This document shows, piece after piece, positions 1-64,000 of a stretch of DNA of 64,000 bases. Position 1 is the first letter of the stretch, and every line of letters begins with the position of its first letter. The notes under the pieces were generated by a model. That model made no database searches. It had not been told where the DNA came from and saw nothing but the letters and a program-made list of their open reading frames with translations. The stretch is from Thermoanaerobaculia bacterium (lineage in GTDB: Bacteria; Acidobacteriota; Thermoanaerobaculia; Multivoradales; UBA5704): positions 3,069-67,068 of the forward strand of contig DASYKS010000102.1 in NCBI GenBank assembly GCA_035995205.1, read 5' to 3'. The translations under genes were made by a program, and so were the position numbers.

Positions 1-118
1 CTCGGCCGCGATCTCATCGATCTGGCCCGCGCGGTGTTCGAAGGAGATCGCGGCCGGTTGACGGGCATCCTCACCGGCTGGTGGCGGGCGATACGGCTGT
101 TGCCGCGGTTCGCGCGCT

Positions 119-1315
119 CTATTTAGCCAAAACCGTCCCGCACAGCCACCTTCCGATCTCTTTCGCTGCCGCTCGATGCCCGCGGGCGTTCCAATGCCCT
201 TCGCCGGGAGCAGTGTTCGTGAACCCGTGCAGGTAGACCTTCTCGCGCGTCGCAAGCTCGCGAAGCGGCGGGGCGAGCGCCAGAAAGTCGATTCCGTCTC
301 GGGCGCTCGCTTCGGCCAGGCGCCGGTCGGGGTAATCCAAATCCGCTACGCCAAGCGCCTTGGCGAACGCTTGGCGCTTCGCCGCTTCCGGATCGACCTG
401 GATCGGCGTGGTGAGCGAGACGACGGCGAAGCGGGCGCCGAACTTTTCCGACTCCCGCTTCATCTCGGTGAGTAACGCCTCGGTCACCGACCAGGCTTTT
501 CGCCAGGCGTCTTCGGTGGGCGGGGCGTAGACGGCGTTGTCGAGGCCCAGCTCCTGGACCGCCGCGCCTTTTTCCACCCGCTTGGCCTTTCGGGCGCCTA
601 GCCAGCCGTCGAGACGGCTTTTCGCGGCCTTCGCCCCTTGGAGCAGGCGGGAACGGTTGACCAGTCCGTAAAACGCGCGGGCGGGCCAACTGCGGCGAAG
701 TTTGTAGCTCGAATGATCGCGGAACGAGGCGTCGAGGAACAGGCTGCCGTCCTTACGGAGCACGAAATAAGGGCGAAGCTCTTCTTGGTCGAGCGTCTTC
801 TCGTTGTTGCGGACATCGTTTCCGGAGTAAAAGGCGAGAAGCACCAGATCCGGATTGAACCTCACCGCCTGGTGGCTGAGCGTCAGAAGCTCTTGCGCCG
901 TGCCGTAGCCGGAGACGCCGAAATTCAGGCTTTCGACCTGAGCGCCGTGCGAACGGCCAAGCGCCGGGCAGGCGGCCAGCTCCGCTTCGAGGAGCTTTGC
1001 GAACGTTTGCTCTTCCGGCACCTGAAGCGCCTCGACGCAGGAGTCGCCGAGCACGGCGATGAGGAACGTGCCCGGGGGCTTGGCTACAGCGACCTCCGGA
1101 CCGCGCATCCCCTTCGAATTGATCCGGATCTCCGCCTGGCCCTCTTTCGTCCAGAGGCCGGTGGTGCCGGGGATCAGCACCCAGCCGCGCTCGGGGTCGG
1201 GACCGTAGAAATTCGGGTTCGAGACCCCCGCGATGCGAAACGCCAGCTCGCCGATTCCGAGCGCGAGGGCGCTCGAAATCAGCAAGGCGAGGAGCTTCGC
1301 GCGGCGGGGCTTCAC
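119..1315 (-). CDS. SGNH/GDSL-type hydrolase family protein (AlgX/AlgJ-like), N-terminally anchored
   Basis: 398-aa ORF with GTG start. Hydrophobic N-terminal segment, GDS motif (LGDSCVEAL), SGNH-like layout. Last gene of the carbamoyltransferase-DUF5989 operon-like run. Confidence 0.6.
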   Translation of the reverse strand: MKPRRAKLLALLISSALALGIGELAFRIAGVSNPNFYGPDPERGWVLIPGTTGLWTKEGQAEIRINSKGMRGPEVAVAKPPGTFLIAVLGDSCVEALQVPEEQTFAKLLEAELAACPALGRSHGAQVESLNFGVSGYGTAQELLTLSHQAVRFNPDLVLLAFYSGNDVRNNEKTLDQEELRPYFVLRKDGSLFLDASFRDHSSYKLRRSWPARAFYGLVNRSRLLQGAKAAKSRLDGWLGARKAKRVEKGAAVQELGLDNAVYAPPTEDAWRKAWSVTEALLTEMKRESEKFGARFAVVSLTTPIQVDPEAAKRQAFAKALGVADLDYPDRRLAEASARDGIDFLALAPPLRELATREKVYLHGFTNTAPGEGHWNARGHRAAAKEIGRWLCGTVLAK

Positions 1316-1327
1316 GCCGCGTAGGCC

Positions 1328-1492
1328 CTAGAACAGGGTGTAGATGAACGGCGCGGTCGCCTGGCTGGTCACCACCAGCAGAATCACCAGGCCGAGGATC
1401 AGCACGAACGGCACGATCCAATAGACCTTGTTCTGCTTGGCGAACTGCCAGATCTCACCGAACAGCTTGCCTGCGTAGCCTGCCTTACCCAT
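1328..1492 (-). CDS. DUF5989 family small membrane protein (54 aa), not in ORF track
   Basis: Manual translation of the minus strand gives MGKAGYAGKLFGEIWQFAKQNKVYWIVPFVLILGLVILLVVTSQATAPFIYTLF. ATG start at 1492, TAG stop at 1328. The sequence and its position between a carbamoyltransferase and the downstream hydrolase match the conserved DUF5989 family as I recall it. Confidence 0.6.
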   Translation of the reverse strand: MGKAGYAGKLFGEIWQFAKQNKVYWIVPFVLILGLVILLVVTSQATAPFIYTLF

Positions 1493-1540
1493 CGTTCTCT
1501 CCTCTCGACCGCGATCTTAGATCCGACCTCTTAAAACCGG

Positions 1541-3388
1541 CTAATCGAGTTGGAACTCCTGCTTCCAATCCCCCGCCTCGGCGAACTTCGGCTGGGCGGT
1601 CTTGGCGAGCAGGAAAGGTCCGAGCACCAGATAGTCCATCTCGGTGCGCATGAAACAGCGGTAGGCGTCTTCGGGAGTGCATACGATCGGCTCGCCGCGG
1701 ACGTTGAAACTGGTGTTGACGACCACGCCGTAGCCGGTCAGTTTTTCGAACTCCGAGATCAGCGCGTGGTAGCGCGGGTTGGTTTCGGCGTTCACCGACT
1801 GAATGCGCGCCGAATCGTCCACGTGGGTGACCGCCGGAATGTCCGAGCGGACCTCGTTCACCCATTCGAGCAGATTGTCGCTCCGCGGAGCCTGGCCTTC
1901 CGGCCGCGGCGTCCGCCGGTCCGCCCGCACGGGAGCGACGAGCAGCATGTAGGGCGACGGCCGGTCCAGCTCGAAATAATCGCCGACCCGCTCTTCGAGC
2001 ACGCTCGGGGCGAAGGGGCGGAAGCTCTCCCGGTATTTGATCTTCAGGTTCATCAGCGACTGCATCTTGGTCGAGCGGGCGTCGCCGATGATCGAGCGCG
2101 CGCCGAGCGCGCGGGGACCGAACTCCATCCGCCCTTGCAGCAGACCGACAACGTTCTCCCCGGCGAGCACCTGGGCCACCCGGGGCGCCCAGGCTTCGTC
2201 GGACAGCTCCTCGTGCGGCAGGTTGTTTTCGACCAGATATTCGCGGATCTGCTCGCGCGAGAACTCCGGGCCGAGCAACGCGGCTTTCATGCCGTCTCGC
2301 CCGGGGGGCCGCACCGGCCGCGGCAGGCCCATCGCGTTGTGGTAGACCGCAAGGGCGGCACCCAGGGCTCCACCCGCGTCGCCCGCCGCGGGTTGAATCC
2401 AGATATCGTCGAAGATCCCTTCGCGCAGCAGCACACCGTTCGCGACGCAGTTGAGCGCCACCCCGCCCGCAAGACAGAGGTTCCGCTTGCCGGTCAGCTC
2501 GCGGGTGTGGCGCGCGAGCTTCAGCACGACCTCTTCGGTGACTTCCTGGATCGAGCGCGCGAGATCCATCTCGCGCCGCGTGATCCGCGACTCCGGGGAG
2601 CGCGCCGGGCCGCCGAACAGGTTCGCGAACCGGTCGTTGGTCATCGCGAGCCCGTCGAGGTAGCCGAAATAGTCCATGTTCAGGCGGAACGAGCCGTCCT
2701 CGCGCAGGTCGATCAGCTCGCGCTTGATCAGATCGGCGTACTTCGGCTCGCCGTAGGGGGCGAGCCCCATCAGCTTGTACTCGCCGGAGTTCACCTTGAA
2801 GCCGGTGAAGTAGGTGAACGCCGAATAGAGCAGGCCGATCGAGTGCGGAAAGCGGATCTCGCGGATCATCCGCAGCTTTTCGCCTTCGCCGACGCCGATC
2901 GTGGTCGTCGCCCATTCGCCCACCCCGTCGAGCGTGAGGACTGCGGCCTCGGAGAACGGCGAGGGGTAATAGGCGCTCGCGGCGTGCGATTCGTGGTGCT
3001 GGGCGAAGCGGATCGGCACCTCGCCTTCGATCCCGCAGGCCTCCAGCGACTCCTGGATGTGCGGCGGAATCCAGAGCTTCTCTTTGAGCCAGATCGGGAT
3101 CGCCTGAAGGTACGAGGCGAGGCCGCGCGGCGCCACCGTCAGATAGGTTTCCAGAATGCGGTGGAACTTGAGCAGCGGCTTGTCATAGAAGACCACAGCG
3201 TCGAGAGCCGCTTCGCCGCCGCGCGCGGTGCCTTCCGCCAGGCAGTAGCGGACGGCGTTGCTCGGGAAGCCCTCGTCGTGCTTCTTGCGGGTGAAACGCT
3301 CTTCCTGCGCCGCGGCGACGATCTCGCCGTCGACAACCAGGCAGGCCGCCGAGTCGTGGTAGTAGCAACTGATGCCGAGGATCTTCAT
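1541..3388 (-). CDS. carbamoyltransferase (NodU/CmcH family)
   Basis: 615 aa. N-terminal MKILGISCYYHDSAA and internal HHESHAASAYY are typical of NodU/CmcH O-carbamoyltransferases. The C-terminal YrdC-like half is present. Confidence 0.9.
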   Translation of the reverse strand: MKILGISCYYHDSAACLVVDGEIVAAAQEERFTRKKHDEGFPSNAVRYCLAEGTARGGEAALDAVVFYDKPLLKFHRILETYLTVAPRGLASYLQAIPIWLKEKLWIPPHIQESLEACGIEGEVPIRFAQHHESHAASAYYPSPFSEAAVLTLDGVGEWATTTIGVGEGEKLRMIREIRFPHSIGLLYSAFTYFTGFKVNSGEYKLMGLAPYGEPKYADLIKRELIDLREDGSFRLNMDYFGYLDGLAMTNDRFANLFGGPARSPESRITRREMDLARSIQEVTEEVVLKLARHTRELTGKRNLCLAGGVALNCVANGVLLREGIFDDIWIQPAAGDAGGALGAALAVYHNAMGLPRPVRPPGRDGMKAALLGPEFSREQIREYLVENNLPHEELSDEAWAPRVAQVLAGENVVGLLQGRMEFGPRALGARSIIGDARSTKMQSLMNLKIKYRESFRPFAPSVLEERVGDYFELDRPSPYMLLVAPVRADRRTPRPEGQAPRSDNLLEWVNEVRSDIPAVTHVDDSARIQSVNAETNPRYHALISEFEKLTGYGVVVNTSFNVRGEPIVCTPEDAYRCFMRTEMDYLVLGPFLLAKTAQPKFAEAGDWKQEFQLD

Positions 3389-3403
3389 CGCGAAGGCGTC
3401 GCT

Positions 3404-3880
3404 CTAGAACTGCCGCTCGTAGGTCTCGGGCCCCGAGGGATGGTTCTCGGTCGAGATCCAATAGGTCGGAAGCTTCGCCTCGGCGCCGCGCGTGATGCCG
3501 GTCTTGCCGCGCGCGCGGAGGAACAGGCCGACCGGCAGGAAGAACAGGAAGAAGATCACCGGCATCAAGATCCAGGTGACGACCAGGCCGATTACCCGGC
3601 CGAGCTTCTCGACCATCGCCGTAAGCCACTTGAACGCGCCGAGCGGAGAAACCAGAGCGAGCAGGGTGACGATCCCCGCGATCGACGCGATCACCGAGGC
3701 GAACGTCGGCCGGTGGAGCACGAACGCCACGAGCAGGGCGACGACCAGCCCCACCGCCCCCTGGATCGCGCCGCGCACCCGCGCCCCGCGGGCGGCCGCA
3801 GCGCGTGCGCGGCTCTCCGCCGCGGGATCGCGGCGCCATTGCCAGACCACGGCGGAAGGGGCCAAAGTGCTCTCCGTCAT
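3404..3880 (-). CDS. SxtJ-family membrane protein
   Basis: The ORF runs 3404..3946. The likely start is the internal ATG giving MTESTLAP..., computed as 3880. Three predicted TM segments and a C-terminal WISTENHPSGPE-like tail. It is a conserved neighbour of the carbamoyltransferase/DUF5989 pair. Confidence 0.55.
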   Translation of the reverse strand: MTESTLAPSAVVWQWRRDPAAESRARAAAARGARVRGAIQGAVGLVVALLVAFVLHRPTFASVIASIAGIVTLLALVSPLGAFKWLTAMVEKLGRVIGLVVTWILMPVIFFLFFLPVGLFLRARGKTGITRGAEAKLPTYWISTENHPSGPETYERQF

Positions 3881-4084
3881 TCTTACGAAGTTCCTTGTGG
3901 GCAAGTCGCTGAATTCACCGTGGGGGTCGAAAGTGGCCCGGAACATCCCGAGAAGGGCGCAGCCTGCGGGCGGCGGATTCTAGCCGGGGACTTCCCGGGC
4001 GCGCAAGAGATCGAGCCGGGTCGTGGTTTCGTTTGCCTCCTCGCTGCTTCGAGGCCTTCGGCGGCGGCCTGCGCCGCGGCCGGG

Positions 4085-4918
4085 TTACCCGGCGGTCAGA
4101 TGGCGTGCGACCAACCCCTCGAGGATCCGGTCGGCCGGTATTCCGCGCAGCCGCCAGGACGGCGCTTCGAGCAGCGCCTCGGCGAGCGCGAGCAGCGCGC
4201 GGCGGGGCAGACCCTCGGTGTCCAGGCTCGTCAGGATCGCGCCGGCCGCCGCGGCCCAGGGTTCGCTCGACCGCGCGTCGTCGAAATCGCCGCCGCCGCC
4301 CAAAATGCTCGCCGCGGCGAGCAGGTGGATCGGCGCGCGGCTGGTCTCCCAGGCGGCGACCGCGGAAGCGAAATCCGCCGCCGTGCGGGCCAACGCCGCC
4401 CGATCGGGCGCCGCGGCGGGACCGAGGTAGACCGACAGCGAACGGCTGCGCAGAGTGGCGAGCAGGTCGAGACGCGACGGCGCGAGCAGGAAGAAGTGCC
4501 GGGGCGACGTGACGTGCGGCTCTTCGAGCGCCTTCAGCAGGGCGTTGGCCGCCTCCCCGGTAAGGCTTTCCGCGCTCGCGATGACGAACACCTGCCCCCG
4601 GGCTTCGAACGGCGAGAATTGCGCGACCTTCAAGAGCTCGCGGGTGGCGTCGACCGAGGTCGAGGTCTTGGTGTCGCGCTCCAGGAGCTGAAAGTCGGGG
4701 TGGAACGGCGCGTCGTCCGCCCCTCCTGGCCGCTCGACGATCCGCCGGCAATGGCGGCACACCCCGCACGGGCGGGCGGCGGGCTCGGTGTCGCACAGGA
4801 GGGTGCGCGCCATCTCATAGGCGATCTCGCGGCGACCCTCCGAGGTCGAACCGTGAAGGATCACCGCCGGATAGAGCTTGCCGGAGCGGGCGGCGTCGAG
4901 CATCGCTTCGCGGTTCAT
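4085..4918 (-). CDS. holB: DNA polymerase III subunit delta prime
   Basis: 277 aa. Degenerate AAA+ P-loop region (LYPAVILHGSTSEGRREIAYEMARTLLC) followed by the zinc module CGVCRHCRR. Its start overlaps the tmk stop (ATGA), and a tmk-holB operon is common. Confidence 0.8.
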   Translation of the reverse strand: MNREAMLDAARSGKLYPAVILHGSTSEGRREIAYEMARTLLCDTEPAARPCGVCRHCRRIVERPGGADDAPFHPDFQLLERDTKTSTSVDATRELLKVAQFSPFEARGQVFVIASAESLTGEAANALLKALEEPHVTSPRHFFLLAPSRLDLLATLRSRSLSVYLGPAAAPDRAALARTAADFASAVAAWETSRAPIHLLAAASILGGGGDFDDARSSEPWAAAAGAILTSLDTEGLPRRALLALAEALLEAPSWRLRGIPADRILEGLVARHLTAG

Positions 4919-5577
4919 GGCGCGAAACCCAGCGCCGCGGCGAGCGCCGCGCGCACCGCGGCCTCGGTCGCGGCGATCGGGCCGGCGGCGTCGATTGTCC
5001 GGAACCGCTCGGGTTCGGCGGCGGCGAGCGCGCGAAACCCGTCGCGCACGCGGGCGGCGAAGGCACGGCTCTCGCCGTCCAGCCGGTCATGGCCGCCGCG
5101 TTCGACCGCGCCCATCCGCCGCTCCGCTTCTTCGAGCGGCAGATCGAAATAGAGCGTGAGATCGGGGCGCCGATGGGCGGTGGCGATCCGGTCGATCTCG
5201 TCGATTCGCTGCCGCGGCACGCCGCGCCCGGCTCCCTGGTAGGCGAGGGTCGAATCGGTGAAGCGATCGCAGAGGACGATCAACCCTTCGGCGAGGGCCG
5301 GATCGATCACTTCGGAGAGGTGCTGGCGACGGCTGGCGAACACCAGCAGCAGCTCGACCGTGCCATCGACCTCGCCCCAGCGGGGATCGAGGAAGATGCC
5401 GCGGATCGCGTCGCCGAGAGGAGTGCCGCCCGGCTCGTGAGTCGTCCGAACGCCGAGGCCGCGACCGGCGAGCCAGTCGCCCGCCCGGCGGAGCAGGGTG
5501 GACTTGCCGCTGCCGTCGATGCCCTCGAAGGTGACGAACAAGCCGCGGGCGGGGCGGTCGGCCGGGAGAGCGGACAT
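4915..5577 (-). CDS. tmk: thymidylate kinase
   Basis: The C-terminal 220 aa of the 631-aa ORF begin MSALPADRPARGLFVTFEGIDGSGKST, with a P-loop and the DRF motif (LCDRFTDS). The upstream part of the long ORF is a high-GC artefact. Confidence 0.9.
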   Translation of the reverse strand: MSALPADRPARGLFVTFEGIDGSGKSTLLRRAGDWLAGRGLGVRTTHEPGGTPLGDAIRGIFLDPRWGEVDGTVELLLVFASRRQHLSEVIDPALAEGLIVLCDRFTDSTLAYQGAGRGVPRQRIDEIDRIATAHRRPDLTLYFDLPLEEAERRMGAVERGGHDRLDGESRAFAARVRDGFRALAAAEPERFRTIDAAGPIAATEAAVRAALAAALGFAP

Positions 5578-5621
5578 ACGGCGCGGCACGTTACCACGGG
5601 CCGCGCGTCGCCCTACCGCCG

Positions 5622-6854
5622 TTACTTCAGTTGCAGCCGATCGCCGAGGAAGATCGGTCCGCGCGATTCGATGATCTTGGCCAGAGAGGTCCGCCGCTGG
5701 ACCGAGAGCACCGCGAGCTCGCCGATCACGAGCGGCGGCATGCCCGGCCGGTTCAAGCGGTAGACGGTGTACACGTCGCCCGGCGTAACGTTCTCTTCCT
5801 CGCCGCGGTCGATGAACACCACGCTGTCCTGGCCGAGGGTGACGACGCCATCCTTGGAGAACACGATCGACGGCGCCCCTTCGAGCTCCTGCGGGGTCGC
5901 CGGGAAGTTCACCGGGCGCAATCCGGTGCGCCGGCCGAGCGGCACCGGTTCCTCTTCGAACGGCTTCAAGGTCGTGCCGACGGGGATCGGATCGCACGAG
6001 TGAACGATTTCGCCGATCGCGGTGTCTTCCTGCACCGACAGGACGCGGATACGGCCGAGGTAGGAGTAGAAACGGCCGAGCACGTCGCCGAACAGCGGGT
6101 GACGGATGCGGCTGCCCGGCAGGACGGCGGCAAACAGGGCGCCCGGGGTCAAGCCCTTCGCCCGGCCGCCGTCGAGATAGACGATGTCGCCGGACGCCAA
6201 ACCGTATTTCGCGGTGTCGCCGGAGCTCAAGCCATACGAGGTGACGGCCGGCGCCCGGACCTCCTCGGGTTCCTTCGCCCGTCCGGAGGTATGCGGCGTG
6301 AGATTCTCGAACTCCGAACCGACGACCTGGAGCGGGAACGTCTCCTCGTCTTCTCCGATGTAGCCGGTGCAATAGATGTCGCTCTCGGAACCGAGCGCCT
6401 GCGGCGGGCTCGCGGCGGCGGCGGAGGTCTGCACCCCTTCCACCGGCGTGGTGTCTTGGGTCTCGCCCGGGGGCTGGTATTCGCCGGTGCCGGCGCCGGA
6501 ATCGGAAACGATCTCCTCGCCGGTCGTACCGGATGCGGTCCCGGTCGAGGTCGGTCCGATCACCAACGGGTCGCCCGGATAGATCCAGTGCGCGTCCAGG
6601 ATGTACTGGTTCAACTCCCAGATTTGCGGCCAGAGATAGGGATTGCCCAGGAAGCGGTTCGCGAGATCCCACAGAGTGTCGCCGCGGACGATCGTGTAGA
6701 CCTGCACGCCTTCGGGCGGCACCGGCGGATTCCACGCCGTCCAGTGATCGCCGACCAGGTGCAGATCGCGCGGCGGCCGATCGGCCGCGAAGGCACCGGA
6801 GGCCGCGCAAACCCCGAGCGCGACTCCGAGAAGATAGACAGAAAACCGCTTCAT
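5622..6854 (-). CDS. LysM domain-containing secreted protein
   Basis: 410 aa. Signal peptide, then a LysM motif ([30 protein letters not shown]), a Thr/Gly/Ser-rich linker and a C-terminal beta-rich domain. Confidence 0.75.
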
Positions 6855-6998
6855 GTGGGGGCCTCCTGCAACCAGGGAGAGCCGGCGTATAGTGAAATCT
6901 CTATGGCTTAGGCTACACCGATCCGCTTTCCAAGGTCAAGATTTAGCGGCCTTCCCCTCAAGCGATGGTTGAGCGAGGAGCTTGCCGAACCACCACCC

Positions 6999-7976
6999 TT
7001 ACTTGAGCTTGGCGAGACGCTCTTCGGCGACCGCGCCCGCGGCGCTGCCGGGGAAGCGCCGCGCCACTTCGCGATAGGTTGACCGTGCGTCGTCCTTCTG
7101 GCCGAGCCCTTCCAAGCACTGACCCGCCTTGAGCAGGGCGTCGGCGACCTTGTTGCCCTGAGGGAAGCTCTCGACCGTCCGCCGGAACGCGTCGAGCGCG
7201 CCGCGCAAATCGTCGCGCGCGTAGCGGCACTCGCCGATCCAATACTGGGCGTTGTCGGCCAGCTCGCTCGTCGGGTTCGCTTCCAAGAAGCGTTGGAAGC
7301 TCGCTTCGGCGTCCGCGTAATGCCCCTGGTGGTAAAGGGTATAGCCGCGATCGTAGAGCGCCTGGGTCGCCGGCTGCGGCACGGAGGTGCCGGGCAGGGG
7401 GGCGGGCTTGGGCGGAGGTGGGGTCACCACAGGCTGCGCCGGGGCGGGAGCCGGCTTCGGAGCCACCGAGGTGGTTCCAGCGGCTGAGGGCGCAGACCCG
7501 GTGGCGGACGGCGGGGTCGTGGGCCGAACGGAGGGCGCCGGAGCAGGCCGGGGGGCGATCGGCGGCGCGTCGAGATCGACTTCCTCGATCTCCTGACCGC
7601 GAAGCGTTACGGGCTTCCCCGCCGTGGGCCGAGGTGCCGCGGGAGGCGTCGCGGAGATCGCCGAGCCCGGAGCGGGGGTCGCGGGCCGGGAGGGCGGCGC
7701 GGCGGTGGGAGCGGTTGTTTGCGTCGTGGGCGCCGCGGTAACGCTCGCCGAACGAACCCCGAGCCGCGCTTCGAGATCGCTCACCTGCTGCCGGAGCCGG
7801 CCGACCTCCACCTCGGAAACCGCCGCCTTCCGCTGCAGCTCGACCACCCGCGCCTTCAGCTCGGCAAGATCGTCGGGCTTTGCTTCCGGGGTGCGGGAGG
7901 GCGCCGAGGCGCAGCCGGCGACGCCGAGCAGGGCGGAGAGGAGCAGGGCGGAGAGGAGGGGCTGGTTTCGGGTCAT
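6999..7976 (-). CDS. cpoB: TPR-repeat lipoprotein of the Tol-Pal system, CpoB/YbgF-like
   Basis: 325 aa starting MTRNQPLLSALLLSALLGVAGC (lipobox). Coiled-coil region, Pro/Ala-rich linker, C-terminal TPR block (YDRGYTLYHQGHYADAEASFQRFL...). The ATG overlaps the bamD stop. The 559-aa track ORF is an alternative-frame extension and was rejected. Confidence 0.7.
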   Translation of the reverse strand: MTRNQPLLSALLLSALLGVAGCASAPSRTPEAKPDDLAELKARVVELQRKAAVSEVEVGRLRQQVSDLEARLGVRSASVTAAPTTQTTAPTAAPPSRPATPAPGSAISATPPAAPRPTAGKPVTLRGQEIEEVDLDAPPIAPRPAPAPSVRPTTPPSATGSAPSAAGTTSVAPKPAPAPAQPVVTPPPPKPAPLPGTSVPQPATQALYDRGYTLYHQGHYADAEASFQRFLEANPTSELADNAQYWIGECRYARDDLRGALDAFRRTVESFPQGNKVADALLKAGQCLEGLGQKDDARSTYREVARRFPGSAAGAVAEERLAKLK

Positions 7977-8743
7977 GAGGCCGCCTTCTGTTTCGGGGTC
8001 TCGCGGTTCCACCGGCTGTCGGGATACTCGGTGCGCAGCCGCGCGAAAGCCTTCTGCGACTCTTCCGCCTTGGCGTTCTCCGAGTAGGCGAGCCCCATGT
8101 AGTAGAGCACCTTGTCCTTGGTCGGATATTCCGGGAACTCCTTGAGCAGATATTCGAACCTGCCCGCCGCGGCCCCCGGGATGCCATAGCGCTGGTAAAA
8201 CCGGCCGACGACGAACTCGTGCTCCGCCAAATTGGCGCGCACCAGGACGATCTTCTCCTGGCATTGCGCCGCGTAATCGCTGGTCGGAAACAGTCGGAGC
8301 AGATCCTTGTAGGCCTCCAACGCCTTGCGGGTCACGGACTGGTCGCGATCCGGCCGCTCCATCCGCTCGGAGAGCGAGTTGGCGACCTGGAACTGCGCGT
8401 AGGCGGCCTGGTCGCTGGTCGGGAAGCGATTGAGGAAGTCGCGATATTTGGCTTCCGACTGGATGTGGTTGGTGTTGCCCCCTTCGAGAAAATAGGTGTC
8501 GGCGGCGAGCAGCAGAGCCTCCCGCCCTTGCACCGAATTGGGCTCGACCTCGTAGGCATGGGTGAAGTAAGGCCTCGCTTTGGCGTACTTTTTCGCCGCG
8601 AGCAGCGTCTTGCCCGTGGCGAGCGATTCGGTCGCCGCGAGCTTGAGGATGGGATCCTGCGCCGGGCCGGACTTGCACCCGGCAAGCCCGAGAGGAGCCA
8701 GGGCGCTGAATAGGACGAGGGCGAGCGCAAACGGTCGATTCAT
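7973..8743 (-). CDS. bamD: outer membrane protein assembly factor BamD
   Basis: 256 aa. Lipoprotein signal (LGLAGC) followed by TPR-like repeats with the BamD/YfiO pattern. Confidence 0.8.
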   Translation of the reverse strand: MNRPFALALVLFSALAPLGLAGCKSGPAQDPILKLAATESLATGKTLLAAKKYAKARPYFTHAYEVEPNSVQGREALLLAADTYFLEGGNTNHIQSEAKYRDFLNRFPTSDQAAYAQFQVANSLSERMERPDRDQSVTRKALEAYKDLLRLFPTSDYAAQCQEKIVLVRANLAEHEFVVGRFYQRYGIPGAAAGRFEYLLKEFPEYPTKDKVLYYMGLAYSENAKAEESQKAFARLRTEYPDSRWNRETPKQKAAS

Positions 8744-8785
8744 AGAGTCTTCCCGAGGTACGTTGGATTCGCGGCGCTTTGCGCG

Positions 8786-9487
8786 TCAGGTGGCACCATG
8801 GCGGTCGGCGGGTTCGGATCGAAGCGGCGCTTCGGCGAGACGCCGCAGCTCGCCGATCGCCGAGGCGGGGTCCGGAGCCCCGAACACCGAAGTGCCGGCC
8901 ACCGCAAAGTCGATGCCCGCTTCGGCGGCCGCCCGAATGTTATCGCGGCCGATGCCGCCGTCGATCCCGATCTCGATCTGCGCCCCGGCGGCGGGATGGG
9001 CCACCAGCAAGCGACGCAGGCGGCGCGCCTTGTCCAGCGCGCGGGGCAGGAACGCCTGGCCGGAGAAACCCGGATTGACCGACATCAAGAGGACGTAGTC
9101 GAGGCGCGGCAGGCTGTCGATCAGCAGCTCGACCGGCGTTGCCGGGTTGATCGCGACCCCGGCCCGGGCACCCCCGCTTCGGATGCGATCGAGCAGGCGG
9201 TCGAGATGCGGTACGACCTCCCAGTGGACCGCGACGCTCGCGGCGCCCGCGGCCAGATAGGCGTCCAAGAGATCGCCCGGATTCGTCACCATCAGGTGGA
9301 CGTCGAGCGGCAGGGCGGTACGCCGCTTGAGCGCGGCGAGCACCGGGATGCCGAACGAGAGGTTGGGAACGAAGTGGCCGTCCATCACGTCGAAGTGGAC
9401 GAGGTCGGCCCCGCCGCGTTCGCAGACGGCGAGCGCGCCGGAAAGATCGGCGAGATCGGCGGCGAGGATCGAAGGTGCGATGCGCAT
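8786..9487 (-). CDS. rpe: ribulose-phosphate 3-epimerase
   Basis: 233 aa. MRIAPSILAADLADL, HFDVMDGHFVPN and DVHLMV motifs. Confidence 0.9.
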   Translation of the reverse strand: MRIAPSILAADLADLSGALAVCERGGADLVHFDVMDGHFVPNLSFGIPVLAALKRRTALPLDVHLMVTNPGDLLDAYLAAGAASVAVHWEVVPHLDRLLDRIRSGGARAGVAINPATPVELLIDSLPRLDYVLLMSVNPGFSGQAFLPRALDKARRLRRLLVAHPAAGAQIEIGIDGGIGRDNIRAAAEAGIDFAVAGTSVFGAPDPASAIGELRRLAEAPLRSEPADRHGAT

Positions 9488-9495
9488 CGGGAAGG

Positions 9496-10248
9496 TCAGC
9501 TCGGCGGCGGCTCGGGCAGCCGGTCGGCTGTCGCGACGACCAGCGAGATGGCGTCCTGGTGGCTCACCGGATGCCCCGCGAGCGGGAACTGGCGGAGGAT
9601 CACCCCCGAGCTCACCCCTTCGTAGGGCTCGAATTTTACGCTGCCCAGGCGAAACCCCTGGCGCTCGAACGCGGGGCGGACGTCGTCGTAGTGGCGATAG
9701 ATCAGGTCCGGCATCACGTAGCGCTCGCCCGCGCTCGGCAGGGCGACCAGGAGATCGACCGGTGTCGCGGGCGGCACGGCGGCTCCGGCGGGCGGGTCCT
9801 GCTCGATCACCACGCCCGGATTGCCGGAAGCGAACACGGCGAGCGCCCGGCCCACGCCCAAACCCACCGCCCCGAGCGTGAACTGGGCCGCGGGCAGGGC
9901 GCGCCCGGTGAGTCCGGGAACGTCGATCCGCTGCGGTCCGCGCGAGGCCACGAGCTCGACCGCGCTTCCCCGTTTGACCCAGGATCCGGCGTCAGGAGAC
10001 TGGCCGGCGATCCGGCCGGCGGGCACCTGAGGGTCGTAACGGTCGGCCGTGCCTTGCTTCGGGACAAGCCCTTTCTCGCGCAGGAGATTCTCCGCTTCGA
10101 TGATCGAGAGTCCCGCGACCTTGGGCACCGTGGTGGTGCCGCTACGGACGAAGCCGCTGAACGCGAGGTAACCGCAGACGACGAACACCACCGCCACCAG
10201 GAGGGCATAGGCGATCAGGCCCGCCGAGCGGAGGATTTTGCGCCACAT
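9496..10248 (-). CDS. PASTA domain-containing membrane protein
   Basis: Likely start MWRKILRS at an internal ATG, computed as 10248. One TM helix then three PASTA-like repeats. Sits directly upstream of rpe. Confidence 0.65.
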   Translation of the reverse strand: MWRKILRSAGLIAYALLVAVVFVVCGYLAFSGFVRSGTTTVPKVAGLSIIEAENLLREKGLVPKQGTADRYDPQVPAGRIAGQSPDAGSWVKRGSAVELVASRGPQRIDVPGLTGRALPAAQFTLGAVGLGVGRALAVFASGNPGVVIEQDPPAGAAVPPATPVDLLVALPSAGERYVMPDLIYRHYDDVRPAFERQGFRLGSVKFEPYEGVSSGVILRQFPLAGHPVSHQDAISLVVATADRLPEPPPS

Positions 10249-10285
10249 GAGGTTGAGTCTACCAGCCCGCGTACAATTCCCCCCT

Positions 10286-11143
10286 ATGGCCAACCTACCC
10301 CCTCTGGGCGCCCACGTTTCGACCGCGGGAGGCATGCCGAGATCGATCGAAAACGGCTGCGCGATCTCCTGCACCGCGATTCAGGTCTTCGTGAAAAACG
10401 CCAACCAATGGCGCGGCCGATCGATTTTGGCCGAAGAGATCGCGGCGTTCCGCACCGCCCGCACGGGGAGCGCGATCGGGCCGGTGATCGCCCACGCGAG
10501 CTACCTGATCAACCTCGCGGCGACCGACCCCGAGATCCTGGAAAAATCGAAAGCTGCGCTCGCCGACGAGCTCTCCCGCTGCGCCGATCTGGGCATCGAA
10601 GGGCTCGTGCTCCATCCCGGCGCCCACCTCGGGACTGGGGAAGAGGAAGGAATCGCCCGCGCCGCGGCCTCGCTCAATGAGATCTTCGCCGGTCTGCCGG
10701 ACCGCGGCACCCGCGTCCTTCTCGAGAACACCGCCGGCCAGGGTTCGACCCTCGGCTGGCGCCTGGAGCAGCTGGAGGCGATCCGCTCCCGTCTCGCCGA
10801 GCCCGAACGTACAGGGGTTTGCCTGGACACCTGCCACGCCTTCGCCGCCGGCTACGCGATCCACGAGCCGGCCGGTTACGAGGAGTTCGCGGCCGAGGTG
10901 GCGGAGCGCTTCGGCCCGGCCCTCGGCGCGTTTCACCTGAACGACTCGGTCAAACCGTTCGCCTCGCGTCGCGACCGCCACGAGCACATCGGCGAGGGCC
11001 TGATCGGCTGCTCCGCGTTCGCCCGCCTGCTCGCCGACCCGCGTTTCGCCACCGTGCCGATGGTGCTCGAAACCGAACCGGGCGACGACCAGGCGGGCCT
11101 GCGGAAAGACCTGGAGTTGCTGCGGAGGTTGGTGTCCGTCTGA
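10286..11143 (+). CDS. nfo: deoxyribonuclease IV (endonuclease IV)
   Basis: Start MANLPPLGAHVSTAGG, computed as 10286. TIM-barrel Nfo signatures HASYLINLA, LHPGAH and HLNDS. Confidence 0.85.
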   Translation: MANLPPLGAHVSTAGGMPRSIENGCAISCTAIQVFVKNANQWRGRSILAEEIAAFRTARTGSAIGPVIAHASYLINLAATDPEILEKSKAALADELSRCADLGIEGLVLHPGAHLGTGEEEGIARAAASLNEIFAGLPDRGTRVLLENTAGQGSTLGWRLEQLEAIRSRLAEPERTGVCLDTCHAFAAGYAIHEPAGYEEFAAEVAERFGPALGAFHLNDSVKPFASRRDRHEHIGEGLIGCSAFARLLADPRFATVPMVLETEPGDDQAGLRKDLELLRRLVSV

Positions 11144-11147
11144 GGGG

Positions 11148-12686
11148 TCAGCGCCCCCTGATCGCCGCGGAGTAAAATCGCACCAGATCCTCATGGAGCT
11201 TTTTGTGCTCCGTGCGCTTGATGTACATCATGTGGCCGGCCTCGTAGGTCTCGATCTTCACATGGTCGCGCAGCTCCGACGGGAGCCCCATGTGCGCCAC
11301 GGTATAGCGGGCGTCGAAGTAGGGGGTGGCGAAATCGTAATAGCCGCTCGCGATCATCACGTGGAGGCCCGGATTCATAGTGATCGCCTGTCGAAGCCGT
11401 TCGGCGACGTTCGCGTACTCGTTGCCTCGCCCCCAGTTCCAGGGCTGGACCTTGCCCGTCAGGCGCTCATAGACGGCGTCCTCCTGATAGCCCAGGTCGC
11501 GGCGTAGATAGTCGTTGATTGCTCCGGCGTAGGGGCCGTCGAGGCCGACGATCGAGGGATCGAATTCCGGCTCCTCCCCGGCGGTATCGAAGTCGCGCCC
11601 GGTGAAGCGGGCGTCGATACGGCCAACGGTCTTTCCTTCGCTCCGGAGCAGCTCCTTCAAGAACCGTTGGAGCTCGATCCGCAGATTCGCCCGCTCGACG
11701 AACTCGACCGACAGCCCGGTGAGCCGGGCGAGGTGCGCAGCGATTTCGCGCCGCCGGTCCGGACTCAGGCGATCGCCCTGGAGCAGAGCGGAGGCGTAGT
11801 CGCCGAGCGCGAAGATCTCCGCTTCGGCGAGGGCCGCGTGTAGGTCCTTTTGAAGATCAGGCGCGAGGCGGCCGTGGTACCAGGCCGCCGCCGTGTAGCT
11901 CGGCACATGGATCATGTACGGGATGTCGTTGCCTGGCGCGAACTCTTGGTTCTGCCAGTTGAGCACCGTGGAGAGCAGTACGACGCCGTTCAACTGGATG
12001 CCGTACTGGTCGAGCAGGTAGTACGCGAGCCCGGCCGCCCGTGCCGTGCCGTAGCTCTCTCCGGCGACTATCTTGGGCGACGCCCATCGCTGGTTGCGCG
12101 CGAGCCAAAGGCGGATGAATTCGCCGACCGATTCAATGTCCTCATTGAGACCGTGGAACTGTTTCGGGTCCTCGCCGGGCGCCGGGCGGCTCCACCCGGT
12201 CGTCACCGGGTCGATGAACACCAGGTCGGTCACGTCGAGGATCGAATACTCGTTGTCGACCAGCCGTGCCGGGGTCGCGTATGTGAGGCCGCTGTCGTCG
12301 GTCTCGATCCGGCGAGGACCGAACGCCCCGAGATGGACCCACAGCGACGCGGCGCCCGGCCCGCCGTTAAAGCAAAACGTCACCGGGCGGGTGGCGGGAT
12401 CGCTCACTCCATCCTTGACGTAGGAGACCGAGAAGATCGACGCCTTCGCCTTGCCCGCGTCGTCGCGAATCACAAGCGTGCCGGCGGTCGCGGTGTAGGC
12501 GAGCTTTTGGCCGCCGAGCTGGATCGAGTGCTGGGTCACCGATTTCTTCTCGACCGGCGGCGGAGGCTCGGGTGCGTCCGCCTTGGGCTTCTCCGCCATC
12601 GGTTTTTGGGCCGGCTGGGCGACCGCGCCGAGGAACGGCATCGAGAGCAGCAGGGCGAAAGCGAGCAGAGGACGGGACAACGACAT
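11148..12686 (-). CDS. S10 family serine carboxypeptidase-like protein, secreted
   Basis: 512 aa. Signal peptide, then GGPGAASLW and GESYG motifs of peptidase S10. Confidence 0.75.
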   Translation of the reverse strand: MSLSRPLLAFALLLSMPFLGAVAQPAQKPMAEKPKADAPEPPPPVEKKSVTQHSIQLGGQKLAYTATAGTLVIRDDAGKAKASIFSVSYVKDGVSDPATRPVTFCFNGGPGAASLWVHLGAFGPRRIETDDSGLTYATPARLVDNEYSILDVTDLVFIDPVTTGWSRPAPGEDPKQFHGLNEDIESVGEFIRLWLARNQRWASPKIVAGESYGTARAAGLAYYLLDQYGIQLNGVVLLSTVLNWQNQEFAPGNDIPYMIHVPSYTAAAWYHGRLAPDLQKDLHAALAEAEIFALGDYASALLQGDRLSPDRRREIAAHLARLTGLSVEFVERANLRIELQRFLKELLRSEGKTVGRIDARFTGRDFDTAGEEPEFDPSIVGLDGPYAGAINDYLRRDLGYQEDAVYERLTGKVQPWNWGRGNEYANVAERLRQAITMNPGLHVMIASGYYDFATPYFDARYTVAHMGLPSELRDHVKIETYEAGHMMYIKRTEHKKLHEDLVRFYSAAIRGR

Positions 12687-12867
12687 GGCGGATCTCCTGG
12701 GGCGACAGCGGGCGGGCGGGCGCCGGGCGATGGCGGTTCGAGCCGGCTCGAATCGCCGCGGGTTCTGGTCGGTGGACTTGAGACTCTACGCGCGATTCAC
12801 GCCCGGGTTGCGCCTTCCCGGAGGGCGCCGGAGCGATTCATCCCGCCCTCGCCATGCCTGGCGTATC

Positions 12868-12905
12868 TCGTGCTTGACAATCCGCCTGGGCGGGTTCATC
12901 TTTGC
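12868..12905 (+). promoter_or_regulatory. putative lon promoter (CTTGACA, ~17 nt spacer, then a weak CATCTT-like -10; possibly sigma32-like)
   Basis: CTTGACAATCCGCCTGGGCGGGTTCATCTTTG lies ~160 nt upstream of the lon start. Pattern match only. Confidence 0.25.
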
Positions 12906-13067
12906 CTTCCGGGACCTGCGTCCGTCAATGTATGAGCACTGCAAGCTAAGATCTTTGACGAGAAGGAATAACACCAGAGTCCCCGCCGTTCCAAGCTCTA
13001 CGCGGCGCTCCGAAGGTTGCGCGCCACCTTGGCAGACCTCGAACCGGAGGTCAGGGAGTTACCAGAG

Positions 13068-15638
13068 ATGTCCGAGCGCATGAATCTTCCCGTCCTGCCG
13101 ATGCGGGACTTTGTCCTGTTCCCCGGGGTCACCGCGCCGATCAACGCCGGCAAGCCCGCCACCCTCCGCGCGATCGAAGCCGCGATGAACACCAAGGAGC
13201 GGCTGGTCTTCGCGGTCGCGCAACGGGAGGACTCGGCCGACATCTCGGCCGAAAACCTGTACACGATCGGCACCGTCGCGCGGATCGGCCAGATTCAACG
13301 CGGCCTGGCCGGGATGCAGCTGTTGGTCCACGGCGACCACCGCGGCATCGCGATGCGGATCTACGAGCGTGACGGTCATCTCCAGGCGGTCGTTCGCGAA
13401 GCGGACGAGATGGCGCCGATCGACTCGAACGATCCCGCGTTCGTCGCCCTGTTCCGCGAGGCCCGCGAACGCGCCGCCGAGCTGGGTATGAAGTCCGGTC
13501 TGCCCGAAGAAGTCGTGCAGCAGGTGCTCGCCGGAGCGAACGATCCGAGCCGGCTTTCCGACCTGGTCGCGGCCTATACCGAGCTCGCTCCGCAGCAGCG
13601 CCAGAGCCTGCTCGAAACTCTGTCGGTCGAAGAGCGCCTGCGCCGCGTGCTGGTCCACGTCCAGCGCCAGCTCTCGGTGCTCGAAATGCAAGAGGACATC
13701 AAGTCCAAGGTCCAAGAGGAGCTGGGTGACCGCCAGCGCGAGATCATCCTGCGCGAGCAGCTGAAGGCGATCCAGAAAGAGCTGGGCGAAGGCGAAACCG
13801 GCGCCGAGGTCGACGAGCTGCGCGACAAGCTCCGAGCGCTCGATCTGCCCGAGACCGTACGCAAAGAGGTCGATCGCGAGCTTGGCAGGCTCGGCCGGAT
13901 GGGGCGCGAGGGGATGGAATCGCAGGTGATCCGCACCTACCTCGAAACGATCGCCGAGCTGCCCTGGAACGTCCGGAGCGACGAGCATCTGGACATCCAG
14001 CACGCGGCTGATCTGCTCGAAGAGGACCACTACGCGCTCGGCGACGTCAAGGACCGGGTGCTCGAATTCCTCGCCGTCCGCCAGCTGCGCGAAACCGTGC
14101 GGCTTGCCGCGCTGGAAGCGGAAAAAGAGGCGGAAGAAGTTGCGCAGCCGGTGGCGGCGACGCCGGATGACGGCGAGGCCGCTCCTCAGGCGACGGACGG
14201 AGCGCAGGCCGCGCCGACCGCCTCGACCCCCGCCCCAGGCCTCGACGAGAAAGAGGCGAAGCGCCGGGCGAAAGGACCGATCCTGCTGTTCGTCGGACCG
14301 CCGGGCGTCGGTAAGACCTCGGTCGCCAAATCGATCGCCCGAGCGATGGGGCGGAAGTACGTGCGTATCGCCTTGGGCGGCGTGCGAGACGAGGCCGACA
14401 TTCGCGGCCACCGGCGGACCTACGTCGGCGCGATGCCCGGCCGGATCCTCCAGGGCATGAAGCAGGTCGGCGTCACCAACCCGGTGTTCCTGCTCGACGA
14501 GGTCGACAAGCTCGGCGCCTCGTTCCAGGGCGATCCCTCCTCCGCCCTGCTCGAAGTGCTCGATCCGGCGCAGAACGATTCGTTCACGGACCACTACCTG
14601 GGGGTGCCGTTCGATCTCTCCGAGGTCTTGTTCATCGCGACCGCGAACTTCATCCAGAACATCCCCGGGCCGTTGCTCGACCGGATGGAGGTGGTCGATT
14701 TCTCGGGCTACACCGAAGCGGAGAAGAAGGCGATCGCGGAGCGGTTCTTGATCCCTCGCCAACTCGAAGCCAACGGCCTGCGGTCCGATCAGTTCGAGCT
14801 CGCACCCGAGGCGCTCGCCACGTTGATCAGCGGCTACACCCGCGAGGCCGGCGTGCGCCAGCTGGAGCGGGAGATCGGCCGGCTGGCGAGGAAGGTCGCG
14901 CGGAAGATCGCGAGCGGCGAGCTACCGAAAGCGACCGTCGGCGCCGCCGAAGTGCGCGATCTCCTCGGCCGGCCGAAGGTCCACCCGGAGCGCGCGTTCC
15001 GCGCCGACCAGGTGGGAGTGGCGACCGGCATGTACTACACGCCCGTAGGTGGAGACATCATGTTCGTCGAGGCCTCGACCATGAAGGGCAAGGGCGAGCT
15101 GGTGCTGACCGGCCAGCTCGGCGACGTGATGAAGGAATCGGCTCGCGCCGCCTGGACCTACGCCCGTTCGCACGCCGCGAGTCTGGGGATCGACGAGGAG
15201 GCGTTCGCCACGCGGGACGTTCACGTCCACGTTCCGGCGGGCGCGATTCCGAAGGACGGCCCTTCGGCGGGAGTCACCATGGCGACCGCCCTGGTCTCGG
15301 CGCTGTCGAACCGGCCGGCGCGCTTCGATCTCGCGATGACCGGCGAGATCACGCTGGCTGGCCGGGTTCTGCCGATCGGCGGAGTGAAGGAAAAGGTGCT
15401 CGGCGCGGTCCGCTCCGGCATTCGCACCATCCTGCTGCCGAAGGACAATGAGGGCGACCTCGACGATCTGCCGAAAGAGGTCCGCGATCTGCTGGAGATC
15501 CATCCGGTGGCCGAGCTGGGCGACGTGCTCGCGCTCACCCTGCGTGGTGCGACGTTCAGCGAAGGGCGGCTCTCGTTCGCGCCGCCGGGCGGGATCGGCG
15601 AGCCCGAGATCGTGGCACCCGCCGACAGCCTCCACTAA
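13068..15638 (+). CDS. lon: ATP-dependent protease Lon (La)
   Basis: N-terminal LON domain (LPVLPMRDFVLFPGV), AAA+ Walker A (GPPGVGKTS) and C-terminal protease domain with catalytic Ser (PKDGPSAG). Start at an internal ATG with AGGGAG about 9 nt upstream. Confidence 0.95.
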   Translation: MSERMNLPVLPMRDFVLFPGVTAPINAGKPATLRAIEAAMNTKERLVFAVAQREDSADISAENLYTIGTVARIGQIQRGLAGMQLLVHGDHRGIAMRIYERDGHLQAVVREADEMAPIDSNDPAFVALFREARERAAELGMKSGLPEEVVQQVLAGANDPSRLSDLVAAYTELAPQQRQSLLETLSVEERLRRVLVHVQRQLSVLEMQEDIKSKVQEELGDRQREIILREQLKAIQKELGEGETGAEVDELRDKLRALDLPETVRKEVDRELGRLGRMGREGMESQVIRTYLETIAELPWNVRSDEHLDIQHAADLLEEDHYALGDVKDRVLEFLAVRQLRETVRLAALEAEKEAEEVAQPVAATPDDGEAAPQATDGAQAAPTASTPAPGLDEKEAKRRAKGPILLFVGPPGVGKTSVAKSIARAMGRKYVRIALGGVRDEADIRGHRRTYVGAMPGRILQGMKQVGVTNPVFLLDEVDKLGASFQGDPSSALLEVLDPAQNDSFTDHYLGVPFDLSEVLFIATANFIQNIPGPLLDRMEVVDFSGYTEAEKKAIAERFLIPRQLEANGLRSDQFELAPEALATLISGYTREAGVRQLEREIGRLARKVARKIASGELPKATVGAAEVRDLLGRPKVHPERAFRADQVGVATGMYYTPVGGDIMFVEASTMKGKGELVLTGQLGDVMKESARAAWTYARSHAASLGIDEEAFATRDVHVHVPAGAIPKDGPSAGVTMATALVSALSNRPARFDLAMTGEITLAGRVLPIGGVKEKVLGAVRSGIRTILLPKDNEGDLDDLPKEVRDLLEIHPVAELGDVLALTLRGATFSEGRLSFAPPGGIGEPEIVAPADSLH

Positions 15639-15658
15639 GAGGGAAACCGCTTCGTCCC

Positions 15659-15704
15659 TCCGGCCGGTTCGGGCTCACCCCCGGACCGGCCGTTTTCTTT
15701 TCTC
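15659..15704 (+). terminator. rho-independent terminator downstream of lon
   Basis: GGCCGGTTCGGG/CCCGGACCGGCC hairpin followed by TTTTCTTTTCTC. Confidence 0.5.
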
Positions 15705-15816
15705 GCGCTTTCCCGGCTTCGGCCTCCCGCACGCCCTGCTAAACTGAGGCGCTCGCCGTCGGTCCGGATCGAGTCGATTCCGGACCTGGACCTTCTCGCC
15801 AGGGAGTCTCCCCGCA

Positions 15817-18546
15817 ATGATTCGACCCCTCATCGCCTCGCGGCTCGGCCGGTTCGCGCGTCCTGCGCTCCTCGCATCTGTTGCGCTCGTCGTGCTCGCA
15901 GCGTTCTCCTTGCTCGATTCCGGTCCGGTCTTGGCGCAGCTGCCCTCCTCGTTTTCGCCGCTCGAATCCGCCTCGACCGGCGGCTACGCCGCGCTCGACC
16001 GGGCGCTCGCCCGCCTCGCGGTTCATGAACGGGTGCTGGTGATCGCCGCCCATCCGGACGACGAGGACACGTCGCTTCTCACCCTGGTTGCCCGCGGCTT
16101 CGGCGGCGAGGCCGGGTACCTCGCGCTGTCGCGCGGCGAGGGGGGCCAGAATCTGATCGGCCCGGAGCTGGGGATTGGCTTGGGGCTGATCCGCTCGCGC
16201 GAGCTGCTCGCCGCCCGCCGGGTGGACGGGGCGCGCCAGTTCTTCACCCGCGCGTTCGACTTCGGCTACACCCGCTCGATCGACGAGACCTTCCGCTTCT
16301 GGCCGAAGGACGAGATGCTCGAAGACGCGGTGCGCGTCGTCCGCCGCTTTCGCCCGCAGGTGATCGTCTCGATCTTTCCCGGCGAGCCGCACCCTAACCA
16401 CGGCCAGCACCAGGTCGCCGGCTGGACCGCCTACCAGGCCTACCGGGCCGCGGGTGACGGCGCGTTCGCCGGCCTCGCGGGCGAGGATCTGCCGCCCTGG
16501 CAACCCGTGACGCTCTACCGTTCCACCTGGTTCGAGGACAAGGAGGCGACGGTCAAGCTGTCGATCGCGCCGATCGACCCGGTGACCGGCAAGTCGATCC
16601 TCCAGCTCGCCGCGGCGAGCCGCAGCCAGCACCGATCGCAGGACATGGGGCGCACCCAGGATCTTGGGCCCCGCGAGACCTCCGTCTCCTGGGTGGCAGG
16701 GGGCAGCGGTAAAGAGGGTGCCGGTCTGTTCGCGGGAGTCGATACCCGTCTTTCGGCGATCGCCTCCGGGCTGCCGCAGGGCGAGCCCCGGCGGAAGATC
16801 GAAGAGAAGCTCACCGCCGTCCAGGCGACCGCCGAGCAGCTGCGCCGGACGCTCAGTCCGTCGCGGATGGGCGACGCGGTCGCTCCGCTCGCCCGCTCGC
16901 TTGCCGACCTCGCCGCCGCGCGCGGTCTGCTCGGATCGAGCTTGAGCACGGGGCCTGAGCGGGCGGCGGCGGATTTCCTGGACGAGAAGATCGCGATCGC
17001 GAACGAGGCGCTCGCCGCAGCCGCCGGAGTCGCGTTCGACGCCTGGACCGAGCGGGAGACCTACGTCGCGGGAGAGACGGTCGGAGTCGCGGCGAACCTC
17101 TGGAATGCGGGAGGGGCCGCGGAGAGCCGGGGGCTCGAAAACGCCCAGGTGACGCTCACCTCTTCCGGCGATTGGGGCGGTACCGAGGTCGCGGGCGAAG
17201 CGAAGGATCTTGCGGCCGGCGTGCTCGGCGAATGGAAGATCGGCATCGCCATACCGGCCGCCACGGCGCCGACGATTCCTTATTTCCTCCGGCGGCCGAT
17301 GAACGGCGCGCTCTACGATTGGAGCGAGGCGCCCGCGGCGGTTCGCGGCGAGCCGTTCGACCCGGCGCCGCTCTCCGCGCGGGCGACGTTTCGCCTCGCG
17401 GGAGTCGACGTTTCCCTGGTGCGCGAAGTCGTCTTGCGGGTGCGCGATCAGGCGCTCGGCGAGATTCGCCGGCCTCTCCGCGTGGTGCCGGCGGTCGAGG
17501 TCGCGATCGAGCAGGACCGGCTGGTCTGGCCGTTGCCGAAAGGCGCCGTCGCAGCCAAAGCCAAGGCTCCGGCCGAGGGGCGCACGGTCCGGGTGGAGCT
17601 GATTTCCCGCTCTCGAAATCCGATCACCGGAGAGCTGCAAGCGACGCTTCCCGCGCCCTGGAAGGCGATCGCGCCGATTCCGTTTTCGTTCGCTCAGGAG
17701 GGCGAGAAGAAAGCGGTCGAAGTGAAGCTCTCTCTGCCGAAGGATCTGCCGGCCGGGGTCTACCCTCTGGCGCTCGCGGCGCAAATCGAAGGGGGCGCGC
17801 GGATCGACCTCGCGGTGCCCACGATCGAATACCCGCACATCCGTCCGACGCCGATGCCGCGCCGCGCCCAGATCGAGATCCGCGCGCTCGACCTCGCGCT
17901 GCCCCACCTCGATCGCGTGGGCTACATCCGCGGCGCGTCCGACCGGGTACCCGAGGCGCTCCGTCAGGTCGGCGTGCCGATCGAGCTGCTCGGCGCCGCC
18001 GAGCTGGCCGAGGGGGATCTCTCCCGCTACGACGCGATCGTGGTCGGCAGCCGAGCCTACGAATCGGAACCCGCGCTTGGCCCCGCCAATCCGCGCCTGC
18101 TCGACTACGCCCGCGGTGGGGGCCTGCTGATCGTCCAGTACCAGCAGTATCCGTTCGTCGACGGCAAATTCGCCCCGTTTCCCTTCGACATCGCACGGCC
18201 CCACGACCGGGTGACCGATGAGACCGCACCGGTCCGCCTGCTCGATCCGGCGAGCCCCGTCTTCACCACCCCGAACGCGATCGGCGCCGCCGATTGGCAA
18301 GGCTGGGTGCAGGAGCGCGGCCTCTATTTCGCCCATACCTGGGATCCGGCCTACACGCCGCTGCTCGCGATGACCGACCCGGGCGAGCCCGAACAGCAGG
18401 GCGGCCTCCTGATCGCGAAGCTCGGCCAGGGCACCTACGTCTACTCCGGAATCGCGTTTTTCCGCCAGCTGCCGGCAGGCGTGCCGGGCGGCTTCCGCCT
18501 GTTCGCAAACCTGCTCGGCCTCGCGCGGCCGAACCGCGCGCAGTGA
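15817..18546 (+). CDS. PIG-L family deacetylase fused to a large C-terminal ThuA/GATase1-like domain; exported
   Basis: 909 aa. Signal peptide; AHPDDE motif of LmbE/PIG-L deacetylases near the N-terminus. The C-terminal ~250 aa resemble a class-I glutamine-amidotransferase-like/ThuA fold (tentative). Confidence 0.7.
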   Translation: MIRPLIASRLGRFARPALLASVALVVLAAFSLLDSGPVLAQLPSSFSPLESASTGGYAALDRALARLAVHERVLVIAAHPDDEDTSLLTLVARGFGGEAGYLALSRGEGGQNLIGPELGIGLGLIRSRELLAARRVDGARQFFTRAFDFGYTRSIDETFRFWPKDEMLEDAVRVVRRFRPQVIVSIFPGEPHPNHGQHQVAGWTAYQAYRAAGDGAFAGLAGEDLPPWQPVTLYRSTWFEDKEATVKLSIAPIDPVTGKSILQLAAASRSQHRSQDMGRTQDLGPRETSVSWVAGGSGKEGAGLFAGVDTRLSAIASGLPQGEPRRKIEEKLTAVQATAEQLRRTLSPSRMGDAVAPLARSLADLAAARGLLGSSLSTGPERAAADFLDEKIAIANEALAAAAGVAFDAWTERETYVAGETVGVAANLWNAGGAAESRGLENAQVTLTSSGDWGGTEVAGEAKDLAAGVLGEWKIGIAIPAATAPTIPYFLRRPMNGALYDWSEAPAAVRGEPFDPAPLSARATFRLAGVDVSLVREVVLRVRDQALGEIRRPLRVVPAVEVAIEQDRLVWPLPKGAVAAKAKAPAEGRTVRVELISRSRNPITGELQATLPAPWKAIAPIPFSFAQEGEKKAVEVKLSLPKDLPAGVYPLALAAQIEGGARIDLAVPTIEYPHIRPTPMPRRAQIEIRALDLALPHLDRVGYIRGASDRVPEALRQVGVPIELLGAAELAEGDLSRYDAIVVGSRAYESEPALGPANPRLLDYARGGGLLIVQYQQYPFVDGKFAPFPFDIARPHDRVTDETAPVRLLDPASPVFTTPNAIGAADWQGWVQERGLYFAHTWDPAYTPLLAMTDPGEPEQQGGLLIAKLGQGTYVYSGIAFFRQLPAGVPGGFRLFANLLGLARPNRAQ

Positions 18547-20684
18547 TTTCAAAGTCGGCCGCGGCGCTCGCGCTCGCGCTCGGACTCGCGGGCTGCGCGC
18601 ACGAGGATTCCGTGCTTCGCGAGGGCGCGCTCACCCCGCGCTTTGCGACCGGCGCCCCGCGCGAGATCAAGATCTGGACCGCCGCCGGAGCCCGATCGTT
18701 GAAGCTAGAGAAGCACCAGCGCATCCGCCTCGGCACCAGCGACCGGCAAGCCGTCTTGACCCTTTCAGGCGTCACCTGGAAGCTGCCGGTCGGCGCCGCG
18801 GCGTGCAATCTTTCGATCTCGCTCGGCGCGGTCGCCGATCCGAACGACCCGCAACCGACCGCGGCACGCATCGACCTCGTAGACAAAGGCAAGGCCGCGT
18901 CGCTCCTCGACGTTTCCCTCCATCCGGGCGATGGCTGGATCAGCCGACGCCTCGAGATCCCCGCGGGAAGAAGGTCGCGGCGCTTGGTGCTGTCAAGCGA
19001 AGGCCCGGCTCCGATCGCCTGGGCCGAGCTCTACGACAACCGTCCGCCGGGGCCTGCGGTTGCGAAGCGGCCGAACCTGGTGTTCGTGATCATCGACACC
19101 GTACGCGCCGACCATCTCTCGACGTACGGCTACCGGCGCCCGACCAGCCCGAATCTCTCTCGGCTGGCGTCCCGCTCCCTCCTGTTCCGCAATTCCTATT
19201 CGGCCTCGACCTGGACGCTGCCCTCGACCGCGAGCCTGATGACCGGGCTCTACCCCGACCAGCACGGCGTGCGGAGTCTGCGGGACCTGCTGCCGCCCAA
19301 GGCGGACACCCTCGCCGAAAGGCTCCAAGCGCTTGGCTACCGGACCGCGGCGTTCACCGACGGCGGCTTCGTCGATCCCCAGTGGGGATTCGCCCAGGGG
19401 TTCGATCGCTACGACTCGACCCGGGGCCAGGCCTGGAGCCCGAAAGACGTGGGGCGCGTGGTCGAGCCGGCCGCGCGCTGGCTGGCGGAAAGATCGGCGG
19501 AGGTGGCCGCAGGGGGCGCGGGGAGCACTGCGCCGTTCTTCCTGTTCGTACATACCTACGAGGCGCACCAGCCGTACCTGAACCGGGAAGGCCTCGCCGA
19601 CATGTTCCTGCCGCCGGGGCCGAAACCGCGCGACGAGGCTTACTGGATCCACTTTCCGGCGCGGATCGCGGGGCCGGAGCTCGCCCGGGTGATCGCCCTC
19701 TACGACGGCGAGATCCGCCGCGCCGACCGCTACCTCGCGACCATCTGGCGCGCGCTCGGGCGGAAGGAATTCGCCTCCCGGACGGCGATTCTGGTGACCT
19801 CGGATCATGGCGAAGAGCTGATGGAGCACGGCAACCTGGAACACGGTATGGGCAAGCTCTACGACGAGAACATCAAGGTGCCGTTGATCCTGAGACTGCC
19901 GGACGGCAGCCGTGGCACGGCCGCAAGCCCGGTCTCCGGCGTCGACGTCGTGCCCACCTTTCTGGATCTCGCGGGCGCGCCGAAGGCGGATCTCGAAGCG
20001 CTCCCCGGCCGCTCGCTGCTCGCGCTCGCCGCCGACCCGCAAGCCCGCGAAGCGCCGCACGAAATCGTGGCCGAAGGGCTCAACTCGTTCCATCAGACCC
20101 ACGAGCGTCGCTATCGGCTCGACCAGGGCGAGACGACCCTCCTATTTGACGCCGTCCGCCGCCGCGCGCAGGTTTACGATCGCGCGCACGATGCCGCGAT
20201 GCGCGCCCCGCGCGCCGTCATTGGAAGCGACGCGCCGGAGGTCGCGCGGCTCCAAACCGCGCTTGCCTGGTTCGGGGGTCCGCGCACCGTCCGGCTGCCG
20301 GAGGAGATCTCGGGGCTCGTCATCCCGCGCGCGTCGCGCGTCGCGCCGCTCGCCGTCTGGGACGGGCTGGACGAGCGCACCCTGCCACGCCCGGGTCATC
20401 CGGTCGCTCTTACCCTCGGTCGCCCGCACGCCCTTTCTTTCACGATTCTTCCGGGAACGGGGGAGATCTCGCTTCGTCTGTTCCGTCTCGGCGATCCGCG
20501 CCCCGAGCTGGTTCGCCTGGAGGATCGCGGAGCGACGCCGAGCGGCGCCCCTTTCATCGGCCCGCTGCCCGCCCTCGCAAAAATCCTCGTCGGCCTCCAA
20601 ATCGGCCGCACCGGAACCTCCCGCCTCGAAGACCTCGACGAAGAAGGCCGCGCCGAGCTGCGTGCGCTGGGGTATCTGCGGTAG
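18543..20684 (+). CDS. sulfatase family lipoprotein
   Basis: Proposed GTG start overlapping the upstream stop (GTGA), giving MISKSAAALALALGLAGC (lipobox). Sulfatase core (PNLVFVIIDTVRADHLSTYGY, SASTWTLPSTASLMTG). The track ORF starting at 18294 overlaps the previous gene and was trimmed. Confidence 0.7.
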   Translation: MISKSAAALALALGLAGCAHEDSVLREGALTPRFATGAPREIKIWTAAGARSLKLEKHQRIRLGTSDRQAVLTLSGVTWKLPVGAAACNLSISLGAVADPNDPQPTAARIDLVDKGKAASLLDVSLHPGDGWISRRLEIPAGRRSRRLVLSSEGPAPIAWAELYDNRPPGPAVAKRPNLVFVIIDTVRADHLSTYGYRRPTSPNLSRLASRSLLFRNSYSASTWTLPSTASLMTGLYPDQHGVRSLRDLLPPKADTLAERLQALGYRTAAFTDGGFVDPQWGFAQGFDRYDSTRGQAWSPKDVGRVVEPAARWLAERSAEVAAGGAGSTAPFFLFVHTYEAHQPYLNREGLADMFLPPGPKPRDEAYWIHFPARIAGPELARVIALYDGEIRRADRYLATIWRALGRKEFASRTAILVTSDHGEELMEHGNLEHGMGKLYDENIKVPLILRLPDGSRGTAASPVSGVDVVPTFLDLAGAPKADLEALPGRSLLALAADPQAREAPHEIVAEGLNSFHQTHERRYRLDQGETTLLFDAVRRRAQVYDRAHDAAMRAPRAVIGSDAPEVARLQTALAWFGGPRTVRLPEEISGLVIPRASRVAPLAVWDGLDERTLPRPGHPVALTLGRPHALSFTILPGTGEISLRLFRLGDPRPELVRLEDRGATPSGAPFIGPLPALAKILVGLQIGRTGTSRLEDLDEEGRAELRALGYLR

Positions 20685-20692
20685 GAGAGAGT

Positions 20693-21358
20693 TCAGCCGC
20701 CGAGCAGGAGGGTCTCGCCAAGCGCGACCAGCTCGGCGACGAAGCGGTCCGGCTCGGGAGGATCGATCCAACGTACGAGTTGCCAGTCGTTGTGAGTCGC
20801 GGAGCAAAGACGGCTTGCGACATCCGGAGGAAAAACTCCCGCCGCCTTGCCTGCAGCTCCTTCGATCGCATCTCCGATCGACAAGCCGAGGTGGCAGCAG
20901 AGCCCCCAGATGTCCGCAAGATCCTTCGGTTCGTTGCGATCGAGAAGAGCCGTAATCTTGTTGGCGAGGATGTTCTCGGCGCTGTCCAGACGTCCGAGGA
21001 CGGGGTCGATTTTGACCTCTCCAACGCGCGAGGGCACGTCGTTGATCAGTTCGATCTTGAGCGACAGTTCGCCTTCGGCATCGATCCACAGCCGGACGAA
21101 TCGCGGGTCACGTACTACGAAGCGTGTCCGCCAATGTCCATCCTCGGCCCAAGCCGAAGCGGCGCGATCCACCCACAAGGAGAACTGTGGAGAGTCGTTG
21201 GCGAAGAGATCCAGATCGTCCGAGAAGCGGTGGTGCAGATAGCCGCGAGACACTGCGGTTCCACCGGACAGATAGAGGCCCGTCTCGACGCCGACGAGCG
21301 TTCGCAGCACTTCGTCCTGGAGCGGGTACAGACGCTCGAAATAGAAGCTGTTATCCAC
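20693..21358 (-). CDS. nucleotidyltransferase, AbiEii/AbiGii (DUF1814) toxin family; copy 1
   Basis: 221 aa. LSGGTAVSRGYLHHRFSDDLDLF is the characteristic DUF1814 N-terminal motif. Confidence 0.75.
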   Translation of the reverse strand: MDNSFYFERLYPLQDEVLRTLVGVETGLYLSGGTAVSRGYLHHRFSDDLDLFANDSPQFSLWVDRAASAWAEDGHWRTRFVVRDPRFVRLWIDAEGELSLKIELINDVPSRVGEVKIDPVLGRLDSAENILANKITALLDRNEPKDLADIWGLCCHLGLSIGDAIEGAAGKAAGVFPPDVASRLCSATHNDWQLVRWIDPPEPDRFVAELVALGETLLLGG

Positions 21359-21662
21359 TCGCCCCTCCGCCTCCTGCAGGCACCTCCAATAGCTCCGGAT
21401 GATGCTGCGGTAGCCAGCTCACCAGAAAGTCGAAGCCCCGTCGGCGGCTCTCCGAGCGAATCTTCCCGCGCCATTCAGGCCAACCCGCGACGATCTCGGC
21501 GAACGTCAGGTACTCAAGGATTTCGCGGTACGTGGCGTATTCAAGCAGTCGCACGGCGGCCCAGGTCTGGTCGAGGCGGCCAACCGTCCGGTTCCCTGCG
21601 AGCAAGTCCCGAAAAGCCTGCTGGTCGAGATCGTAGTCCCAGACAAATGATGGACGTGCCAT
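21351..21662 (-). CDS. small Trp-rich partner protein of NTase copy 1 (putative antitoxin-like), family unknown
   Basis: 103 aa, overlaps the NTase start by 8 nt. Shares a W/L-rich core with the partners at 35802 and 48251. Confidence 0.45.
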   Translation of the reverse strand: MARPSFVWDYDLDQQAFRDLLAGNRTVGRLDQTWAAVRLLEYATYREILEYLTFAEIVAGWPEWRGKIRSESRRRGFDFLVSWLPQHHPELLEVPAGGGGASG

Positions 21663-21791
21663 GGCAATTCTCCGCGGGCGCAGTCTAGCAGTGGGTTGCG
21701 GCCCTTCCGAGTCCAGGAATCCCCTCCGCCCGCAAACGGTTAGACTTCTCCGTCACCTTTGGCGGTTCGATCGCTTTCCGAGGAGCCTCCC

Positions 21792-22859
21792 TTGATCCGC
21801 AAGCTTTCTCTCGCCGTGCTTGGCGCTCTTTGCGCGTTTTCGGTCGCCTGTTCGGGCGACGGTCGGACTCCGCTCGTCCTGTATTCGCCCCATGGCCGCG
21901 ACCTGCTGTCTTTGATCGAGAAGCGTTACGAGCAGTTGCACCCGAAGATCGACGTCCGTTGGCTCGACATGGGGGCGCAGGAGGTCTACGACCGTATCCG
22001 ATCGGAAAAGGCGAATCCGCAGGCGGACGTCTGGTACGGCGGGCCGCAATCGACGTTCGCGCAAGGGGCGACGGATGGGCTGCTCGCGCCGTTTCATCCG
22101 ACCTGGGTGAGCGCGATCACGCCGGAGAGCCGCCGGGCGGACGATCTCTATTTCGGTCTGTACCGGACCGCGCCGGTGCTGGTCTACAACGACCAGGCGG
22201 TCTCGGAGGCGGACGCGCCGCGCGATTGGGACGATCTGCTCGCGCCGCGCTTCGCGGGCAAGGTTCTGATCCGCGATCCGCTCGCGAGCGGCACCATGCG
22301 CACCCTGTTCGGCTCGATCCTCGCCCGCTCCATTGCCGAAACCGGCTCGGAGGAGCGCGGCTGGCAGTGGCTGCGCCGCTTGGACGTTCAGACCAAGGAG
22401 TACACCTCAACTCCGGCTCTCTTGATGGAGAAGCTCAACCGGCGTGAGGGGCTGGTGACCGTTTGGGAGCTGACCGACATGCTCTGGCAGAAGAAGCGGG
22501 GCGCCCCGCTCGGTTATGCGTTCCCGACCAGCGGCACCCCCGTGATCGACGATTCGATCGGCCTGGTGGTGGGCGCCAAGCACCCGGACGAGGCAAAGGC
22601 GTTCATCGAGTGGGTGGGCAGCCCGGAGGCTCAGAAGCTCGCGGCCGAGCAGGCGTTCCGGCTCCCGGCGCGCACCGATCTGCCGCCCGAGTCGTTGCCC
22701 GAATGGGCGCGCGACGTGGTCGCCCGGCTGGTGCCGGCGAAGGTCGACTGGAACCTGATGTCGGCCAAGAGCAAGGAGTGGATGGCGACCTGGGATCGCA
22801 CGGTGAGGAGCCGCGGCGGGCAAGCTCAAAGCGGCGCGCCCGGAGCCAGCGGCGGATGA
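21792..22859 (+). CDS. ABC transporter substrate-binding lipoprotein, Fe(III)/FbpA-AfuA-like
   Basis: TTG start with GGAG 6 nt upstream, giving MIRKLSLAVLGALCAFSVAC (lipobox). Periplasmic binding protein family-1 pattern (VLYSPHG...VWYGGP). Confidence 0.75.
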   Translation: MIRKLSLAVLGALCAFSVACSGDGRTPLVLYSPHGRDLLSLIEKRYEQLHPKIDVRWLDMGAQEVYDRIRSEKANPQADVWYGGPQSTFAQGATDGLLAPFHPTWVSAITPESRRADDLYFGLYRTAPVLVYNDQAVSEADAPRDWDDLLAPRFAGKVLIRDPLASGTMRTLFGSILARSIAETGSEERGWQWLRRLDVQTKEYTSTPALLMEKLNRREGLVTVWELTDMLWQKKRGAPLGYAFPTSGTPVIDDSIGLVVGAKHPDEAKAFIEWVGSPEAQKLAAEQAFRLPARTDLPPESLPEWARDVVARLVPAKVDWNLMSAKSKEWMATWDRTVRSRGGQAQSGAPGASGG

Positions 22860-23938
22860 CCTACCTTTCGATCGAGAACCTCGCCAAGGCGTTCGGCGGC
22901 AAACCGGTCCTCGAAGGGCTGACGCTCGGGATCGAGAAGGGGGAGATCCTGGCGCTCCTCGGCCCCAGTGGCAGCGGCAAAACCACCGCGTTGCGCCTGC
23001 TCGCCGGGTTCGAGACACCCGACCAGGGCCGGATCTCGGTCGCTGGCGAGGATGTCACTGCCCTTCCTCCCGCCCGGCGCAATTTCGGCATGGTGTTCCA
23101 GCACTACGCGCTGTTTCCCCACTTGACCGCGGGAGAGAACGTCGCGTTCGGTTTGGAGTCCCGGAATGTCGGGAAAAGCGAGGTCGCCCGCCGGGTCGCC
23201 GAGGCGCTCGCGCTGGTCGAGTTGCCGCAGCTGGTGGCTCGGAAGCCGGGGGAGATGTCGGGCGGGCAGCAACAGCGGGTGGCGGTCGCCCGCGCGTTGG
23301 CGCCCGAGCCGCGGGTGTTGCTGCTCGACGAGCCACTTTCGAACCTCGACCCTTCACTCCGCGAACGGACCCGGCGCGAGCTTCGGAGCGCGATCCAGCG
23401 GGTCGGCATCACGACCGTTCTGGTCACCCACGAGCAGGAAGAGGCGTTCCATCTCGGCGATCGGATCGCCGTGATTGCGGGCGGCCACCTCCAGCAGGTT
23501 GGCCGCGCCGAAGACCTTTACGAGCGCCCGGCGACCCGCTTCGTCGCCGGGTTCATTGGCCGGTCGAGCACGCTCAACGGTACGGTCGAGAGCGCAGAGG
23601 GGGAGAAAATCCAAGTCCGGCTCGATGCCGGTCCGCTTTGGCCGGGGCTCGCGCTCGGACCCCTTTCCGCCGGCACCCGTGTCGAGCTCATCGCCCGGCC
23701 GGAAGGACTAAGCTTCGCCGCCGTCGACGCTCCGAATGCGGTCGCCGGCCGGGTCGCCGAGCGGCGCTACGGCGCGCCCTCCGCCACGTTCACGATCGAG
23801 CTGGACGGCGGTTCGGGTACCGAGGTCGAAGTTCTCGCCGCAGCGGATGCCGCGCAGGAAGGCGATCGTGTGGGGGTGTCGCCCCTGGCCGACGCGCCTC
23901 TCCCGCGGGTGTTCCCCATCGAGAGGTCCGGCGTTTGA
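22856..23938 (+). CDS. ABC transporter ATP-binding protein, FbpC/PotA-like with C-terminal TOBE-type domain
   Basis: ATG overlaps the SBP stop. Walker A GPSGSGKT, signature LSGGQQQRVAVARAL, Walker B LLLDEP. Confidence 0.9.
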   Translation: MTYLSIENLAKAFGGKPVLEGLTLGIEKGEILALLGPSGSGKTTALRLLAGFETPDQGRISVAGEDVTALPPARRNFGMVFQHYALFPHLTAGENVAFGLESRNVGKSEVARRVAEALALVELPQLVARKPGEMSGGQQQRVAVARALAPEPRVLLLDEPLSNLDPSLRERTRRELRSAIQRVGITTVLVTHEQEEAFHLGDRIAVIAGGHLQQVGRAEDLYERPATRFVAGFIGRSSTLNGTVESAEGEKIQVRLDAGPLWPGLALGPLSAGTRVELIARPEGLSFAAVDAPNAVAGRVAERRYGAPSATFTIELDGGSGTEVEVLAAADAAQEGDRVGVSPLADAPLPRVFPIERSGV

Positions 23939-23979
23939 TCACGGCTGCCCTCCCGGCGTTCGGCTCGACGTCTCCCGTC

Positions 23980-25614
23980 ATGAAACGCCGCCTCTGGAGC
24001 ACCCTCGCGCTCGCCGCGTTGCTCGGCTGGCTGGTCGGCTATCCGCTGCTCGCGACGCTCATTGAGGCATTGCGCGAGCCGCAGGCGTTTCTCGACGTGC
24101 TGGCGCGACGGGACGAGTGGCTCGCCCTCTGGCGCAGCGTCTGGACCTCGCTCGCCTCCGTCGGGCTCGCGGCTCTCGTGGGGGTGCCGCTCGCGTTCGC
24201 GTTCGAGCGCTCGGAGTTTCCTGGCCGCCGGCTGCTTTCGGCCGCCGCGGCGCTCCCCGTGGCGCTGCCGCCTCTCGTCGGGGTGATCGCGTTCCTCTTC
24301 CTCTACGGCGAGAGCGGCTTCGCCACCCGGGCGGTACAGTCTCTCCTCGGGCTGGAGCAACCGCCCTGGCGGCTGCTCGGGCCGGGCGCGATCCTGCTGG
24401 TCCATACCTACTCGATGTACGTCTACTTTTACCTGTTCACCCGCGCGGGCCTCGCCCGGCTCGACGGCGCGGTGCTCGAAGCGGCGGCCAGCCTCGGCGC
24501 CTCCAGGGCGCGTACGCTCTGGCGGATCACGCTGCCGCTCTTGCGTCCTTCCCTCTTGGGCGCTTCGCTGCTCACGTTCATGACCGCGCTCGCCTCGTTT
24601 TCCGCCCCCTACCTGTTCGGCGGCAACTTCCGCGTGATGACGACCCAGATCGTCGCTTCGAAGCTGAACGGCGAGCTGGCCGCGGCGCAGGTGGAAACTT
24701 TGCTGCTCGCGGCGGTCGCCCTCATCGCGCTCTGGGTGCTCCGGAGGCTGGAACGGACGGCGGCGATCCCCGGCTCTTCGGGCGTGCGCGGCACCGCTCC
24801 GGCCCGTCGACGGCCGGAGCGGCGCGCCGTGCGGATCGCCCTCGCTCTGGTTGCCGCGGGACTCGCGGTGCTCTTTCTGCTCCCCCACGCGGTCTTGTTC
24901 CTGATTTCGTTCGTGCCGCCGTTTACCTGGACGAACGAGGCGATCCCCCCGGTCTTGTCGCTCGAAAACTATCGCGGCCTGCTCTCCCCGGAGCGCGTGC
25001 GGCCGATCGTCAATTCGCTCTGGATGGCGGTGGTCTCGACCGGCGCGGCGGTCGTGCTGGGGCTTGCCGCCGCGCGAATCGCGACCCGCAGGGTAGGCCC
25101 GGCCGCCCGGGCGGTCGAGGCGCTCGTGGCGCTCCCCTGGGCGATTCCCGGCACGGTGTTCGCGGTCGCAATGGCGACCGCCTGGAGCGTGCATTCCCCC
25201 TGGACGCTCCGTTTCGTGCTGATCGGCACGCCTTGGATTCTGCCGCTCGCCTATCTCGTGCGCAGCCTGCCGGTGACCGGCCGGGCGGCGCTCGCCGGCA
25301 TGCGCCAGCTGGATCCCGCCCTCGAAGACGCATCGGCTTCACTCGGCGCGGGACCCTCCCGGACGCTCCGACGGGTGGTCCTGCCGCTCCTGCGCCCCGC
25401 GCTCGCCGCGGGCGCCGGGCTCGCGTTCTTGGCCGCGTTCGGCGACTTCGTCGTCTCGATCGTCCTCTACACTTACGACACGCGACCGATCTCGATCGAA
25501 ATTCTCTCCGCGCTTCGTCTTCAGGATCTCGGCCTCGCCGCGGCCTACGGCGTGCTGCTCGCGATCGGCAGCACCGCGGTCTTCTTCCTTTGGGGCCGGA
25601 GCGACACGCTGTGA
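23980..25614 (+). CDS. ABC transporter permease with two fused transmembrane domains (FbpB-like)
   Basis: Start MKRRLWSTLALAALLGW computed from the ORF-track frame. ~544 aa with two EAA-like loops. TTG at 23935 is an alternative start. Confidence 0.8.
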   Translation: MKRRLWSTLALAALLGWLVGYPLLATLIEALREPQAFLDVLARRDEWLALWRSVWTSLASVGLAALVGVPLAFAFERSEFPGRRLLSAAAALPVALPPLVGVIAFLFLYGESGFATRAVQSLLGLEQPPWRLLGPGAILLVHTYSMYVYFYLFTRAGLARLDGAVLEAAASLGASRARTLWRITLPLLRPSLLGASLLTFMTALASFSAPYLFGGNFRVMTTQIVASKLNGELAAAQVETLLLAAVALIALWVLRRLERTAAIPGSSGVRGTAPARRRPERRAVRIALALVAAGLAVLFLLPHAVLFLISFVPPFTWTNEAIPPVLSLENYRGLLSPERVRPIVNSLWMAVVSTGAAVVLGLAAARIATRRVGPAARAVEALVALPWAIPGTVFAVAMATAWSVHSPWTLRFVLIGTPWILPLAYLVRSLPVTGRAALAGMRQLDPALEDASASLGAGPSRTLRRVVLPLLRPALAAGAGLAFLAAFGDFVVSIVLYTYDTRPISIEILSALRLQDLGLAAAYGVLLAIGSTAVFFLWGRSDTL

Positions 25615-25697
25615 CGACCAACGCAACCCGCACCCCTGGTTTTGCGTTCACCATTGCGGGCCGGAACCGCCGGTTCTTCCTCGCCTGAGGTTCCCGC

Positions 25698-26966
25698 ATG
25701 GAAAAAAGCTCGCTACGCCAGCTCTCGGTCCTCATGGCCACGGTGTTCGTGGACATGGTGGGCTTTCTGATCGTCCACCCCTTGCTGCCGTTCTACGCCG
25801 AGAGCCTGGGGGCGACGGCGACCGTGATCGGTCTGCTGGTGGCGATCTTTGCCGCGGCGCAGTTGCTCTCGTCTCCGATCTGGGGCCGCCTCTCCGACCG
25901 CTACGGCCGACGCCCGTTGCTGATCGCCGGGCTGCTGGTCTCGGCGGTCTCTTTCGGCCTATTCGGCTTTGCCACCTCGATCTGGATGCTGTTCGTCTTC
26001 CGCTTCGTCCAGGGGGTCGGCGGTGGAACGGTCGGCGTCGTCCAGGCTTATGTGAGCGACGCCGTTCCCCCCGAGGAACGGGCGAAGGCGCTCGGCTGGA
26101 TCACCGCGGCGACCAGCGCCGGGGTCATGATCGGCCCGCTGATCGGCTCGTACGCCACCCGGCTCGGCGCTTCGGGTCCCGGTTTCGTCGCCGCCGCGCT
26201 CTGCATCATGAACGCGATTTCGGCCTACCTCTGGCTCCCCGAGCCGGGGCGACGGAGCTCGGCGGTCAAGAGCACTGCGCCGCGTCGCTCGCTGCGCAAA
26301 TCGATCGCGGAAGTGTTGCGCGAGCCGACCTCGCCGGTCGCCTCGCTGATCTGGGTCTACGCCGTGGGGATGATGGCCTTCATGGCGATGAACGGCATCC
26401 TGGCGCTCTTCCTGGCGAAGAAGTTCGGGATCACCAAGGAATCGATCGGCTGGTTCTATACCTACGTGGGCTGCATCTCTCTCGTGATGCGCGCCTTGCT
26501 GCTCGGTCCGATGGTGCGCCGCTTCGGCGAGGTGGGCGTGATGAAGCTGGGCGCGATCTCGCTCGCGATCGGCCTTGCCGCGATCCCGTTCGCACCGAGC
26601 ATTCCGGTGCTCGCGGTAGCGGTTCTTTTCGTACCGGTCGGCACCGCCCTGCTTTTCCCCGCGACCACCGCCCTCGTATCTCACACGGCACCCGAAGGGG
26701 AGACCGGCCAGGTGATGGGCGTCCAGCAGGCGTTCGGCGGGGTCGCCCGCATGCTCGGCCCGATCTGGGCCGGCAAGGCGTTCGACGTTCTCGGTCCCCA
26801 GGCGCCGTTCTGGATGGCCGCGGCGCTGATGCTGGGAGTCGGCGGCCTCACCCACCGGATCGAGGAACCCAAAAAAGCGCCGCAGAAACCCCTCGCCGAA
26901 GATCCGGGGGTGACCGCCGATCCCCTCCGCCCGGTCGCGACGATCCCCACCATCACCCCGCGCTAG
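25698..26966 (+). CDS. MFS transporter (DHA1-like efflux family)
   Basis: 422 aa, 12 predicted TM. Motif A-like GRLSDRYGRRP. Confidence 0.85.
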   Translation: MEKSSLRQLSVLMATVFVDMVGFLIVHPLLPFYAESLGATATVIGLLVAIFAAAQLLSSPIWGRLSDRYGRRPLLIAGLLVSAVSFGLFGFATSIWMLFVFRFVQGVGGGTVGVVQAYVSDAVPPEERAKALGWITAATSAGVMIGPLIGSYATRLGASGPGFVAAALCIMNAISAYLWLPEPGRRSSAVKSTAPRRSLRKSIAEVLREPTSPVASLIWVYAVGMMAFMAMNGILALFLAKKFGITKESIGWFYTYVGCISLVMRALLLGPMVRRFGEVGVMKLGAISLAIGLAAIPFAPSIPVLAVAVLFVPVGTALLFPATTALVSHTAPEGETGQVMGVQQAFGGVARMLGPIWAGKAFDVLGPQAPFWMAAALMLGVGGLTHRIEEPKKAPQKPLAEDPGVTADPLRPVATIPTITPR

Positions 26967-27068
26967 ACGGCCACAGGCGCGGAGAAGGCACCGGCCAAAA
27001 GAATCGAGGCGACGGCGCAGTTGCGGGAGTGAACCGACCGGTGCTCTCCATCATCAAACATGGCCGCG

Positions 27069-27431
27069 TCAAGCGGCGACGACGCTGATTCGACCAGTCT
27101 TCCTGGAACGGGGCTTTCGGCGAATCACGATCTCGACGTCTTGGTCGAGCGCCGTCAACAGCTTCATCAGGCGTTCGACGGAAAACCCCGCCAATTTGTA
27201 ATGACGAAGCGCAGAGACCTTCGGCTGCGTCACTCCCAGCACTTCGGCCGCATCTGACTGCGAGAGCTTTCGCTCTTCGAGCTCTTGATTCAGGGCATAG
27301 GCCAAGCGAAGCTTGGCCTGACGTTCGGCGGCGTCGGGGAACCCCAAGTCGGCGAACACGTTTCCAGTGCCCCGGGTGATCGGTTCTTGCCGCACCCTGA
27401 CGATTATCCCAGTTCTGGGCTGATCCGGCAA
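27069..27431 (-). CDS. XRE-family HTH protein, HigA-like antitoxin-type; orphan
   Basis: 120 aa (TTG start; GTG at 27395 is an alternative). NVFADLGFPDAAE...LSQSDAAEVLGVTQPKVSALRHYKLAGFSVERLMKLLTALDQDVEIVI is the pattern of HigA-like antidotes. No toxin ORF was found on either flank. Confidence 0.55.
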   Translation of the reverse strand: MPDQPRTGIIVRVRQEPITRGTGNVFADLGFPDAAERQAKLRLAYALNQELEERKLSQSDAAEVLGVTQPKVSALRHYKLAGFSVERLMKLLTALDQDVEIVIRRKPRSRKTGRISVVAA

Positions 27432-27654
27432 CTATGCCATCTATAATGACGATAGTCCCGTTCCAGCTACCGCGCGAATGTCACAAAGCTCGCCAGGGCG
27501 CTTCAAGAGCCGGACTGCCGGAGACCACAGAGGTGCTACGCCGGCTCGTAGGACGGCATCGTATACACACCAGACCTAGCCGGAACGAACTAACCTGAAC
27601 AGACCGTGTCGTACGTCCCTCCTACCAGGGGAGACCACCACTCGTCCCGCCATC

Positions 27655-27815
27655 GTCAGCCGCTGATGCTCGGGGTGGGCGGCCTCACCCGCAGGGTGGA
27701 AGAGCCCCTGAAGTCGCCGCCGATTCCTCTTGCGTCAGACTCCCCGCTCTCGATGACCATCGATCCGCTCGATCCCGCGGCCATTCAGCCGGTCGCTAAG
27801 GTAACCCCGCAGTAA
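27655..27815 (+). pseudogene. fragment homologous to the 3' end of the MFS transporter gene (copy C)
   Basis: Encodes ...LMLGVGGLTRRVEEPLKSP..., matching the MFS C-terminus AALMLGVGGLTHRIEEPKKAP. Nucleotide similarity to 26830-26880 and to copy B. Confidence 0.5.
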
Positions 27816-27861
27816 GAGTTCCCTGTCACTCAGTACTGGGGCTACGTGGCGGACCAAGTGA

Positions 27862-30800
27862 TCACGGCTTGAGAAGATCCTGAATGGCCCTCAATACAAC
27901 ATGCCGTTCTCGGGGGAGAAGAATAAGGTCGGCGCCCGCAGCCTGCCATACGGCCTGACCGAAAGCCATGGGTTGAAACCCCTTCACCATCGCTTCCAGT
28001 CCCTCTCGGACTACTCGCTCTGCTGTAGTTGTTTTGACGTCTTGCAGCGCCACGGCCTTGACAGCACGAACCAGCATTCGGGCCGAAGAATGGGCATCCA
28101 TCGGCGGACCAGCCAACAGGGAAAAAACTTCACGCGTGGTCTGCAGCGGTCGGCCAGGCGCGAGGGCTTCCACTAGAACTTCGGGTGACAATTCGATTCG
28201 GTAGTAATGGCGCTCAGCCATGTTCACTAACATCTTGTCACGTTCGCGCGCAGCTAATACTCCTTCTTCTGCCAGTACCTGGATCAGCGATATCGTCGAA
28301 AATGAAGAGAGCCCCAAGCCATTGCAGACTTTCCTCAAGCCCAAGTCATCGGCAAAGAGCACACCCGGCACGAACATCGCCAGCTCAAGCGCGTGGCTTG
28401 AACTTTCCCCCAAACCGGCCCGAGTCTCGCTGTGATCTTTCATTCGCTGATCACTAAACACTTCCAGAGGACGAGAGGCAACGGTAACGTTAGTCTCAAC
28501 CCAGTCGCGCAGTGCCAGAATCGATTCCCGTTCGCTGACGAGAGCAGGATCGCCCGGTTCCAAATGGTGGATCGCAAAGCCACGTTCGCTAGGAGAAAGG
28601 ACCGTCCAACCATTTTTAATTCGGTCCTCAGCCTCTGCGAGTTCCTCGTCGATCTCGACCCACAAAGATCTCGGGGCAAGCAGAGTTCTCTTATGCGTCA
28701 GTAGGTGCAGGTTTCCAAATGCCTGCGCTGTATGCAACGCTGACCGAGAGAGGATCGTTGGGAGCTGGGACCTGGCGGCATCCCTTGAGGCAAGCCTTCC
28801 CTCGTCGTGAAACTCTACATAGAACGGTCCCTCTCCTCCGAGCCGACTTAACTTCGCAATAAGGTCTGGCACCGTCACGCCGGCGAATTTCGCGAACAGA
28901 CCGAGGGGAAGGCATTTCTCATAATATAACGTCAAAAGTTCCTTTTGGTGCCGTTCTCGTTCGTGAGCCGAGCCAATTAGCGGTTGAAATTCATTGACGC
29001 CGGGGTTCTCCATATTGAAGCTGAAGCTCGTCACGAAAAATGCTGCGCCAAGAAATCGTCTCCCGTAGTTCCCGATGATGTCGTTTACGAGGTACCTGAC
29101 GACGGATTGGACTTGCTCGACCTGCCACTGGCTTTCGAAGAAGGTACCCTTGTCGCGAGTGATCACCTCCCCAATGCGAAGTCCAAGAACGCCAGCTGTT
29201 TGAGCATCTTGCACTGTAATTTCGTTTGGTAGCCGCGATGCCGCGGGAGCCGCAAATATCACATACTCCGAGGTCTTGTTGTCCCCTTCTCTGAGAAGAA
29301 CATGGGTGTCGGGTCCCACGCAATCTACCTCGACAGGTGCCGACTTCGTCTGGAGAACCATAGAGGCAAAGGCCCGATTTAGATCTGCATCGTGAGGGAG
29401 ATCCCTGAATGCCCTCATTCCCTCTTGAATTGCTGTGGCCGAATCACCAAGCTTTGAGAGTAGCTGGGCCAACCACATCCTTTCTCGCGGCGTTAACTCG
29501 GGGTTTGAGACGAGAGCGCGCGAGTGGAATCTCGCGCGATCGTGTTCATTGAGCTCCACAAGGGTTTGGGCAAGCATCAGGCGGCCACTGAAGGTTGTCA
29601 CACCTCGGCTAAATAAATCTTCAAGATGTGCGGCGCCACTTTTCGGATCATTCCGCCGGAGCGCGATCTGCGCTGCAAACCCTAATGCCCAATTTGGCAT
29701 GGGTCCTTTTTCTGCTCGATGTTCGAGCACTTCATGGGCCTCAAATAGTCGATCCGACAAGACCAACGCCTGCACGAACATTCGTTCTGCGGTCTCGGTA
29801 AGGGGACCCGCCTCTCGAAACACTTCCGCCGCCGCGTTCTCCCTCTTGGCTTGCAGCAGGCGCGAGCCGAGTTCAATCAGGTGTTCTGCTCGAAGCGCTG
29901 GGTCTAATTCAATCGCTTTACGGTATTGGCTCTCCGCCTCACTCAGGTCATTCTCGAGTACCGCAATTCGAGCAAGCGTAATGATGTGAGGTACAGAAGG
30001 CGCACGTTCACCCGAAGACATCTCACTAACCAACTTCTTAGCAAGGGCCACATCGGAAAGGAACAGTGCGGCTTCGGCGGCCGCCGCTCTAAGAACATCA
30101 GGTTCAGGCGCCGCTGCAATTGCCTGTAGAACAGCGTCGAGGTCACGCCTCGCTTTTTCCGCCTGCCCAATTCGCGCAAGTAGACAGGCACGCATTGCAA
30201 GTAACCAAGGACTATTTTCGACCACTGGTCCAACGAGAATCTCAAGCGCTCCGGCCTCGTCGCCAACCTGAACGCGAGTCGCTGCGGCGGTTTCCAATGC
30301 ACGGGTATTGTCAGGCCGAAGTGAATGAGCTCGCTCGCTATCCTCTTGGGCGTCAGTCAGGTTACCTAGAATTCTACGGGCCAGGCTTCGGTTCACCAGC
30401 GCTCGTTGTGTTCGAGCGGTAGAGAGACTCGCTTCGCCGTCCAAGACTTCGCTGCACAAGCGCTCCGCTTCCTGGGCACGAGGTAGGCGCTCTCCGTCTC
30501 CTGCGCTTTCGATATCAGCAATGAGAGTATCAGCGCGCAGCAGCAAGGCGTGAGCAGATCTGTCGCCCTCTTTGATCAACGATGCGATGACATCACGGGC
30601 CTGAGCCACCTCTCCGCTAGAGAGATGAATTTCAGCAAGGCCAAGTCGAAACTCGGAGGACGAAGCGATATCAGGGGGGATATCGATAGGCGGCTGGCCA
30701 GGCATTAAAGACAGCTGGAATCGAATCCCCCAAGCGTGCGGAGACTGTGGAGTCTTTGTGGTGGCACGTGCGGCGGTCGCGATCGCAGAGTCAGTGTCCC

Positions 30801-31752
30801 CACAAAGTGTTTGAGCTTGGGCCAGATTGACTAGCGCATTAATTCCTTCGGGATCATGATCGAGGGCCCTTTGAGCCGAATGGAGGGCATCTTGATATCG
30901 GCCCAACAGCAGAAAGGCAGTGGCTTTGTGCTGGCTAATCCTGTAAATAACTTGACCGTCTTGAATACCACTATTCCTGAAATCGGACTCGACCTCTATC
31001 AACAGGGAGAGCGCAAGTTCGGGCTCGTCGTCTCCCAGTAACTTTTTTGTGTGCCGAAGGTCGTCGTGCCATTTTCGCGTCCGACGAGGAGGTCGGACGG
31101 CTATGTTTGCCTTGGCTAGGACGTCGAGCAATGCTTGTTTAGTGCGCCGAGACTTTTCGGAGCACATAAGTGCGGCTTCTTTCTCCAGAATTGCCCAGGC
31201 AGCGACAGCTTGAGTCTCGTCTTCCAGGCTATCGGTTAGGATCTCAAGCGCTCTCGTAGCTGCCTCATCGGAATGCCTATCCAGATCAAGTGTAAGGATA
31301 TGAGTTCGCAGAGAAACATCTTTAGCCCGCTCTTTGAGAGCGGATAATATGTTTCGCGTTATATCCTTCAAGCTGTCCTGGCATCCAGATCGAAGTCGCT
31401 TCAGATCTCGCCACAAGTCATTTCGAATAGCCCGGCTTGAGGTTGAATCGACTATTAGCAGAACGGAAGTGGGGTCATCATGCCTGGAAGCATCACGGAT
31501 TGCCTCAAATGCCTCAATGCACTTCTGGGGCTTTAGCCCATGTTTTGCCTGGATTTCGAAAGGCGCCGTTCCAGCTCTAAGCTCAACTCGGGCGTCATCT
31601 CCGGGCCCCAGAACCTCGCCCGCGACTGCCGAGGGGGTATCATCGGCGAGAGATAGCCATCGGAGCTTCGTTTCCGTCAATACGTGGACGAAAACGTACG
31701 CAATGACGCTCGCTTGGTAATTGGTGCCCGCAAATGTGCCGTCGCCGCTCAC
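27862..31752 (-). CDS. large TPR repeat-containing protein of unknown function (1296 aa) in low-GC island
   Basis: Single uninterrupted ORF; GTG start with GGAGGA 4 nt upstream. N-terminal ~250-aa globular domain (MSGDGTFAGTNYQASVIAYVF...). Central TPR/alpha-solenoid region (about residues 280-800). ~450-aa C-terminal domain without a motif I recognise. No Walker A. Confidence 0.8.
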   Translation of the reverse strand: MSGDGTFAGTNYQASVIAYVFVHVLTETKLRWLSLADDTPSAVAGEVLGPGDDARVELRAGTAPFEIQAKHGLKPQKCIEAFEAIRDASRHDDPTSVLLIVDSTSSRAIRNDLWRDLKRLRSGCQDSLKDITRNILSALKERAKDVSLRTHILTLDLDRHSDEAATRALEILTDSLEDETQAVAAWAILEKEAALMCSEKSRRTKQALLDVLAKANIAVRPPRRTRKWHDDLRHTKKLLGDDEPELALSLLIEVESDFRNSGIQDGQVIYRISQHKATAFLLLGRYQDALHSAQRALDHDPEGINALVNLAQAQTLCGDTDSAIATAARATTKTPQSPHAWGIRFQLSLMPGQPPIDIPPDIASSSEFRLGLAEIHLSSGEVAQARDVIASLIKEGDRSAHALLLRADTLIADIESAGDGERLPRAQEAERLCSEVLDGEASLSTARTQRALVNRSLARRILGNLTDAQEDSERAHSLRPDNTRALETAAATRVQVGDEAGALEILVGPVVENSPWLLAMRACLLARIGQAEKARRDLDAVLQAIAAAPEPDVLRAAAAEAALFLSDVALAKKLVSEMSSGERAPSVPHIITLARIAVLENDLSEAESQYRKAIELDPALRAEHLIELGSRLLQAKRENAAAEVFREAGPLTETAERMFVQALVLSDRLFEAHEVLEHRAEKGPMPNWALGFAAQIALRRNDPKSGAAHLEDLFSRGVTTFSGRLMLAQTLVELNEHDRARFHSRALVSNPELTPRERMWLAQLLSKLGDSATAIQEGMRAFRDLPHDADLNRAFASMVLQTKSAPVEVDCVGPDTHVLLREGDNKTSEYVIFAAPAASRLPNEITVQDAQTAGVLGLRIGEVITRDKGTFFESQWQVEQVQSVVRYLVNDIIGNYGRRFLGAAFFVTSFSFNMENPGVNEFQPLIGSAHERERHQKELLTLYYEKCLPLGLFAKFAGVTVPDLIAKLSRLGGEGPFYVEFHDEGRLASRDAARSQLPTILSRSALHTAQAFGNLHLLTHKRTLLAPRSLWVEIDEELAEAEDRIKNGWTVLSPSERGFAIHHLEPGDPALVSERESILALRDWVETNVTVASRPLEVFSDQRMKDHSETRAGLGESSSHALELAMFVPGVLFADDLGLRKVCNGLGLSSFSTISLIQVLAEEGVLAARERDKMLVNMAERHYYRIELSPEVLVEALAPGRPLQTTREVFSLLAGPPMDAHSSARMLVRAVKAVALQDVKTTTAERVVREGLEAMVKGFQPMAFGQAVWQAAGADLILLPRERHVVLRAIQDLLKP

Positions 31753-31839
31753 GCCGTCCTCCGCTTAGAAGAGGTAAGGGCAGCGTAATGCCGCCTCGCA
31801 AAGAAATCCAGCACCTGCTCTCAAAGCGCATTGCCGCGC

Positions 31840-32150
31840 CGCGATCCCGTTCGCGCCAAGCATTCCGGTGCTCGCCATAGCGGTTCTGTTCGTACAGGTA
31901 GGCACCGCCCTGCTCTTCCCCGCGACCACCGCGCTCGTTTCGCGCACGGCACCGGAAGGCGAAACCGAGCCAGGTGATGGGTGTGCAGCAGGCGTTCGGC
32001 GGCGTCGGCCGTATGCTCGGGCCGATCTGGGCCGGCAAGGCGTTCGACGTCCTCGGCCCCCAGGCGCCGTTCTGGATGGCCGCGGCTCTGATGCTCGGGG
32101 TAGGGGGCCTCAGCCGTCGGGTGGACGAGCCGCTGAAGTCGCCCAAAGAC
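31840..32150 (+). pseudogene. frameshifted fragment homologous to the last ~300 nt of the MFS transporter gene (copy B)
   Basis: Roughly 85-90% nt identity by eye to 26590-26870 (…IPVLAVAVLFVPVGTALLFPATTALVS…), in the same orientation. Reading frame broken at EGETEPGDG. Confidence 0.6.
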
Positions 32151-32299
32151 CTCGAAGAAGTACCCGCATTCCCAGTGCCGACCGAGACTCTCGACCCCCG
32201 CCACGATCCAGCCGATTCCGAGCGTCACCCAGAGGTAGGCGGGTCGACACCAGCCCCAAAAGAAACAAGGCAGGCCGTGAGGCCTGCCTTGAGGATTTC

Positions 32300-32380
<81 letters not shown>

Positions 32381-32769
32381 GTGCCCCTGTCTCCAGGGGA
32401 GCGGCAGTGTCTCATAACCGGTGAGCGGTGTCAAAGATTCCCGGGCGGGCGGGCGGTAGGGCATCCGTCAAGGTCGCCGGGAGCATGCCCAATGTAGGGG
32501 CCTCTGTTGAAATTCCGAGCACCGCGCGTCAGCTTCGGCTGACCGTCGCGGGGAAGCGCGCTAGGAATGTTCCGCAGCGGCCCGGCGTTTCGACGAAGCG
32601 AAAAAACGGTTCGCGGACTCAAAGGAAGAGCGAGCGGACACTGAGAACGGAGTTTCGGGACGCGGCTCGCCGCGTTCGCGACGCGCCACCGGTTCTCCGG
32701 CGGGGGGAACCGTGAGGCGAGACGCGGAGCAGGAGCTGAACGACAAGACAAACCCCGTCGCGGATACTA

Positions 32770-33030
32770 CCGACCCCGTCGCGCACGCTACGAACCGGTG
32801 AGCGGACGCTAGACACCACTTTCCGTACACGACCCACCGGTGAGCGGACGCTAATCACCAGTGACCGGACACTACCCACTGGTGAGCGGACACTAGCAAG
32901 AGGTGAACGGACACTACGCACCACTTTTCGCACACGACTCACCGGTGGACGGACGCTTCGGAGTGGTGTTGTGACACCAGAAACCAGTGAATGGACGCAA
33001 CTCACTGGTTTTTTGCGTCCGCGAACCACT
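32770..33030. repeat. array of ~21-bp phased direct repeats (consensus GGTGAGCGGACRCTA), 7 direct copies plus one inverted copy
   Basis: Copies at 32797, 32839, 32861, 32881, 32902, 32944 and 32987; inverted copy at 33013-33027. Spacings of 20-22 or 42 bp. Confidence 0.7.
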
Positions 33031-33049
33031 TTCTAGTGTGCGCGCACCG

Positions 33050-33260
33050 GTGTTTCGTGTTGCAACACCACTTCATTGTGTTGCAACAGTGATTTCGGCG
33101 CGCGTGACCGAGGTGATTTGTGTTGCGGGAGTGACGCCTCGTGTTGCAGCAACACAGATTTGTGTCGTGTGAACGGTCCCCGGATTCGAGAAACCGGAGG
33201 TTTGTGTTGCAGTAGCAGGGCGCGCGCCGCATCAGGGGTACTTTGTCTTGCAACTCCGAG
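33050..33260. repeat. cluster of palindromic GTGTTGCAACAC-type sites (7 copies, 2-3 perfect palindromes)
   Basis: GTGTTGCAACAC at 33057-33068; TGTTGCAACA at 33079-33088; GTGTTGCAGCAACAC at 33141-33155. Degenerate half-sites near 33118, 33159, 33204 and 33244. Confidence 0.7.
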
Positions 33261-33281
33261 GGGCCGCGTCCCATAGGGACC

Positions 33282-35705
33282 CTACTCCCCCTTGAGCGTT
33301 TCCATCGGCTGGATGCGCGCGGTCCGCGTGGCGGGGAGCCAACTCGCCAGGAAGGCCGAGGCGAGGAGGATCGCCGCCATTCCGCCGAACGTCGCCGGAT
33401 CGGCCGGCGCGACTTGGAACAGCAGGCTTCCCAGCAGCCGTCCGGCGCCGAACGCGCCCGCCGTGCCGAGGGCGAGCCCGACGGCCACGGCGGAGAGCGA
33501 GCGGCGGACGACGAACCCGCGGATTTCGCCCGGGGCGGCTCCCAGCGCCAGCCGGATCGCGAGCTCGCGCCGCCGTTGGGCGACGGTGTAGGCAACCACC
33601 CCCGCGATTCCCACGACCGCGAGCGCCAGGGCGACGAACGCGAACGCGCCGAGCAGCAGCATCGAGAACCGCCGGTCGCGCACCGAGCCCGCGATCACTT
33701 CGCCCATCGTGGCGATCGTCGCCGGCACCTCGCGGTCGCGCCGTTCGATCGCCGAACGGAGCGTCGCCGCGATGGCTCCCGGGTCGCCTTCGCCGCGCAC
33801 GACGACCGAGCCGAACGTCCGATCTTTGGGCCGCTGGGCGAGGGAGAAATAGACCGTCGGCTGCGGCGAGGCGTCGAGCGAATCGTCCTTGACGTCGCCG
33901 ACCACGCCGACCACGGTCGCCCAGACGTCGCGGTTGAAGAACTCGTCCATCCCGTTGGCGTGAACCCGTTTGCCGATTGGGTCCTGGCCCGGCCAGGCGA
34001 GCGCGGCCATCCGGCGATCGACGACCGCGACGTGGCCCGCGGTCGGCCGGTCGGCGAGCGAGAAGGTCCGGCCCCGCAACAGCGGGATCCCCATCGCCTC
34101 GAAATATCCGCGGCTCGCGAGCCGGTAGTTGACGTCGGCGGTCGGCCGCGGACCGCCCTCGACTTTGATCTGGCCGTCCGCGCCGTCGCCGCCGAGCGGC
34201 AGGCCGACCACGACGCCCGCCCGCTGGATTCCGGGCAGACCCGCGAGGTCGTCGAGCAGCCCGTCGTAGTAGGCCGCGATCTTCGCCCCGTCGGGATAGC
34301 GCGAAGGGGGCAGGTTCAGGCGCGCGGTGGCGACGCTCTCGGGCGAGAAACCGAGCTCGACCGAAAGGAGCTTGCCGAAGCTCCGGATCAGCAGCCCCGA
34401 AGAGACCGCGAGGACGAGCGCGAGCGCCACCTCGGCGGCGACCAGCGCCCGCCAGGCCCGCTGGCGATGGGCGTCGGGAGTGCCGCCCGAGCCGCGTAGC
34501 GAGCGCTCCCGCCCGGCGACCTTGAGGCCCGGAAGCAGACCGAACAGAATCGCCGTCGCGAGCGAAACGGCGAGGGTGAAGCCGAGGACCCGGGCGTCGA
34601 GGCCGACTTCGCCCAAACGGGGGAGTGCGGCGGGGGCCAGGGCAACGAGCGCCGCGATCAGCGCGCGCCCGAGCAGAGTCCCCAGCCCGGCGCCGACGAA
34701 CGCGAGGACGACGCTCTCGGTCACCAGTTGGCCGAGCAGGCGGCCGGTACCCGCGCCGAGCGCGCGGCGGATCGCCATTTCCCGCCGCCGTCCCAGGCCG
34801 CGGGCGAGCAGAGCGCTCGCGAGGTTCGCGCAGGCGATCAGAAGAACCAGGCCGGACGCGCCGAACAAGATCCACAGCGGCCGCCGGGCGGAGCCGGCGA
34901 TCACCTCGCCGAGCGGGCGGACCGAAGCGCCGACCGCCATGTACTCGCCGGCCTCGCGCGGATCGTACGGCTCAAGGCTCGCGGTGATCGCGGACAGCTC
35001 GCGTTCGGCGGCCGCGGGCGGTATCCCGCTCCGAAGGCGTCCGAGCGCCCGGTAGTTGTGCGCCGTCCGGTACGGGGTTTGCTCGTCCAGCTCGGCCGGC
35101 ACCCAGATCTCCGTCTTCTCCGGAAACGCAAAGCCGGCGGGCATCACGCCGACCACCTGATAGCGCCGCCCGAGGACGTCGAGAAACCGCCGGCCGATCG
35201 CGCCACGGTCGCCCCCGAGCTGGGTCGCGAAATACGCGTGCGAGACGACCGCCACCGGTTCGGCTCCGAGCGCGTGCTCGGCGGGCAGGGGAGCCCGCCC
35301 GAGCGAGGGAACGACGCCGAGCGCCCGGAACCAATCGCTCGAAACGGCCGCGAGCCCCACTACCTCCGCGCGGTCGCCCCCCAGTACCGTCACCGGGTTT
35401 GCCGCGTAGACCGCGAGCGCCTCGAAGCTCCGCGCGCGAGCCCGCCAGTCGGACGCGTTCGCCCACGAGCAGCGCATCCGGCCGCCGTCCTTCGCCACCT
35501 CCGAGAGCCCCACCAACCGATCCGGGCGAGGATAGGGCAGCCGCTTCAGCAGAACCGCGTCGACCACCGAAAAGGTCGCCGTGTTGGCACCGATTCCAAG
35601 CGCCAGCGTGAGCGCGGCGGCGAGGGTGAATCCGGGGCTCTTCGCGAGCTGGCGCCCGGCGAGCTTGAGATCTTGGGCGATCGAGGCGGCGAAGCGGGTG
35701 GTCAT
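33282..35705 (-). CDS. MacB-like ABC permease with duplicated FtsX domains, no adjacent ATPase (ADOP-type, acidobacterial duplicated orphan permease)
   Basis: 807 aa. N-terminal MacB_PCD-like region, then two FtsX 4-TM modules. Begins [58 protein letters not shown]. Confidence 0.85.
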
Positions 35706-35801
35706 CTGGTGATCCCTCCGGGAGTACCTTCACTCTACGCCGGAGACCTCGCGCGGGTTACAGGGTGGGCGTGGTAGGTTAGTTTTGGAACGTTGTGAAC
35801 C

Positions 35802-36164
35802 ATGCGGCCCACGAACCCAACCACCCAGGCAATGCGCCTCCCTCCAACTTCGGAGTCCCTTCTCGACGACTCGCAGAGGCCGTATTTTCTTTGGTGGACG
35901 AACGCCACCGCTGGGGATCTCAAGGGGCATCTCGACGCCGCCGACCCGGAGGAACGCGCCTACTGGATGGGTGCCCTGCTGCGCGAGGCCAACACCCGCG
36001 ACGTTTGGCTTTTCGTGAAACCAGACGAAATCAAGGCGCTCTGGCCGCGGCTGATCCGCTATCTCGGTCGCTCGCGGGACATGTGGGCCTGGCTTCTCGA
36101 GTTCCCGAAGCCCGAGTGGCCGCCGCTCAGCCAAATCCGTGCCGATCATGCGCAAGACCTTTGA
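35802..36164 (+). CDS. small Trp-rich partner protein of NTase copy 2 (putative antitoxin-like), family unknown
   Basis: 120 aa. The core ERAYWMGALLREANTRDVWLFVKPDEIKALWPRLIRYLGRSRDMWAWLL aligns with the partners of copies 1 and 3. Confidence 0.45.
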   Translation: MRPTNPTTQAMRLPPTSESLLDDSQRPYFLWWTNATAGDLKGHLDAADPEERAYWMGALLREANTRDVWLFVKPDEIKALWPRLIRYLGRSRDMWAWLLEFPKPEWPPLSQIRADHAQDL

Positions 36165-36804
36165 TCGGCGGGTCGTCTCGGAATCCGTCCTCGCATTCGT
36201 CCGTTCCTGTCAGGAGCGGGTGCCCTGTCATTTAGGCGGAGGAGCGGCACTGGCCGGCGCCTACCTGGGGCACCGGATGACCGGCGACATCGATCTCTTC
36301 GTACATGACGCGGACGACATGCGAATCTTGGTCGATTCGCTACCCGCCCTGGTAAAGAGGGGAGGGATCTCGGTCGCCCTGCTCCGCGACGTGGGCCACC
36401 TCGTCCGCGCGCGACTTTCGGAACCGGACGGTCGTAGCGTCGAGGTCGACATCGTCCACGAACCGTCGGTCGATCTATCGGATCCCCCGCCGCCGATCGA
36501 TGGAGTGGTGGTCGAGTCACTGATGGATCTGCGAGCCAGCAAGCTGACTTGCATCCTCTCGCGTTCGGAGCCGCGAGACCTCGTCGATCTTCTGTTCCTC
36601 GATCGGGCCGGGTACCCGCCCGAGAAAGATCTGGGCCTCGCGATTCGAAAAGACGCCGGCATCGACCCAGGGGTGCTCGCGTGGCTCCTCGGTCAGTTTC
36701 CCGTGAATCCGCTGCCCGAAATGCTGGAGCCCTTGAGCCCGAAGGAACTGGAAGAGTTCCGAATCGCGCTCGCTGAGCGCCTTCGGCGCTCGACTCTGCC
36801 GTAA
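36139..36804 (+). CDS. nucleotidyltransferase, AbiEii/AbiGii (DUF1814) toxin family; copy 2
   Basis: 221 aa with LGGGAALAGAYLGHRMTGDIDLF. Overlaps its partner gene; ATG at 36148 is an alternative start. Confidence 0.75.
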   Translation: MPIMRKTFDRRVVSESVLAFVRSCQERVPCHLGGGAALAGAYLGHRMTGDIDLFVHDADDMRILVDSLPALVKRGGISVALLRDVGHLVRARLSEPDGRSVEVDIVHEPSVDLSDPPPPIDGVVVESLMDLRASKLTCILSRSEPRDLVDLLFLDRAGYPPEKDLGLAIRKDAGIDPGVLAWLLGQFPVNPLPEMLEPLSPKELEEFRIALAERLRRSTLP

Positions 36805-36839
36805 GAAGAGAAGGATGCCGCAACGACCCGCGCTGAGAC

Positions 36840-37694
36840 TCAGCGCGAGGACGGCGCGGGAGCCGCGGTGGTTGGGGGTGGCGCGACCGGCGGCGCACCC
36901 GGCGGAGCGACGGAGCGGGGCTCACTGTCAGGCTGGATGGCCGAGAAGTCGGTGCGGTAGACGCTCGGCGTGCCGCGTTCTTTGGTGAACCAGACGCCCG
37001 CGGCTGCGCCGCGGTCGTCTTTGGGATAGAACCAGCCGATCACCCCGCGGCCGAGGCCGCGCTCCAGGTATTCGCGGACGTTGTGTGGATTGGGCGCGCC
37101 GAGGAGGGCGCGGACGTCGTCCGGGCTCATGCCGTTCTTGATCTTGGCGAAACGCTCGAGCGTCACGAAGCGGGCGGCGCGAATGCGTTCGAGCTCGGCG
37201 CGCAGCTCGGCATAGCCGGGGTCGAGGGCGCGCGCGGCTTCCAGGATGTCGATCGCCCGGCGAAAGTCCCCCGCCCGCTCGACGTAGCCGCGGGCGAGAT
37301 GGATGTCCTCTTCGCTCTTCCAGCGGATCGCTTGGGCCTGGCGAGGCGAGAGCGGCTCCTTTTCGCGCGGCGGATCGTCGTTCAGGAAGGCGACCAGGCG
37401 GCGGGAGAGGTCGTCGGCGCGCCGCTCGACCTTGCGTTTCAGATCGGCCGTCGCGGGCGCCTCCGGCGCCTGGACGACGCTCTCGGCCAGGCGTTTCCTT
37501 TGTTCTAGCAGGTCGCGCCGGTCCTGCTCGATGCGCCGCCAATCCGCTTCGGCGACCAGCTGAGAGGGCTCGGGCTCCCGGGTCGACGGCGCGCAGGAGA
37601 GGGCGAACAGGGCGGCGAGGAGGCCCGCAAGGACGCGGGGGAGACCCGGAAAGCCATGGGCGAGGGTCGAGGGGGAGGAGCGAAAGTTCGGCAT
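36840..37694 (-). CDS. lipoprotein with C-terminal BamE/SmpA-OmlA domain
   Basis: Start at an internal ATG (MPNFRSS...), then LAALFALSC lipobox. Coiled-coil/TPR-like middle region. The C-terminus AKIKNGMSPDDVRALLGAPN...GVIGWFYP...VWF matches the BamE fold motif. Confidence 0.6.
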   Translation of the reverse strand: MPNFRSSPSTLAHGFPGLPRVLAGLLAALFALSCAPSTREPEPSQLVAEADWRRIEQDRRDLLEQRKRLAESVVQAPEAPATADLKRKVERRADDLSRRLVAFLNDDPPREKEPLSPRQAQAIRWKSEEDIHLARGYVERAGDFRRAIDILEAARALDPGYAELRAELERIRAARFVTLERFAKIKNGMSPDDVRALLGAPNPHNVREYLERGLGRGVIGWFYPKDDRGAAAGVWFTKERGTPSVYRTDFSAIQPDSEPRSVAPPGAPPVAPPPTTAAPAPSSR

Positions 37695-37892
37695 GTACGA
37701 GCGGACCGGACCGGTCGAGCCCCGGCGGTCGGCCAAGGGTACACGGGTCGAAAGCGGGCGGCAAGGCGCCGGGAGAACCCAACCGCCCGCCAAAGCCTCA
37801 TGAATGCTAGAGTTTCGGGGTTTCCCTCGGCTTGACAGCGCCGAGGCCGATTTCCATAATCGTTTTCGACCGAATTCGGGGGCTCCAAGAGC

Positions 37893-39710
37893 ATGTCTTT
37901 CGTTGAACGACTCGAGAAGCTGGATCGGGAGATCGCCGTCGCCGTCGAGGCCGGGCTCGCAAAGCTACGTACCGAGATTGAAGGCCGGCTGCAGGCGGGC
38001 CACGACGAGACGCTGCGCTTGGTGCGAGAGCTGCACGCCGATCTGCCCGGCGCCTATGTTCCGGTCGCCGAGATCAAGGAAATCGCGGACTTGGAGACGC
38101 CTTCCGTCCCGGTGCCGGAACCGATCGACGAGGGCGCCCTCGCCGCCACCGGGAGGGGCACCGGGCATGCCGACCTGCACGCGGCGGCCGTCGCGATCGA
38201 TCGGGCCCGAACGCAAGGCGACGTCCTCAACGCGCTGCTCGCCGAAACCCCCCGGTTCGCCTCGCGCGCGGCGCTGCTGCTGGTCCGGCCCGACGGGCTC
38301 GCGGGCTGGGGGGGCCAAGGGTTCACCCCAGAACGGATCGCCGCGTTCAACCTGCCGCGTAACCACGCCCTCTCCGCGGCAGTGATCGACGGCGGCGGCA
38401 CGGTCGCCCTCTCCGCGGCGGATTGCGCGGATCTCGCCTCGCGGTTCGACAGCGAGGCGCCGCGAGAAGGGGTGTTGATCCCGCTCGTCCTGCGCGACCG
38501 GGTGACTGCGGCGCTCTACGCCGACGCGCTCGGCGGCCAGGCGCTCGAAACATCGGCGCTCCAGACCCTCGCGCACCTGGTGGCGCTGTCGATCGAAACG
38601 CTGCCGTTCCGCGAGCGCGCATCGACCTCCACCCTCCAATCGGCCCCGTCGGCCGATTCGGCGGCGGCCGCGGCTCCGGTCACGACGGAGAAGACCGCTG
38701 AAACCGCCGAGCCCATCGCGACTGCCGAGGCCACGGCGGTCGCGGAGCCCGAACAAGCCGCGACTCAAGCTCTCTCGGTGCCCGAGCCGGAGCCCGAGCT
38801 GCCGCCGGATCTGCCGGTCGAACCGCTCTTCGTCGAGCCGGCGTCGTACGAGCCGGCCGTGGAAAGCAAACCGTTGGAGATCGAGCCGGTCGAGATGCCG
38901 GTGGTTCCGGTGGTCCCGATCGAGGTCGAAGCCGTCGGGGTCGAAGCGGTCGGCACCGGAGCCCTGGAAATCGATCTGGAGCCGGTTCTGCCGCCGCTCG
39001 ATCTCGATTCGATTCCGCTCCCGGAGCCCGAGCCCGAGCCGGCCGCCTGGGCTCCCGCCCCTCCCGCCTTGCCAGACCTCCCGGCGGAACCGGCTCTACC
39101 CGTCGATCCGTATCTCGAACGAATCGCGGTGACCGAGCCGGCCGAAGACGATTCCTTGAACGACACGCGCGCCGGCCACGAGACGGTCCTGCTGCGCACC
39201 CTGCCGCCGCCCAACGCGGCGAGCGGCCCGGGCGCCGCCGCATTTGCCGATTTACCTGCCGACCTGCCCGCCGATTTGCCTGCCGAGCCGGCGCTGCCCG
39301 AGCCGCCGGACGATGGCGATGCGACCCACCCCGGGCCGCGCGCGGTGCCCTCCGGACCCGACGGACCGCGTACGGCGGAGGTCCGGCCGCCGAGCGGCGT
39401 GCAGGGTCCCGGCTGGGCGTTTTCGACCGGCCGCATGCCGGCGATCTCCTTGGATGACGAACCTGTGCACGAAGAGGCGCGCCGTCTTGCCCGGTTGCTG
39501 GTCAGCGAGATCAAGCTCTACAACGAAGAGCAGGTCGAAGAAGGACGCCGGAACCGCGACATCTACGAGCGGCTGAAAGAGGACATCGACCGGTCGCGCC
39601 AGATGTACGAAGACCGGGTCGATCCGAAAGTGGTCGCGACGACCGATTACTTCTACCAGGAGCTGGTGCGGATCCTCGCGGCCGGCGACTCGCGCGCCCT
39701 GGGTATTTGA
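37893..39710 (+). CDS. hypothetical protein with a long Pro/Glu/Ala-rich low-complexity linker and conserved C-terminal helical segment
   Basis: 605 aa. Structured N-terminal ~250 aa (GAF-like, tentative). About 280 aa of PE/PA-rich repeats including LPADLPADLPAEPALPEP. C-terminal ARRLARLLVSEIKLYNEEQVEEGRRNRDIYERLKEDIDRSRQMYEDRV. Confidence 0.6.
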   Translation: MSFVERLEKLDREIAVAVEAGLAKLRTEIEGRLQAGHDETLRLVRELHADLPGAYVPVAEIKEIADLETPSVPVPEPIDEGALAATGRGTGHADLHAAAVAIDRARTQGDVLNALLAETPRFASRAALLLVRPDGLAGWGGQGFTPERIAAFNLPRNHALSAAVIDGGGTVALSAADCADLASRFDSEAPREGVLIPLVLRDRVTAALYADALGGQALETSALQTLAHLVALSIETLPFRERASTSTLQSAPSADSAAAAAPVTTEKTAETAEPIATAEATAVAEPEQAATQALSVPEPEPELPPDLPVEPLFVEPASYEPAVESKPLEIEPVEMPVVPVVPIEVEAVGVEAVGTGALEIDLEPVLPPLDLDSIPLPEPEPEPAAWAPAPPALPDLPAEPALPVDPYLERIAVTEPAEDDSLNDTRAGHETVLLRTLPPPNAASGPGAAAFADLPADLPADLPAEPALPEPPDDGDATHPGPRAVPSGPDGPRTAEVRPPSGVQGPGWAFSTGRMPAISLDDEPVHEEARRLARLLVSEIKLYNEEQVEEGRRNRDIYERLKEDIDRSRQMYEDRVDPKVVATTDYFYQELVRILAAGDSRALGI

Positions 39711-39762
39711 ACCTCCCTCGACCGGCATCCGCCGCGACCGCCGCAGCCATCGTGGTCCGTGG

Positions 39763-42087
39763 ATGGCGTCGAGCCAGACTGCACCGGAAGGAGCGAACGA
39801 CGCCGTGAGACCGCCTGCCCGCACCCGTCGCTCGAGATTGGCCCTCGGAGGCTTTCTGATCGTGAGCCTGCCCCTGCTGCTCGGCGCCGCCTGGCACCTG
39901 GCGGATTCCGGTGCGGTGGTGTCGCGCCCGCGCGCCTGGGCTCAGGCCGCCGATTTGCTCCGCAACCGTGATTGCGCCGGAGCGCTTTCGGCGGTGGATG
40001 CGCTCGCCGCAAACGCCGCCGGGCAGGATGCCGTGTTCGCGCGGCTGGCCGGCGGCTTCTATGCCCGCTCCTGCGGCCGGGCCGACCTCGCGGAGGTTCG
40101 GCTGCGGGCGATCGAAGCGCCCGGCGGCCTGTTGGAGGACTGGCGTCTCTGGGAGCTCGCGCAAGCCGCCACCCAGGTCGGTCATACGAGCGCCGCGGAG
40201 ACCGTGCTGGCCCGGCTGATCGGCGACTATCCGGCCTCTCCGCTGCGCCCGCGCGCCCTGCTCGCCGCGGCGCAGCTCGCCCGGGACCGCGGCGATGCGA
40301 GGGGCGCTCTCTCGCTCGCCGATCTCGGCCGCCGAACCCCGATCGGTTCGGGCGCTGCAACGACAGGTTCGGCCTCTGAGCCAGGCAAAGTCGCCGCCGA
40401 TGCCGCAACCCTCGCGGATCTCGAAGGCCTCGCCTGGCAGGTCGCGACCGCCGCGGGAGACGCCGCGGAGCGGGCGCGCTCGGCGCGCCGGCTCCTGGTC
40501 GAGTTTCCGCTCCGCGCCTCGGATCTGTCGGTGATCGAGAGCTTCCGCGCGCCTGACGGTCGGATCGATTGGACCGCCATCCTCTCCGGCGCCGAGCTGG
40601 AGCGCCGGGCGCGCACCCTCCTCGGTCTTGGCCTGCTCGACGGCGCGACCACCGCGCTCGCCGCGGTGCCCTGGGCGGAGCACGATTTCGACTGGAGCCT
40701 GCTCGAAGCGGAGGCGGATACCCGCGCTTTCCGCGGCGCCGAGGCCTATGCCGCGCTCGCGCCGCTCGCCTTCCATAACCCCGCCGAGGAGGCCGCGCTG
40801 GAATGGGCGCGCGCCCGGGCGGCGGATGACGCGGCGACGGTGCGCCGCGGACGGCCCGGCCCGAACCTGGCCGAGCGGACCGAGCTGCGCCAGCGCCAGC
40901 GCCGCCACCTGCTCCGCGTCGTCCAGTTGGCGAGCGAACCGAGCCTGTCCCAGCGGGCGCTCAAGGTTCTGTTCGAGCAGTTCGTCGGCGAGGAATCCAC
41001 CGACCGTGCGCTCGCCTGCCTGCGCGAGCTGCGCAAGCTCGATCCGAACGACACGACCGGCGCCACCCTCCTCTGGGGGCGCGGCTGGCTCGAATACGCG
41101 CGCGCCAACTACACCGGGGCGATCGGCTGGTGGACCGAGCTGGTCTCGATCTATCCGAGCGAAACCTCGGCCCGTTCGGCCCGCTATTGGACCGCCCGCT
41201 CGTTCGAGCGCCTCGGCGAGACCGAGCGGAGCCGCCAGATCTACCGCGAAGTGGCCGGCGCGGACACCGCCGACTTCTACCGCCGGAACGCGCTCACCCG
41301 CCTGGGTCAAAAGAGCCTGCCGAAAGACCCCGCCGCGCCGCCGAGCGCGGGCGTGTCTCCCGGCCTCTGGCCCTCCGATCCGACGCTTTCCCGTGCGCGC
41401 CTGCTCTCCGACTACGGCTTGGACGACCTGGCCGCAACCGAGCTCGATCTGGTGAGCGACCGCGCGCCCAAGCGTCCGCTCGCCGCGCTCCGGGCGGTGA
41501 TCCTCGCGCGCCAGGGCGACCGAAGGAAGAGCGTGCTCGCGATTCGCGAGGCGTTCCCGGCGCTCGGCGGACCGTTCCAGGCCTCGGTGCCGCTGGAAGC
41601 GCAGCAGCTCTACTACCCGGTGGCGTTCCAACCGCAGATCGAAGCGTGGGCTCTCACCCATCGGCTGCCGGTCGACGTGGTCTACGGCATGATCCGCCAG
41701 GAGAGCTCGTTCGACCTCTCGGCCCAGAGCCACGTCGGCGCCCGCGGCCTGATGCAGCTGATGCCGGCGACGGCGCGCGAGATCTCGAAGCGGTTCGGCA
41801 TTCCGTTCTCGGCCGCGGGGCTCGACGAGCCGGACTTGAACGTCCGCTTGGGCACCGCCTATTTCCGGCAGATGCTCGACACCTTTGGCGGCAATCTGGA
41901 GCTTGCGCTCGCCGGTTACAACGCCGGACCGAACCGCATTCGCCGGCTCTGGCAGAACGCGCCCGCGCAGGAGACCGATGCCTTCGTCGAAGGGCTCGCT
42001 CTTTCCGAGCCGAGGATCTACGTCAAGCGGATCTTGATCCTCTCGGACAGCTACCGGCGGCTCTATTCGAGCGCGAACGCGGGCTGA
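39763..42087 (+). CDS. slt: soluble lytic murein transglycosylase (Slt family)
   Basis: 774 aa. N-terminal superhelical domain and a C-terminal SLT catalytic domain (IRQESSFDLSAQSHVGARGLMQLMPATA...AGYNAG). Confidence 0.8.
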   Translation: MASSQTAPEGANDAVRPPARTRRSRLALGGFLIVSLPLLLGAAWHLADSGAVVSRPRAWAQAADLLRNRDCAGALSAVDALAANAAGQDAVFARLAGGFYARSCGRADLAEVRLRAIEAPGGLLEDWRLWELAQAATQVGHTSAAETVLARLIGDYPASPLRPRALLAAAQLARDRGDARGALSLADLGRRTPIGSGAATTGSASEPGKVAADAATLADLEGLAWQVATAAGDAAERARSARRLLVEFPLRASDLSVIESFRAPDGRIDWTAILSGAELERRARTLLGLGLLDGATTALAAVPWAEHDFDWSLLEAEADTRAFRGAEAYAALAPLAFHNPAEEAALEWARARAADDAATVRRGRPGPNLAERTELRQRQRRHLLRVVQLASEPSLSQRALKVLFEQFVGEESTDRALACLRELRKLDPNDTTGATLLWGRGWLEYARANYTGAIGWWTELVSIYPSETSARSARYWTARSFERLGETERSRQIYREVAGADTADFYRRNALTRLGQKSLPKDPAAPPSAGVSPGLWPSDPTLSRARLLSDYGLDDLAATELDLVSDRAPKRPLAALRAVILARQGDRRKSVLAIREAFPALGGPFQASVPLEAQQLYYPVAFQPQIEAWALTHRLPVDVVYGMIRQESSFDLSAQSHVGARGLMQLMPATAREISKRFGIPFSAAGLDEPDLNVRLGTAYFRQMLDTFGGNLELALAGYNAGPNRIRRLWQNAPAQETDAFVEGLALSEPRIYVKRILILSDSYRRLYSSANAG

Positions 42088-42100
42088 TCCCGCCGCCTCG

Positions 42101-43513
42101 ATGTTCCGGAGTCTGGGCTCAGGCTCGAAGCTCGGATGGCTTCTCGTGGTTCTGGGAGCCTTCTGCGCCCTGAGCTCGGGCTGCCAGGCCGAGGCTCCCG
42201 CCGGTCCGAAGAAGCACGCCGGCCCGATCGTCCTGATCACGTTCGAAGGGCTGCGCGACGACGCGGTGACCGGTCTGGGCGGAGAGCCGGGGCTCACGCC
42301 GCGGTTTCGCGCCTTGGTCGCCCGCGCCTGGAGCGGCCGGGGGATCGCTTCCTCCGGCTCGTCCGAGGCTTCGGTCGCCAGCGTGGTCACCGGTCTCGCG
42401 CCGTGGCAGCACCAGATCCTCGCGCCGGGGGTGGGCGAGCTGCCGGCCGGAGTTCTCACCCTGGCCGAAGCGCTTCACGGCGCGGGGTATCGGACCTACG
42501 GCTTCGGCTCCGCGCGCGAGGTTCGGCTCGGGTTGGCGCGCGGATTCGACGAGTTCGGCGATCTCGGCAAGGGGCACACGGCGATGGCCCGACTCTCCCG
42601 GCTCTCGGGTGGGCGCGAGCTGGTCTGGATTCATCTCTCCGAGCCGCGGCCGCCGTTCGTGCGCCGCGATTGGCTGCTCGCCCGGCTGCCCGGCGCGCCG
42701 GCGAATCTGCCCCGCCGCTTGAGCGGAGCGCAGATCGAGCAGCTGCTCGCGCACGGCGCGAACGATCCGGAGGTGCTGCGAAAGCTCGGCGCGATGTACC
42801 GTTCGAACGTCGCCTGGGCCGACGAGCGGCTCGGTCGCCTGCTTGACGCGCTGGATTCGAGCGGCAAGCGCGACCAGACGCTCTTGGTCGTCACCTCGGT
42901 CGTCGGCGAAGATTTCGGCGCGGGGCGCTTCGGCGCGCGCGATGGCGGTCTCGGTCGCCAGATCCTCGAAGTTCCGCTCGTCGTCGCGGTGCCTGGCGCG
43001 GGCGCGGAGCGGATCGCGATGCCCCCCAAGCATTTGGTGGCGCTCACCCGCATCTGGGCGACGGTCGCCGAGGCGGCCGGCCTTCCGGTGCCGCCCGCGG
43101 TGGCGCCGAGCCTGTTTCGCCCCTCGTCGTCGCCGATCCTCTCCGAGCTATATGCCGGACCGGACGGGTGCAACCGCTTCTCGCTGGTCGCCGGATCGGA
43201 CCAACTGCTCTGGCAGGTCGCGTTCGCCTCCCCCGGCGTGTCCGCCGCGGAGCGGGAGGCGGCGTTTGCCGCGACCCCGCCGCTCCACGGCCAGGGCGAC
43301 CCCCCGGTCCTCCATCTCCTGCGTTGGGGGCCGGGCGGCAGCCGCCCGTCGGCCGATCCGGCACGCGAAAAGCAGCTCGCCGAGGCGCTCGAACGAGCCT
43401 GGAACCGGTTCGCGCCTGAGGAGCTTTCGCTCCTACAAGAAGCCCGGGCGCGCGGCTTGGCGGCCGTCGCTACCCCGGCCGATCCCGCGGCATCCGAAGC
43501 AGCGAGGAAGTAG
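42101..43513 (+). CDS. sulfatase-like/alkaline-phosphatase-superfamily lipoprotein (divergent)
   Basis: 470 aa. Lipobox LGAFCALSSGC. Weak resemblance to the sulfatase fold (PIVLITFEGLRDD...TSVVGEDFG). Confidence 0.5.
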   Translation: MFRSLGSGSKLGWLLVVLGAFCALSSGCQAEAPAGPKKHAGPIVLITFEGLRDDAVTGLGGEPGLTPRFRALVARAWSGRGIASSGSSEASVASVVTGLAPWQHQILAPGVGELPAGVLTLAEALHGAGYRTYGFGSAREVRLGLARGFDEFGDLGKGHTAMARLSRLSGGRELVWIHLSEPRPPFVRRDWLLARLPGAPANLPRRLSGAQIEQLLAHGANDPEVLRKLGAMYRSNVAWADERLGRLLDALDSSGKRDQTLLVVTSVVGEDFGAGRFGARDGGLGRQILEVPLVVAVPGAGAERIAMPPKHLVALTRIWATVAEAAGLPVPPAVAPSLFRPSSSPILSELYAGPDGCNRFSLVAGSDQLLWQVAFASPGVSAAEREAAFAATPPLHGQGDPPVLHLLRWGPGGSRPSADPAREKQLAEALERAWNRFAPEELSLLQEARARGLAAVATPADPAASEAARK

Positions 43514-43571
43514 GCTGGGCCATAACCAGAGCCGGGTGCTATACTTCCTTTCCGCCCCGCCGGGGTCTCCC

Positions 43572-43647
43572 GGGTCCATAGCTCAGCGGTGAGAGCATCC
43601 GGCTCATAACCGGCAGGTCCCTGGTTCAAATCCAGGTGGACCCACCA
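43572..43647 (+). tRNA. tRNA-Met (CAT anticodon; elongator type, or tRNA-Ile2 if lysidinylated), CCA encoded
   Basis: GGGTCCATAGCTCAGCGGTGAGAGCATCCGGCTCATAACCGGCAGGTCCCTGGTTCAAATCCAGGTGGACCCACCA. A full cloverleaf was checked by hand: 7-bp acceptor stem, CTCATAA anticodon loop. Confidence 0.85.
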
Positions 43648-43689
43648 CCGCGAGTTGCGGGGCTATCGAGGAGAGCGCACCCGCCCCCC

Positions 43690-44433
43690 ATGACGCCCCA
43701 ACTGACGACCATCGTCGAGCTCCAGCGCGCCCTGGACCAGCTCCAAGACGCCGAACGCAGAATCAACGAAGTACCAGAGTGGATGCGCGAGTTGCACGAG
43801 CAGCACGGCATGCGCTCCGCCGAGATTCTCGCCTCCGAGACCGCCGCCGAAGAAGCGGGCCGCGAGCGGGTGGCGGCGGATGAAGCGATCCAAGAGGCGC
43901 AAGAAAAACTGAAGCGCTACCAGCAACAGATCAACCGGGTCACCAACCAGCGCGAATATGGCGCTCTGCTCCACGAGATCGACACCGTCAAGCGCGAGAT
44001 CACCAGCCTGGAAGAGCAGGGCCTGGCCGCGATCGAACGGATCGAAACCGCGAATCAGGCGCTCGCGGAGCTACGCGAGAGTTTCCGCGAGATCGACCAG
44101 CAGTACGCCGCGGAAGCCGCCAAGTGGGAACGCGAAAAGCCCGGGGTCGCCCGCGAAGCCGCGGAGATTCGCAAGCGGATCGTCGACCTGCGCGGTCAAT
44201 TACCGAAGGGCGTGCTGGCGCTGTTCGAGCGGATCCGCGAGCGTTACGCGGGGGCCGGCATCACCGAGGTGGTCAAGTTCGAGCGGATCGGCAGCAGCCA
44301 GTTCGAATGGCATTGCAGCGCCTGCAACTTCCGCGTCCGCCCGCAGATCGTGGTCGAGATTCGCACCCAAGGAACTCTCGTCCAGTGCGACTCCTGCAAG
44401 CGGATCCTGGTCGTCGACGAAACCGCTGCCTGA
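43690..44433 (+). CDS. zinc-ribbon domain protein (COG1579-type coiled-coil plus C4 zinc ribbon)
   Basis: Start MTPQLTTIVELQRALD at an internal ATG. Long coiled coil, then CSACNFRV...CDSCKRILV. Confidence 0.7.
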   Translation: MTPQLTTIVELQRALDQLQDAERRINEVPEWMRELHEQHGMRSAEILASETAAEEAGRERVAADEAIQEAQEKLKRYQQQINRVTNQREYGALLHEIDTVKREITSLEEQGLAAIERIETANQALAELRESFREIDQQYAAEAAKWEREKPGVAREAAEIRKRIVDLRGQLPKGVLALFERIRERYAGAGITEVVKFERIGSSQFEWHCSACNFRVRPQIVVEIRTQGTLVQCDSCKRILVVDETAA

Positions 44434-44440
44434 GCGCGCG

Positions 44441-45145
44441 ATGACCGGCCCCGCCGAGATGTCGGGGCTGGCCGAGGCGATCGCCGCGGTCGAGGAGCGC
44501 ATCGCGGCGGCTTGTCTGCGCGCCGGCCGCGACCGCTCCTCGGTCACGCTGGTCGCGGTGACCAAGACCCACCCGCCCGAGACCCTGCGGGCGGCGTGGG
44601 ATCTCGGTCTCAGAATCCTAGGCGAGAACCGCGTCCAAGAGGCGGCAACTAAAATCCCGGCGCTGCCGAAAGAGACCGAATGGCACCTGATCGGCCCTCT
44701 CCAGTCGAACAAGGTGCGTCTCGCGCTCGATCTCTTCCGCACCATCCATTCGATCGACCGGGAAAAGATCGCCTTGGCGCTCGACGCCGAAGCCGCCCGC
44801 CGCGGCATCCTGCTCGACGGTTTCCTCGAAGTGAACTCGGGCATCGAGGTCACCAAGCACGGCTTTCCACCTGAAACCTTCCTCGCTACCGCTCCGCAAT
44901 TCCTCCGCCTCAAGAACCTCCGCATCCGCGGCCTGATGGCGATCCCCCCGTTCGGCCGCGCCGCCGAGGAATCGCGTCCCTACTTTCGCCGCCTCCGCGA
45001 CCTGCGCGATCAGCTCGCCGCCCACCCCGACGCCACCAACTTCTCCGGCTGGCTCTCGATGGGCATGACCGACGACTTCGAGGTCGCGATCGAAGAAGGG
45101 GCTACGCACGTGAGGATCGGTACGGCGATTTTTGGGCGCCGGTAG
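44441..45145 (+). CDS. yggS: YggS-family pyridoxal phosphate homeostasis protein (alanine-racemase-fold)
   Basis: Start MTGPAEM computed from the track ORF. LVAVTKTHPPETLRAAWDLGLRILGENRVQEA and GPLQSNK motifs. Confidence 0.85.
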   Translation: MTGPAEMSGLAEAIAAVEERIAAACLRAGRDRSSVTLVAVTKTHPPETLRAAWDLGLRILGENRVQEAATKIPALPKETEWHLIGPLQSNKVRLALDLFRTIHSIDREKIALALDAEAARRGILLDGFLEVNSGIEVTKHGFPPETFLATAPQFLRLKNLRIRGLMAIPPFGRAAEESRPYFRRLRDLRDQLAAHPDATNFSGWLSMGMTDDFEVAIEEGATHVRIGTAIFGRR

Positions 45146-45347
45146 GGGGAGGGGAACCCCTCTCAGCGTCCGAGGTCTTGCTCGGCTTCTTTGAGATGGA
45201 CTCTGATCATGATGGCTAACCTCCTTCCCGCAGGCCGGAAAGAACACCGCGAACACAGCTTGCCTGGGCTCCCGCCGGAATTCACCGACCGACCTCAGCC
45301 GTTCATCCGGCTCCTAGAGAAGTTCGCTCGGCGCTTCGGAAGGCAGG

Positions 45348-45638
45348 GTGGAGTCACCCAGCAATTCGGTCCGGTACCGTGAGAAATGGGTGAAGTCACG
45401 CAGGAAATCACCCGAGCCGCGTGGAAATTCACTCAAGTCCCCGAGAAAATGGGTGAAGTCCCTCAGTAAATCGCTCAAGTCACGCAAGAATTCGGTGAAG
45501 TCCCCGAAAAATTCACCGAAGTCCCCCAGGAAATGGGCGAAGTCCCCTAGAAATTCACTCAAGTCCTCCAGAAATTCGCTGGAGTCCCCCAAGAAATGGC
45601 TGAAGTCCCCCAGGAAATCGAATTTCTGGAGGACTTGA
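45348..45638 (+). CDS. possible repetitive basic protein with KSPRKWV-type heptad repeats encoded by the 21-bp array (coding status uncertain)
   Basis: GTG start with GGAAGG 4 nt upstream. 96-aa ORF open across 11 tandem 21-nt units. The opposite strand is also open (acidic EFLGDFx heptads), so this may be noncoding. Confidence 0.25.
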   Translation: MESPSNSVRYREKWVKSRRKSPEPRGNSLKSPRKWVKSLSKSLKSRKNSVKSPKNSPKSPRKWAKSPRNSLKSSRNSLESPKKWLKSPRKSNFWRT

Positions 45639-45671
45639 GCGAATTTCTGCGTGGCTTCACCGAATTCCTGC
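45364..45671. repeat. tandem array of 21-bp repeats (about 12 direct units, consensus AATGGGTGAAGTCCCCCAGGA / ATTCACTCAAGTCC...) ending with about 2.5 inverted units
   Basis: Direct units from 45385 to 45615 in exact 21-nt register. Positions 45620-45661 are the reverse complement of the units CGCTCAAGTCCTCCAGAAATT and CGGTGAAGCCACGCAGAAATT. Local GC is ~50%. Confidence 0.8.
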
Positions 45672-45812
45672 GCCCAGGGGCCTTGCGCCGTTTGTATCTT
45701 TTCGCCGGCGGCGACGTATTTCCAGGGGAGACGCCCAGCGCTTCGCTTGCTCGGGTCCCCCTAGATCTCGATCGAAAAACGCTCTCGCCCCTTGCGAGAA
45801 GGAGAGACGCTC

Positions 45813-47636
45813 GTGCCGATCCAACTTCGTGTCTTTTCCCGGCGCCGCGCGGCGCTGATCACCGCCTTCGTCCTGGCCTTCGGGCTCGCGGCCGGCTTGG
45901 CCGCCCATGCCGCGGGCGCACCCGCCAAGCCGGCCTGGGTCGAGAAAAGCGACAAGAACGCCCAAGTGCTGATCGACCTGTTGGCCCGCTTCGCCCCTGA
46001 GGGAGCGAGCATGTTCGGGGTCGACGGCTACGACGACAAGATTACCGACCTCACCCCCGGCTTCTTCGAGCGCCAGATGACCGCGACGAAAGGAGCGGTC
46101 GCCGAGCTTGAAAAGCGCCTGGCCGGCGAGACCGATCCGGACGTCCGCCAGGATCTGGAGATCCTGATCGACTCGGCCAAGGACAACATGCACGGGGCCG
46201 AGGTCACCCAGCGGCTCTCGGTGCCGTTCAACGACATCCACCAGCTGATCTTCGAGGGCATCCGGACCCTCCTCGACGACCAGGTCCCGGCCGAGCGGCA
46301 GAAGTCCGCGGTGGTCCGCCTGCGCCGCTATGCCGGGCTCGACGGCGGCAAGCCGTTCACCGTGCTCGCGATGGACTACACGCGCGAGCGCATGAAGCAG
46401 CCGGGCCTCGTGCAGCCGACCCAGGCCGAGGTCGAAAAAGCGCTCCAGACCACGGCGACGTTCTCGGACGGGATCGGCCAGCTGTTCCAGAAGTTCGGCG
46501 TCGCGGGCTACGAGGAGGCCTACGCCGCGGTCAAAAAGCAGCTCGCCGAGTACGAGGCGTTCGAGCGCAACGAGGTGCTGCCCAAGGCGCGCACCGACTT
46601 CCGGCTGCCCGAGGAGCTTTACCAGCTGTCGCTCAAGCAGGTGGGCGTCGACCTGCCGGTCGAAGAGCTGGTCGCGCGCGCCCAGACCTCGTTCCGCGAG
46701 ATCCAGAACGAGATGGCGACACTCGCCCCGCTGGTCGCCAAGGAGAAGGGCTTCGCCCCGACTCACGACTACCGCGCCGTGCTCAAGGAGCTCAAGAAGC
46801 AGCAGATCGTGGGCGAGGCGATCCAGCCGTTCTACGAGCAGCGGATCAAGGATCTGGAGAAGATCATCCGCGAGGGCAAGATCGTCACCCTGCCCGACCG
46901 GCCGATGCGCATCCGGCTCGCGAGCGCGGCCGAGAGCGCGGCGACCCCGGCGCCCAACATGCACCCGCCGCGGATGATCGGCAACACCGGAGAGCAGGGT
47001 GAGTTCGTGCTGCCGCTGCGCATCGCGGGGGCGGACGGCAAGCTGATTGGCTTCGACGACTTCACGTTCGACGCCGCCGGCTGGACGCTCACCGCCCACG
47101 AGGGGCGACCGGGCCACGAGCTCCAGTTCTCGGCGCTGATCGAGAAGGGAGTGTCGCTCGCCCGCGTGCTGTTCGCGTTCAACAGCGTCAACGTCGAAGG
47201 CTGGGGCCTCTACGCCGAGGCCGAGGCGAAGCCGTACGAGCCGCTCGACGGCCAGCTCGTCGCGCTCCAGCACCGGCTGATGCGCGCCGCCCGCGCAATC
47301 CTCGATCCGGGCCTCCAGCTCGGCCGGATCACCAAGGAGGAGGCGACCCGCGTGCTGACCGAGGACGTGGGCCTCTCCGACGCGATGGCGCTCCAGGAGG
47401 TCGAGCGCTACACCTTCCGCGCGCCGGCGCAGGCGACGGCGTACTTCTACGGCTACCAGCGGCTGATGGAGCTGCGCACCGAGGCCGAGCGCGCGCTTGG
47501 GCAAGGCTTCGACCGCCAACGCTTCAACGACTTCATCCTGGCCCAGGGCCTACTGCCGCCGCGACTGCTCAAGAAAGCGGTGCTGGAGAGCTTCGTGCCG
47601 CGGGAAAAGGGGATGGCGACAAAGACTGCCCCGTGA
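45813..47636 (+). CDS. DUF885 family protein (putative secreted metallopeptidase-like, HExxxGH)
   Basis: GTG start with AAGGAGA 7 nt upstream, giving MPIQLRVFSRRRAALITAFVLAFGLAAGLAAHAAGA (signal peptide). Motif LTAHEGRPGHELQ. Confidence 0.8.
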   Translation: MPIQLRVFSRRRAALITAFVLAFGLAAGLAAHAAGAPAKPAWVEKSDKNAQVLIDLLARFAPEGASMFGVDGYDDKITDLTPGFFERQMTATKGAVAELEKRLAGETDPDVRQDLEILIDSAKDNMHGAEVTQRLSVPFNDIHQLIFEGIRTLLDDQVPAERQKSAVVRLRRYAGLDGGKPFTVLAMDYTRERMKQPGLVQPTQAEVEKALQTTATFSDGIGQLFQKFGVAGYEEAYAAVKKQLAEYEAFERNEVLPKARTDFRLPEELYQLSLKQVGVDLPVEELVARAQTSFREIQNEMATLAPLVAKEKGFAPTHDYRAVLKELKKQQIVGEAIQPFYEQRIKDLEKIIREGKIVTLPDRPMRIRLASAAESAATPAPNMHPPRMIGNTGEQGEFVLPLRIAGADGKLIGFDDFTFDAAGWTLTAHEGRPGHELQFSALIEKGVSLARVLFAFNSVNVEGWGLYAEAEAKPYEPLDGQLVALQHRLMRAARAILDPGLQLGRITKEEATRVLTEDVGLSDAMALQEVERYTFRAPAQATAYFYGYQRLMELRTEAERALGQGFDRQRFNDFILAQGLLPPRLLKKAVLESFVPREKGMATKTAP

Positions 47637-47727
47637 CGCTGGCGAACGCACCCGCGAAGTTCGAAAAAGTCAATGGCCATGGTAACATCCGCCCCCATTC
47701 GGGCTCTAGGGCACTGCGGAGAACGCC

Positions 47728-48243
47728 ATGGCCATGACTCCTCTCACCCCGCTGGACGTGCAGCGGATGAAGTTTGCGACCAAGATGCGGGGGTACGATC
47801 CCCGGGAGGTCGAGGACTTTCTGGCTCTGGTCGCCGAGGAGCTCGCGCAGCGGGTCGGCCAGGTCGAGAAGCTGGAGCGCGAGTCCAAGTACTACCGCCA
47901 GCGGATCGAAGAGGCCGAAGAGCGCGAGCACCAGCTACAGCAGACGCTTTTGCGCGCGCAGAAGGTGGCCGACGAGATCACTGCCAATGCCCGCCGCGAG
48001 GCGGAGCTGATGGTGCGCGAGGCGGAAGGGGTGGCCGATCGCGTCGTCCATCAGGCGGTCGAGCAGACGACCCGGATGGAGACCCGCATCCAGGAGCTGC
48101 GCACCATGCGCAAGGAGCTGCAGCACAAGTTCCGCAACACGATCGACCTGTTCCAGCGCATCCTCGAAGCCGAGATGGAAGAGGAGCGCATCCCCGGCGG
48201 CGGTACCGTCATCCAATTGCCGCGCAAGAAGCGCGAGGCGTAA
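47728..48243 (+). CDS. divIVA: DivIVA domain-containing protein
   Basis: LTPLDVQRMKFATKMRGYDPREVEDFL N-terminal DivIVA motif, then coiled coil. Confidence 0.85.
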   Translation: MAMTPLTPLDVQRMKFATKMRGYDPREVEDFLALVAEELAQRVGQVEKLERESKYYRQRIEEAEEREHQLQQTLLRAQKVADEITANARREAELMVREAEGVADRVVHQAVEQTTRMETRIQELRTMRKELQHKFRNTIDLFQRILEAEMEEERIPGGGTVIQLPRKKREA

Positions 48244-48250
48244 ACGCGCA

Positions 48251-48580
48251 ATGCCCGGGCCGAGCCCGGCTGGCGACCTGCGTGGGATTCCGGCACCGCT
48301 CGCCGAACGGCTGTTTCCCGATATCGCGCGCGGGGATCTGACGCTCGAATCTTCCCCGGGCGGGTCCCGCTCGCTCGTGCTCGCCCGCCTGCTGGAAGAT
48401 GGCGACCGCGCCGATCTCGCCTGGTTGTTCGCCGCGTTGCCGGAAGGGGAGATCGCCGCCTGGCTCGGTGCGCACGGCGGGCGCAAGCTGTCGCGCCGGA
48501 GCGCCGCCTATTGGCAGACCGTTCTGGGAATCCCCGCGGGACCCCCCGCCGCGGGGCGCGCGGATCTCTGGCCGTTGTGA
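48251..48580 (+). CDS. small Trp-rich partner protein of NTase copy 3 (putative antitoxin-like), family unknown
   Basis: 109 aa. DRADLAWLFAALPEGEIAAWLGAHGGRKLSRRSAAYWQTVLG aligns with the partners at 21351 and 35802. Confidence 0.45.
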   Translation: MPGPSPAGDLRGIPAPLAERLFPDIARGDLTLESSPGGSRSLVLARLLEDGDRADLAWLFAALPEGEIAAWLGAHGGRKLSRRSAAYWQTVLGIPAGPPAAGRADLWPL

Positions 48581-48597
48581 GATCCTCGCCCGCGGTC

Positions 48598-49314
48598 ATG
48601 AGCCCCACCGCCGCCGAACCGAATCTCGCTCTCGACCATCGAGAGGCCCTGGCGCCGCAGAGCGCCGCGCTCGCCGCCCGGTTCGGCGCGGCGGGTTGGG
48701 CGGCGGACTTCTATCTCGCGGGATCGGCGGCGCTCGCGCTCTATCTCGGCCATCGGCCGGTGCGCGATCTCGACCTTATGAGCAACGCGAACCGGTTGAC
48801 GCCCCCCGATCGCCGCGACCTGCTCGGCGCGCTGCTCGAAATGGAGCCCGGCACCGAGGTCGAGACCGCGCGTGACGGCTATCTATTTGTTCGCATGCCA
48901 GGGATGGCTCCCGAGACTGCAGGGGTCGGCGTCCGATTCTTCTATTACCCCTACCCGCTCGCCGACGCGTTCGAGGAGATCGAGGGTTTCTCGGTCGCCT
49001 CGGCCGTCGATCTCGGCCTGATGAAGCTCGGCGCGATCATCAGCCGGGGCACGCGGCGCGATTTCGTCGACCTCTACCTGCTCTGCCGTCGGCTGTCGCT
49101 TTCCGAGTTGCTCGCGCGCGCCGAGGACAAGTTCGGCCACGTGCGCGACTTTCCGCTCCAGGCGCTCAAGGGGCTCGCCGATTTTTCCGCGGCGGCCGAC
49201 GAACCGATGCCGAAGCTCGCGCAGCCGTTGGCTTGGGAAGAGGTGGAAAGCTGGTTCGCCGAGCAGGTGCGCACCCTAGGCCGCGAGCATGCCGGCCTGG
49301 GAGAGTCGAAATGA
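48598..49314 (+). CDS. nucleotidyltransferase, AbiEii/AbiGii (DUF1814) toxin family; copy 3
   Basis: Start MSPTAAEP; a GTG at 48577 overlapping the partner stop (GTGA) is an alternative. Motif FYLAGSAALALYLGHRPVRDLDLM. The stop overlaps the hutI ATG. Confidence 0.75.
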   Translation: MSPTAAEPNLALDHREALAPQSAALAARFGAAGWAADFYLAGSAALALYLGHRPVRDLDLMSNANRLTPPDRRDLLGALLEMEPGTEVETARDGYLFVRMPGMAPETAGVGVRFFYYPYPLADAFEEIEGFSVASAVDLGLMKLGAIISRGTRRDFVDLYLLCRRLSLSELLARAEDKFGHVRDFPLQALKGLADFSAAADEPMPKLAQPLAWEEVESWFAEQVRTLGREHAGLGESK

Positions 49315-50600
49315 CCGGCGACCTGCTGATCGAAAACCTCGCCGAGGTCGCGACGGCGGAAGGCATTTCCCCGCGCCGCGGATCGGAGCAGGGCCGTGTG
49401 CGCAGAACCCGCCACTCGGAGGGTATCGAGGTGCTCTGCCGGGAGGGCCGGATCGCGTTCGTGGGGCCGGCGGCCGAGCGCCGTGCGAGTTTCGGCGATC
49501 TCTCCGATCTTCCCCGTCTCGACGGCAAGCGCGGCACGCTGATTCCCGGCTTCGTCGATCCGCACACGCACATCCCCTGGGCCGGCACGCGCGAGACCGA
49601 GCTGTTCGAACGTCTGGCAGGGAAGACCTACCAGGCGATAGCGGCCGAAGGGGGCGGGATCTTGAGCACCGTCGCCGCGACCCGCCGGGCGTCCGAAGAC
49701 GAGATCACGGGCAACGTACTCCGCCATCTCGACTGGATGCTCGCGGGGGGCACCACGACCATCGAGGCGAAAAGCGGCTACGGGCTCAACCTGGCGGACG
49801 AGATGAAGCAGCTCGTGGCGCTTCAACGCGCGGCGGCCGAGCACCCGGTGCGGGTATTGCCGACTCTCCTAGCCGCCCACGAGGTGCCGCCCGAGCATCG
49901 CGCCGACGCAGGAGGTCGCGCGCGCTACGTCGATCTGATCTGCGACGAGATCGTTCCTGCGGTGGCGGCTCGCGGCCTCGCGCGTTTTTGCGATGTCTTC
50001 TGCGAGGCGGGAGTGTTTTCGCCCGAGGAATCCCGGCGGGTGCTCGAAGCAGGAATCCGCCATGGGCTCGCGCCGCGCCTGCATGCCGACGAGTTCGCCG
50101 ATTCGGGCGGCGCGGAGCTGGCGGCCGAGCTGGGCGCTCTCTCGGCCGATCATCTGATGGCGGTCTCCGAGCGCGGGATCGAAGCGCTCGCGGGCAGCGG
50201 CGTGACCGCGGTTCTGCTGCCCGGCACCAGCTTTTTCCTCAAGAAGGAGCGCTATGCTCCCGCCCGGCGGATGATCGAAGCGGGCATTCCCGTGGCGCTC
50301 GCGACCGACTGCAATCCCGGCTCGTCCTACACCGAATCGATGCCCATGATCGTGACGCTCGCGGTGTTCGCGCTCGGCCTTTCGGTCGAAGAAAGCCTTA
50401 CGGCCGCGACGCTCAACGCCGCCTGCTGCCTTGGGGTGGGTGACGAGGTGGGCACGATCGAGATCGGCAAGCGTGCCGATCTCGCGTTGCTCGACGCGCC
50501 GAACCTGCTCCATCTCGCCTATCACTACGGCGTGAATCCGATCGCGGCGGTCGTCCGCGAAGGCCGCTTGGTCTATCGCTCCGGCGGGCGTATCGTCTGA
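49311..50600 (+). CDS. hutI: imidazolonepropionase
   Basis: Start MTGDLLIENL. Amidohydrolase motifs (GFVDPHTH, HADE, ATDCNPGSS). Confidence 0.85.
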   Translation: MTGDLLIENLAEVATAEGISPRRGSEQGRVRRTRHSEGIEVLCREGRIAFVGPAAERRASFGDLSDLPRLDGKRGTLIPGFVDPHTHIPWAGTRETELFERLAGKTYQAIAAEGGGILSTVAATRRASEDEITGNVLRHLDWMLAGGTTTIEAKSGYGLNLADEMKQLVALQRAAAEHPVRVLPTLLAAHEVPPEHRADAGGRARYVDLICDEIVPAVAARGLARFCDVFCEAGVFSPEESRRVLEAGIRHGLAPRLHADEFADSGGAELAAELGALSADHLMAVSERGIEALAGSGVTAVLLPGTSFFLKKERYAPARRMIEAGIPVALATDCNPGSSYTESMPMIVTLAVFALGLSVEESLTAATLNAACCLGVGDEVGTIEIGKRADLALLDAPNLLHLAYHYGVNPIAAVVREGRLVYRSGGRIV

Positions 50601-50653
50601 CCTCGCCTTTCGGCGCCGATCCCAGACTTTTCCAACCAGGGGAAAAATCCACC

Positions 50654-51109
50654 ATGCGCAAAATCTCGATCGCCCACGCCTTCGCCGCGGCGGCTCTGCT
50701 TGCCCTCGCCTGCGTCGGCCCCGCGCTCGCCGACGGCAAGGAGAAACCGATGACCACGGAACCGAAGGAAGTGACCACCCCCACGGGCCTCAAGTACACC
50801 GACCTCAAAGTGGGCGACGGCGCCGTGGCGAAAGCCGGCGACACGGTCCAGGTCCACTACACGGGCACCCTGGAGAGCGGCGCGAAGTTCGATTCCAGCC
50901 GCGATCGCGGCGTGCCGCTCGTATTTCGCGTTGGCGTCGGGCAGGTGATCAAAGGATGGGACGAAGGGATTGCCGGAATGAAAGTGGGCGGCCAGAGGAA
51001 GCTCGTGATCCCCGCGAAGCTCGGCTACGGCGCGCAGGGATTTGGCAGCGTGATCCCGCCGAACGCGACTCTGCTGTTCGACGTCGAGCTGGTCGGGATC
51101 AAGCCGTAG
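50654..51109 (+). CDS. FKBP-type peptidyl-prolyl cis-trans isomerase, secreted
   Basis: Signal peptide plus FKBP domain (VQVHYTGTLESGAKFDSS...LFDVELVGIK). Confidence 0.85.
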   Translation: MRKISIAHAFAAAALLALACVGPALADGKEKPMTTEPKEVTTPTGLKYTDLKVGDGAVAKAGDTVQVHYTGTLESGAKFDSSRDRGVPLVFRVGVGQVIKGWDEGIAGMKVGGQRKLVIPAKLGYGAQGFGSVIPPNATLLFDVELVGIKP

Positions 51110-51131
51110 GCACGCGCTAGGATAGCCCTGC

Positions 51132-51731
51132 ATGGGCGCCCTCCCTCTCGACTCCCGCTCTCTCTACCTGCTGCTGATCGCGCTCGTCGCGGTGCAGCGG
51201 CTCGCGGAGCTGGCGCTTTCCAAGCGGAATCTGGCGCTTGCGCTCGCTGCGGGCGGGAAAGAGGTCGAGTCCGGCCACTATCCCGTCATGGTGGCCCTTC
51301 ATACCGCGTTCCTGATCGCCTGTCCGGTAGAGGTATACCTGTTCGACCGGCCGTTCGTGCCGGCTCTGGGACTCGTCTGCGGGATCGTCCTCGCGTTCGC
51401 CACTTGCCTGCGTTATTGGGCGATCGGCACGCTCGGAGCGCGGTGGAATACGCGGATCGTCGTCGTGCCGGGGGCGGCACCGGTGGTCGGCGGGCCGTTC
51501 CGCTTCCTGCGCCACCCGAACTACCTGGCGGTGATCCTGGAGATCGCGTTCCTGCCGCTCTTGCATGGCGCTTGGGTGACCGCGGTCGTTTTCTCGCTCG
51601 CCAACGCCGCCCTTTTGCGCGTACGGATCTCGGCCGAAGAGAAGGCTCTTGCGGAGGTCTCGGGCTACGAGCGCGCCTTCGCCGGCCGGCCGCGGTTGAT
51701 TCCTTCCGGCTCGGAGGCCTCCTCCCGATGA
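51132..51731 (+). CDS. isoprenylcysteine carboxyl methyltransferase (ICMT)/phospholipid methyltransferase family membrane protein
   Basis: 199 aa, multi-TM. C-terminal FRFLRHPNYLAVILEIAFLPLL...AEEKAL motif. Confidence 0.7.
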   Translation: MGALPLDSRSLYLLLIALVAVQRLAELALSKRNLALALAAGGKEVESGHYPVMVALHTAFLIACPVEVYLFDRPFVPALGLVCGIVLAFATCLRYWAIGTLGARWNTRIVVVPGAAPVVGGPFRFLRHPNYLAVILEIAFLPLLHGAWVTAVVFSLANAALLRVRISAEEKALAEVSGYERAFAGRPRLIPSGSEASSR

Positions 51732-51988
51732 CAGCGAGCTATTCCACGGGGGCCGACGCGATCCTGTTGGGCGTGACCGACATCGCGCAGCGGCATCTGG
51801 GCTGGGAGGGTCCGCTCGCCCTCGACATGCGTCTGGTCGAAGATCTGGCGCTCGATTCGGTGCGCCTGCTCACACTTGCCGCCGAGGTCGAGAACCGGTT
51901 TCGCGTGCTGCTCGACGAGCGGGATGAGGCGGCGCTCGAAACCGTCGGCAACTTGGTCGACATCGTGCGCAAGAAGCTCGGAGGCTGA
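51728..51988 (+). CDS. acyl carrier protein-like (phosphopantetheine attachment site)
   Basis: 86 aa. Start overlaps the upstream stop (ATGA). LALDSVRLLTLAAEVENRF contains the DS(V/L) PPant motif. Confidence 0.65.
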   Translation: MTASYSTGADAILLGVTDIAQRHLGWEGPLALDMRLVEDLALDSVRLLTLAAEVENRFRVLLDERDEAALETVGNLVDIVRKKLGG

Positions 51989-51990
51989 AG

Positions 51991-53787
51991 ATGGCCGCGA
52001 GACCCCAAGCCTCAGGAGGCACCGTCACGCTGCTCGATTTGCTCGCGCGCGTGAGCGAAGACTTCCAAGGGGGCCTCCGTTTCATCGCGCGCGATGAGAG
52101 CGCCACCTGGCACGGCTGGGCCGACGTGCGGGCGCGCGCCGAGGCCGTGGCGGGCAACCTTGCCGCTTCGGGCGTCGTGCCGGGAGATCGCATCGCGCTG
52201 GTCTATCCGACCGGGATCGATTTCTTCGCCGCCCTGTTCGGCACGCTGCTCGCGGGCGCTGTCCCCGTACCGCTTTATCCGCCGGTGCGCCTCGGCCGGC
52301 TCGACGAATACTTTCGCCGCACCGCCCGGATGCTCGAACTGGCGCGCGCCCGCCTGGTGCTCGCCGATGCGCGCGTGCAGCGGATTCTTGGGCAAACGAT
52401 CGCCCTGGCCCGGCCGCCGCTCGGCTGCAAGACGCTCGACCAACTGCCGAAGGGCGGAGCGATGCCTGGGGGGGCCGCGGTTTCGGTGAGGCCGGACGAT
52501 CTCGCCCTGGTGCAGTACTCCTCGGGCACCACGGTCGATCCCAAGCCGGTCGCCCTTTCGCATCGCGCGGTGATCGCCCAAATCGCCGCCTTGAACCTCT
52601 TCTGGCGCGACACGCCGGAACACAAGCACAGCGGCGTTTCCTGGCTGCCGCTTTACCACGACATGGGGTTGATCGGTTGCGTCTTTCCTTCGCTCGCGCG
52701 CGACGCGACGCTAACCCTGATCGGCCCCGAGCTGTTCATCGCGCGTCCCGCGATCTGGCTGCGAACGCTGTCGAAATACCGAGGCACGATCTCGCCCGCG
52801 CCGAACTTCGGCTACGCGCTCTGTCTGTCGCGCGTCTCCGACGACGAGATCGAGGGGCTCGACCTGTCCGCCTGGGAGGCCGCCTTGAACGGTGCCGAGG
52901 CGGCGGTACCCGCGACGATGCGCGCCTTCGCCGCCCGGTTCGCCCCCTACGGCTTCCGCCCCGAAGCGTTCACCCCTGTTTACGGCCTGTCCGAAGCGGC
53001 GCTCGCCGTCACCTTCTCGGACCTCGCCGGACCGTTCGTCGCCGAGCGGTTCGATCGCGAGGCGCTGGCGAGCGAAGGCGTCGCCCGGGTCGACGGCGAA
53101 GGTCGCGAGATCACCTCGGTCGGTCGGCCGTTGCCGGGCTATTCGGTGCGCGTGGCCGACGAAAACGGCCTTACCGTTCCCGAAGGGACGATCGGTCGGG
53201 TCTGGGCGTCCGGCCCTTCGCTCATGACCGGCTACCTCGACCAGCCGGAGGCGACGGAGCGCGCGCTCCGCGGCGGTTGGCTCGATACCGGAGATCTCGG
53301 GTTTCTGCATCGCGGCGACCTGTACCTGACCGGTCGGGCGAAAGACGTGGTGATCCTCCGTGGCCGCAACTACGCGCCGGAGGAGATCGAGCGCGCGGTC
53401 GACTCCGTTCCCGGCGTGCGCACCGGTTGCGCGGTCGCCGCGAGCTTCCTGCCCGAAGGGGCGGACGGCGAGGAGCTGGTGCTGCTGGTCGAGACCGCGC
53501 GGGGAATCACGCCCGAACAGCGCGCCGCCCTGCCGCGCGCCTGTCGCGACGCGGTTCTCGGCGCGGTGGGCGTGCCGGTGGGCGAGCTGGTGCTTCTGGC
53601 TCCCGGGACTCTGCCTCGCACCTCCTCCGGCAAGCTCCGCCGCGGCGAAGCGTTGCGGCTGCATCTGGCCGGGGAGCTCACGGCTCCGGAAACGGTGACA
53701 CCCCTCCGCCTCGCCGGGGCGCTCGCGCGCTCCGGTCTTGCCTATGCCCGCTTGCGTCTCAAGAAGAAAGTGCGCGCTCATGGTTGA
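51991..53787 (+). CDS. fatty acyl-AMP ligase / AMP-dependent synthetase
   Basis: 598 aa. GGAGG 7 nt upstream of the ATG. AMP-binding motifs (LVQYSSGTTVDPKPV, YGLSEA). The architecture suggests FAAL. Confidence 0.8.
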   Translation: MAARPQASGGTVTLLDLLARVSEDFQGGLRFIARDESATWHGWADVRARAEAVAGNLAASGVVPGDRIALVYPTGIDFFAALFGTLLAGAVPVPLYPPVRLGRLDEYFRRTARMLELARARLVLADARVQRILGQTIALARPPLGCKTLDQLPKGGAMPGGAAVSVRPDDLALVQYSSGTTVDPKPVALSHRAVIAQIAALNLFWRDTPEHKHSGVSWLPLYHDMGLIGCVFPSLARDATLTLIGPELFIARPAIWLRTLSKYRGTISPAPNFGYALCLSRVSDDEIEGLDLSAWEAALNGAEAAVPATMRAFAARFAPYGFRPEAFTPVYGLSEAALAVTFSDLAGPFVAERFDREALASEGVARVDGEGREITSVGRPLPGYSVRVADENGLTVPEGTIGRVWASGPSLMTGYLDQPEATERALRGGWLDTGDLGFLHRGDLYLTGRAKDVVILRGRNYAPEEIERAVDSVPGVRTGCAVAASFLPEGADGEELVLLVETARGITPEQRAALPRACRDAVLGAVGVPVGELVLLAPGTLPRTSSGKLRRGEALRLHLAGELTAPETVTPLRLAGALARSGLAYARLRLKKKVRAHG

Positions 53788-54904
53788 AATCGCCGATGTC
53801 GTGATCGTCGGCGGCGGGCCGATCGGTCTCGCGACCGCGATCGCGGCCCGGCGCGCGGGGCTCTCTCCCGTCGTGCTCGATCGCGGCCGGCCGCCGATCG
53901 ACGGCGCCTGCGGCGAGGGGCTGATGCCCGACGCGGTCGAGCTGCTTGGGCGTCTCGGCGTCGATCTCGCCCGGATGGGCGGCTTTCGGTTTCGCGGCAT
54001 CCGCTATCTCGAAGGGGATCTCTCCGTCGAAGGGACCTTTCCCGACGCTCAAGGGCTGGCGGTCGGCCGCGCCGATTTTCATGCCGCGCTGGTCGCCCGC
54101 GCGGAGCAGGTCGGTGTCGACCTCCGCTGGGGCACCCCGGCGCGCGGTCTCGCGCTCGAAGGCTCCAAGGCTCTCGGGGTCGAGACCGATGGCGGCCTCG
54201 TCTCGGGTCGGTTCGTCGTGGGTGCCGATGGGCTCCGCTCGAAAGTGCGCCATTGGGCGGGCTTGGAAGAGCCCTCGCCCGCCCCGATCCGGTTCGGCAT
54301 GCGCCGCCATTTCGAAGCCGAGCCCTGGTGCGATTTCGTTGAGGTCTATTGGGGACCCGGCTGCGAGGCCTACGTCTATGGCCTGGGAGCCCGCGAGATG
54401 GGGGTCGCCCTCCTCTGGTCGGGAGAGAAGGCGAATTTCGACCAGCTGCTGGAGCGTTTCCCCGCGGTCGCCGCGCGTCTGCGCGACGCGCCGGTCACTT
54501 CGCGCGATCTGGGCGCCGGGCCGCTCGATCGAAGGGTGACCGCGGTTTGCCGTGGCAACGTCGCTTTGGTTGGCGACGCCTCCGGCTATCGCGACGCGAT
54601 CACCGGCGAGGGGATCGCCAAGGGGCTGCACCAGGCGATGGCGCTCGTCGAGGCGCTCTCCCGCGGGCGCCTATCCGGTTACCCGGCCGCCCACCGGCGC
54701 GCGAGCCGGTTGCCCGACGCGATGACCGCGATCACCATGGCGTTCGAGCGCCGCCCGCGCCTGCGCCGTCGCGCTCTGGTCGCCCTGGCCAAGGAACCCG
54801 CGATCTTCTCCCGCCTGCTCGGCATCCACGCGCGCGCCTTGCCCGTCCGCAGCCTCGGTCTCGGCGCGGCGGGGCGCCTCGCCTGGCACTTCGTCGCCGG
54901 CTGA
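53780..54904 (+). CDS. FAD-dependent oxidoreductase (geranylgeranyl-reductase/monooxygenase-like)
   Basis: Start MVEIADVVIVGGGPIGLATAIAARRAG (GxGxxG), overlapping the FAAL end. GD motif VALVGDASGY. Confidence 0.75.
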   Translation: MVEIADVVIVGGGPIGLATAIAARRAGLSPVVLDRGRPPIDGACGEGLMPDAVELLGRLGVDLARMGGFRFRGIRYLEGDLSVEGTFPDAQGLAVGRADFHAALVARAEQVGVDLRWGTPARGLALEGSKALGVETDGGLVSGRFVVGADGLRSKVRHWAGLEEPSPAPIRFGMRRHFEAEPWCDFVEVYWGPGCEAYVYGLGAREMGVALLWSGEKANFDQLLERFPAVAARLRDAPVTSRDLGAGPLDRRVTAVCRGNVALVGDASGYRDAITGEGIAKGLHQAMALVEALSRGRLSGYPAAHRRASRLPDAMTAITMAFERRPRLRRRALVALAKEPAIFSRLLGIHARALPVRSLGLGAAGRLAWHFVAG

Positions 54905-55055
54905 AATCGGGGTAGTGGATCAGTTTGCCTCCTCGCTCCTTCGGGCGCCTTCGGCAGCAGCCAGTCGCTGCGGGGCAAACTGAGCCCCTACCGGAGCCAG
55001 TTTCCGCGTAGGATCTGTGCTCGATCGCAAACGCTGGCCTGGAACGGAGGGAACC

Positions 55056-55613
55056 ATGATTCGTATCGTGAAGACTCTGATCGCGGCCGTGCTCATGACC
55101 GCGCCGGGTTTCGCCATCACCTTCGAGCTCGACCCCCAGCAGACGACTCTCGCCATGACTTTTGGCGCCACGATGCATCGGGTGAACGGCTCTCTCAAGG
55201 TCCGCGAGGGGCGGATCGTCATCTCCGAAGGAGGGTCGGCGAGCGGGCGGATCGTAATCGATCTCACCACCGCGCAGACCGGCGTCGTCCGGCGCGACCG
55301 CAAGATGCACGAGAAGATCCTCGAAAGCGCCCGCTTTCCCCTGGCGGTGTTCACGATCGAGCGAATGGACGGGACTGTCAACCGGATCGGATCGAGCGAC
55401 ATCCAGCTCCACGGCAAGCTGGAGATGCACGGCGTCACGCGGCAGGTGGCCCTCCCGGCGCGGGTCACCTCCGACGGGCACCGGGTGTCCGCCAGCGGCG
55501 TCCTCCTCATTCCCTACTTGCAGTGGGGCATGGCCGATCCCAGCTTCTTCATCCTACGGGTGGAAAAGCAGGTGAAAGTGACCGTCAAGACAGCCGGTCG
55601 AATCAGCAATTAA
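55056..55613 (+). CDS. YceI family periplasmic protein (polyisoprenoid-binding fold)
   Basis: Start MIRIVKTLIAAVL with GGAGG 5 nt upstream. Signal peptide and YceI-like barrel pattern. Confidence 0.75.
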   Translation: MIRIVKTLIAAVLMTAPGFAITFELDPQQTTLAMTFGATMHRVNGSLKVREGRIVISEGGSASGRIVIDLTTAQTGVVRRDRKMHEKILESARFPLAVFTIERMDGTVNRIGSSDIQLHGKLEMHGVTRQVALPARVTSDGHRVSASGVLLIPYLQWGMADPSFFILRVEKQVKVTVKTAGRISN

Positions 55614-55614
55614 C

Positions 55615-57270
55615 TTGCGGTGGACGAGGGCGAGGGGTCCTTTGGGGTTGGTGTCGTACAATGCCACCCCCCCCATGAGAAATATTCGTCCCGATCGATC
55701 CCGCGCAGGTAAACAAACTAGCCACGATTGGGCGCCGTTCCGGGCGGACGAGCGGCCGGTGGTGAAGTTTTCGCCCCATGCCGAGCACCGCCTGGCGCTC
55801 GCCTACGCGAACACCTACCACATCGGCATGTCGAGCCTCGGCTTTCAGCGAGTCTACGAGCTGACCCACGAAGCGCCGGGTTGGACCTGCGACCGCTTCT
55901 TCGTCGACGGCATCGGCATGCCGCGCGCGGTCGAGACCGGCCGGCCGATCGGCGAGTACGGCTGCATCTGTTTTTCGGTCTCGTTCGAAAACGACTACGT
56001 GAACCTGCTCCAGATGCTCGACCGGGCGGGGATTCCGCTCCGCCGCAAAGATCGCCGGCCGTTCGATCCGCTGATCGCGATGGGCGGCTCGTGCGCGATG
56101 ATCAACCCGCTGCCGATGGCGGAATTCGTCGATTTCTTCCCGCTCGGGGCGGCGGAAAACGTCCTGCCGGAGCTGCTTTCCGCGCTCGAAGAAGAACCCG
56201 ACCGCGAAGCGGTGCTCGCCCGCCTGGCCACCGCCCCCGGGTTCTACGTGCCGGCCTATCACCATCCGGAAGAGGACGGCGACGCGCTTGCCAAGCTGCG
56301 CAAGCTGGAGCTGACCGAGGAGCAGATCAAGCTCCCCGGGCACCTGCCTTCGACGGTGATCGTCACGCCGCGCACCGAGTTCGCCGACAAGTTTTTGATC
56401 GAAATGTCGCGCGGCTGTCCCGAGAAATGCAAGTACTGCTGGGCCACGTTCGGCATGGGCAAGTTCCGCTGGCACCCGACCGAGATGATCCTCGGCGCGA
56501 TCGACCGCGCCCGGTCGGTCACCGACCAGCTCGGCTTCGTCGCGACCGCGGTCGGCGACCATCCGGAGATCGAGCGCATCCTGCGCGAAGCGAACCGACT
56601 CGGCTTCCGCACCTCGGTCTCGTCGATCCGGATTCCGGCGGTGAACGAAGGCGTGCTCGACGCGCTCCACGCCTCCGGCGACCGATCGATCACACTCGCC
56701 CCCGAGACCGGCACCGACTCGCTACGCGTCAAAATGGGCAAGCCGATCCCGAACGATTTTCTGCTCGAAAAGATCCGGCTGATCTTCCGCCACCGTTTCA
56801 CCCAGCTGAAGCTCTATTTCCTGGTCGGTCTACCGGGCGAGTCGATGGACGACGTCCAAGGCATCCTGGAGCTGACCGCCCGCGCCCATCGCGTGATGCT
56901 GGAAGAAAGTGCGAAGACCGGCGTGATCGGCCACATCCACCTCGGCGTGAACGTCCTCGTGCCGAAGCCCTACACGCCCTGGCAGCGCGAGCCGATGGAT
57001 ACGGTGAAAAGCCTGAACGAGAAGGTCTCGCTGCTCAAGCGCGGCGCGGCCAAAATGCCGAACGTCTCGATGGGCTCGCTCTCGGTCCGCGAAGCGATCT
57101 GGCAGACCTACATCAGCAAGGCGGGTAGCGACGCGGCCGACGTACTGGAGCTCGCTGCGCGCGGGGAGCACCTCTCGGCCCTCCTCCGCCGCTTCGAAGA
57201 GAAGATCCACCCGGAGGTCTTCCAGCCGATGGCGGGGGATCTGCGCTGGCACTTCCTGCGGACCGGGTAA
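55615..57270 (+). CDS. B12-binding-domain radical SAM protein
   Basis: 551 aa. CxxxCxxC cluster (GCPEKCKYCW), N-terminal B12-binding-like domain. Start uncertain; ATG at 55675 is an alternative. Confidence 0.8.
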   Translation: MRWTRARGPLGLVSYNATPPMRNIRPDRSRAGKQTSHDWAPFRADERPVVKFSPHAEHRLALAYANTYHIGMSSLGFQRVYELTHEAPGWTCDRFFVDGIGMPRAVETGRPIGEYGCICFSVSFENDYVNLLQMLDRAGIPLRRKDRRPFDPLIAMGGSCAMINPLPMAEFVDFFPLGAAENVLPELLSALEEEPDREAVLARLATAPGFYVPAYHHPEEDGDALAKLRKLELTEEQIKLPGHLPSTVIVTPRTEFADKFLIEMSRGCPEKCKYCWATFGMGKFRWHPTEMILGAIDRARSVTDQLGFVATAVGDHPEIERILREANRLGFRTSVSSIRIPAVNEGVLDALHASGDRSITLAPETGTDSLRVKMGKPIPNDFLLEKIRLIFRHRFTQLKLYFLVGLPGESMDDVQGILELTARAHRVMLEESAKTGVIGHIHLGVNVLVPKPYTPWQREPMDTVKSLNEKVSLLKRGAAKMPNVSMGSLSVREAIWQTYISKAGSDAADVLELAARGEHLSALLRRFEEKIHPEVFQPMAGDLRWHFLRTG

Positions 57271-57274
57271 CGGC

Positions 57275-59395
57275 CTACCTCTCGCTCGACTCCACCCGCA
57301 CCCGCGCGTCGAGCGCCTTCGAGCCCGCGCGGTCGGTTCCTGCGATGAACGGATTGATGTCGAGCTCACGGATCGAAGGGTGGCGCTCGGCGAGCTGGGC
57401 GAGGCGGAGGAAGACCTCTTCGAGTATGGCCAGATCGGCCGGGGCGTCGCCGCGCACTCCTTCGAGCAGCGGGAATCCTCGAATGCCGCGGATCACCTCG
57501 CGCGCCTCGTAGGCGGTGAGAGGAGGAACGCCGAAGCGGACGTCGCGGAAGACTTCGACGTACTTGCCACCGAGCCCGAACATCAGTACCGGGCCGACTT
57601 TCGGCTCGGCGGAGAGGCCGAAGATGATCTCCCGGCCGCCGCCCGCCATCTCCTGAATTAGGAAACCCTCGATCCTTCCGCCTGTGCCTTGAATGCGCGC
57701 CTCCATCGCGGTCAACGCGTCCGAGAGCTGAAGGGGATCGCGTAGATCGAGGCGGATCGCGCCCGCTTCGCTCTTGTGGATCAGGTCGGTGACGATCGCT
57801 TTCGCTACCACCGGGTAGCCGAGCCGCCGCGCGGCGTGGAGAGCGTCGTCCCGCGTCGAGGCCACCTCGTAGCGGGCGACCGGAATGCCGTACAGCTCCA
57901 AGACGCGGAACGCGTCTCCGGGAGAGAGATAGCCGGAACCGGTGCGCGCAAGAAGAGCCGCCACGGCCGCGTCGTCCGCCGGAAACGGCTCGGGGAGCGG
58001 CTCGTCCGGCCGGCGACGCCAGGCGGCGTAACGGGAAAGCTGTTGGAGGGCCCCGGCGGCCGATTCCGGAAAGCGATAGACGGGCGGCAGCCCCGGACGC
58101 AGCTTGATCGTCTCGTAGAACTCCTCGGTCGCCATCATCACCGCGAGCACCGGCTTCTTTCGCGTCCGCGCGGCTTCGTCGATCGCCTCCAGCACGTCGA
58201 TCGGACTCGTCAGGAGAGGAGTCACGTTGATCGCGATCGCCATGTCGACATTTCCGTCGTCGAGCATCTCGGCGAGCGCCTTACCGTACTGCGCGGCGTT
58301 TGCCGACGCGATCATGTCCACTGGATTGTTGACGCTCGCCTCGGCCGGCAGGAACGAGCGCAGGTGCTCTCTCGTCCCCTCGGCCAACTCCGCGATTTGG
58401 AGCCCGAGGTTTACGCAAGCGTCGGTCGCCATGATCGCCGGACCGCCCGCGTTGGTGAGGATCGCGACCCGATTTCCCTCGGGCAGCGGACAGCCGTCGA
58501 GCGCGCGGGCGACGTCGAACAGTTGCTCGATCGTATCGGCCCGCAGCACGCCGCACTGATCGAGAATCGCGGAGACCGTGACGTCAGCTCCCGCGATCGC
58601 CCCGGTATGTGAAGTGGCCGCGCGAGCCCCCGCCGCGGTGCGCCCCGATTTGACCACCAGGATCGGCTTTTTCCGCGATACGCGCTTGGCGATCTCGGCG
58701 AAGCGGCGCGGATTGCCGAACGATTCCAGGTACATCGCGATCACCCGGGTCTCCGGGTCGGCCTCCCAATGCTCGATCAGGTCGTTGCCCGAGACATCGG
58801 CCTTGTTGCCCATCGAAGCGAACTGAGTGAGACCAATCCCGAGATCGCTCGCGACGTTCAAGATCGCCACCCCGAGCGCGCCGGACTGCGACACGAAGCC
58901 GATCGAGCCCGCCCGTGCGGGGGTCGGCGCAAACGTCGCGTTCAGGCTCACGCTCGCCTCGGTATTGATGATCCCCATGCAGTTCGGGCCGATCATCCGC
59001 ACTCCGGCCGCGCGCACCTTTTCGCGCAAGAGAGCTTCGCGCTCCGCCCCTTCGGTCCCCGTCTCGCCAAAGCCGGCGGTGATCACGACCAGACCCCTCA
59101 CTCCGTGCTTCAAACACTCGTCGACCGCGCCGAGCGCCGCCTCCTTGGGTACGACGATGATCGCCAGATCGACCGGATCGGGAATCGCCCCGATCGTGGG
59201 ATAGCACCGCAGCGAATGGATCGCCTTGGCCAATGGATTCACCGGATAGATCGGACCGGCGAATTCGTTCGCCACCAAGTTGTGGAGCAACGAGTAGCCG
59301 ATTGAATCGCGCCGGCGCGAAGCGCCGATCACCGCGATCGAGCGGGGAGAGAACAGAGAGTCGAGAGGACGGTCGGGGCGGTTTTCGGTGGGCAT
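57275..59395 (-). CDS. acetate--CoA ligase (ADP-forming) family protein, fused alpha/beta (CoA-binding plus ATP-grasp)
   Basis: 706 aa. N-terminal CoA-binding motif (RSIAVIGASRRRDSIGYSLLHNL), succinyl-CoA-synthetase-like domain, C-terminal ATP-grasp. Confidence 0.85.
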   Translation of the reverse strand: MPTENRPDRPLDSLFSPRSIAVIGASRRRDSIGYSLLHNLVANEFAGPIYPVNPLAKAIHSLRCYPTIGAIPDPVDLAIIVVPKEAALGAVDECLKHGVRGLVVITAGFGETGTEGAEREALLREKVRAAGVRMIGPNCMGIINTEASVSLNATFAPTPARAGSIGFVSQSGALGVAILNVASDLGIGLTQFASMGNKADVSGNDLIEHWEADPETRVIAMYLESFGNPRRFAEIAKRVSRKKPILVVKSGRTAAGARAATSHTGAIAGADVTVSAILDQCGVLRADTIEQLFDVARALDGCPLPEGNRVAILTNAGGPAIMATDACVNLGLQIAELAEGTREHLRSFLPAEASVNNPVDMIASANAAQYGKALAEMLDDGNVDMAIAINVTPLLTSPIDVLEAIDEAARTRKKPVLAVMMATEEFYETIKLRPGLPPVYRFPESAAGALQQLSRYAAWRRRPDEPLPEPFPADDAAVAALLARTGSGYLSPGDAFRVLELYGIPVARYEVASTRDDALHAARRLGYPVVAKAIVTDLIHKSEAGAIRLDLRDPLQLSDALTAMEARIQGTGGRIEGFLIQEMAGGGREIIFGLSAEPKVGPVLMFGLGGKYVEVFRDVRFGVPPLTAYEAREVIRGIRGFPLLEGVRGDAPADLAILEEVFLRLAQLAERHPSIRELDINPFIAGTDRAGSKALDARVRVESSER

Positions 59396-59517
59396 GTCGG
59401 GCGGAGTTTGTCATAGGGGGCCACTGAGTCCGGTCGCCGGCTGATCGCCATTCGCAGGTTGCGCCGCGCACGGCACGGGCGTATCGTTACGGTCAGCTTT
59501 CACTCTAGAGGCGCCTG

Positions 59518-60066
59518 ATGAGCATCGATGACCGCAAATTTCGTGAGCTGATTCTGTTCGTCGCGCGCGAGACTGAAGACGATCGAAGCTGCGGCGCGAC
59601 GAAGCTCAACAAGATCCTCTTCTACTCTGACTTCCGCGCCTACGAGCAGCTCGGTCGGTCGATTACCGGCGAGCGCTATCAAAAGCTCGAACACGGCCCC
59701 GCCCCTCGACGGATGGTTCCGGTTGCTGAGGCGATGGCCGCCGAGGGGCTCTGCGCCTGGGACGAGCAGGACTACTTCGGTTTCTCTCTGCGCAAGCTGG
59801 TGCCGCTGCGAGAACCCGATCTCTCGCTTTTTGCCGCGCCGGAGATCGACTTGGCGCGCCGAGTGATTCGCGAGTTGGCCCCCTTGAACGCCACCGAAGT
59901 GAGCGACCTGTCGCACCGTTTTGCCGGCTGGCAGGCCACCGAGATCGGCGAGGACATCTCCTACGCCACCGTGTTCGTGGACGAGCCGAGGCCATTTACA
60001 GCCGACGAGCTCACTTGGGCGCTCGAGATCGTGGATGTCTACGAAGCGGCCGAGAAAGCTCGTTAG
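59518..60066 (+). CDS. Panacea domain (DUF4065, SocA-like) protein, putative antitoxin
   Basis: 182 aa. KLNKILFYSDFRAYEQLGRSITGERYQKLEHGPAP matches the Panacea signature. Confidence 0.7.
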   Translation: MSIDDRKFRELILFVARETEDDRSCGATKLNKILFYSDFRAYEQLGRSITGERYQKLEHGPAPRRMVPVAEAMAAEGLCAWDEQDYFGFSLRKLVPLREPDLSLFAAPEIDLARRVIRELAPLNATEVSDLSHRFAGWQATEIGEDISYATVFVDEPRPFTADELTWALEIVDVYEAAEKAR

Positions 60067-60316
60067 AAAGCGGGAGTACCAGCAAGCCATCGAGAGGATT
60101 CGGCGCGAGACCGCTCGCGGCCCCGAAGCCGTCGAAGGGTTCGAGGAAGTCATTCGGCGCTCTCCCGAATTCGGCATGTCCCTCCCGGGTCGAGCCAAGT
60201 ACTTCGGCCGCCCCTTTCGAACCGAGGCGGGCTCCTACCTCGGGGTTTACACCTACGATGACGAGAAGGTGATCTGCCTCGCGGTCCGCAAGGTACCCAC
60301 GGGGACGTTCTCCTGA
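60035..60316 (+). CDS. RelE/ParE-like toxin (putative)
   Basis: 93 aa from an ATG overlapping the Panacea gene by 32 nt. The C-terminus GRPFRTEAGSYLGVYTYDDEKVICLAVRK matches the ParE/RelE beta-hairpin pattern. Confidence 0.5.
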   Translation: MSTKRPRKLVRKREYQQAIERIRRETARGPEAVEGFEEVIRRSPEFGMSLPGRAKYFGRPFRTEAGSYLGVYTYDDEKVICLAVRKVPTGTFS

Positions 60317-60651
60317 TCGCGATGCTCGAAGCGACAGGAACAAGCTAGTCGGCGGGCGCACGTGGTTTCGCGAGGGGTCAAGCTTTCGGAGACGAGCTGT
60401 ACGGTAAAAGTCAGCCCTTTCTGCGCCGCCGCCTATCTCTCTCCTCCCTTTCTCTTCCCGCTCGCCTCGGATTTCGGACGAAGTTCGGGCCAACGTGAAA
60501 GATCTTTCGCGCGTCGATTCGTTTCGCAGGCTAGAACTTCTTTCGTAGAAGCCCTCACAAACGGCCGGTCAGGTTCGTTGGAGCGGTTGATTTTTCCGTC
60601 GAAGAGAACGTAGGAAGTCTTTGCAAGTGACTCATACCAAAGAACTTAGGT

Positions 60652-60681
60652 TTGCAATTGCACCTTGATGACGGATAGATT
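60652..60681 (+). promoter_or_regulatory. sigma70-like promoter of XRE paralog 1 (TTGCAA, 18-nt spacer, TAGATT); start codon 7 nt downstream suggests a leaderless mRNA
   Basis: -35 at 60652-57, -10 at 60676-81, GTG at 60688. The cassette is conserved upstream of paralog 2. Confidence 0.5.
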
Positions 60682-60687
60682 CGGAGG

Positions 60688-61155
60688 GTGGAAATCTTTG
60701 AGCACCTCGGGGAGACGGTCCGCCGGCTGCGGAAGGAAAAGAAGAAGACCCTGTCCAAGCTGGGGCTGGAGGCGAAGGTCGGCAAGGGTCAACTCTCGCG
60801 GATCGAGAATCGCCGCCAAGAGGCGACTCTCAATACCCTGGCCAAAATCCTCGCTGCCCTAGACGTCGGCCGAAAGGAATTCTTCCGCCGGTACGACTTG
60901 GTCGAGGACGAGCACACCGCGGTCCATGGGAGCGGGAAACCCGCCCATCTCGGCCTCGGTTCCTCCGAGCCTCTCGCAGGCTCGCTTCGCCAAGTCCTTG
61001 ACCGGTTCGACACGTTCGTCCGGGCCGCCCTCGAACGGCCGCAACCGTTGGCGCAAGGCGCCGTCGAGATCGGTGAGTACGTCGTCTTCTTTCGGGTCGT
61101 GGCACGAAACGAAGCGACCCCGATGGCGCCCTCCGAGCCCGCGAACGGAGCCTGA
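60688..61155 (+). CDS. XRE-family HTH transcriptional regulator (paralog 1)
   Basis: 155 aa. HTH motif LSKLGLEAKVGKGQLSRIENRRQEATLNTLAKILAAL. GTG start with no room for an SD sequence. Confidence 0.7.
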   Translation: MEIFEHLGETVRRLRKEKKKTLSKLGLEAKVGKGQLSRIENRRQEATLNTLAKILAALDVGRKEFFRRYDLVEDEHTAVHGSGKPAHLGLGSSEPLAGSLRQVLDRFDTFVRAALERPQPLAQGAVEIGEYVVFFRVVARNEATPMAPSEPANGA

Positions 61156-61355
61156 TTCGGCCGGGACCTCGCGACGAATGCCGCAAAGCGAGAACTCGCC
61201 AAGGAGATTTCTCCTGGGATTTCTCGTCTAAATAGTGCGTGTCGTGGCTACTTATCTCTCGATTTCTATCAAAAAGTTGTCGTATGGCGACACAAATCAT
61301 CCGGATCGGGCATCTATGGTTCTGACGTAAGTGATTCTATTTGAATGACTTAGGC

Positions 61356-61385
61356 TTGAATTCGAACACCGATGCCGGATAGATT
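61356..61385 (+). promoter_or_regulatory. sigma70-like promoter of XRE paralog 2 (TTGAAT, 18-nt spacer, TAGATT); ATG 7 nt downstream, leaderless
   Basis: -35 at 61356-61, -10 at 61380-85, ATG at 61392. Shares blocks AAGTGA, ACTTAGGYTTG, GATGMCGGATAGATT and CACCTCGG with the paralog-1 upstream region. Confidence 0.5.
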
Positions 61386-61391
61386 TTCGGC

Positions 61392-61853
61392 ATGGAGATG
61401 TTCCGTCACCTCGGTTTGACCCTCCGCCTCCTGCGCGAGCTCCGTAATCAGAGCCAGGGACAGATCGCCAAGGAAGCCGGCATCAGCAAGAGCCAGCTGT
61501 CGAAGTACGAGAACGGCCGGCTGCCCAAGCTCGAAACGCTGGAACGACTGCTTCAGGCGCTCGGCGTCGAATACTTCCAGTTCTTCTACACCCTCTACCT
61601 CGTCGACCGGCGCTCCGCGAGCCTGCGGCGGCTGGCCGAATCGGCTTCCAGAGCCCCCGAGAGCGACGACGACAGCGATCGTCTGCTCGCCGATCTGCGC
61701 GAGGAGCAGAGCGTTCTACTGCCCGCCTTCCTGGAAGGGCCGGGTCGCTCGCAGTCGCTGGAGCAGGGCTTCAAGAAGATCTTCGACGATCTCCTCGGAG
61801 TCTACCGGATGGTCTTCGAAGAGCTTCTGCTCTCCCGCCCCGCCCGCAGCTGA
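61392..61853 (+). CDS. XRE-family HTH transcriptional regulator (paralog 2)
   Basis: 153 aa. QGQIAKEAGISKSQLSKYENGRLPKLETLERLLQALGV. Same MExFxHLG N-terminus as paralog 1. Confidence 0.7.
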   Translation: MEMFRHLGLTLRLLRELRNQSQGQIAKEAGISKSQLSKYENGRLPKLETLERLLQALGVEYFQFFYTLYLVDRRSASLRRLAESASRAPESDDDSDRLLADLREEQSVLLPAFLEGPGRSQSLEQGFKKIFDDLLGVYRMVFEELLLSRPARS

Positions 61854-62067
61854 TCCGCCAGCCTCCCCCCGGCCGAACCGACCCCAGGGAGGGGGATCGG
61901 GGGTGAGCTGAGTAGACGGTGACTTGACCCTGGTAGCCCTTGCTCCCCTCTCTCCTCGCCGCGACGACTTGTGGTAAGACATCCCGCAGCTTTCAGTTGT
62001 CTTAACCGATCAGCCGTTCGACGCCGGGCACTTCGTCCGGCGGCATGCATTTCATAGGGGAGATGAC

Positions 62068-64000
62068 ATGGACGCGAGAGGCAGGAGGTTTTCGCAGTCG
62101 CAAAGGCTCGGGCGGTGGGCTCTCGTCGGTTGGGGGCCGCTCGCGTTGGCCCTCGTTCTGATCGCCCTGGTCGCTCTAATCGGGGCGCCGCGGGGCGCCG
62201 CGGCGCAGGACACCCCACCGCCGAGCCCGGCGCCCACCGCAGAGGCCGCCGAGGAGCCGCCGCCCCAGGTGGTGAACGAGGAGATCACGGTCACCGCGCG
62301 GAAACGGGAAGAGACGATCCAGGAGGTCCCGTTCTCGGTCGCCGCGCCGAGCGAGGAGGAGCTGCGCAGCCGCGGCGCCGAGGACATTGAGGACGTGGCG
62401 GCCAACGTCGCCGGGTTCTCGGTCCAAAACTTGGGACCCGGGCAGAGCCAAGTCGCGATGCGCGGCGTCTCGGCCGGCCAGATCGTGCGCGACCAACCGG
62501 GAGTCAAGGAGCAGGTGGGCATCTACCTCGACGAATCGGTGATCTCGCTCTCGCTGTTCACGCCGGACATCGACCTGTTCGACGTCGGCCGGGTCGAGGT
62601 CCTGCGCGGTCCCCAGGGCACCCTGTTCGGCTCGGGCTCAGAGTCGGGCACGGTGCGCTACATCACCAACCCGCCCAAGGTGGGCGTCACGGAATCGTTC
62701 GGCGAATTCTCGGCCAACGGCACCTCGGGCGGCGATCCGGGCGGCAGCACCAAAGTGGCGGTCAACGCCCCGGTCGGGGATAAGTCGGCGCTCCGCGTCT
62801 CGGCCTACTACAGCAAGGTGGGGGGCTTCGTCGATGCGGTCCAGCCGGGTCTCTCGGTCAAAGAAGACGTCAACAGCTTCGATCGCTCCGGCGCTCGCCT
62901 GGCGTGGCGGACCCAGCCGAACGAGAAGCTGACGATCACCCCGCGCGTCATCTATCAAAAGCTGAACGCGGACGGCTGGAACCGAGCCGACGCCTACAAC
63001 ATCCTGGGCAACGAGTTCACCACGACGCGGCCGGCGGTCAAGCTGGGCGAGCGCGAGCAGTTCACCCAGATCGAAGAGCCGACCACCGACAAGTTCCTGC
63101 TCGCCGATCTCAACCTCGAATACAAGTTCGGCGGAGCGACGCTCACCTCCATCTCCTCCTACACCGACCGCGACATCCTGGTCGTGCGCGACGCGACCGC
63201 GTTGACCGCGAGCATCACCGGCGGAAGCATCGGCCTGCCGGAGCGGGCCTTCTCGATCGACGCGCCCTTGGACGACACGACGAAGGTGACGGTGCTCACC
63301 CAGGAGCTTCGTCTGTCCGGCAGCCGCGACCGGCTGGACTGGGTGGGCGGCCTGTTCTACAGCAAGATCGACCGCGACTACGACCAGAGCCTGCTGGTCG
63401 CGGGCTTCGAGGCGGCTTCGGGCATTCCCACCCGAGGGTTGCGGGCGCCCCAGGACGTGCTGTTCTTCTCGGACCTCTCTTATAACCTGAAGCAGTCGGC
63501 GCTGTTCGGCGAGGCGACCTGGGCGGTCAACCCGCGGTTCGACCTGACCGGCGGTCTGCGCTACTACAACTTCAAAGAGGATCGCACGCAGGTCTTCGAC
63601 GGCATTTTCGGCAACGACAACAACGGCACCTCGCTGGTCGCGACCGAGGGCGACACGTCCGCCAACGGCTTTGCGCCGCGCCTGATCGGCAGCTACAAGC
63701 TGAGTGACCGGACCTCCTTGAACGCCCAGGTTGCCAAAGGGTTCCGGCTCGGCGGGATCAACGACCCGCTGAACGTGCCGCTCTGCACGCCGCAGGATCT
63801 CGTGACCTTCGGCGGCCGCGGCGCCTGGAAAGACGAGACGTTGTGGAACTACGAGGTCGGCTCGAAGACCAGCCTGCTCGGCGGGCGCGGATCGGTCAAC
63901 GTCGCGGCGTTCTACGCCGACATCACCGACCTGCAAGCGACCGTGACTGCCGGCTCGTGCTCGTCGCGCGTGATCTTCAACGTGCCCAAAGCCCGCAGCC
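62068..64000 (+). CDS. TonB-dependent receptor (5' part; continues beyond the window)
   Basis: ATG with GGGAG 6 nt upstream. Signal peptide. Plug domain motifs (EEITVTARKREETIQEVPFSV, VEVLRGPQGTLFGSGSESGTVRY), then beta-barrel repeats. It has no stop before the window end and was not listed in the ORF track. Confidence 0.8.
   Translation, partial: MDARGRRFSQSQRLGRWALVGWGPLALALVLIALVALIGAPRGAAAQDTPPPSPAPTAEAAEEPPPQVVNEEITVTARKREETIQEVPFSVAAPSEEELRSRGAEDIEDVAANVAGFSVQNLGPGQSQVAMRGVSAGQIVRDQPGVKEQVGIYLDESVISLSLFTPDIDLFDVGRVEVLRGPQGTLFGSGSESGTVRYITNPPKVGVTESFGEFSANGTSGGDPGGSTKVAVNAPVGDKSALRVSAYYSKVGGFVDAVQPGLSVKEDVNSFDRSGARLAWRTQPNEKLTITPRVIYQKLNADGWNRADAYNILGNEFTTTRPAVKLGEREQFTQIEEPTTDKFLLADLNLEYKFGGATLTSISSYTDRDILVVRDATALTASITGGSIGLPERAFSIDAPLDDTTKVTVLTQELRLSGSRDRLDWVGGLFYSKIDRDYDQSLLVAGFEAASGIPTRGLRAPQDVLFFSDLSYNLKQSALFGEATWAVNPRFDLTGGLRYYNFKEDRTQVFDGIFGNDNNGTSLVATEGDTSANGFAPRLIGSYKLSDRTSLNAQVAKGFRLGGINDPLNVPLCTPQDLVTFGGRGAWKDETLWNYEVGSKTSLLGGRGSVNVAAFYADITDLQATVTAGSCSSRVIFNVPKARS

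Follow-up and report, generated by a model that had tools for sequence, protein, structure and literature searches.

Small helical partners of DUF1814 nucleotidyltransferases in three chromosomal two-gene modules of a Thermoanaerobaculia bacterium: candidate toxin–antitoxin units

Three times within the window—the whole 64,000-nucleotide stretch of Thermoanaerobaculia DNA analyzed here (contig DASYKS010000102.1), from the chromosome of an acidobacterial soil bacterium—a gene for a small protein is followed, with an overlap, by a gene for a nucleotidyltransferase (NTase) of the DUF1814 (AbiEii/MenT) type. We think it fairly probable that each module is a toxin–antitoxin or abortive-infection-type unit, in which an antitoxin or regulator domain of a new type restrains a MenT/AbiEii-like toxin. 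The downstream gene would then encode an active NTase, the putative toxin, which would add nucleotides to the 3′ acceptor ends of tRNAs and so arrest translation, by analogy with MenT1, MenT3 and AbiEii, whose NTase activity on the tRNA acceptor stem arrests growth (PMC11375011; bioRxiv 10.64898/2026.01.19.700257). The upstream gene, probably coupled to it translationally, would encode a small, all-helical, dedicated partner that binds the NTase and keeps it inactive. Such units might also have an anti-phage role.

All six open reading frames of the modules are present, and all three modules are real, as the sequence-only reading had proposed. Module 1 lies on the minus strand and comprises sp1 (21351–21662; 103 aa), the helical partner and a divergent branch of the PYFLW/LGRxRxFW family, and NT1 (20693–21358; 221 aa), which overlaps the sp1 stop by 8 nt. 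Modules 2 and 3 are on the plus strand. In module 2 the Trp-rich helical partner sp2 (35802–36164; 120 aa) is overlapped at its 3′ end by NT2 (36139–36804), 221 aa long, or 218 aa from ATG 36148, the length given by the gene call for this same genome. In module 3 the helical partner sp3 (48251–48580; 109 aa) starts 7 nt past the stop of a DivIVA-domain gene (47728–48243, plus strand; TIGR03544, E 1.5e-12, with Pfam DivIVA matched by the ortholog at locus L013). The start of NT3 is ambiguous: TTG 48511 would give 267 aa, GTG 48577 245 aa and ATG 48598 238 aa. From the GTG, NT3 occupies 48577–49314, and the junction sequences there read GTGA, over the sp3 stop, and ATGA, where the NT3 stop overlaps the ATG of hutI (imidazolonepropionase; 49311–50600, plus strand). 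The translationally coupled hutI scores 447 bits with the equivalog model TIGR01224, whose cut-off is 298. Orthologs of NT3 are called at 223–246 aa, with the same overlaps. Partner and NTase share a stop/start overlap in all three modules, and the order partner-then-NTase, bicistronic as in AbiE, is kept in all related loci. The small genes each have many orthologs, at 54–88% identity, and we therefore take them to be real.

Module 2 may have a promoter of its own, which would suit an autonomous unit. An extended –10-like element, TGGTAGGTT (TG-n-TA-nnn-T; 35772–35780, plus strand), precedes the sp2 ATG by 21 nt. In 11 orthologous loci, the further flanks of which are unalignable, its positions C-TG-x-TA-xxx-T never vary; a simple scan for sigma-70 sites gave no full promoter upstream of sp2. 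A similar element, TGCTAGACT (21682–21690, minus strand), can be read 19 nt ahead of the ATG of sp1, but it is a weak candidate promoter because it is not conserved in a three-sequence alignment.

The downstream genes belong, as had been supposed, to the DUF1814 type of NTase and not to the KNTase type. The Pfam AbiEii family (PF08843; gathering cut-off 22.5 bits) scores 58.1 bits with NT1 (E 1.7e-15), 52.9 with NT2 (6.5e-14) and 39.9 with NT3 (5.9e-10); PADLOC AbiEii models match all three (19 such models in the case of NT1); and catalytic residues are present in each. NT2 and NT3 are 38% identical over 131 aa (E 3e-12), NT1 and NT2 28% (E 3e-8). Among solved structures the closest by sequence to NT2, and to the NTase profile, is JHP933 of Helicobacter pylori (PDB 4O8S/4OK0), also a DUF1814 NTase, with E 1.5e-11 to 4O8S over 175 aligned positions that cover motifs I–IV; the likeness is limited to the NTase. 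These motifs are as defined in PMC3985639, where motifs I–II take the form hG[G/S]x~15DhD and motif II includes an Arg. They read SGGTAVSRGYLHHRFSDDLD in NT1, GGGAALAGAYLGHRMTGDID in NT2 and, in NT3, AGSAALALYLGHRPVRDLD, whose spacer is shorter by one residue. Motifs III and IV are KITALLDR and KDLAD in NT1, KLTCILSR and RDLVD in NT2, and KLGAIISR and RDFVD in NT3. The single pattern GG[TA]A....YL.HR.[ST].D.DLF, earlier attributed to all three, is exact in NT1 and NT2 but not in NT3 (AGSAALALYLGHRPVRDLDLM), which is a residue shorter and has Val for Ser/Thr. In a 15-sequence alignment motifs I/II (G[GS]...R.x.D.D), III (K..7..R) and IV (+DxxD) are invariant, as are the His, Arg and DxD of motifs I–II; in NT2 numbering the invariant residues are H45, R46, D50, D52, K135, R142, D147 and D150.

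The Val of NT3 falls at a phospho-acceptor position. Antitoxin-induced auto-phosphorylation modifies T39 of MenT1, S78 of MenT3 and T65 of AbiEii, and this type VII mechanism has been shown for unrelated antitoxins, namely MenA1, MenA3 and AbiEi (PMC11375011; bioRxiv 10.64898/2026.01.19.700257). T65 of AbiEii sits in the run R63-S64-T65 (bioRxiv 10.64898/2026.01.19.700257); NT2 (R46-M47-T48, in HRMTGDID) and NT1 (R44-F45-S46, in HRFSDDLD) likewise have Thr or Ser two residues past the conserved Arg, at the place that matches the MenT1/MenT3/AbiEii site. Ser/Thr is present in the NT1 and NT2 clades, and Val in NT3 (HRPVRDLD) and its orthologs L005 and L013. By analogy, binding of the partner probably triggers auto-phosphorylation of Ser46 in NT1 and of Thr48 in NT2, whereas NT3 would be neutralized by binding alone. 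Since NT3 has no phospho-acceptor, one neutralization mechanism cannot cover all three modules, a point against the proposed reading.

AbiE (AbiEi–AbiEii) of Streptococcus agalactiae and Lactococcus, formerly assigned to type IV, is now proposed to be a type VII TA-Abi system. The modules resemble it in that a DUF1814/COG2253-type NTase with motifs I–IV follows its partner gene within one bicistronic unit, and differ from it, the Val of NT3 apart, in the partner. AbiEi, of the COG5340 family, has some 200–300 aa, with a winged HTH at the N-terminus and the antitoxin domain at the C-terminus; the partner here is 103–120 aa long and has no wHTH. AbiE is also marked by autorepression through inverted repeats, phage resistance and plasmid stabilization; upstream of sp2 the conserved –10-like element alone was seen. 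The suspicion that these partners are unlike AbiEi/COG5340 is borne out: sp1, sp2 and sp3 match no AbiEi or MenA1 model, and no other in Pfam, NCBIfam, PHROG or the PADLOC library (AbiE system included); their families, too, are without AbiEi-family matches; and against PDB sequences the sp2- and sp3-family profiles find no AbiEi, nor the MenA1 chain (8AN5) at E ≤10. No DNA-binding fold was detected in the partners. No solved structure is related to their predicted folds, and the AF2 model of sp3 (pLDDT 81, five helices) has no fold match. That a DUF1814 toxin should have a small antitoxin other than AbiEi has a precedent in MenAT1 of Mycobacterium tuberculosis, where a short helical antitoxin, MenA1, is encoded upstream of the NTase; MenA1/MenT1 show that unrelated antitoxins can neutralize DUF1814 toxins, by binding together with induced auto-phosphorylation (PMC10435456, PMC11375011). 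MenA1, however, acts by means of one extended helix; for sp2 and sp3 the predictions are of compact domains with several helices.

The small proteins had been thought homologous, all three, and this stands for sp1 and sp2. Pairwise BLASTP among the three gives nothing significant (E 0.058, 1.2 and 0.083), but a profile built from 150 diverse relatives of sp2 picks out sp1 from the 661 ORFs of the window at E 2.9e-8, and hhalign joins sp1 and sp2 with 90% probability (E 1.7e-6). Their homology, detectable at profile level only, is thus supported. The shared domain is about 90 aa long and rich in Trp and Arg, with the core RPYFLW ... LLREA..DVW.F ... LGRxRxFWxWLL (in sp2, RPYFLWW...ALLREANTRDVWLF...LGRSRxMWAWLL); sp1 has 239 homologs, the top 120 at 57–85% identity. 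For sp3 the case is different, and the window may well hold two unrelated partner families, with sp3 an independent helical protein that was paired with a DUF1814 NTase in a separate event, although we incline somewhat against this. The sp2-superfamily and sp1 profiles fail to detect sp3 (E 8 and no match, respectively), no signal links sp3 to sp1, and the hhalign probability for sp3 is just 5–62%. Pfam DUF6922 (PF21956), an uncharacterized family of which a literature search found no mention, is touched at E ≤1 by 36 of the 46 sp3 homologs but by none of the sp2 family (0/120), the sp1 family (0/120) or the diverse relatives (0/81). Sp3 itself has no such match at E ≤1, and only one ortholog, P0266, exceeds the gathering score (E 8.3e-7; 28.8 bits against 27), so that sp3 would seem to belong to a family bordering DUF6922. 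On the other side, hhalign aligns sp3 with the sp2 family at E 7.7e-5 to 6e-3 and in the same register every time (LLRE..D.DVWLF with LLEDGD..DLAWLF, LGRSR.MW.WLL with LSRRSAAYW..VL); column shuffles equaled the real score in 1 of 150, in two separate tests; the predicted order of helices is similar; and NT3 is closer to NT2 than is NT1, yet sp1 and sp2 are established homologs. The link of sp3 to the sp2 family is weak, then, and no more than suggestive, and the doubt over its homology to sp1 and sp2 counts against the proposed reading.

The pairing itself is widespread. Clustered at 50% identity, the sp1/sp2 family falls into 441 groups, which come from Acidobacteriota, Myxococcota and Planctomycetota, and relatives of sp2 are 57–73% identical across these phyla. 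An AbiEii gene lies directly downstream, usually overlapping, in every homolog context read, and a same-strand AbiEii match does so in 63 of 80 species-level sp2 loci. NTases beside orthologs of sp2, sp1 and sp3 group with NT2, NT1 and NT3, respectively: partner and NTase have co-diversified. NTases also decay. They are remnants or frameshifted in 11 of the 80 sp2 loci and absent altogether from 10, while the small gene is intact throughout—an intact small gene with a degraded or missing NTase in about a quarter of species. The NT1 ortholog of GCA_038250865.1 carries a frameshift as well as an internal deletion, and in several representative proteins all that is joined to the small domain is the C-terminal half of the NTase, which is non-catalytic. 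Decay beside an intact small gene is toxin-like dynamics. The orphan small genes are under purifying selection (dN/dS ~0.09), which implies a role for the partner beyond neutralizing the adjacent NTase and counts against the proposed reading. In Myxococcota-type genomes, moreover, an sp2-like domain makes up the last ~90 residues of proteins of 1180–1696 aa. Two of these, P0376 and P0418, are Avs2-like (PADLOC E 1.7e-57 and 3.2e-51; PDB Avs2 9O4E, E 1.5e-6), and P0430 and P0406 have Dsr1-like regions. An AbiEii gene follows the fusion in four of four contexts (P0376, P0418, P0430 and P0391, the last without a PADLOC match). A literature search turned up no paper in which Avs2 and AbiEii are connected. 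The genes in the window are free-standing, unlike Avs2 (the AVAST type 2 STAND NTPase) and Dsr1, and the modules contain no STAND NTPase or sirtuin. Neither these fusions nor the frequent loss of the NTase figured in the sequence-only reading.

Fusion to pattern-recognition defense proteins, with AbiEii downstream, is what one would look for if the small domain were not an inhibitor but a sensor, adaptor or activator that recruits or switches on the NTase effector upon a trigger; at the C-terminus of the Avs2-like and Dsr1-like proteins it would pass the activation signal to the downstream AbiEii. The strong conservation of the partner (dN/dS ~0.1), expected of a specific interaction surface, agrees with this too. 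We nevertheless judge it unlikely. An activator with no effector should decay, yet in 10 species loci the small gene is intact and constrained although the NTase is gone, and in 11 more it survives next to NTase remnants; that it is specifically the catalytic half of the NTase which is lost time and again looks like an escape from toxicity; and small gene upstream, NTase downstream, with a stop/start overlap, is the antitoxin–toxin operon pattern. A toxin with its antitoxin remains the better account of these loci, although the genomic setting sits less easily with it. As had been suggested, no module lies in a mobile island: the flanks are housekeeping genes, syntenic in other genomes, and no mobile-element genes are near. 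The ~30 kb layout of modules 1 and 3 is common to a related genome, and the order yggS...sp3–NT3–hutI, with its 4-nt stop/start overlaps, is conserved across genomes 54–69% identical (sp3 54%, NT3 64%, YggS 58% and HutI 69% to the distant genome). The hutI neighbor and 4-nt overlap recur in L005/L006 and L013, and in three genomes module 3 shares an operon with hutI, which is atypical of selfish toxin–antitoxin modules. The modules diverge, too, at about the slow rate of the housekeeping genes around them, which again counts against such a unit. AbiE typically has a mobile-element lifestyle; these modules are chromosomal, syntenic and slowly evolving. None of the three partner families turned up on IMG/VR viral contigs, and a plasmid collection, queried without sp1, returned a single, non-significant match (E 0.08), so there is no direct sign of that lifestyle here. 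In this lineage the modules have long been resident in housekeeping DNA and are inherited vertically; they are not recent arrivals on mobile elements, and the three copies are old, separately conserved lineages, not recent duplicates.

The modules, module 3 above all, might accordingly have been domesticated for a housekeeping task, a regulated, non-lethal RNA or nucleotide modification tied to divIVA/yggS/hutI, with the small protein as regulatory subunit. The synteny, the divergence rates, the absence of mobile-element genes and the lack in NT3 of the phospho-acceptor that silences its toxic relatives would all fit, as would the GC3 of module 3 (0.81–0.83), which is within the flanking range. 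That of modules 1 and 2 (0.69–0.76), by contrast, is well below their flanks (0.80–0.92). Every catalytic motif needed for AbiEii toxicity is intact, NT1 and NT2 must be dispensable, since their orthologs are repeatedly lost or broken, the similarity of sp2 relatives in three phyla suggests horizontal spread, and the domain occurs in defense contexts as well. Domestication therefore strikes us as improbable. Whether as antitoxins or otherwise, the partners belong to families not described before—the ~90-aa domain of sp1 and sp2, and the DUF6922-like family of sp3—and one of these families is also found, in other bacteria, fused to phage-sensing immune proteins.

The six ORFs of the three modules lie where the sequence-only reading had placed them. 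Each module pairs a small protein (sp1, sp2 or sp3) with a DUF1814/AbiEii nucleotidyltransferase (NTase; NT1, NT2 or NT3) encoded directly downstream. Module 1 is on the (-) strand, with sp1 at 21351–21662 (103 aa) and NT1 at 20693–21358 (221 aa). Modules 2 and 3 are on the (+) strand: sp2 at 35802–36164 (120 aa) with NT2 at 36139–36804 (221 aa, or 218 aa from the ATG at 36148, as in the same genome's gene call), and sp3 at 48251–48580 (109 aa) with NT3, which stops at 49314 and has an ambiguous start. The most likely NT3 start is the GTG at 48577, which overlaps the stop codon of sp3 (GTGA) and yields 245 aa; the alternatives are TTG at 48511 (267 aa) and ATG at 48598 (238 aa). Stop/start overlaps couple the partner and NTase genes of the modules, and the window's 661 ORFs yielded neither a fourth NTase nor a fourth partner-like protein. 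The base composition is 67% G+C; that the small genes are chance ORFs in such GC-rich DNA is ruled out by hundreds of conserved orthologs and a dN/dS of ~0.1.

All three larger proteins are indeed DUF1814/AbiEii NTases: they pass the Pfam gathering score of 22.5 bits (NT1 58.1, NT2 52.9, NT3 39.9 bits), they match PADLOC AbiEii models, and their catalytic motifs are intact. When 15 NTases are aligned, some of them encoded beside partner homologs in other phyla, H45, R46, D50, D52, K135, R142, D147 and D150 (NT2 numbering) are invariant, and these residues fall in motifs I/II (hG[GS]x~15DhD with Arg), III (K..R) and IV (+DxxD). Mutation of each of these motifs individually abolishes AbiEii toxicity (PMC3985639), and so the three NTases are predicted to be catalytically competent. 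Their closest solved relative by sequence is JHP933, a DUF1814 protein of Helicobacter pylori (4O8S), which the NTase profile reaches at E 1.5e-11; NT2 alone, as query of the PDB sequences, brought up spurious designed proteins only. NT1 and NT2 are 28% identical (E 3e-8), NT2 and NT3 38% identical over 131 residues (E 3e-12), and the similarity of NT1 to NT3 is barely detectable; the paralogs are old.

The partners are another story. None of the small proteins matches Pfam, NCBIfam, PADLOC or PHROGs, and family scans with 120 sp2 orthologs, 120 sp1 orthologs and 81 distant relatives gave only scattered, non-significant matches to unrelated families, the exception being two fused members that match AbiEii itself. 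Neither the sp2-family nor the sp3-family profile found anything among the sequences of all PDB chains, AbiEi (6Y8Q) and MenA1 (8AN5) included, which bears out the earlier impression that these partners do not resemble AbiEi. AlphaFold2 models of sp2 (pLDDT 87) and sp3 (pLDDT 81) are confident and all-helical. The genes (locus tags of the small proteins, VGS22_26455 and VGS22_26560) are called 'hypothetical protein' in all named records we saw, bar one JGI copy. That copy, an sp3 ortholog 79% identical to ours (P0246), is named 'alpha-D-ribose 1-methylphosphonate 5-triphosphate synthase subunit PhnH', which looks like a mis-annotation.

Pairwise BLASTP and phmmer comparisons among sp1, sp2 and sp3 gave nothing significant, and homology was therefore tested with profiles. 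Shallow ortholog profiles (Neff ~2) linked sp2 to sp1 only, at E 0.008, and left sp3 undetected. Searched against 1.84 billion representatives at 50% identity, the sp2 family then returned 441 clusters at E<=1e-3, and a profile of the best 150 of these sequences finds sp1 at E 2.9e-8 among the 661 window ORFs, all others scoring E >=0.8; hhalign gives 90% probability for the two families. At the profile level, then, sp1 and sp2 are homologous. The third partner belongs to a different, DUF6922-like family: 36 of 46 sp3 homologs match Pfam DUF6922 at E<=1, one of them above the gathering score, and no sp1- or sp2-family member does so. That sp3 is an unrelated partner, recruited independently, would be in keeping with this, and with the lack of any signal between sp3 and sp1. 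On the other side, sp3 and the sp2 family align in one consistent register (LLRE..D.DVWLF/LLEDGD..DLAWLF; LGRSR.MW.WLL/LSRRSAAYW..VL); in two tests of 150 column shuffles each, a single shuffle per test reached the real score, and the hhalign probability is only 5–62%. Since NT3 is also nearer to NT2 than NT1 is, sp3 is plausible as a third paralogous partner. The sequence-only reading had all three partners homologous; this stands for sp1 and sp2 and is plausible for sp3. What is new lies in the partners, which form one new, unannotated family and a DUF6922-like one; the NTases were already known.

In every context examined, an AbiEii gene lies directly 3' of the small gene: in the source genome, beside a 73%-identical sp2 ortholog and a 54%-identical sp3 ortholog, and, in a MAG labelled Anaerolineales, beside an sp1 ortholog of 62% identity. 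With each GTDB species represented by one genome, a scan confined to the sp2 clade gave 166 confirmed relatives, from which 80 loci (57–86% identity) were kept. These come from Acidobacteriota (Thermoanaerobaculia, Holophagales, Vicinamibacterales and 'Marinacidobacterales'), Myxococcota (Polyangiaceae, Sandaracinaceae, Labilithrix) and Planctomycetota, and 63 of the 80 have an NTase profile match directly downstream on the same strand. NTases adjoining sp2, sp1 and sp3 orthologs cluster with NT2, NT1 and NT3, respectively; partner and enzyme have thus diverged together.

The small gene is intact at all 80 loci, and the NTase is not. It is reduced to remnants or frameshifted pieces at 11 and absent without trace at 10 (the locus ends too early at three). 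The ten orphan sp2 orthologs (L015, L017, L024, L040, L042, L054, L058, L066, L075 and L082, at ~3000–3400 in each locus) have a dN/dS against the window copy of ~0.09, versus 0.11 for paired ones, both rough values since dS is saturated. Next to the L017 orphan, where the context is unrelated, lies a DUF5615-like ORF. Further cases agree with this picture. The NT1 ortholog of GCA_038250865.1 (L011:9095-9585, L012) has become a pseudogene, its first 71 residues 97% identical to NT1, residues ~72–118 lost and the rest frameshifted, downstream of an intact sp1 ortholog; the same genome has sp2 in a different context with no NTase, and an intact NT3. Several representative proteins (P0350, P0362, P0366, P0375 and P0379; 207–246 aa) join an N-terminal sp2-like domain to the C-terminal, non-catalytic half of the NTase only (AbiEii profile positions ~120–219); these may have arisen by in-frame deletion or may form a separate fused subfamily. 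Two genomes carry two sp2-clade copies on separate contigs (L027 and L029 in CAVQIV01, L038 and L055 in CAVWRJ01); in CAVWRJ01 a full NTase adjoins the L038 copy, and only a remnant adjoins the L055 copy. A harmful enzyme with a protective partner would be expected to leave this pattern, in which the enzyme disappears and the partner stays, and the continued constraint on orphans suggests that they have a further role, neutralizing paralogous NTases in trans, for example.

None of the window's modules sits in a mobile island, in agreement with the sequence-only reading; the flanks are housekeeping genes in synteny, and two genes for tRNA-Met (CAT anticodon; 32301–32377 (-) and 43572–43647 (+)) lie 11 kb apart between modules, far from them and with no integrase nearby. 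No relatives of the three families were found on IMG/VR viral contigs, and plasmids searched by tblastn with sp2 and an sp3 ortholog yielded nothing meaningful. Module 1 is flanked by genes for a sulfatase-type hydrolase and an ABC substrate-binding protein. Upstream of module 2, and divergent from it, is a duplicated permease of the ADOP family (33282–35705 (-); TIGR03434, 829 bits); the family takes its name from Acidobacteria, which fits the taxonomic assignment. Module 3 is embedded between a DivIVA-domain gene, which ends 7 nt from the start of sp3, and hutI (TIGR01224, 447 bits), whose start overlaps the NT3 stop (ATGA); these overlaps and the hutI neighbour recur in two relatives, one close and one distant. 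Orthologs of sp1 and sp3 lie ~30 kb apart on one contig of a related genome, as in the window, with identities of 82% (sp1), 77% (sp3) and 82% (NT3) against 76–96% for the flanks; in the distant genome these are 54% (sp3) and 64% (NT3) against 58% (YggS) and 69% (HutI). The modules' divergence is thus comparable to that of their neighbours. GC3 is 0.69–0.76 in modules 1 and 2, 0.80–0.92 in the flanks and 0.81–0.83 in module 3, hinting at an old foreign origin for the first two, with module 3 ameliorated. An extended -10-like element (C-TG-n-TA-nnn-T, 35772–35780) precedes the sp2 start codon by 21 nt. It does not vary among 11 orthologous loci whose DNA farther upstream is unalignable, and this implies a very short leader.

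The sp2-like domain, ~90 residues long, also forms the extreme C-terminus of representative proteins of 625–1696 aa. P0376 (1624 aa) and P0418 (1696 aa) are STAND proteins of the Avs2-like type and collinear with each other (PADLOC Avs2, E 1.7e-57 and 3.2e-51; PDB Avs2 9O4E, E 1.5e-6), P0430 (1229 aa) shares with P0406 a region in common with Dsr1, and P0391 (1180 aa) has no PADLOC match. In all four contexts (P0376, P0391, P0418 and P0430) the AbiEii gene overlaps the large gene or starts within ~30 nt of its end (large genes plus AbiEii at L009:850-6364, L095:5001-10743, L010:216-4405 and L096:962-5291). An integrase lies beside one context and more STAND-like ATPases beside another. Gene-calling artefacts are ruled out, for two pairs of the large proteins are collinear homologs over >1000 residues, with matches to the Avs2 and Dsr1 models. 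Both on its own and as part of a fusion, then, the domain travels with AbiEii, and its settings include bona fide defence ones. We found no literature that links Avs2 with AbiEii, or that mentions DUF6922, and the arrangement may be an undescribed two-gene Avs-AbiEii defence system.

What does the partner do? The DUF1814 motifs are intact, adjacency to a small helical partner is obligatory and accompanied by co-divergence, the genes overlap stop to start, the domain is fused to defence sensors, and the NTase is lost recurrently; on balance, we think it rather probable that the partner is an antitoxin or regulator of these NTases. By analogy with MenT1/3 and AbiEii (PMC7450476, PMC10435456, PMC11375011, bioRxiv 10.64898/2026.01.19.700257), the NTases would add nucleotides to tRNA 3' ends and so block translation, and the partner would sit over the NTase active site. 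Known DUF1814 toxins have phospho-acceptors (MenT1 T39, MenT3 S78, and AbiEii T65 in R63-S64-T65); at this position NT1 has Ser46, NT2 has Thr48, and NT3 and its orthologs have Val. In NT1 and NT2, with their Ser/Thr, the partner would induce inactivating auto-phosphorylation, and NT3 would be held by partner binding alone, as MenT1 T39A can be held by MenA1.

The partner might instead be an activator or adaptor, a role its attachment to defence sensors would suit, and the survival of intact partners beside decayed enzymes would suit less well. Or the modules, module 3 in particular, might have been domesticated for a non-toxic role; the embedding of module 3 would be consistent with this, and the invariant catalytic residues point the other way. 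We favour an antitoxin or regulator. An extension of that reading strikes us as attractive and rather doubtful: that the domain RPYFLW...LLREA..DVW.F...LGRxRxFWxWLL is a hitherto unrecognized, portable control module for DUF1814/AbiEii toxins, acting when free as an antitoxin with a second role that maintains selection on it once the toxin is gone, and, when fused to an Avs2-like STAND or Dsr1-like protein at the C-terminus, coupling phage-protein recognition to release of a tRNA-modifying NTase. If true, the coupled fusion would be a new two-gene Avs-AbiEii defence architecture.

The sequence-only reading called these modules unusual, and this was justified, less by three copies in 30 kb than by their housekeeping-like conservation, operon embedding, constrained orphans and fusions to Avs2-like and Dsr1-like sensors. 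AbiEii and MenT toxins are widespread, and to our knowledge the way they are controlled has been worked out for three antitoxin types only. With a fourth partner family—compact, highly conserved and unannotated—one can ask anew whether all such toxins undergo auto-phosphorylation induced by the antitoxin, and there is a natural contrast inside the window between Ser/Thr in NT1 and NT2 and Val in NT3. The trigger of AbiEii-type effectors is, as far as we know, still unclear, even for AbiE, and the Avs2-like and Dsr1-like fusions provide a concrete route to an activator. The slow-evolving, syntenic, operon-embedded copies, together with the constrained orphans, bear on the long-term fate of chromosomal toxin–antitoxin systems, be it domestication or anti-addiction.

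What the first reader, a model, noticed from the sequence alone, without database searches (positions are those of the whole stretch)
27862..31752. Low-GC 3.9-kb gene for a 1296-aa TPR protein of unknown function, inserted beside initiator tRNA: candidate undescribed single-gene system
GC drops from ~70% to ~50% exactly over this gene, so it is foreign DNA. The context is typical of horizontally acquired accessory loci. It lies 3' of a tRNA. It is flanked by displaced copies of a host gene end. It has an XRE/HigA-like HTH gene next to it. Three AbiEii-type modules sit elsewhere in the window. Seen directly: a ~250-aa N-terminal globular domain (MSGDGTFAGTNYQASVIAYVFVHVL...GDDARVELRAGTAPFEIQAKHG); a central TPR/alpha-solenoid stretch; a ~450-aa C-terminal domain with no catalytic motif I can name. 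There is no Walker A, so it is not a STAND/AVAST NTPase. It has no SIR2, TIR or HEPN hallmark I can verify. A D...QxK pattern in the N-domain could be a PD-(D/E)xK-like nuclease remnant, but that is speculation.
Basis: partly seen in the sequence, partly recalled or inferred. Interest (0 to 1): 0.8.

Follow-up and report, generated by a model that had tools for sequence, protein, structure and literature searches.

The report
Nuclease-tipped TPR-GreA/B-C-PIN defence gene
The low-GC 1296-codon gene is real and looks like horizontally acquired anti-phage immunity, but it is not an undescribed system: it belongs to the already catalogued TPR-GreA/B-C-PIN ("TGP") family, here carrying a Cap4-like DNA-cutting domain at its N-terminus.

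Summary
An intact 1296-codon ORF lies at 27862-31752 (-). Its GC is 0.55 (GC3 0.54) against 0.68 in the flanks (GC3 0.88). It sits beside an initiator tRNA-Met and is bracketed by duplicated 3' ends of the neighbouring MFS transporter gene.

REase-TPR-GreA/B-C-PIN is the architecture Kaur et al. (eLife 2021) defined as a mostly standalone conflict system; Pfam PF20698 models its PIN. A two-gene E. coli relative, Bab/Agp, protects against phage T5 (bioRxiv 2024).

Homologues are sporadic across at least four bacterial lineages. They lie beside R-M, SIR2, Mrr, TA and IS genes.

The likely mechanism is inferred, not shown: docking on RNA polymerase, sensing of phage takeover, then nuclease-driven abortive infection.

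One oddity: a near-invariant PIN aspartate is histidine in this copy.

Verdict: new member of a known kind. Interest is modest.

The parts
27862..31752 (-). [quoted passage not shown] GTG start at 31752-31750, TGA stop at 27864-27862.
   Evidence: ORF listing and translation. Full-length homologues of the same length. GC 0.549 against 0.685 in the flanks.
31757..31762 (-). Shine-Dalgarno GGAGGA, 4 nt upstream of the GTG start
   Evidence: Read directly from the sequence.
31078..31752 (-). N-terminal effector, residues 1-225: Cap4-like PD-(D/E)xK (restriction-endonuclease fold) nuclease. Invariant D53 (31594-31596), E66 (31555-31557), Q68 and K70 (31543-31545) lie on strands beta2 and beta3.
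29353..31035 (-). TPR / alpha-solenoid region, residues about 240-800: presumed sensor or oligomerisation scaffold
   Evidence: Pfam TPR_19 55.5 bits, TPR_2 53.3 bits, TPR_16, TPR_14 and TPR_8, all above their cut-offs. The best stretches are residues 277-343 and 592-619. The rest of the region was not modelled.
29098..29319 (-). GreA/B C-terminal (FKBP-like) domain, residues about 812-885: presumed RNA-polymerase docking module
28303..28767 (-). PIN domain, residues about 996-1150 (PF20698 type). Family-conserved E1037, D1135 and D1136. The near-invariant Asp at residue 1120 is His here (codon CAC, 28393-28395).
27865..28302 (-). C-terminal helical bundle, residues 1151-1296, of unknown role
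31833..32158 (+). Island boundary: frameshifted remnant of the MFS gene 3' end (codons about 294-397), between the gene's 5' end and tRNA-fMet
   Evidence: Direct repeats D1/D2, 87-88% identical to 26572-26869. Alignment. tblastn gives two frames.
26572..26966 (+). Island boundary: the 3' end now in use by the intact MFS gene (25698-26966)

Best explanation
The gene encodes a single-polypeptide member of the TPR-GreA/B-C-PIN (TGP) conflict-system family, in its REase-effector form.

Shown here:
- The domain order is Cap4-like PD-(D/E)xK nuclease, then a TPR array, then a GreA/B C-terminal domain, then a PIN domain, then a helical tail.
- The nuclease triad is intact.
- The gene is compositionally foreign and lies in a variable slot.
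- Relatives are sporadic and embedded in defence islands.

Inferred, following Kaur et al. 2021 and the Bab/Agp experiments:
- The GreA/B-C domain docks on the beta' coiled coil at the secondary channel of RNA polymerase.
- The TPR array perceives phage-induced alteration of the transcription complex, or a phage protein.
- The PIN domain may cut the extruded transcript.
- Activation, probably by oligomerisation, switches on the N-terminal Cap4-like nuclease. Such nucleases are activated this way in Cap4 and Avs3. The nuclease then degrades DNA indiscriminately and aborts the infection.
For: Domain identities:
- Invariant D53, E66, Q68 and K70.
- Concordant weak profile hits to GreA, Rnk and GreB.
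- PF20698 is hit weakly here and clearly in homologues.

Family description and experiment:
- Kaur et al. 2021 define the system and list REase among its N-terminal effectors.
- Bab/Agp blocks T5. It loses defence on GreA/B-C point mutations and on a PIN mutation.

Ecology:
- Only 7 full-length relatives turned up in 185,579 species genomes with the N-domain patterns. They come from Acidobacteriota, Myxococcota, Gemmatimonadota and Chloroflexota.
- Neighbours include type I R-M, SIR2_2 with a type III-like R-M, Mrr, BrxC/D-like with TerB, BrnA, M78/DUF4411, transposases and a D5 primase element.
- No neighbour is conserved, which fits a standalone gene.
- The same N-domain is fused to NACHT-HEAT proteins elsewhere, so it is a modular immune effector.
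- GC/GC3 anomaly.
Against: - No function was tested here, and none was found in the searched literature for the single-gene REase form. The only validated relative uses a separate amyloid-triggered pore-like effector.
- PF20698 scores below Pfam's cut-off on this protein (19.8 against 27.8 bits).
- The position where canonical PIN domains have their first Asp is Thr/Ser in the whole subfamily, by my reading of the alignment.
- The third acidic position, D in 30 of 31 aligned homologues, is His in this copy. PIN RNase activity may therefore be impaired or absent.
- RNA polymerase binding is inferred from fold alone. The GreA 'SP..G.LG' surface is only loosely kept.
- PADLOC-DB v2 has no model that recognises the core.
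- The core has no tblastn match in the phage or plasmid collections.
Confidence: 0.75

Rival explanations
1. The gene is a decaying or functionally crippled copy. It belongs to the TGP family but no longer works as a complete system, because its PIN active site carries D1120H.
For: His replaces Asp at a column that is Asp in 30 of 31 aligned homologues, and in 47 of 50 motif-matched family members. The neighbouring TA module in the same island has visibly decayed: its toxin is deleted.
Against: The 3.9-kb ORF is uninterrupted and matches its homologues in length. The nuclease motif and D1135/D1136 are intact. A single conservative-size change need not abolish function, and His can ligate metal. 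The same sequence was recovered on two contigs.
Confidence: 0.12
2. The gene is a TGP-type protein whose natural role is not anti-phage. It could be a transcription-coupled toxin used in plasmid or mobile-element competition or addiction, or a stress-responsive regulator of host RNA polymerase.
For: One homologue lies in an element with a D5 primase and ParB, and others are flanked by IS elements. Gre-like domains ordinarily regulate host transcription. TA genes are neighbours.
Against: The dominant association is with R-M, SIR2, Mrr and BREX-like genes. The one tested family member is an abortive-infection system. The N-domain's closest structures are all phage-defence effectors.
Confidence: 0.1
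3. The gene is a housekeeping TPR scaffold, such as a PilW/PilF-type, PEP-CTERM PrsT-type or exopolysaccharide-export assembly factor, that merely has unusual composition.
For: NCBIfam lists PrsT, PilW, MamA and PgaA as its top hits. One related genome has the gene in the same tRNA-fMet/MFS slot.
Against: Those hits cover only generic TPRs and fall far below cut-off: 51.9 against 312 bits, and 28.5 against 154 bits. The protein carries two nuclease folds and a Gre-C domain. It is absent from nearly all genomes. The syntenic copy is 65% identical while the flanks are 84-95% identical, and it is also low-GC.
Confidence: 0.02

Closest known systems
TPR-GreA/B-C-PIN ('TGP') conflict systems, REase-effector form (Kaur, Iyer, Burroughs & Aravind, eLife 2021, PMC8195603; Pfam PF20698 PIN-TPR-GreABC)
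   Same: It has the same constant core in the same order: TPR array, GreA/B C-terminal domain, divergent PIN. It has a variable N-terminal effector, here a restriction-endonuclease-fold DNase. It is a standalone gene without conserved neighbours, is sporadically distributed, and its core evolves fast.
   Different: Several of the listed REase forms are named DUF4365 proteins in the source data. This N-domain hits no Pfam nuclease model and is structurally closest to Cap4/DUF4297-type nucleases. I could not tell whether this exact subfamily is in their table with its N-domain recognised. This copy has D1120H in the PIN.
Bab/Agp abortive-infection system of E. coli ECOR25 (Ibarlosa et al., bioRxiv 2024, 10.1101/2024.11.07.622273)
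   Same: Agp is a TGP protein. Defence against T5 needs its GreA/B-C domain and was lost with a PIN mutation, though that mutant was also unstable. The N-terminus transmits the signal to the effector.
   Different: Agp (1094 aa) has a 25-residue amyloid motif in place of an enzymatic N-domain, and it works with a separate membrane-targeting protein, Bab. Here the effector is a fused nuclease, and no Bab-like gene is adjacent.
Cap4-type nuclease effectors of defence systems: CBASS Cap4, SeAvs3 N-domain, Lamassu LmuA, Hachiman HamA
   Same: They share the fold, and the D...ExK-type motif sits on the same strands. The domain is used as a modular N-terminal killing domain attached to a sensor. Close sequence relatives of this N-domain are fused to NACHT-HEAT NLR-like proteins.
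   Different: The sensor and regulator differ. There is no SAVED domain, no STAND NTPase, no SMC-like partner and no helicase partner. The nuclease is instead joined to a nucleotide-independent TPR-GreC-PIN module. There is no Pfam PF14130 hit.

Membership tests
TPR-GreA/B-C-PIN (TGP) conflict system | TPR repeat array preceding the core | tested here: met
   Pfam TPR_19, TPR_2, TPR_16, TPR_14 and TPR_8 score above their cut-offs. The best stretches are residues 277-343 and 592-619.
TPR-GreA/B-C-PIN (TGP) conflict system | GreA/B C-terminal (FKBP-like) domain between the TPRs and the PIN | tested here: met
TPR-GreA/B-C-PIN (TGP) conflict system | C-terminal PIN domain of the PF20698 type | tested here: met
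TPR-GreA/B-C-PIN (TGP) conflict system | Intact PIN acidic active-site residues | tested here: inconclusive
   E1037, D1135 and D1136 are present. The near-invariant Asp at residue 1120 is His in this copy. The beta1 position is Thr/Ser in the whole subfamily. The mapping to canonical PIN positions rests on secondary-structure order only.
TPR-GreA/B-C-PIN (TGP) conflict system | Variable N-terminal effector or effector-associated domain | tested here: met
   Cap4-like REase domain. REase is one of the effector classes named by Kaur et al..
TPR-GreA/B-C-PIN (TGP) conflict system | Mostly standalone gene with no conserved partner | tested here: met
   Neighbours differ in every locus examined. 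The HTH neighbour is found next to only one other homologue, and there on the other side of the gene.
TPR-GreA/B-C-PIN (TGP) conflict system | Binds RNA polymerase and protects against phage | not testable with these tools
   Only literature on the relative Agp is available.
Cap4-like (DUF4297-type) PD-(D/E)xK defence nucleases | Restriction-endonuclease core fold with catalytic D...(D/E)xK on beta2/beta3, plus the helical extension | tested here: met
Cap4-like (DUF4297-type) PD-(D/E)xK defence nucleases | Sequence match to the Pfam model (PF14130) or to PDB Cap4 sequences | tested here: not met
   No nuclease family appears in Pfam at E up to 10. A profile search of PDB sequences finds nothing relevant. 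The relationship is therefore at fold level only.
STAND / Avs / NLR-like NTPases | Walker A/B NTPase domain | tested here: not met
   No [GA]xxxxGK[ST] motif and no NTPase family in Pfam. Only the N-domain is shared with NACHT proteins.
Housekeeping TPR assembly factors (PrsT, PilW, PgaA) | Score above the NCBIfam equivalog cut-off | tested here: not met
   51.9 against 312.2 bits, 28.5 against 154 bits, and 17.5 against 366.7 bits.

The most novel reading that the evidence does not exclude
This clade contains at least about 118 distinct 50%-identity clusters in the sequences fetched. It could be an NTPase-free, single-polypeptide RNA-polymerase surveillance system that uses the same Cap4-like DNase module as NACHT/Avs-type bacterial NLRs. 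If so, one killing domain is exchanged between nucleotide-switch sensors and a transcription-complex sensor. The natural D1120H variant here would then suggest that the PIN acts as a regulatory or RNA-binding module rather than an obligatory RNase. Separately, the stacked MFS 3'-end remnants may record integrase-free, Campbell-type insertion of defence cargo by homologous recombination at a tRNA-fMet/MFS hotspot.
Probability: 0.25. Interest if true: 0.5.

Novelty: new member of a known kind. Interest (0 to 1): 0.3.

Why it matters
TGP proteins are among the few proposed immune sensors that would monitor the host transcription machinery directly. Only one, a two-gene amyloid-signalling variant, has been tested.

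A compact single-gene form with a fused, well-understood nuclease effector would be a convenient subject for asking three things:
- how a Gre-like domain senses phage takeover of RNA polymerase;
- whether the PIN is catalytic;
- how the effector is switched on.

For genome annotation, the case shows two practical points. This clade's nuclease domain is invisible to Pfam and PADLOC v2. The JGI call for this contig also truncates it: the public call starts 195 codons late.

None of this overturns current understanding. The finding is a correct catch of a defence gene, not a new kind of system.

Tried and rejected
- Whole-protein Pfam, NCBIfam and PADLOC scans gave only TPRs and a weak PDC-M54A hit on the helical part of the N-domain. 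Splitting the protein was needed to see PF20698.
- Profile searches of PDB sequences found nothing significant for either end. Fold comparison was decisive instead.
- The HTH_37 gene as a system partner or regulator was rejected. It is 92% identical to the antitoxin of a Gp49-HTH_37 pair in L003. Here the toxin is deleted, and the gene is missing beside most homologues.
- A STAND/AVAST reading was rejected because there is no Walker A motif.
- A housekeeping TPR scaffold was rejected.
- Classical tRNA-targeted integrase island: no integrase-sized ORF lies between 26966 and 32300 apart from the two genes, and an MFS-gene remnant separates the gene from the tRNA. The insertion target was therefore the MFS 3' end, not the tRNA.
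- tblastn of the core against the phage and plasmid collections gave no hit. The N-domain hit one Rhizobium plasmid at 28% identity.
- The afdb50 fold library was unavailable.
- I looked for the published PIN alignment and for Agp's sequence, to map catalytic residues. Neither is held.
- Rfam found only the two tRNAs.
Full report
**1. The observation**

The minus strand carries one uninterrupted ORF from 31752 (GTG) to 27862 (TGA), 1296 codons. A GGAGGA Shine-Dalgarno lies four bases before the start.

A search of 5.8 billion proteins returned 34 clear relatives. Most are 1290-1320 aa long and share the N-terminus MSG(D/N)(A/G)TF, so the long reading is the gene. The JGI call on the same metagenome contig (P0001, 1101 aa) starts 195 codons too late and loses the catalytic part of the N-domain.

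Composition is anomalous exactly over the gene. GC is 0.549 (GC3 0.54), against 0.685 in the flanks and GC3 of 0.88-0.89 in the neighbouring MFS and MacB genes.

The tRNA at 32301-32377 (-) is an initiator tRNA-Met, with the C1/A72 mismatch and the GGG/CCC anticodon stem. A strong terminator hairpin follows it at 32266-32291.

- The 3' end of the MFS gene (26572-26896) is repeated at 31833-32158 (87-88% identical, frameshifted), and a shorter copy lies at about 27661-27815.
- An HTH_37 gene lies at 27069-27395.
- Three AbiEii genes are in the window.
- There is no Walker A motif.

**2. What the protein is**

Whole-protein scans showed only TPRs. Scanned alone, the C-terminal third gave a weak hit to Pfam PF20698, 'PIN domain associated with the TPR-GreAB-C-PIN system'. 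The score was E=9.7e-4 at 19.8 bits, against a cut-off of 27.8 bits. The same family is on record for most homologues.

I modelled the two ends with alignments of homologues.

N-terminal end (residues 1-262, pLDDT 88.6):
- It has the alpha-beta-beta-beta-alpha-beta core of restriction-endonuclease-fold enzymes, followed by a helical extension.
- D53 sits before strand 2, and E66-x-Q68-x-K70 sit on strand 3. All four are invariant in 31 sequences.
- This is the most conserved part of the protein.

C-terminal end (residues 800-1296, pLDDT 86):
- A family profile also aligns residues about 815-880 to GreA, Rnk and GreB. The E-values (0.14-2) are individually insignificant but concordant.

The resulting domain order is:
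- Cap4-like REase (1-225);
- TPR array (about 240-800);
- GreA/B-C domain (about 812-885);
- linker;
- PIN domain (about 996-1150);
- helical tail.

**3. Relation to what is known**

[quoted passage not shown] They note that it occurs mostly as a standalone gene.

They proposed the following mechanism. The Gre-C domain engages the beta' coiled coil of RNA polymerase hijacked by a virus. The PIN cleaves the extruded transcript. If that fails, the N-terminal effector is unleashed.

Their source table lists the architecture 'REase+TPR+GreAB-C+PIN' in many genomes, with lengths of 1113-1527 aa. Several of these entries are named DUF4365 proteins.

A 2024 preprint (10.1101/2024.11.07.622273) showed that the E. 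coli ECOR25 TGP protein Agp, together with the small protein Bab, gives abortive-infection resistance to T5. Two GreA/B-C point mutations and one PIN mutation abolish the resistance.

My own profile of the Gre-C+PIN core found 2,659 representatives at E<=1e-3 among 1.84 billion cluster representatives, and 383 at E<=1e-30. Six of seven more distant hits scanned score above Pfam's cut-off for PF20698, so this is the same family.

The window's gene is thus a typical member of a sizeable clade.

The finding is therefore not an undescribed system. It is a new member of a known, computationally defined kind, whose single-gene REase form I did not find tested experimentally in the library searched. 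PADLOC-DB v2 does not recognise the core.

**4. Ecology and context**

With N-domain peptide patterns, only seven full-length relatives turned up in one-genome-per-species GTDB contigs. They come from:
- Thermoanaerobaculia, Vicinamibacterales and Bryobacterales (all Acidobacteriota);
- Corallococcus (Myxococcota);
- Gemmatimonas;
- Chloroflexia.

Six further loci, three confirmed by Pfam, have only the N-domain, fused to NACHT NTPases with HEAT repeats. This shows that the nuclease is a portable immune effector.

Neighbourhoods of homologues include:
- type I R-M, with M78/DUF4411;
- SIR2_2 with methylase and ResIII, BrnA and a transposase;
- BrxC/D-like with TerB and a helicase, flanked by IS elements;
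- type I R-M and Mrr;
- a D5-primase/ParB element.

No neighbour is conserved.

One relative, the Thermoanaerobaculia MAG locus L002, has the gene in the very same slot: tRNA-fMet, then TGP, then the convergent MFS gene. There the flanks are 84% (MFS side) and 95% (tRNA) identical in DNA. The TGP genes are only 69.5% identical in DNA and 65% in protein, and both are low-GC. That pattern fits a hotspot with allele turnover, or very fast evolution.

**5. The island**

Read along the plus strand, the order is:
- intact MFS gene;
- HTH_37 (-);
- a short MFS-end remnant;
- TGP (-);
- a longer, frameshifted MFS-end remnant;
- terminator;
- tRNA-fMet (-).

Nested, progressively shorter remnants of the same gene end are what two successive single-crossover insertions would leave. 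Each insertion would be of a DNA circle carrying a piece of a relative's MFS gene plus adjacent cargo. L002 shows such an adjacency of TGP and the MFS 3' end. This reading is inference. No integrase-sized ORF lies in the island.

The HTH gene is not a partner of TGP:
- In L003 its 92%-identical counterpart follows a Gp49/HigB-type toxin gene (Pfam E=4e-19) and lies upstream of TGP.
- In the window only about 30 nt of the toxin gene survive, fused to the antitoxin's 5' end.

**6. Mechanism and caveats**

Shown:
- the folds and their order;
- intact REase residues;
- the foreign composition;
- the defence-island company.

Inferred from the literature on relatives:
- docking on RNA polymerase through the Gre-C domain;
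- sensing through the TPRs;
- activation of the Cap4-like DNase, which in Cap4 and Avs3 requires oligomerisation, leading to abortive infection.

Caveats:
- In the PIN domain, the subfamily lacks an Asp at the position after strand 1 where canonical PINs have their first Asp (consensus 'VVLTRSAL').
- In this copy the near-invariant Asp at residue 1120 (consensus 'SS.DALELA') is His, codon CAC at 28393-28395. The column is Asp in 30 of 31 aligned homologues, and in 47 of 50 motif-matched proteins, with His only in this gene.
- The PIN may therefore be inactive here, or it may tolerate His.
- The residue mapping onto canonical PIN sites rests on secondary-structure order, not on a structural superposition.
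- RNA polymerase binding and nuclease activity are untested.

**7. Verdict**

The gene is foreign and defence-like, and the nuclease guess was right. It is wrong that the system is undescribed and that the HTH belongs to it.
- Novelty: new member of a known kind.
- Interest: 0.3. A specialist would recognise the family at once. The value lies in a clean single-gene example with a recognisable effector, a natural PIN variant, and an instructive insertion scar.

Noticed in passing
window 27069-27431 (-); L003 2195-2960 (+): The HTH_37 gene is an orphan antitoxin. In L003 the 92%-identical gene follows a 146-aa Gp49/HigB-type toxin (Pfam E=4e-19). In the window only about 30 nt of the toxin's 5' end remain, fused to the antitoxin start, which implies a deletion of about 400 bp.
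   Followed up: yes
window 28393-28395 (codon 1120 of the gene): A near-invariant PIN aspartate is histidine (CAC) in this copy only. The column is D in 30 of 31 aligned homologues, and in 47 of 50 motif-matched proteins. It is unclear whether this inactivates the PIN.
   Followed up: partly
window 26572-26966, 27661-27815, 31833-32158: There are three copies of the MFS gene's 3' end: one in use and two remnants of different length, nested around the HTH and TGP genes. This looks like the scar of two successive single-crossover insertions without an integrase. The related genome L002 has TGP in the same slot without remnants.
   Followed up: partly
window 32440-33280: Non-coding stretch between tRNA-fMet and the MacB-like gene. 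It contains degenerate 21/42-nt tandem repeats (32752-32922, unit about ACCGGTGAGCGGACACTA...) and several copies of GTGTTGCAACA-like motifs (33055-33210). GC dips to 0.565. There is no Rfam match. Function unknown.
   Followed up: partly
window 20693-21358 (-), 36139-36804 (+), 48511-49314 (+): Three diverged AbiEii-type nucleotidyltransferase toxin genes (28-38% identical to each other). Each has a small upstream ORF that has no Pfam hit.
   Followed up: partly
P0001, P0007, P0008 (public gene calls); window 31168-31752: The public metagenome gene call for this window's gene (P0001, 1101 aa) starts 195 codons downstream of the real start. It therefore omits the catalytic core of the nuclease domain. 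Two homologues (P0007, 1105 aa; P0008, 1025 aa) are similarly short.
   Followed up: yes
L007, L009, L010, L012 (Stenotrophomonas maltophilia), L014, L015: The same Cap4-like N-domain (30-37% identity) heads NACHT NTPase proteins of 940-1330 aa with HEAT repeats. These are NLR/Avs-like proteins that share the effector with the TGP clade.
   Followed up: partly
window 43572-43647 (+); L002 813-886 (-): A second, elongator-type tRNA(CAT) lies about 11 kb from the initiator tRNA. The related genome L002 also has both, about 6.8 kb apart, so the segment between them differs in content between the two genomes.
   Followed up: no

What the first reader, a model, noticed from the sequence alone, without database searches (positions are those of the whole stretch)
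32770..33030. Array of 21-bp-phased direct repeats GGTGAGCGGACRCTA (7 direct plus 1 inverted) in a 900-bp noncoding gap
Copies start at 32797, 32839, 32861, 32881, 32902, 32944 and 32987, with spacings that are multiples of ~21 bp (two helical turns). An inverted copy at 33013-33027 forms an 8-bp-stem hairpin with the last direct copy. Same-face phased direct repeats like this are how iterons and response-regulator (OmpR/PhoB-type) binding arrays look. The array lies between the 3' end of the ADOP permease gene and the promoter side of tRNA-fMet, on the side of the tRNA opposite the low-GC island.
Basis: seen in the sequence. Interest (0 to 1): 0.6.

Follow-up and report, generated by a model that had tools for sequence, protein, structure and literature searches.

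The report
Two-armed lattice of 21-bp repeats
About 690 bp of non-coding DNA just upstream of the initiator-tRNA promoter is built from some 31 end-to-end 21-bp units in two opposed arms; it is real, looks inserted, is conserved in one other uncultured bacterium, looks like a docking platform for a DNA-binding protein, and fits no described family.

Summary
GGTGAGCGGACRCTA copies lie at exact multiples of 21 bp. They are the best-preserved part of a lattice running from 32605 to 33261: 19 plus-oriented units, a dyad junction near 33006, then 12 opposed units that drift to TTGTGTTGCAAC.

A relative whose ADOP protein is 86% identical has only about 31 nt where this window has 838 bp, so the array-bearing segment is probably an insertion.

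One homologue of the whole array exists in another metagenome (L067/L088). It is 61% identical and keeps the register unit by unit; the only core indel is one whole 21-nt unit. Specific unit positions are conserved (permutation p&lt;1e-4). Its flanks differ: there the right arm abuts a solitary Phd/YefM antitoxin gene.

- **Iteron origin:** no rep gene, DnaA box or AT-rich element.
- **OmpR/PhoB-type sites:** no 10.5-bp half-sites.
- **Csr-like RNA sponge:** the GGA cores and the T-run are not conserved.
- **Coding:** codon usage is wrong in every frame and no frame has a homologue.

Best reading (confidence about 0.4): a phased, cooperative protein-binding DNA lattice carried on a small non-coding cassette, similar in kind to iteron or centromere arrays but not a member of either.

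A second, unrelated 21-bp array with the same two-arm geometry lies at 45.3-45.7 kb and has relatives in three other assemblies.

The parts
32442..33279 (.). Segment present here but absent from the closest available relative: 838 bp here against about 31 nt there, between the ADOP stop codon and the tRNA-fMet promoter.
   Evidence: Alignment with L003 (GCA_031419995.1, ADOP 86% aa identity). Homology runs up to the stop codon plus GG on one side and resumes at GGAATCTTTGACA on the other.
32566..33262 (.). Block homologous to the array in L067/L089 and L088, i.e. the element proper.
   Evidence: Pairwise alignment gives 61% identity over 634 columns with the register kept. The only core indel is one whole 21-nt unit.
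32605..33003 (+). Left (long) arm: 19 contiguous 21-bp units in plus orientation, consensus ACCGGTGAGCGGACRCTAnnn. They are well formed from 32752 and degenerate further left. 'B-type' units ACCACTTTYCGYACACGAC lie at 32815 and 32920.
   Evidence: 21-nt register tables, TRF period 21/42 and position-specific conservation against L067 (0 of 20,000 permutations in the core).
32797..32958 (+). The six best GGTGAGCGGACRCTA copies, starting at 32797, 32839, 32860, 32881, 32902 and 32944.
32983..33030 (.). Junction where the two arms meet tail to tail, with its symmetry centre near 33006.5. Two overlapping dyads are present: ACCAGTGA (32983-32990) with TCACTGGT (33002-33009), followed by a T-run through 33014, and GGACGCAA (32993-33000) with TTGCGTCC (33013-33020).
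   Evidence: Sequence, inverted repeat I3, a hairpin conserved in L067 with one compensatory pair, and an AT skew that changes sign here.
33010..33261 (-). Right (short) arm: 12 units in the same 21-bp register but opposed. The first two are clear inverted copies (33013-33027 and 33034-33048). The rest drift to TTGTGTTGCAAC, with copies at 33055, 33076, 33118, 33139, 33202 and 33243.
   Evidence: The TTGTGTYGCA units are conserved at the same positions in L067.
32406..32434 (-). Inferred tRNA-fMet promoter: -35 TTGACA (32429-32434), a 17-nt spacer, and an extended -10 TGaGACACT (-10 hexamer at 32406-32411). The spacer contains an exact 13-mer of the array unit, AACCGGTGAGCGG, at 32416-32428.
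   Evidence: This block is conserved base for base with L003 except for two spacer positions, where L003 reads CCGCGCGCCGGTT. The 13-mer is repeat family D5. The promoter assignment itself is an inference from consensus and conservation.
32301..32377 (-). tRNA-Met(CAT) with initiator features; its promoter abuts the inserted segment.
   Evidence: ARAGORN and Rfam RF00005 at 65.4 bits. The initiator features were read from the sequence.

Best explanation
The array is a non-coding DNA lattice that acts as a phased, cooperative binding platform for a small sequence-specific DNA-binding protein. It is carried on a 0.7-0.84 kb cassette that contains no gene.

Shown:
- About 31 contiguous 21-bp units are arranged in two opposed arms that meet at a dyad.
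- Each left-arm unit has two conserved patches about one helical turn apart: a head ACCRGTG at positions 1-7 and a body G.AC.C.A at positions 11-18. A conserved patch therefore recurs on the same DNA face at every turn.
- The register and these positions are kept in a homologue that is otherwise 39% diverged.
- The segment is absent from a close relative.

Inferred:
- One protein, probably a dimer, binds per unit.
- Binding nucleates at the best-conserved units next to the junction and spreads outward along both arms, giving a nucleoprotein filament of about 650 bp.
- Such a filament would titrate or organise the protein, in the manner of iteron 'inc' arrays or plasmid centromeres. Here it would also occupy the DNA immediately upstream of the tRNA-fMet promoter.
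- The only candidate partner is the Phd/YefM-type antitoxin encoded next to the right arm in the L067/L088 homologue. No such gene lies in this window, so here the protein would act in trans, or the array is an orphan.
For: - **Register:** exact 21-bp phase over about 29 units despite 30-40% divergence between units.
- **Homologue:** a homologue of the whole array, with different flanks, keeps unit-by-unit register. The only core indel is one whole unit.
- **Selective conservation:** mismatches between the two arrays are strongly unequal across the 21 unit positions. Positions 1, 5, 6, 7, 11, 13, 16 and 18 have at most 0.18 mismatch, against 0.55-0.91 at positions 4, 9, 12 and 20. The chi-square is 57, and 0 of 20,000 permutations reach it.
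- **Stability:** two near-identical strains from different datasets differ at only a few bases and by no indel, so this is not a hypervariable tandem repeat.
- **Not coding:** codon log-odds are at most 0.03 in all six frames. GC3 is 0.51 in the two open frames against 0.85-0.89 in host genes. No protein homologue exists for any frame.
- **Not a known RNA:** Rfam finds nothing.
- **DNA-binding gene nearby:** a Phd/YefM gene (PF02604, E = 3.8e-14) abuts the homologue's right arm.
- **Independent parallel:** a second array family with the same 21-bp period and two-arm geometry lies beside a gene with a C-terminus that looks like a winged helix (by eye only) in two loci.
Against: - No binding has been shown and no cognate protein is identified in this genome.
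- The Phd adjacency is a single observation in TA-rich genomes.
- Thirty-one sites is far more than any operator needs.
- The right arm shows no significant position-specific conservation in the + register (p = 0.44).
- A weak coding-like signal exists. The synonymous fraction is 0.29-0.33 in two frames against 0.10-0.12 in the other four, and the minus-strand frame is open in both loci.
- Only two independent copies of the family are known, so selection cannot be calibrated against neutral divergence.
Confidence: 0.4

Rival explanations
1. A selfish or neutral tandem-repeat insertion, satellite-like or MITE-like, with no cellular role. It would be made by slippage or unequal exchange of a 21/42-bp unit and copied between sites as a unit.
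For: - The segment is present here but absent from a close relative.
- The two copies have different flanks.
- The outer units are degenerate.
- There are no genes inside, and no copies elsewhere in the window or in 8 kb beyond it.
- The family is rare in public data.
Against: - Position-specific conservation between the two copies is highly significant.
- The register survives 39% divergence, with only a whole-unit indel in the core.
- There is no copy-number change between two strains.
- The best-conserved units lie at the centre rather than at the termini, which is the opposite of transposon ends.
- I identified no terminal inverted repeats or target duplication, but I did not search for them formally.
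Confidence: 0.22
2. A repeat-bearing non-coding RNA transcribed from the plus strand, divergently from the tRNA. Each unit would present a small hairpin GGUG-AGCGGA-CRCU with GGA in the loop, and the RNA would end at the junction hairpin plus U-run. That would make it a CsrB/RsmZ-like protein sponge.
For: - In the window, GGA occurs 18 times on the + strand against 2 on the - strand, where 9.5 +/- 2.6 is expected.
- The junction hairpin is followed by T6 on the + strand only.
- The R and G/A variation in the units keeps the pairs through G-U wobble on the + strand only (read).
- A UUCG-loop hairpin lies at 32528-32543.
Against: - In the homologue the GGA cores are mostly GAA (CGAAC), and GGA is not enriched there: 12 against 8.7 +/- 2.5 expected.
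- The T-run is not conserved (TTTCCA in the homologue).
- Folding z-scores are equal on the two strands (-4.2 and -4.1), and covariation is equal on both strands.
- The 21-bp register continues through the supposed terminator into the other arm.
- Rfam finds nothing and no sigma-70-like promoter was found.
Confidence: 0.1
3. A protein-coding gene, or the wreck of one, made of heptad repeats on the minus strand (SVRSPVx, ORF 33029->32619, 136 aa). The 21-bp period would simply be seven codons.
For: - The period is a multiple of 3, and the only core indel is 21 nt.
- The minus-strand frame is open across the left arm in both loci.
- The synonymous fraction is about 3 times higher in this frame and its antisense partner than in the other four frames.
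- Mismatch by codon position runs second < first < third: 0.21, 0.34, 0.39.
- The neighbouring array3 family shows a clearer third-position signal.
Against: - Codon log-odds are -0.11 and GC3 is 0.51, against +0.22 to +0.38 and 0.85-0.89 in host genes.
- There is no conserved start codon or ribosome-binding site.
- Two of the seven third positions are among the most conserved positions in the unit.
- No homologue was found among 5.8 billion proteins for any frame.
- Gene callers do not call it in any of the three contigs.
- The right arm has no coding signal.
- The phase effect is only marginal (my chi-square on the counts gives p of about 0.04-0.09).
Confidence: 0.1
4. A true plasmid-type module, meaning an iteron origin or inc locus, or a par centromere, left behind by an integrated replicon.
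For: - Unit length and spacing match iterons, and direct plus inverted copies occur as at rep operators.
- Contiguous direct and inverted repeats occur as in type Ib/II centromeres (PMC5016525, PMC3074162).
- The genomic neighbourhoods are TA-rich.
Against: - There is no rep, parA, parM or tubZ gene in or next to either copy.
- There is no DnaA box or AT-rich region.
- There is no similarity to 72,556 plasmids or 50,697 phages.
- The insert is only 838 bp and sits between conserved chromosomal neighbours.
Confidence: 0.08

Closest known systems
Iteron arrays of theta-replicating plasmids and chromids (P1/F/RK2/R6K type; Vibrio ori2-inc titration sites)
   Same: Non-palindromic units of about 20 bp repeat every two helical turns, with several direct copies plus inverted ones. 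Non-origin 'inc' arrays act purely by titrating or handcuffing the initiator (PMC6090056; the plasmid details are from my own knowledge).
   Different: Iterons sit beside the initiator gene and come with DnaA boxes, an IHF site and an AT-rich unwinding element (PMC6090056). None of these is present here. Thirty-one units in two long arms is several times larger than any iteron set I know of. There is no plasmid homology.
Plasmid partition centromeres bound cooperatively by small dimeric proteins (pCXC100 parS with nine unspaced 9-bp repeats; pSM19035 omega sites with 7-10 heptads in direct and inverted order; pSK41/R1 parC)
   Same: Uninterrupted tandem sub-sites, direct and inverted, are coated cooperatively by small repressor-like dimers into a continuous nucleoprotein helix. 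The binding proteins share folds with antitoxins, and omega also regulates a TA operon (PMC3074162, PMC5016525).
   Different: Those units are 7-20 bp, number 4-12, and lie immediately upstream of the par operon that encodes their binding protein and an NTPase. Here the unit is 21 bp, there are about 31 units, and there is no par gene. The only adjacent DNA-binding gene is Phd/YefM, seen in the homologue only, and it is not a known centromere-binding protein.
Operators of Phd/YefM-family toxin-antitoxin operons
   Same: In L067/L088 the right arm (TTGTGTYGCA units, partly palindromic TGTTGCAACA in the window) ends 70-90 nt before a phd/yefM start codon, which is where an autoregulatory operator would lie.
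   Different: Known TA operators are one or two short palindromes, not a 650-bp lattice (my own knowledge). The gene there has no toxin partner. This window has no phd gene at all.
CsrB/RsmZ-type protein-sponge sRNAs
   Same: There are many GGA-bearing repeats on one strand, ending at a hairpin plus U-run.
   Different: Neither GGA nor the U-run is conserved in the homologue. There is no Rfam match. The register continues beyond the 'terminator'.
The second 21-bp array in this window (45319-45675) and its relatives L081, L082/L083 and L084
   Same: It has exactly the same period and the same geometry: a long arm of about 11 good units, a dyad junction and a short opposed arm. It has no indels between loci, lies in different TA-rich contexts and is absent from plasmid, phage and viral collections. 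One L081 unit is a hybrid, GGTGAGCGGAC + TCAGAAATTC.
   Different: Its unit sequence is unrelated (GGGGACTTCAGCGAATTTCTG). It shows a clearer third-codon-position pattern, and gene callers annotate it as a GDFSEFL heptad protein. Its neighbour is a different gene, 'gene X'.

Membership tests
Iteron-type replication origin | Tandem direct repeats of about 17-22 bp spaced in helical phase | tested here: met
   Exact 21-bp register. Identity at lag 21 is 0.44 against a background of 0.26.
Iteron-type replication origin | Adjacent gene for the cognate initiator (Rep) | tested here: not met
   The flanks are the ADOP permease and tRNA-fMet, and there is no credible ORF in the gap. The homologue's flanks are an unknown 107-aa ORF and Phd/YefM.
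Iteron-type replication origin | DnaA box(es) and an AT-rich unwinding element | tested here: not met
   The nearest TTATCCACA-like site (at most 1 mismatch) is more than 11 kb away, and the count equals chance. The lowest GC in any 100-bp window is 0.51.
Iteron-type replication origin | Replicon context (plasmid or chromid, or a GC-skew switch at the site) | tested here: not met
   No blastn match in PLSDB or INPHARED. Cumulative skew does not turn at 33 kb. The neighbours are syntenic with a relative's chromosome.
OmpR/PhoB-type response-regulator binding array | Each site consists of two direct half-sites about 10-11 bp apart | tested here: not met
   Identity at lag 10 and 11 is 0.228 and 0.251, which is background.
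OmpR/PhoB-type response-regulator binding array | The motif marks a regulon, with copies at other promoters | tested here: inconclusive
   Only 2 chance-level matches outside the array in 64 kb, and one 3-mismatch match (none closer) in a further 8 kb. The rest of the genome could not be reached, because the source genome is not in the scanned collections.
Plasmid partition centromere (type Ib/II/III) | Contiguous tandem sub-sites, direct and/or inverted | tested here: met
Plasmid partition centromere (type Ib/II/III) | Lies upstream of a par operon encoding the centromere-binding protein and an NTPase | tested here: not met
   No ParA, ParM, TubZ or ParB/ParR/ParG gene near either copy.
Plasmid partition centromere (type Ib/II/III) | Cooperative binding by the cognate protein | not testable with these tools
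   Needs EMSA, footprinting or DAP-seq.
CsrB/RsmZ-type sponge sRNA | Many conserved GGA motifs presented in loops | tested here: not met
   GGA is enriched in the window (18 against 9.5 expected) but not in the homologue (12 against 8.7). The core is CGAAC in most L067 units.
CsrB/RsmZ-type sponge sRNA | Own promoter and intrinsic terminator; match to an RNA family | tested here: not met
   No promoter-like site, a T-run that is not conserved, and no Rfam match even at E <= 10.
Protein-coding heptad-repeat gene | An ORF with a start signal, host-like codon usage and homologous proteins | tested here: not met
   Codon log-odds at most 0.03 and GC3 of 0.51. No homologue for any frame. Not called as a gene. 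Only a weak excess of synonymous changes.
CRISPR array | Conserved repeats separated by unique spacers of similar length | tested here: not met
   The units are contiguous with no spacers.
Transposon or MITE ends with multiple transposase-binding sites (Tn7/Mu-like) | Best-conserved terminal repeats at the outer ends, a target-site duplication and several genomic copies | tested here: inconclusive
   The outermost units are the most degenerate and the junction units are the best conserved. I identified no TSD, but the insert boundaries are uncertain by about 30 nt. Genome-wide copy number could not be tested.

The most novel reading that the evidence does not exclude
The two arrays in this window represent an undescribed class of bacterial non-coding element found in Thermoanaerobaculia-like genomes. 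These are gene-free cassettes of 0.3-0.7 kb built as two opposed arms of exactly 21-bp units around a dyad. They move between chromosomal sites and act as assembly or titration platforms for small antitoxin-like or winged-helix DNA-binding proteins. In effect they would be chromosomal 'orphan centromeres' or handcuffing sites with family-specific unit sequences.
Probability: 0.2. Interest if true: 0.75.

Novelty: new variant of a known kind. Interest (0 to 1): 0.55.

Why it matters
If the lattice is a protein-assembly site, it would show that the logic of iterons and plasmid centromeres also exists as free-standing, gene-less cassettes in chromosomes of a barely studied phylum. That logic is many phased sub-sites coated cooperatively by one small protein.

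Here the cassette sits directly against the promoter of the initiator tRNA. It would therefore give a concrete handle on how such arrays arise, move and are kept in register. The handle consists of a defined 21-bp unit, a candidate Phd/YefM partner and a second family for comparison.

If the array turns out to be inert, it is still a clean example of a tandem array that keeps its phase and specific positions over deep divergence, and that would need explaining.

Tried and rejected
- **ADOP-anchored synteny:** the 86% relative (L003) lacks the array, and the 58% homologue (L004) is not syntenic.
- **Collection scans for the 18-mer ACYGGTGAGCGGACRCTA:** GTDB representative genomes gave 20 single chance hits and no array. 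JGI metagenomes gave 30 single hits, of which only L067 proved to be an array, and I found that only on a later lag-21 scan.
- **IMG/VR scans with four patterns:** chance hits only.
- **blastn against plasmids and phages:** nothing.
- **Csr-like sponge and intrinsic terminator:** this was my own early favourite. I rejected it once the homologue showed that GGA and the T-run are not conserved.
- **RNA structure:** equal z-scores and equal covariation on the two strands, so uninformative.
- **Protein searches:** a concatenate of four translated frames found no homologue, and Pfam found nothing on the ORFs.
- **'Gene X' from the array3 loci:** no Pfam, NCBIfam, PHROG, PDB or plasmid hit, and no copy in the window.
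- **Restriction-site avoidance or decoy idea for ACCGGT:** the site is not avoided outside the array.
- **Literature searches for 21-bp arrays:** nothing directly relevant.
- **Extension of the contig by 8 kb:** no further array, no motif copy closer than three mismatches, and no partner gene.

Full report
**Observation**

The repeats are real. GGTGAGCGGACRCTA occurs with at most 3 mismatches at 32797, 32839, 32860, 32881, 32902 and 32944 on the + strand. A weak copy lies at 32629, and inverted copies lie at 33013-33027 and 33034-33048. That makes 11 matches in the window against 4.45 +/- 2.05 expected, and no shuffle reaches 11. The 32986 copy has four mismatches but is in register.

The 8-bp hairpin between the last direct copy and the first inverted copy exists: GGACGCAA at 32993-33000 pairs with TTGCGTCC at 33013-33020. 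The setting is as described. The ADOP permease (MacB_PCD + FtsX domains) lies at 33282-35705 on the minus strand. tRNA-Met(CAT) lies at 32301-32377 on the minus strand and has initiator features by inspection. A low-GC stretch lies on the far side of the tRNA.

**True extent and anatomy**

Writing the gap out in rows of 21 shows that the register, marked by 'ACC' at the start of each unit, persists far beyond the reported coordinates. Identity at lags 21, 42, 63 and 84 is 0.44, 0.45, 0.39 and 0.42, against about 0.26 at other lags. Lags 10 and 11 are at background, so a unit is not two half-sites.

The array has three parts:
- **Left arm:** 19 plus-oriented units at 32605-33003, well formed from 32752, with consensus ACCGGTGAGCGGACRCTA.
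- **Junction:** centred near 33006.
- **Right arm:** 12 units in the opposite orientation at 33010-33261. The first two are clear inverted copies. The rest drift to TTGTGTTGCAAC, itself 8 matches against 0.92 expected.

The AT skew changes sign at the junction. The phase is exact from 32605 to about 33213, and a single 1-nt slip occurs near the outer end of the right arm.

**The segment is probably an insertion**

The source is a Thermoanaerobaculia metagenome-assembled genome. In the closest available relative (L003, ADOP 86% identical), the ADOP stop codon is followed after about 31 nt by the same tRNA promoter block and tRNA. This window has 838 bp (32442-33279) in that place.

The conserved block reads as a promoter: TTGACA, a 17-nt spacer, then TGaGACACT. 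The segment therefore begins 7 nt upstream of the -35 element. Two taxa alone cannot say whether this is an insertion here or a deletion there. I infer an insertion because the array also exists elsewhere with other flanks (next section).

The promoter spacer in this window contains an exact 13-mer of the array unit, AACCGGTGAGCGG, at 32416-32428 and 32793-32805. The relative differs there at two bases. I cannot explain this.

**A homologue of the whole array**

Scans of GTDB representative genomes, IMG/VR and JGI metagenome contigs with unit patterns gave almost only single chance hits. One metagenome hit, L067 (JGI 3300010400), proved on a lag-21 scan to be an array. It aligns with the window array over its whole length, about 32566-33262. 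The alignment covers the left arm, the 'B-type' units (ACCACTTTTCGSACACGA), the junction and the TTGTGTYGCA right arm.

Identity is 61% over 634 columns. The only indel in the well-formed core is one whole 21-nt unit. Four 1-2-nt gaps lie in the degenerate outer parts.

A second contig from a different dataset (L088, ENA) carries the same locus. It differs at a few bases and by no indel, so the array is not a hypervariable tandem repeat. The flanks are unrelated to those in the window. There the right arm is followed within about 90 nt by a solitary Phd/YefM antitoxin gene (PF02604, E = 3.8e-14) and then a TenA-family gene.

**Evidence for constraint**

Mismatches between the two arrays are very unevenly spread over the 21 unit positions in the left core. 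Positions 1, 5, 6, 7, 11, 13, 16 and 18 change in at most 18% of units. Positions 4, 9, 12 and 20 change in 55-91%. The chi-square is 57, and 0 of 20,000 permutations reach it. For the whole left arm p = 0.00025; the right arm in the + register is not significant.

The conserved positions form two patches about one helical turn apart: a head ACCRGTG and a body G.AC.C.A. With a 21-bp unit, a conserved patch therefore recurs on the same face of the helix at every turn. This is an inference from the sequence. Keeping the phase through about 39% divergence, with only a whole-unit indel, also argues against free neutral decay.

**What it is not**

- **Iteron origin.** There is no initiator gene, no DnaA box near the array, no AT-rich element (minimum GC 0.51), no skew switch and no similarity to plasmids or phages.
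- **OmpR/PhoB-type sites.** There is no 10-11-bp sub-periodicity, and there are no extra copies in the window or in 8 kb beyond it.
- **Csr/Rsm-like sponge RNA.** I took this seriously. The + strand has 18 GGA against 2 on the other strand, and the junction hairpin is followed by T6. In the homologue, however, the cores are mostly CGAAC, GGA is not enriched, and the T-run reads TTTCCA. The two strands fold equally well and show equal covariation. Rfam finds nothing.
- **Coding.** Two frames, TGERTLx on the + strand and SVRSPVx on the - strand, are open and show a synonymous fraction of about 0.3, against about 0.1 in the others. The minus-strand frame is open in both loci. Against this, codon log-odds are at most 0.03 in all six frames. 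GC3 is 0.51 in the two open frames, against 0.85-0.89 in host genes. There is no conserved start codon, no gene call and no homologue in 5.8 billion proteins.

**Most likely mechanism**

I read the array as a phased protein-binding lattice. One small protein, probably a dimer, would bind per 21-bp unit. Binding would nucleate at the best-conserved units flanking the dyad and spread cooperatively along both arms on one face of the DNA. The result would be a nucleoprotein filament of about 650 bp.

The shown steps are the geometry, the selective conservation and the non-coding, non-RNA-family status. The inferred steps are binding itself, the identity of the protein and the consequence. The only lead on the protein is the Phd/YefM gene beside the homologue's right arm. 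The consequence could be titration or organisation of the protein and occupation of the DNA directly upstream of the tRNA-fMet promoter.

The closest described systems are iteron 'inc' arrays (PMC6090056) and plasmid centromeres coated by small dimers. Examples of the latter are the nine unspaced 9-bp repeats of pCXC100 and the 7-10 direct and inverted heptads of pSM19035 (PMC3074162, PMC5016525). The array works like these in outline. It fails the membership tests for each family because it has no rep or par gene, no origin elements and no replicon context.

**A second array with the same design**

At 45319-45675 lies a different 21-bp array with unit GAAATTCRCTSAAGTCCCC. It has about 11 good direct units plus 3 inverted units around a dyad.

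Its translation (heptads GDFSEFL) has relatives that led to three other loci: L081, L082/L083 and L084. These carry the same motif, the same unit number and the same two-arm layout. They show no indels between loci and have unrelated, TA-rich flanks.

In that family, differences between loci concentrate at the third codon position of the GDFSEFL frame (2.41 against 1.34 and 0.97 pair differences per column), so it may be translated. In L084, and as a fragment in L081, a gene with a C-terminus that looks like a winged helix (by eye only) ends just before the short arm. That gene has no known family. One L081 unit is a hybrid carrying the array-1 core, GGTGAGCGGAC.

Two unrelated unit sequences sharing one exact period and one architecture within 12 kb is the main reason I keep open the idea of a wider, undescribed class of element.

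**Verdict**

My confidence in the protein-binding lattice reading is about 0.4. The rivals are a neutral or selfish repeat (0.22), an RNA (0.10), coding heptads (0.10) and a plasmid remnant (0.08).

The feature is unusual and has no described counterpart, but its function is untested and only two independent copies are known. I score interest at 0.55.

Noticed in passing
window 45319-45675 (ORF 45314-45592 on the minus strand); L081 5881-6195; L082 720-1205; L084 500-800: A second, unrelated array of exact 21-bp units (GGGGACTTCAGCGAATTTCTG on the minus strand) with the same long-arm, dyad and short-arm layout. It is conserved in three other assemblies in different TA-rich contexts. Gene callers annotate it as a GDFSEFL heptad protein, and differences between loci concentrate at third codon positions.
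   Followed up: partly
L084 1-459; L081 5656-5841: An unannotated gene ('gene X') ends 10-40 nt before the short arm of the array3-type element. It is intact in L084 and a 59-62-aa remnant in L081. Its C-terminus (...LSQALGISLDRGAVRRNLQLLVEEEIL..GRFRL) looks like a winged helix by eye only. It has no Pfam, NCBIfam, PHROG or PDB match and no copy in the window.
   Followed up: partly
L081 5881-5901: A hybrid unit, GGTGAGCGGACTCAGAAATTC. It joins the array-1 core (GGTGAGCGGAC) to the array-3 tail and is in phase with the array-3 short arm. This may be chance (roughly p = 0.01) or a hint that the two families are related.
   Followed up: no
window 32416-32428 vs 32793-32805: The spacer of the inferred tRNA-fMet promoter contains an exact 13-mer of the array unit (AACCGGTGAGCGG), one base out of the lattice phase. 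The relative without the array differs there at two positions (CCGCGCGCCGGTT). This could reflect site preference of the insertion, gene conversion, or shared protein binding.
   Followed up: partly
window 26572-26896 vs 31833-32158 (third partial copy at 27661-27733): The low-GC island (about 26.9-32.2 kb, GC 0.55-0.60) is bracketed by direct repeats of roughly 300 bp, 87-88% identical, of the 3' end of the MFS transporter gene. It carries an HTH_37 gene (27069-27431) and a 1296-aa TPR protein. It looks like an insertion that duplicated its target next to the 3' side of the tRNA.
   Followed up: partly
window 35802-36804: An AbiEii toxin gene (PF08843) with an upstream 120-aa partner lies immediately upstream of ADOP. 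The relative L003 has an FGE-sulfatase gene and an 86-aa ORF there instead. Three separate differences from the relative therefore cluster around this tRNA.
   Followed up: no
window 32528-32543: A perfect 6-bp hairpin with a UUCG loop on the + strand (GTCAGC-TTCG-GCTGAC). It lies in the part of the insert that has no counterpart in L067.
   Followed up: no
L088 1241-1483 (= L067 215-457 on the minus strand): The Phd/YefM antitoxin gene next to the homologous array has no toxin gene downstream (a TenA-family gene follows), so it is a solitary antitoxin-like DNA-binding protein.
   Followed up: partly
L002 (Logan SRR11678609 contig, ends 91 bp past the ADOP stop): An independent short-read assembly of the same organism breaks inside the right arm of the array, as expected for a repeat. 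It gives no information on copy-number variation.
   Followed up: no
window 1-64000: Cumulative GC skew rises to a maximum around 14-17 kb and then falls steadily to the end of the window. This is a weak sign of a change in skew polarity, far from the array.
   Followed up: no
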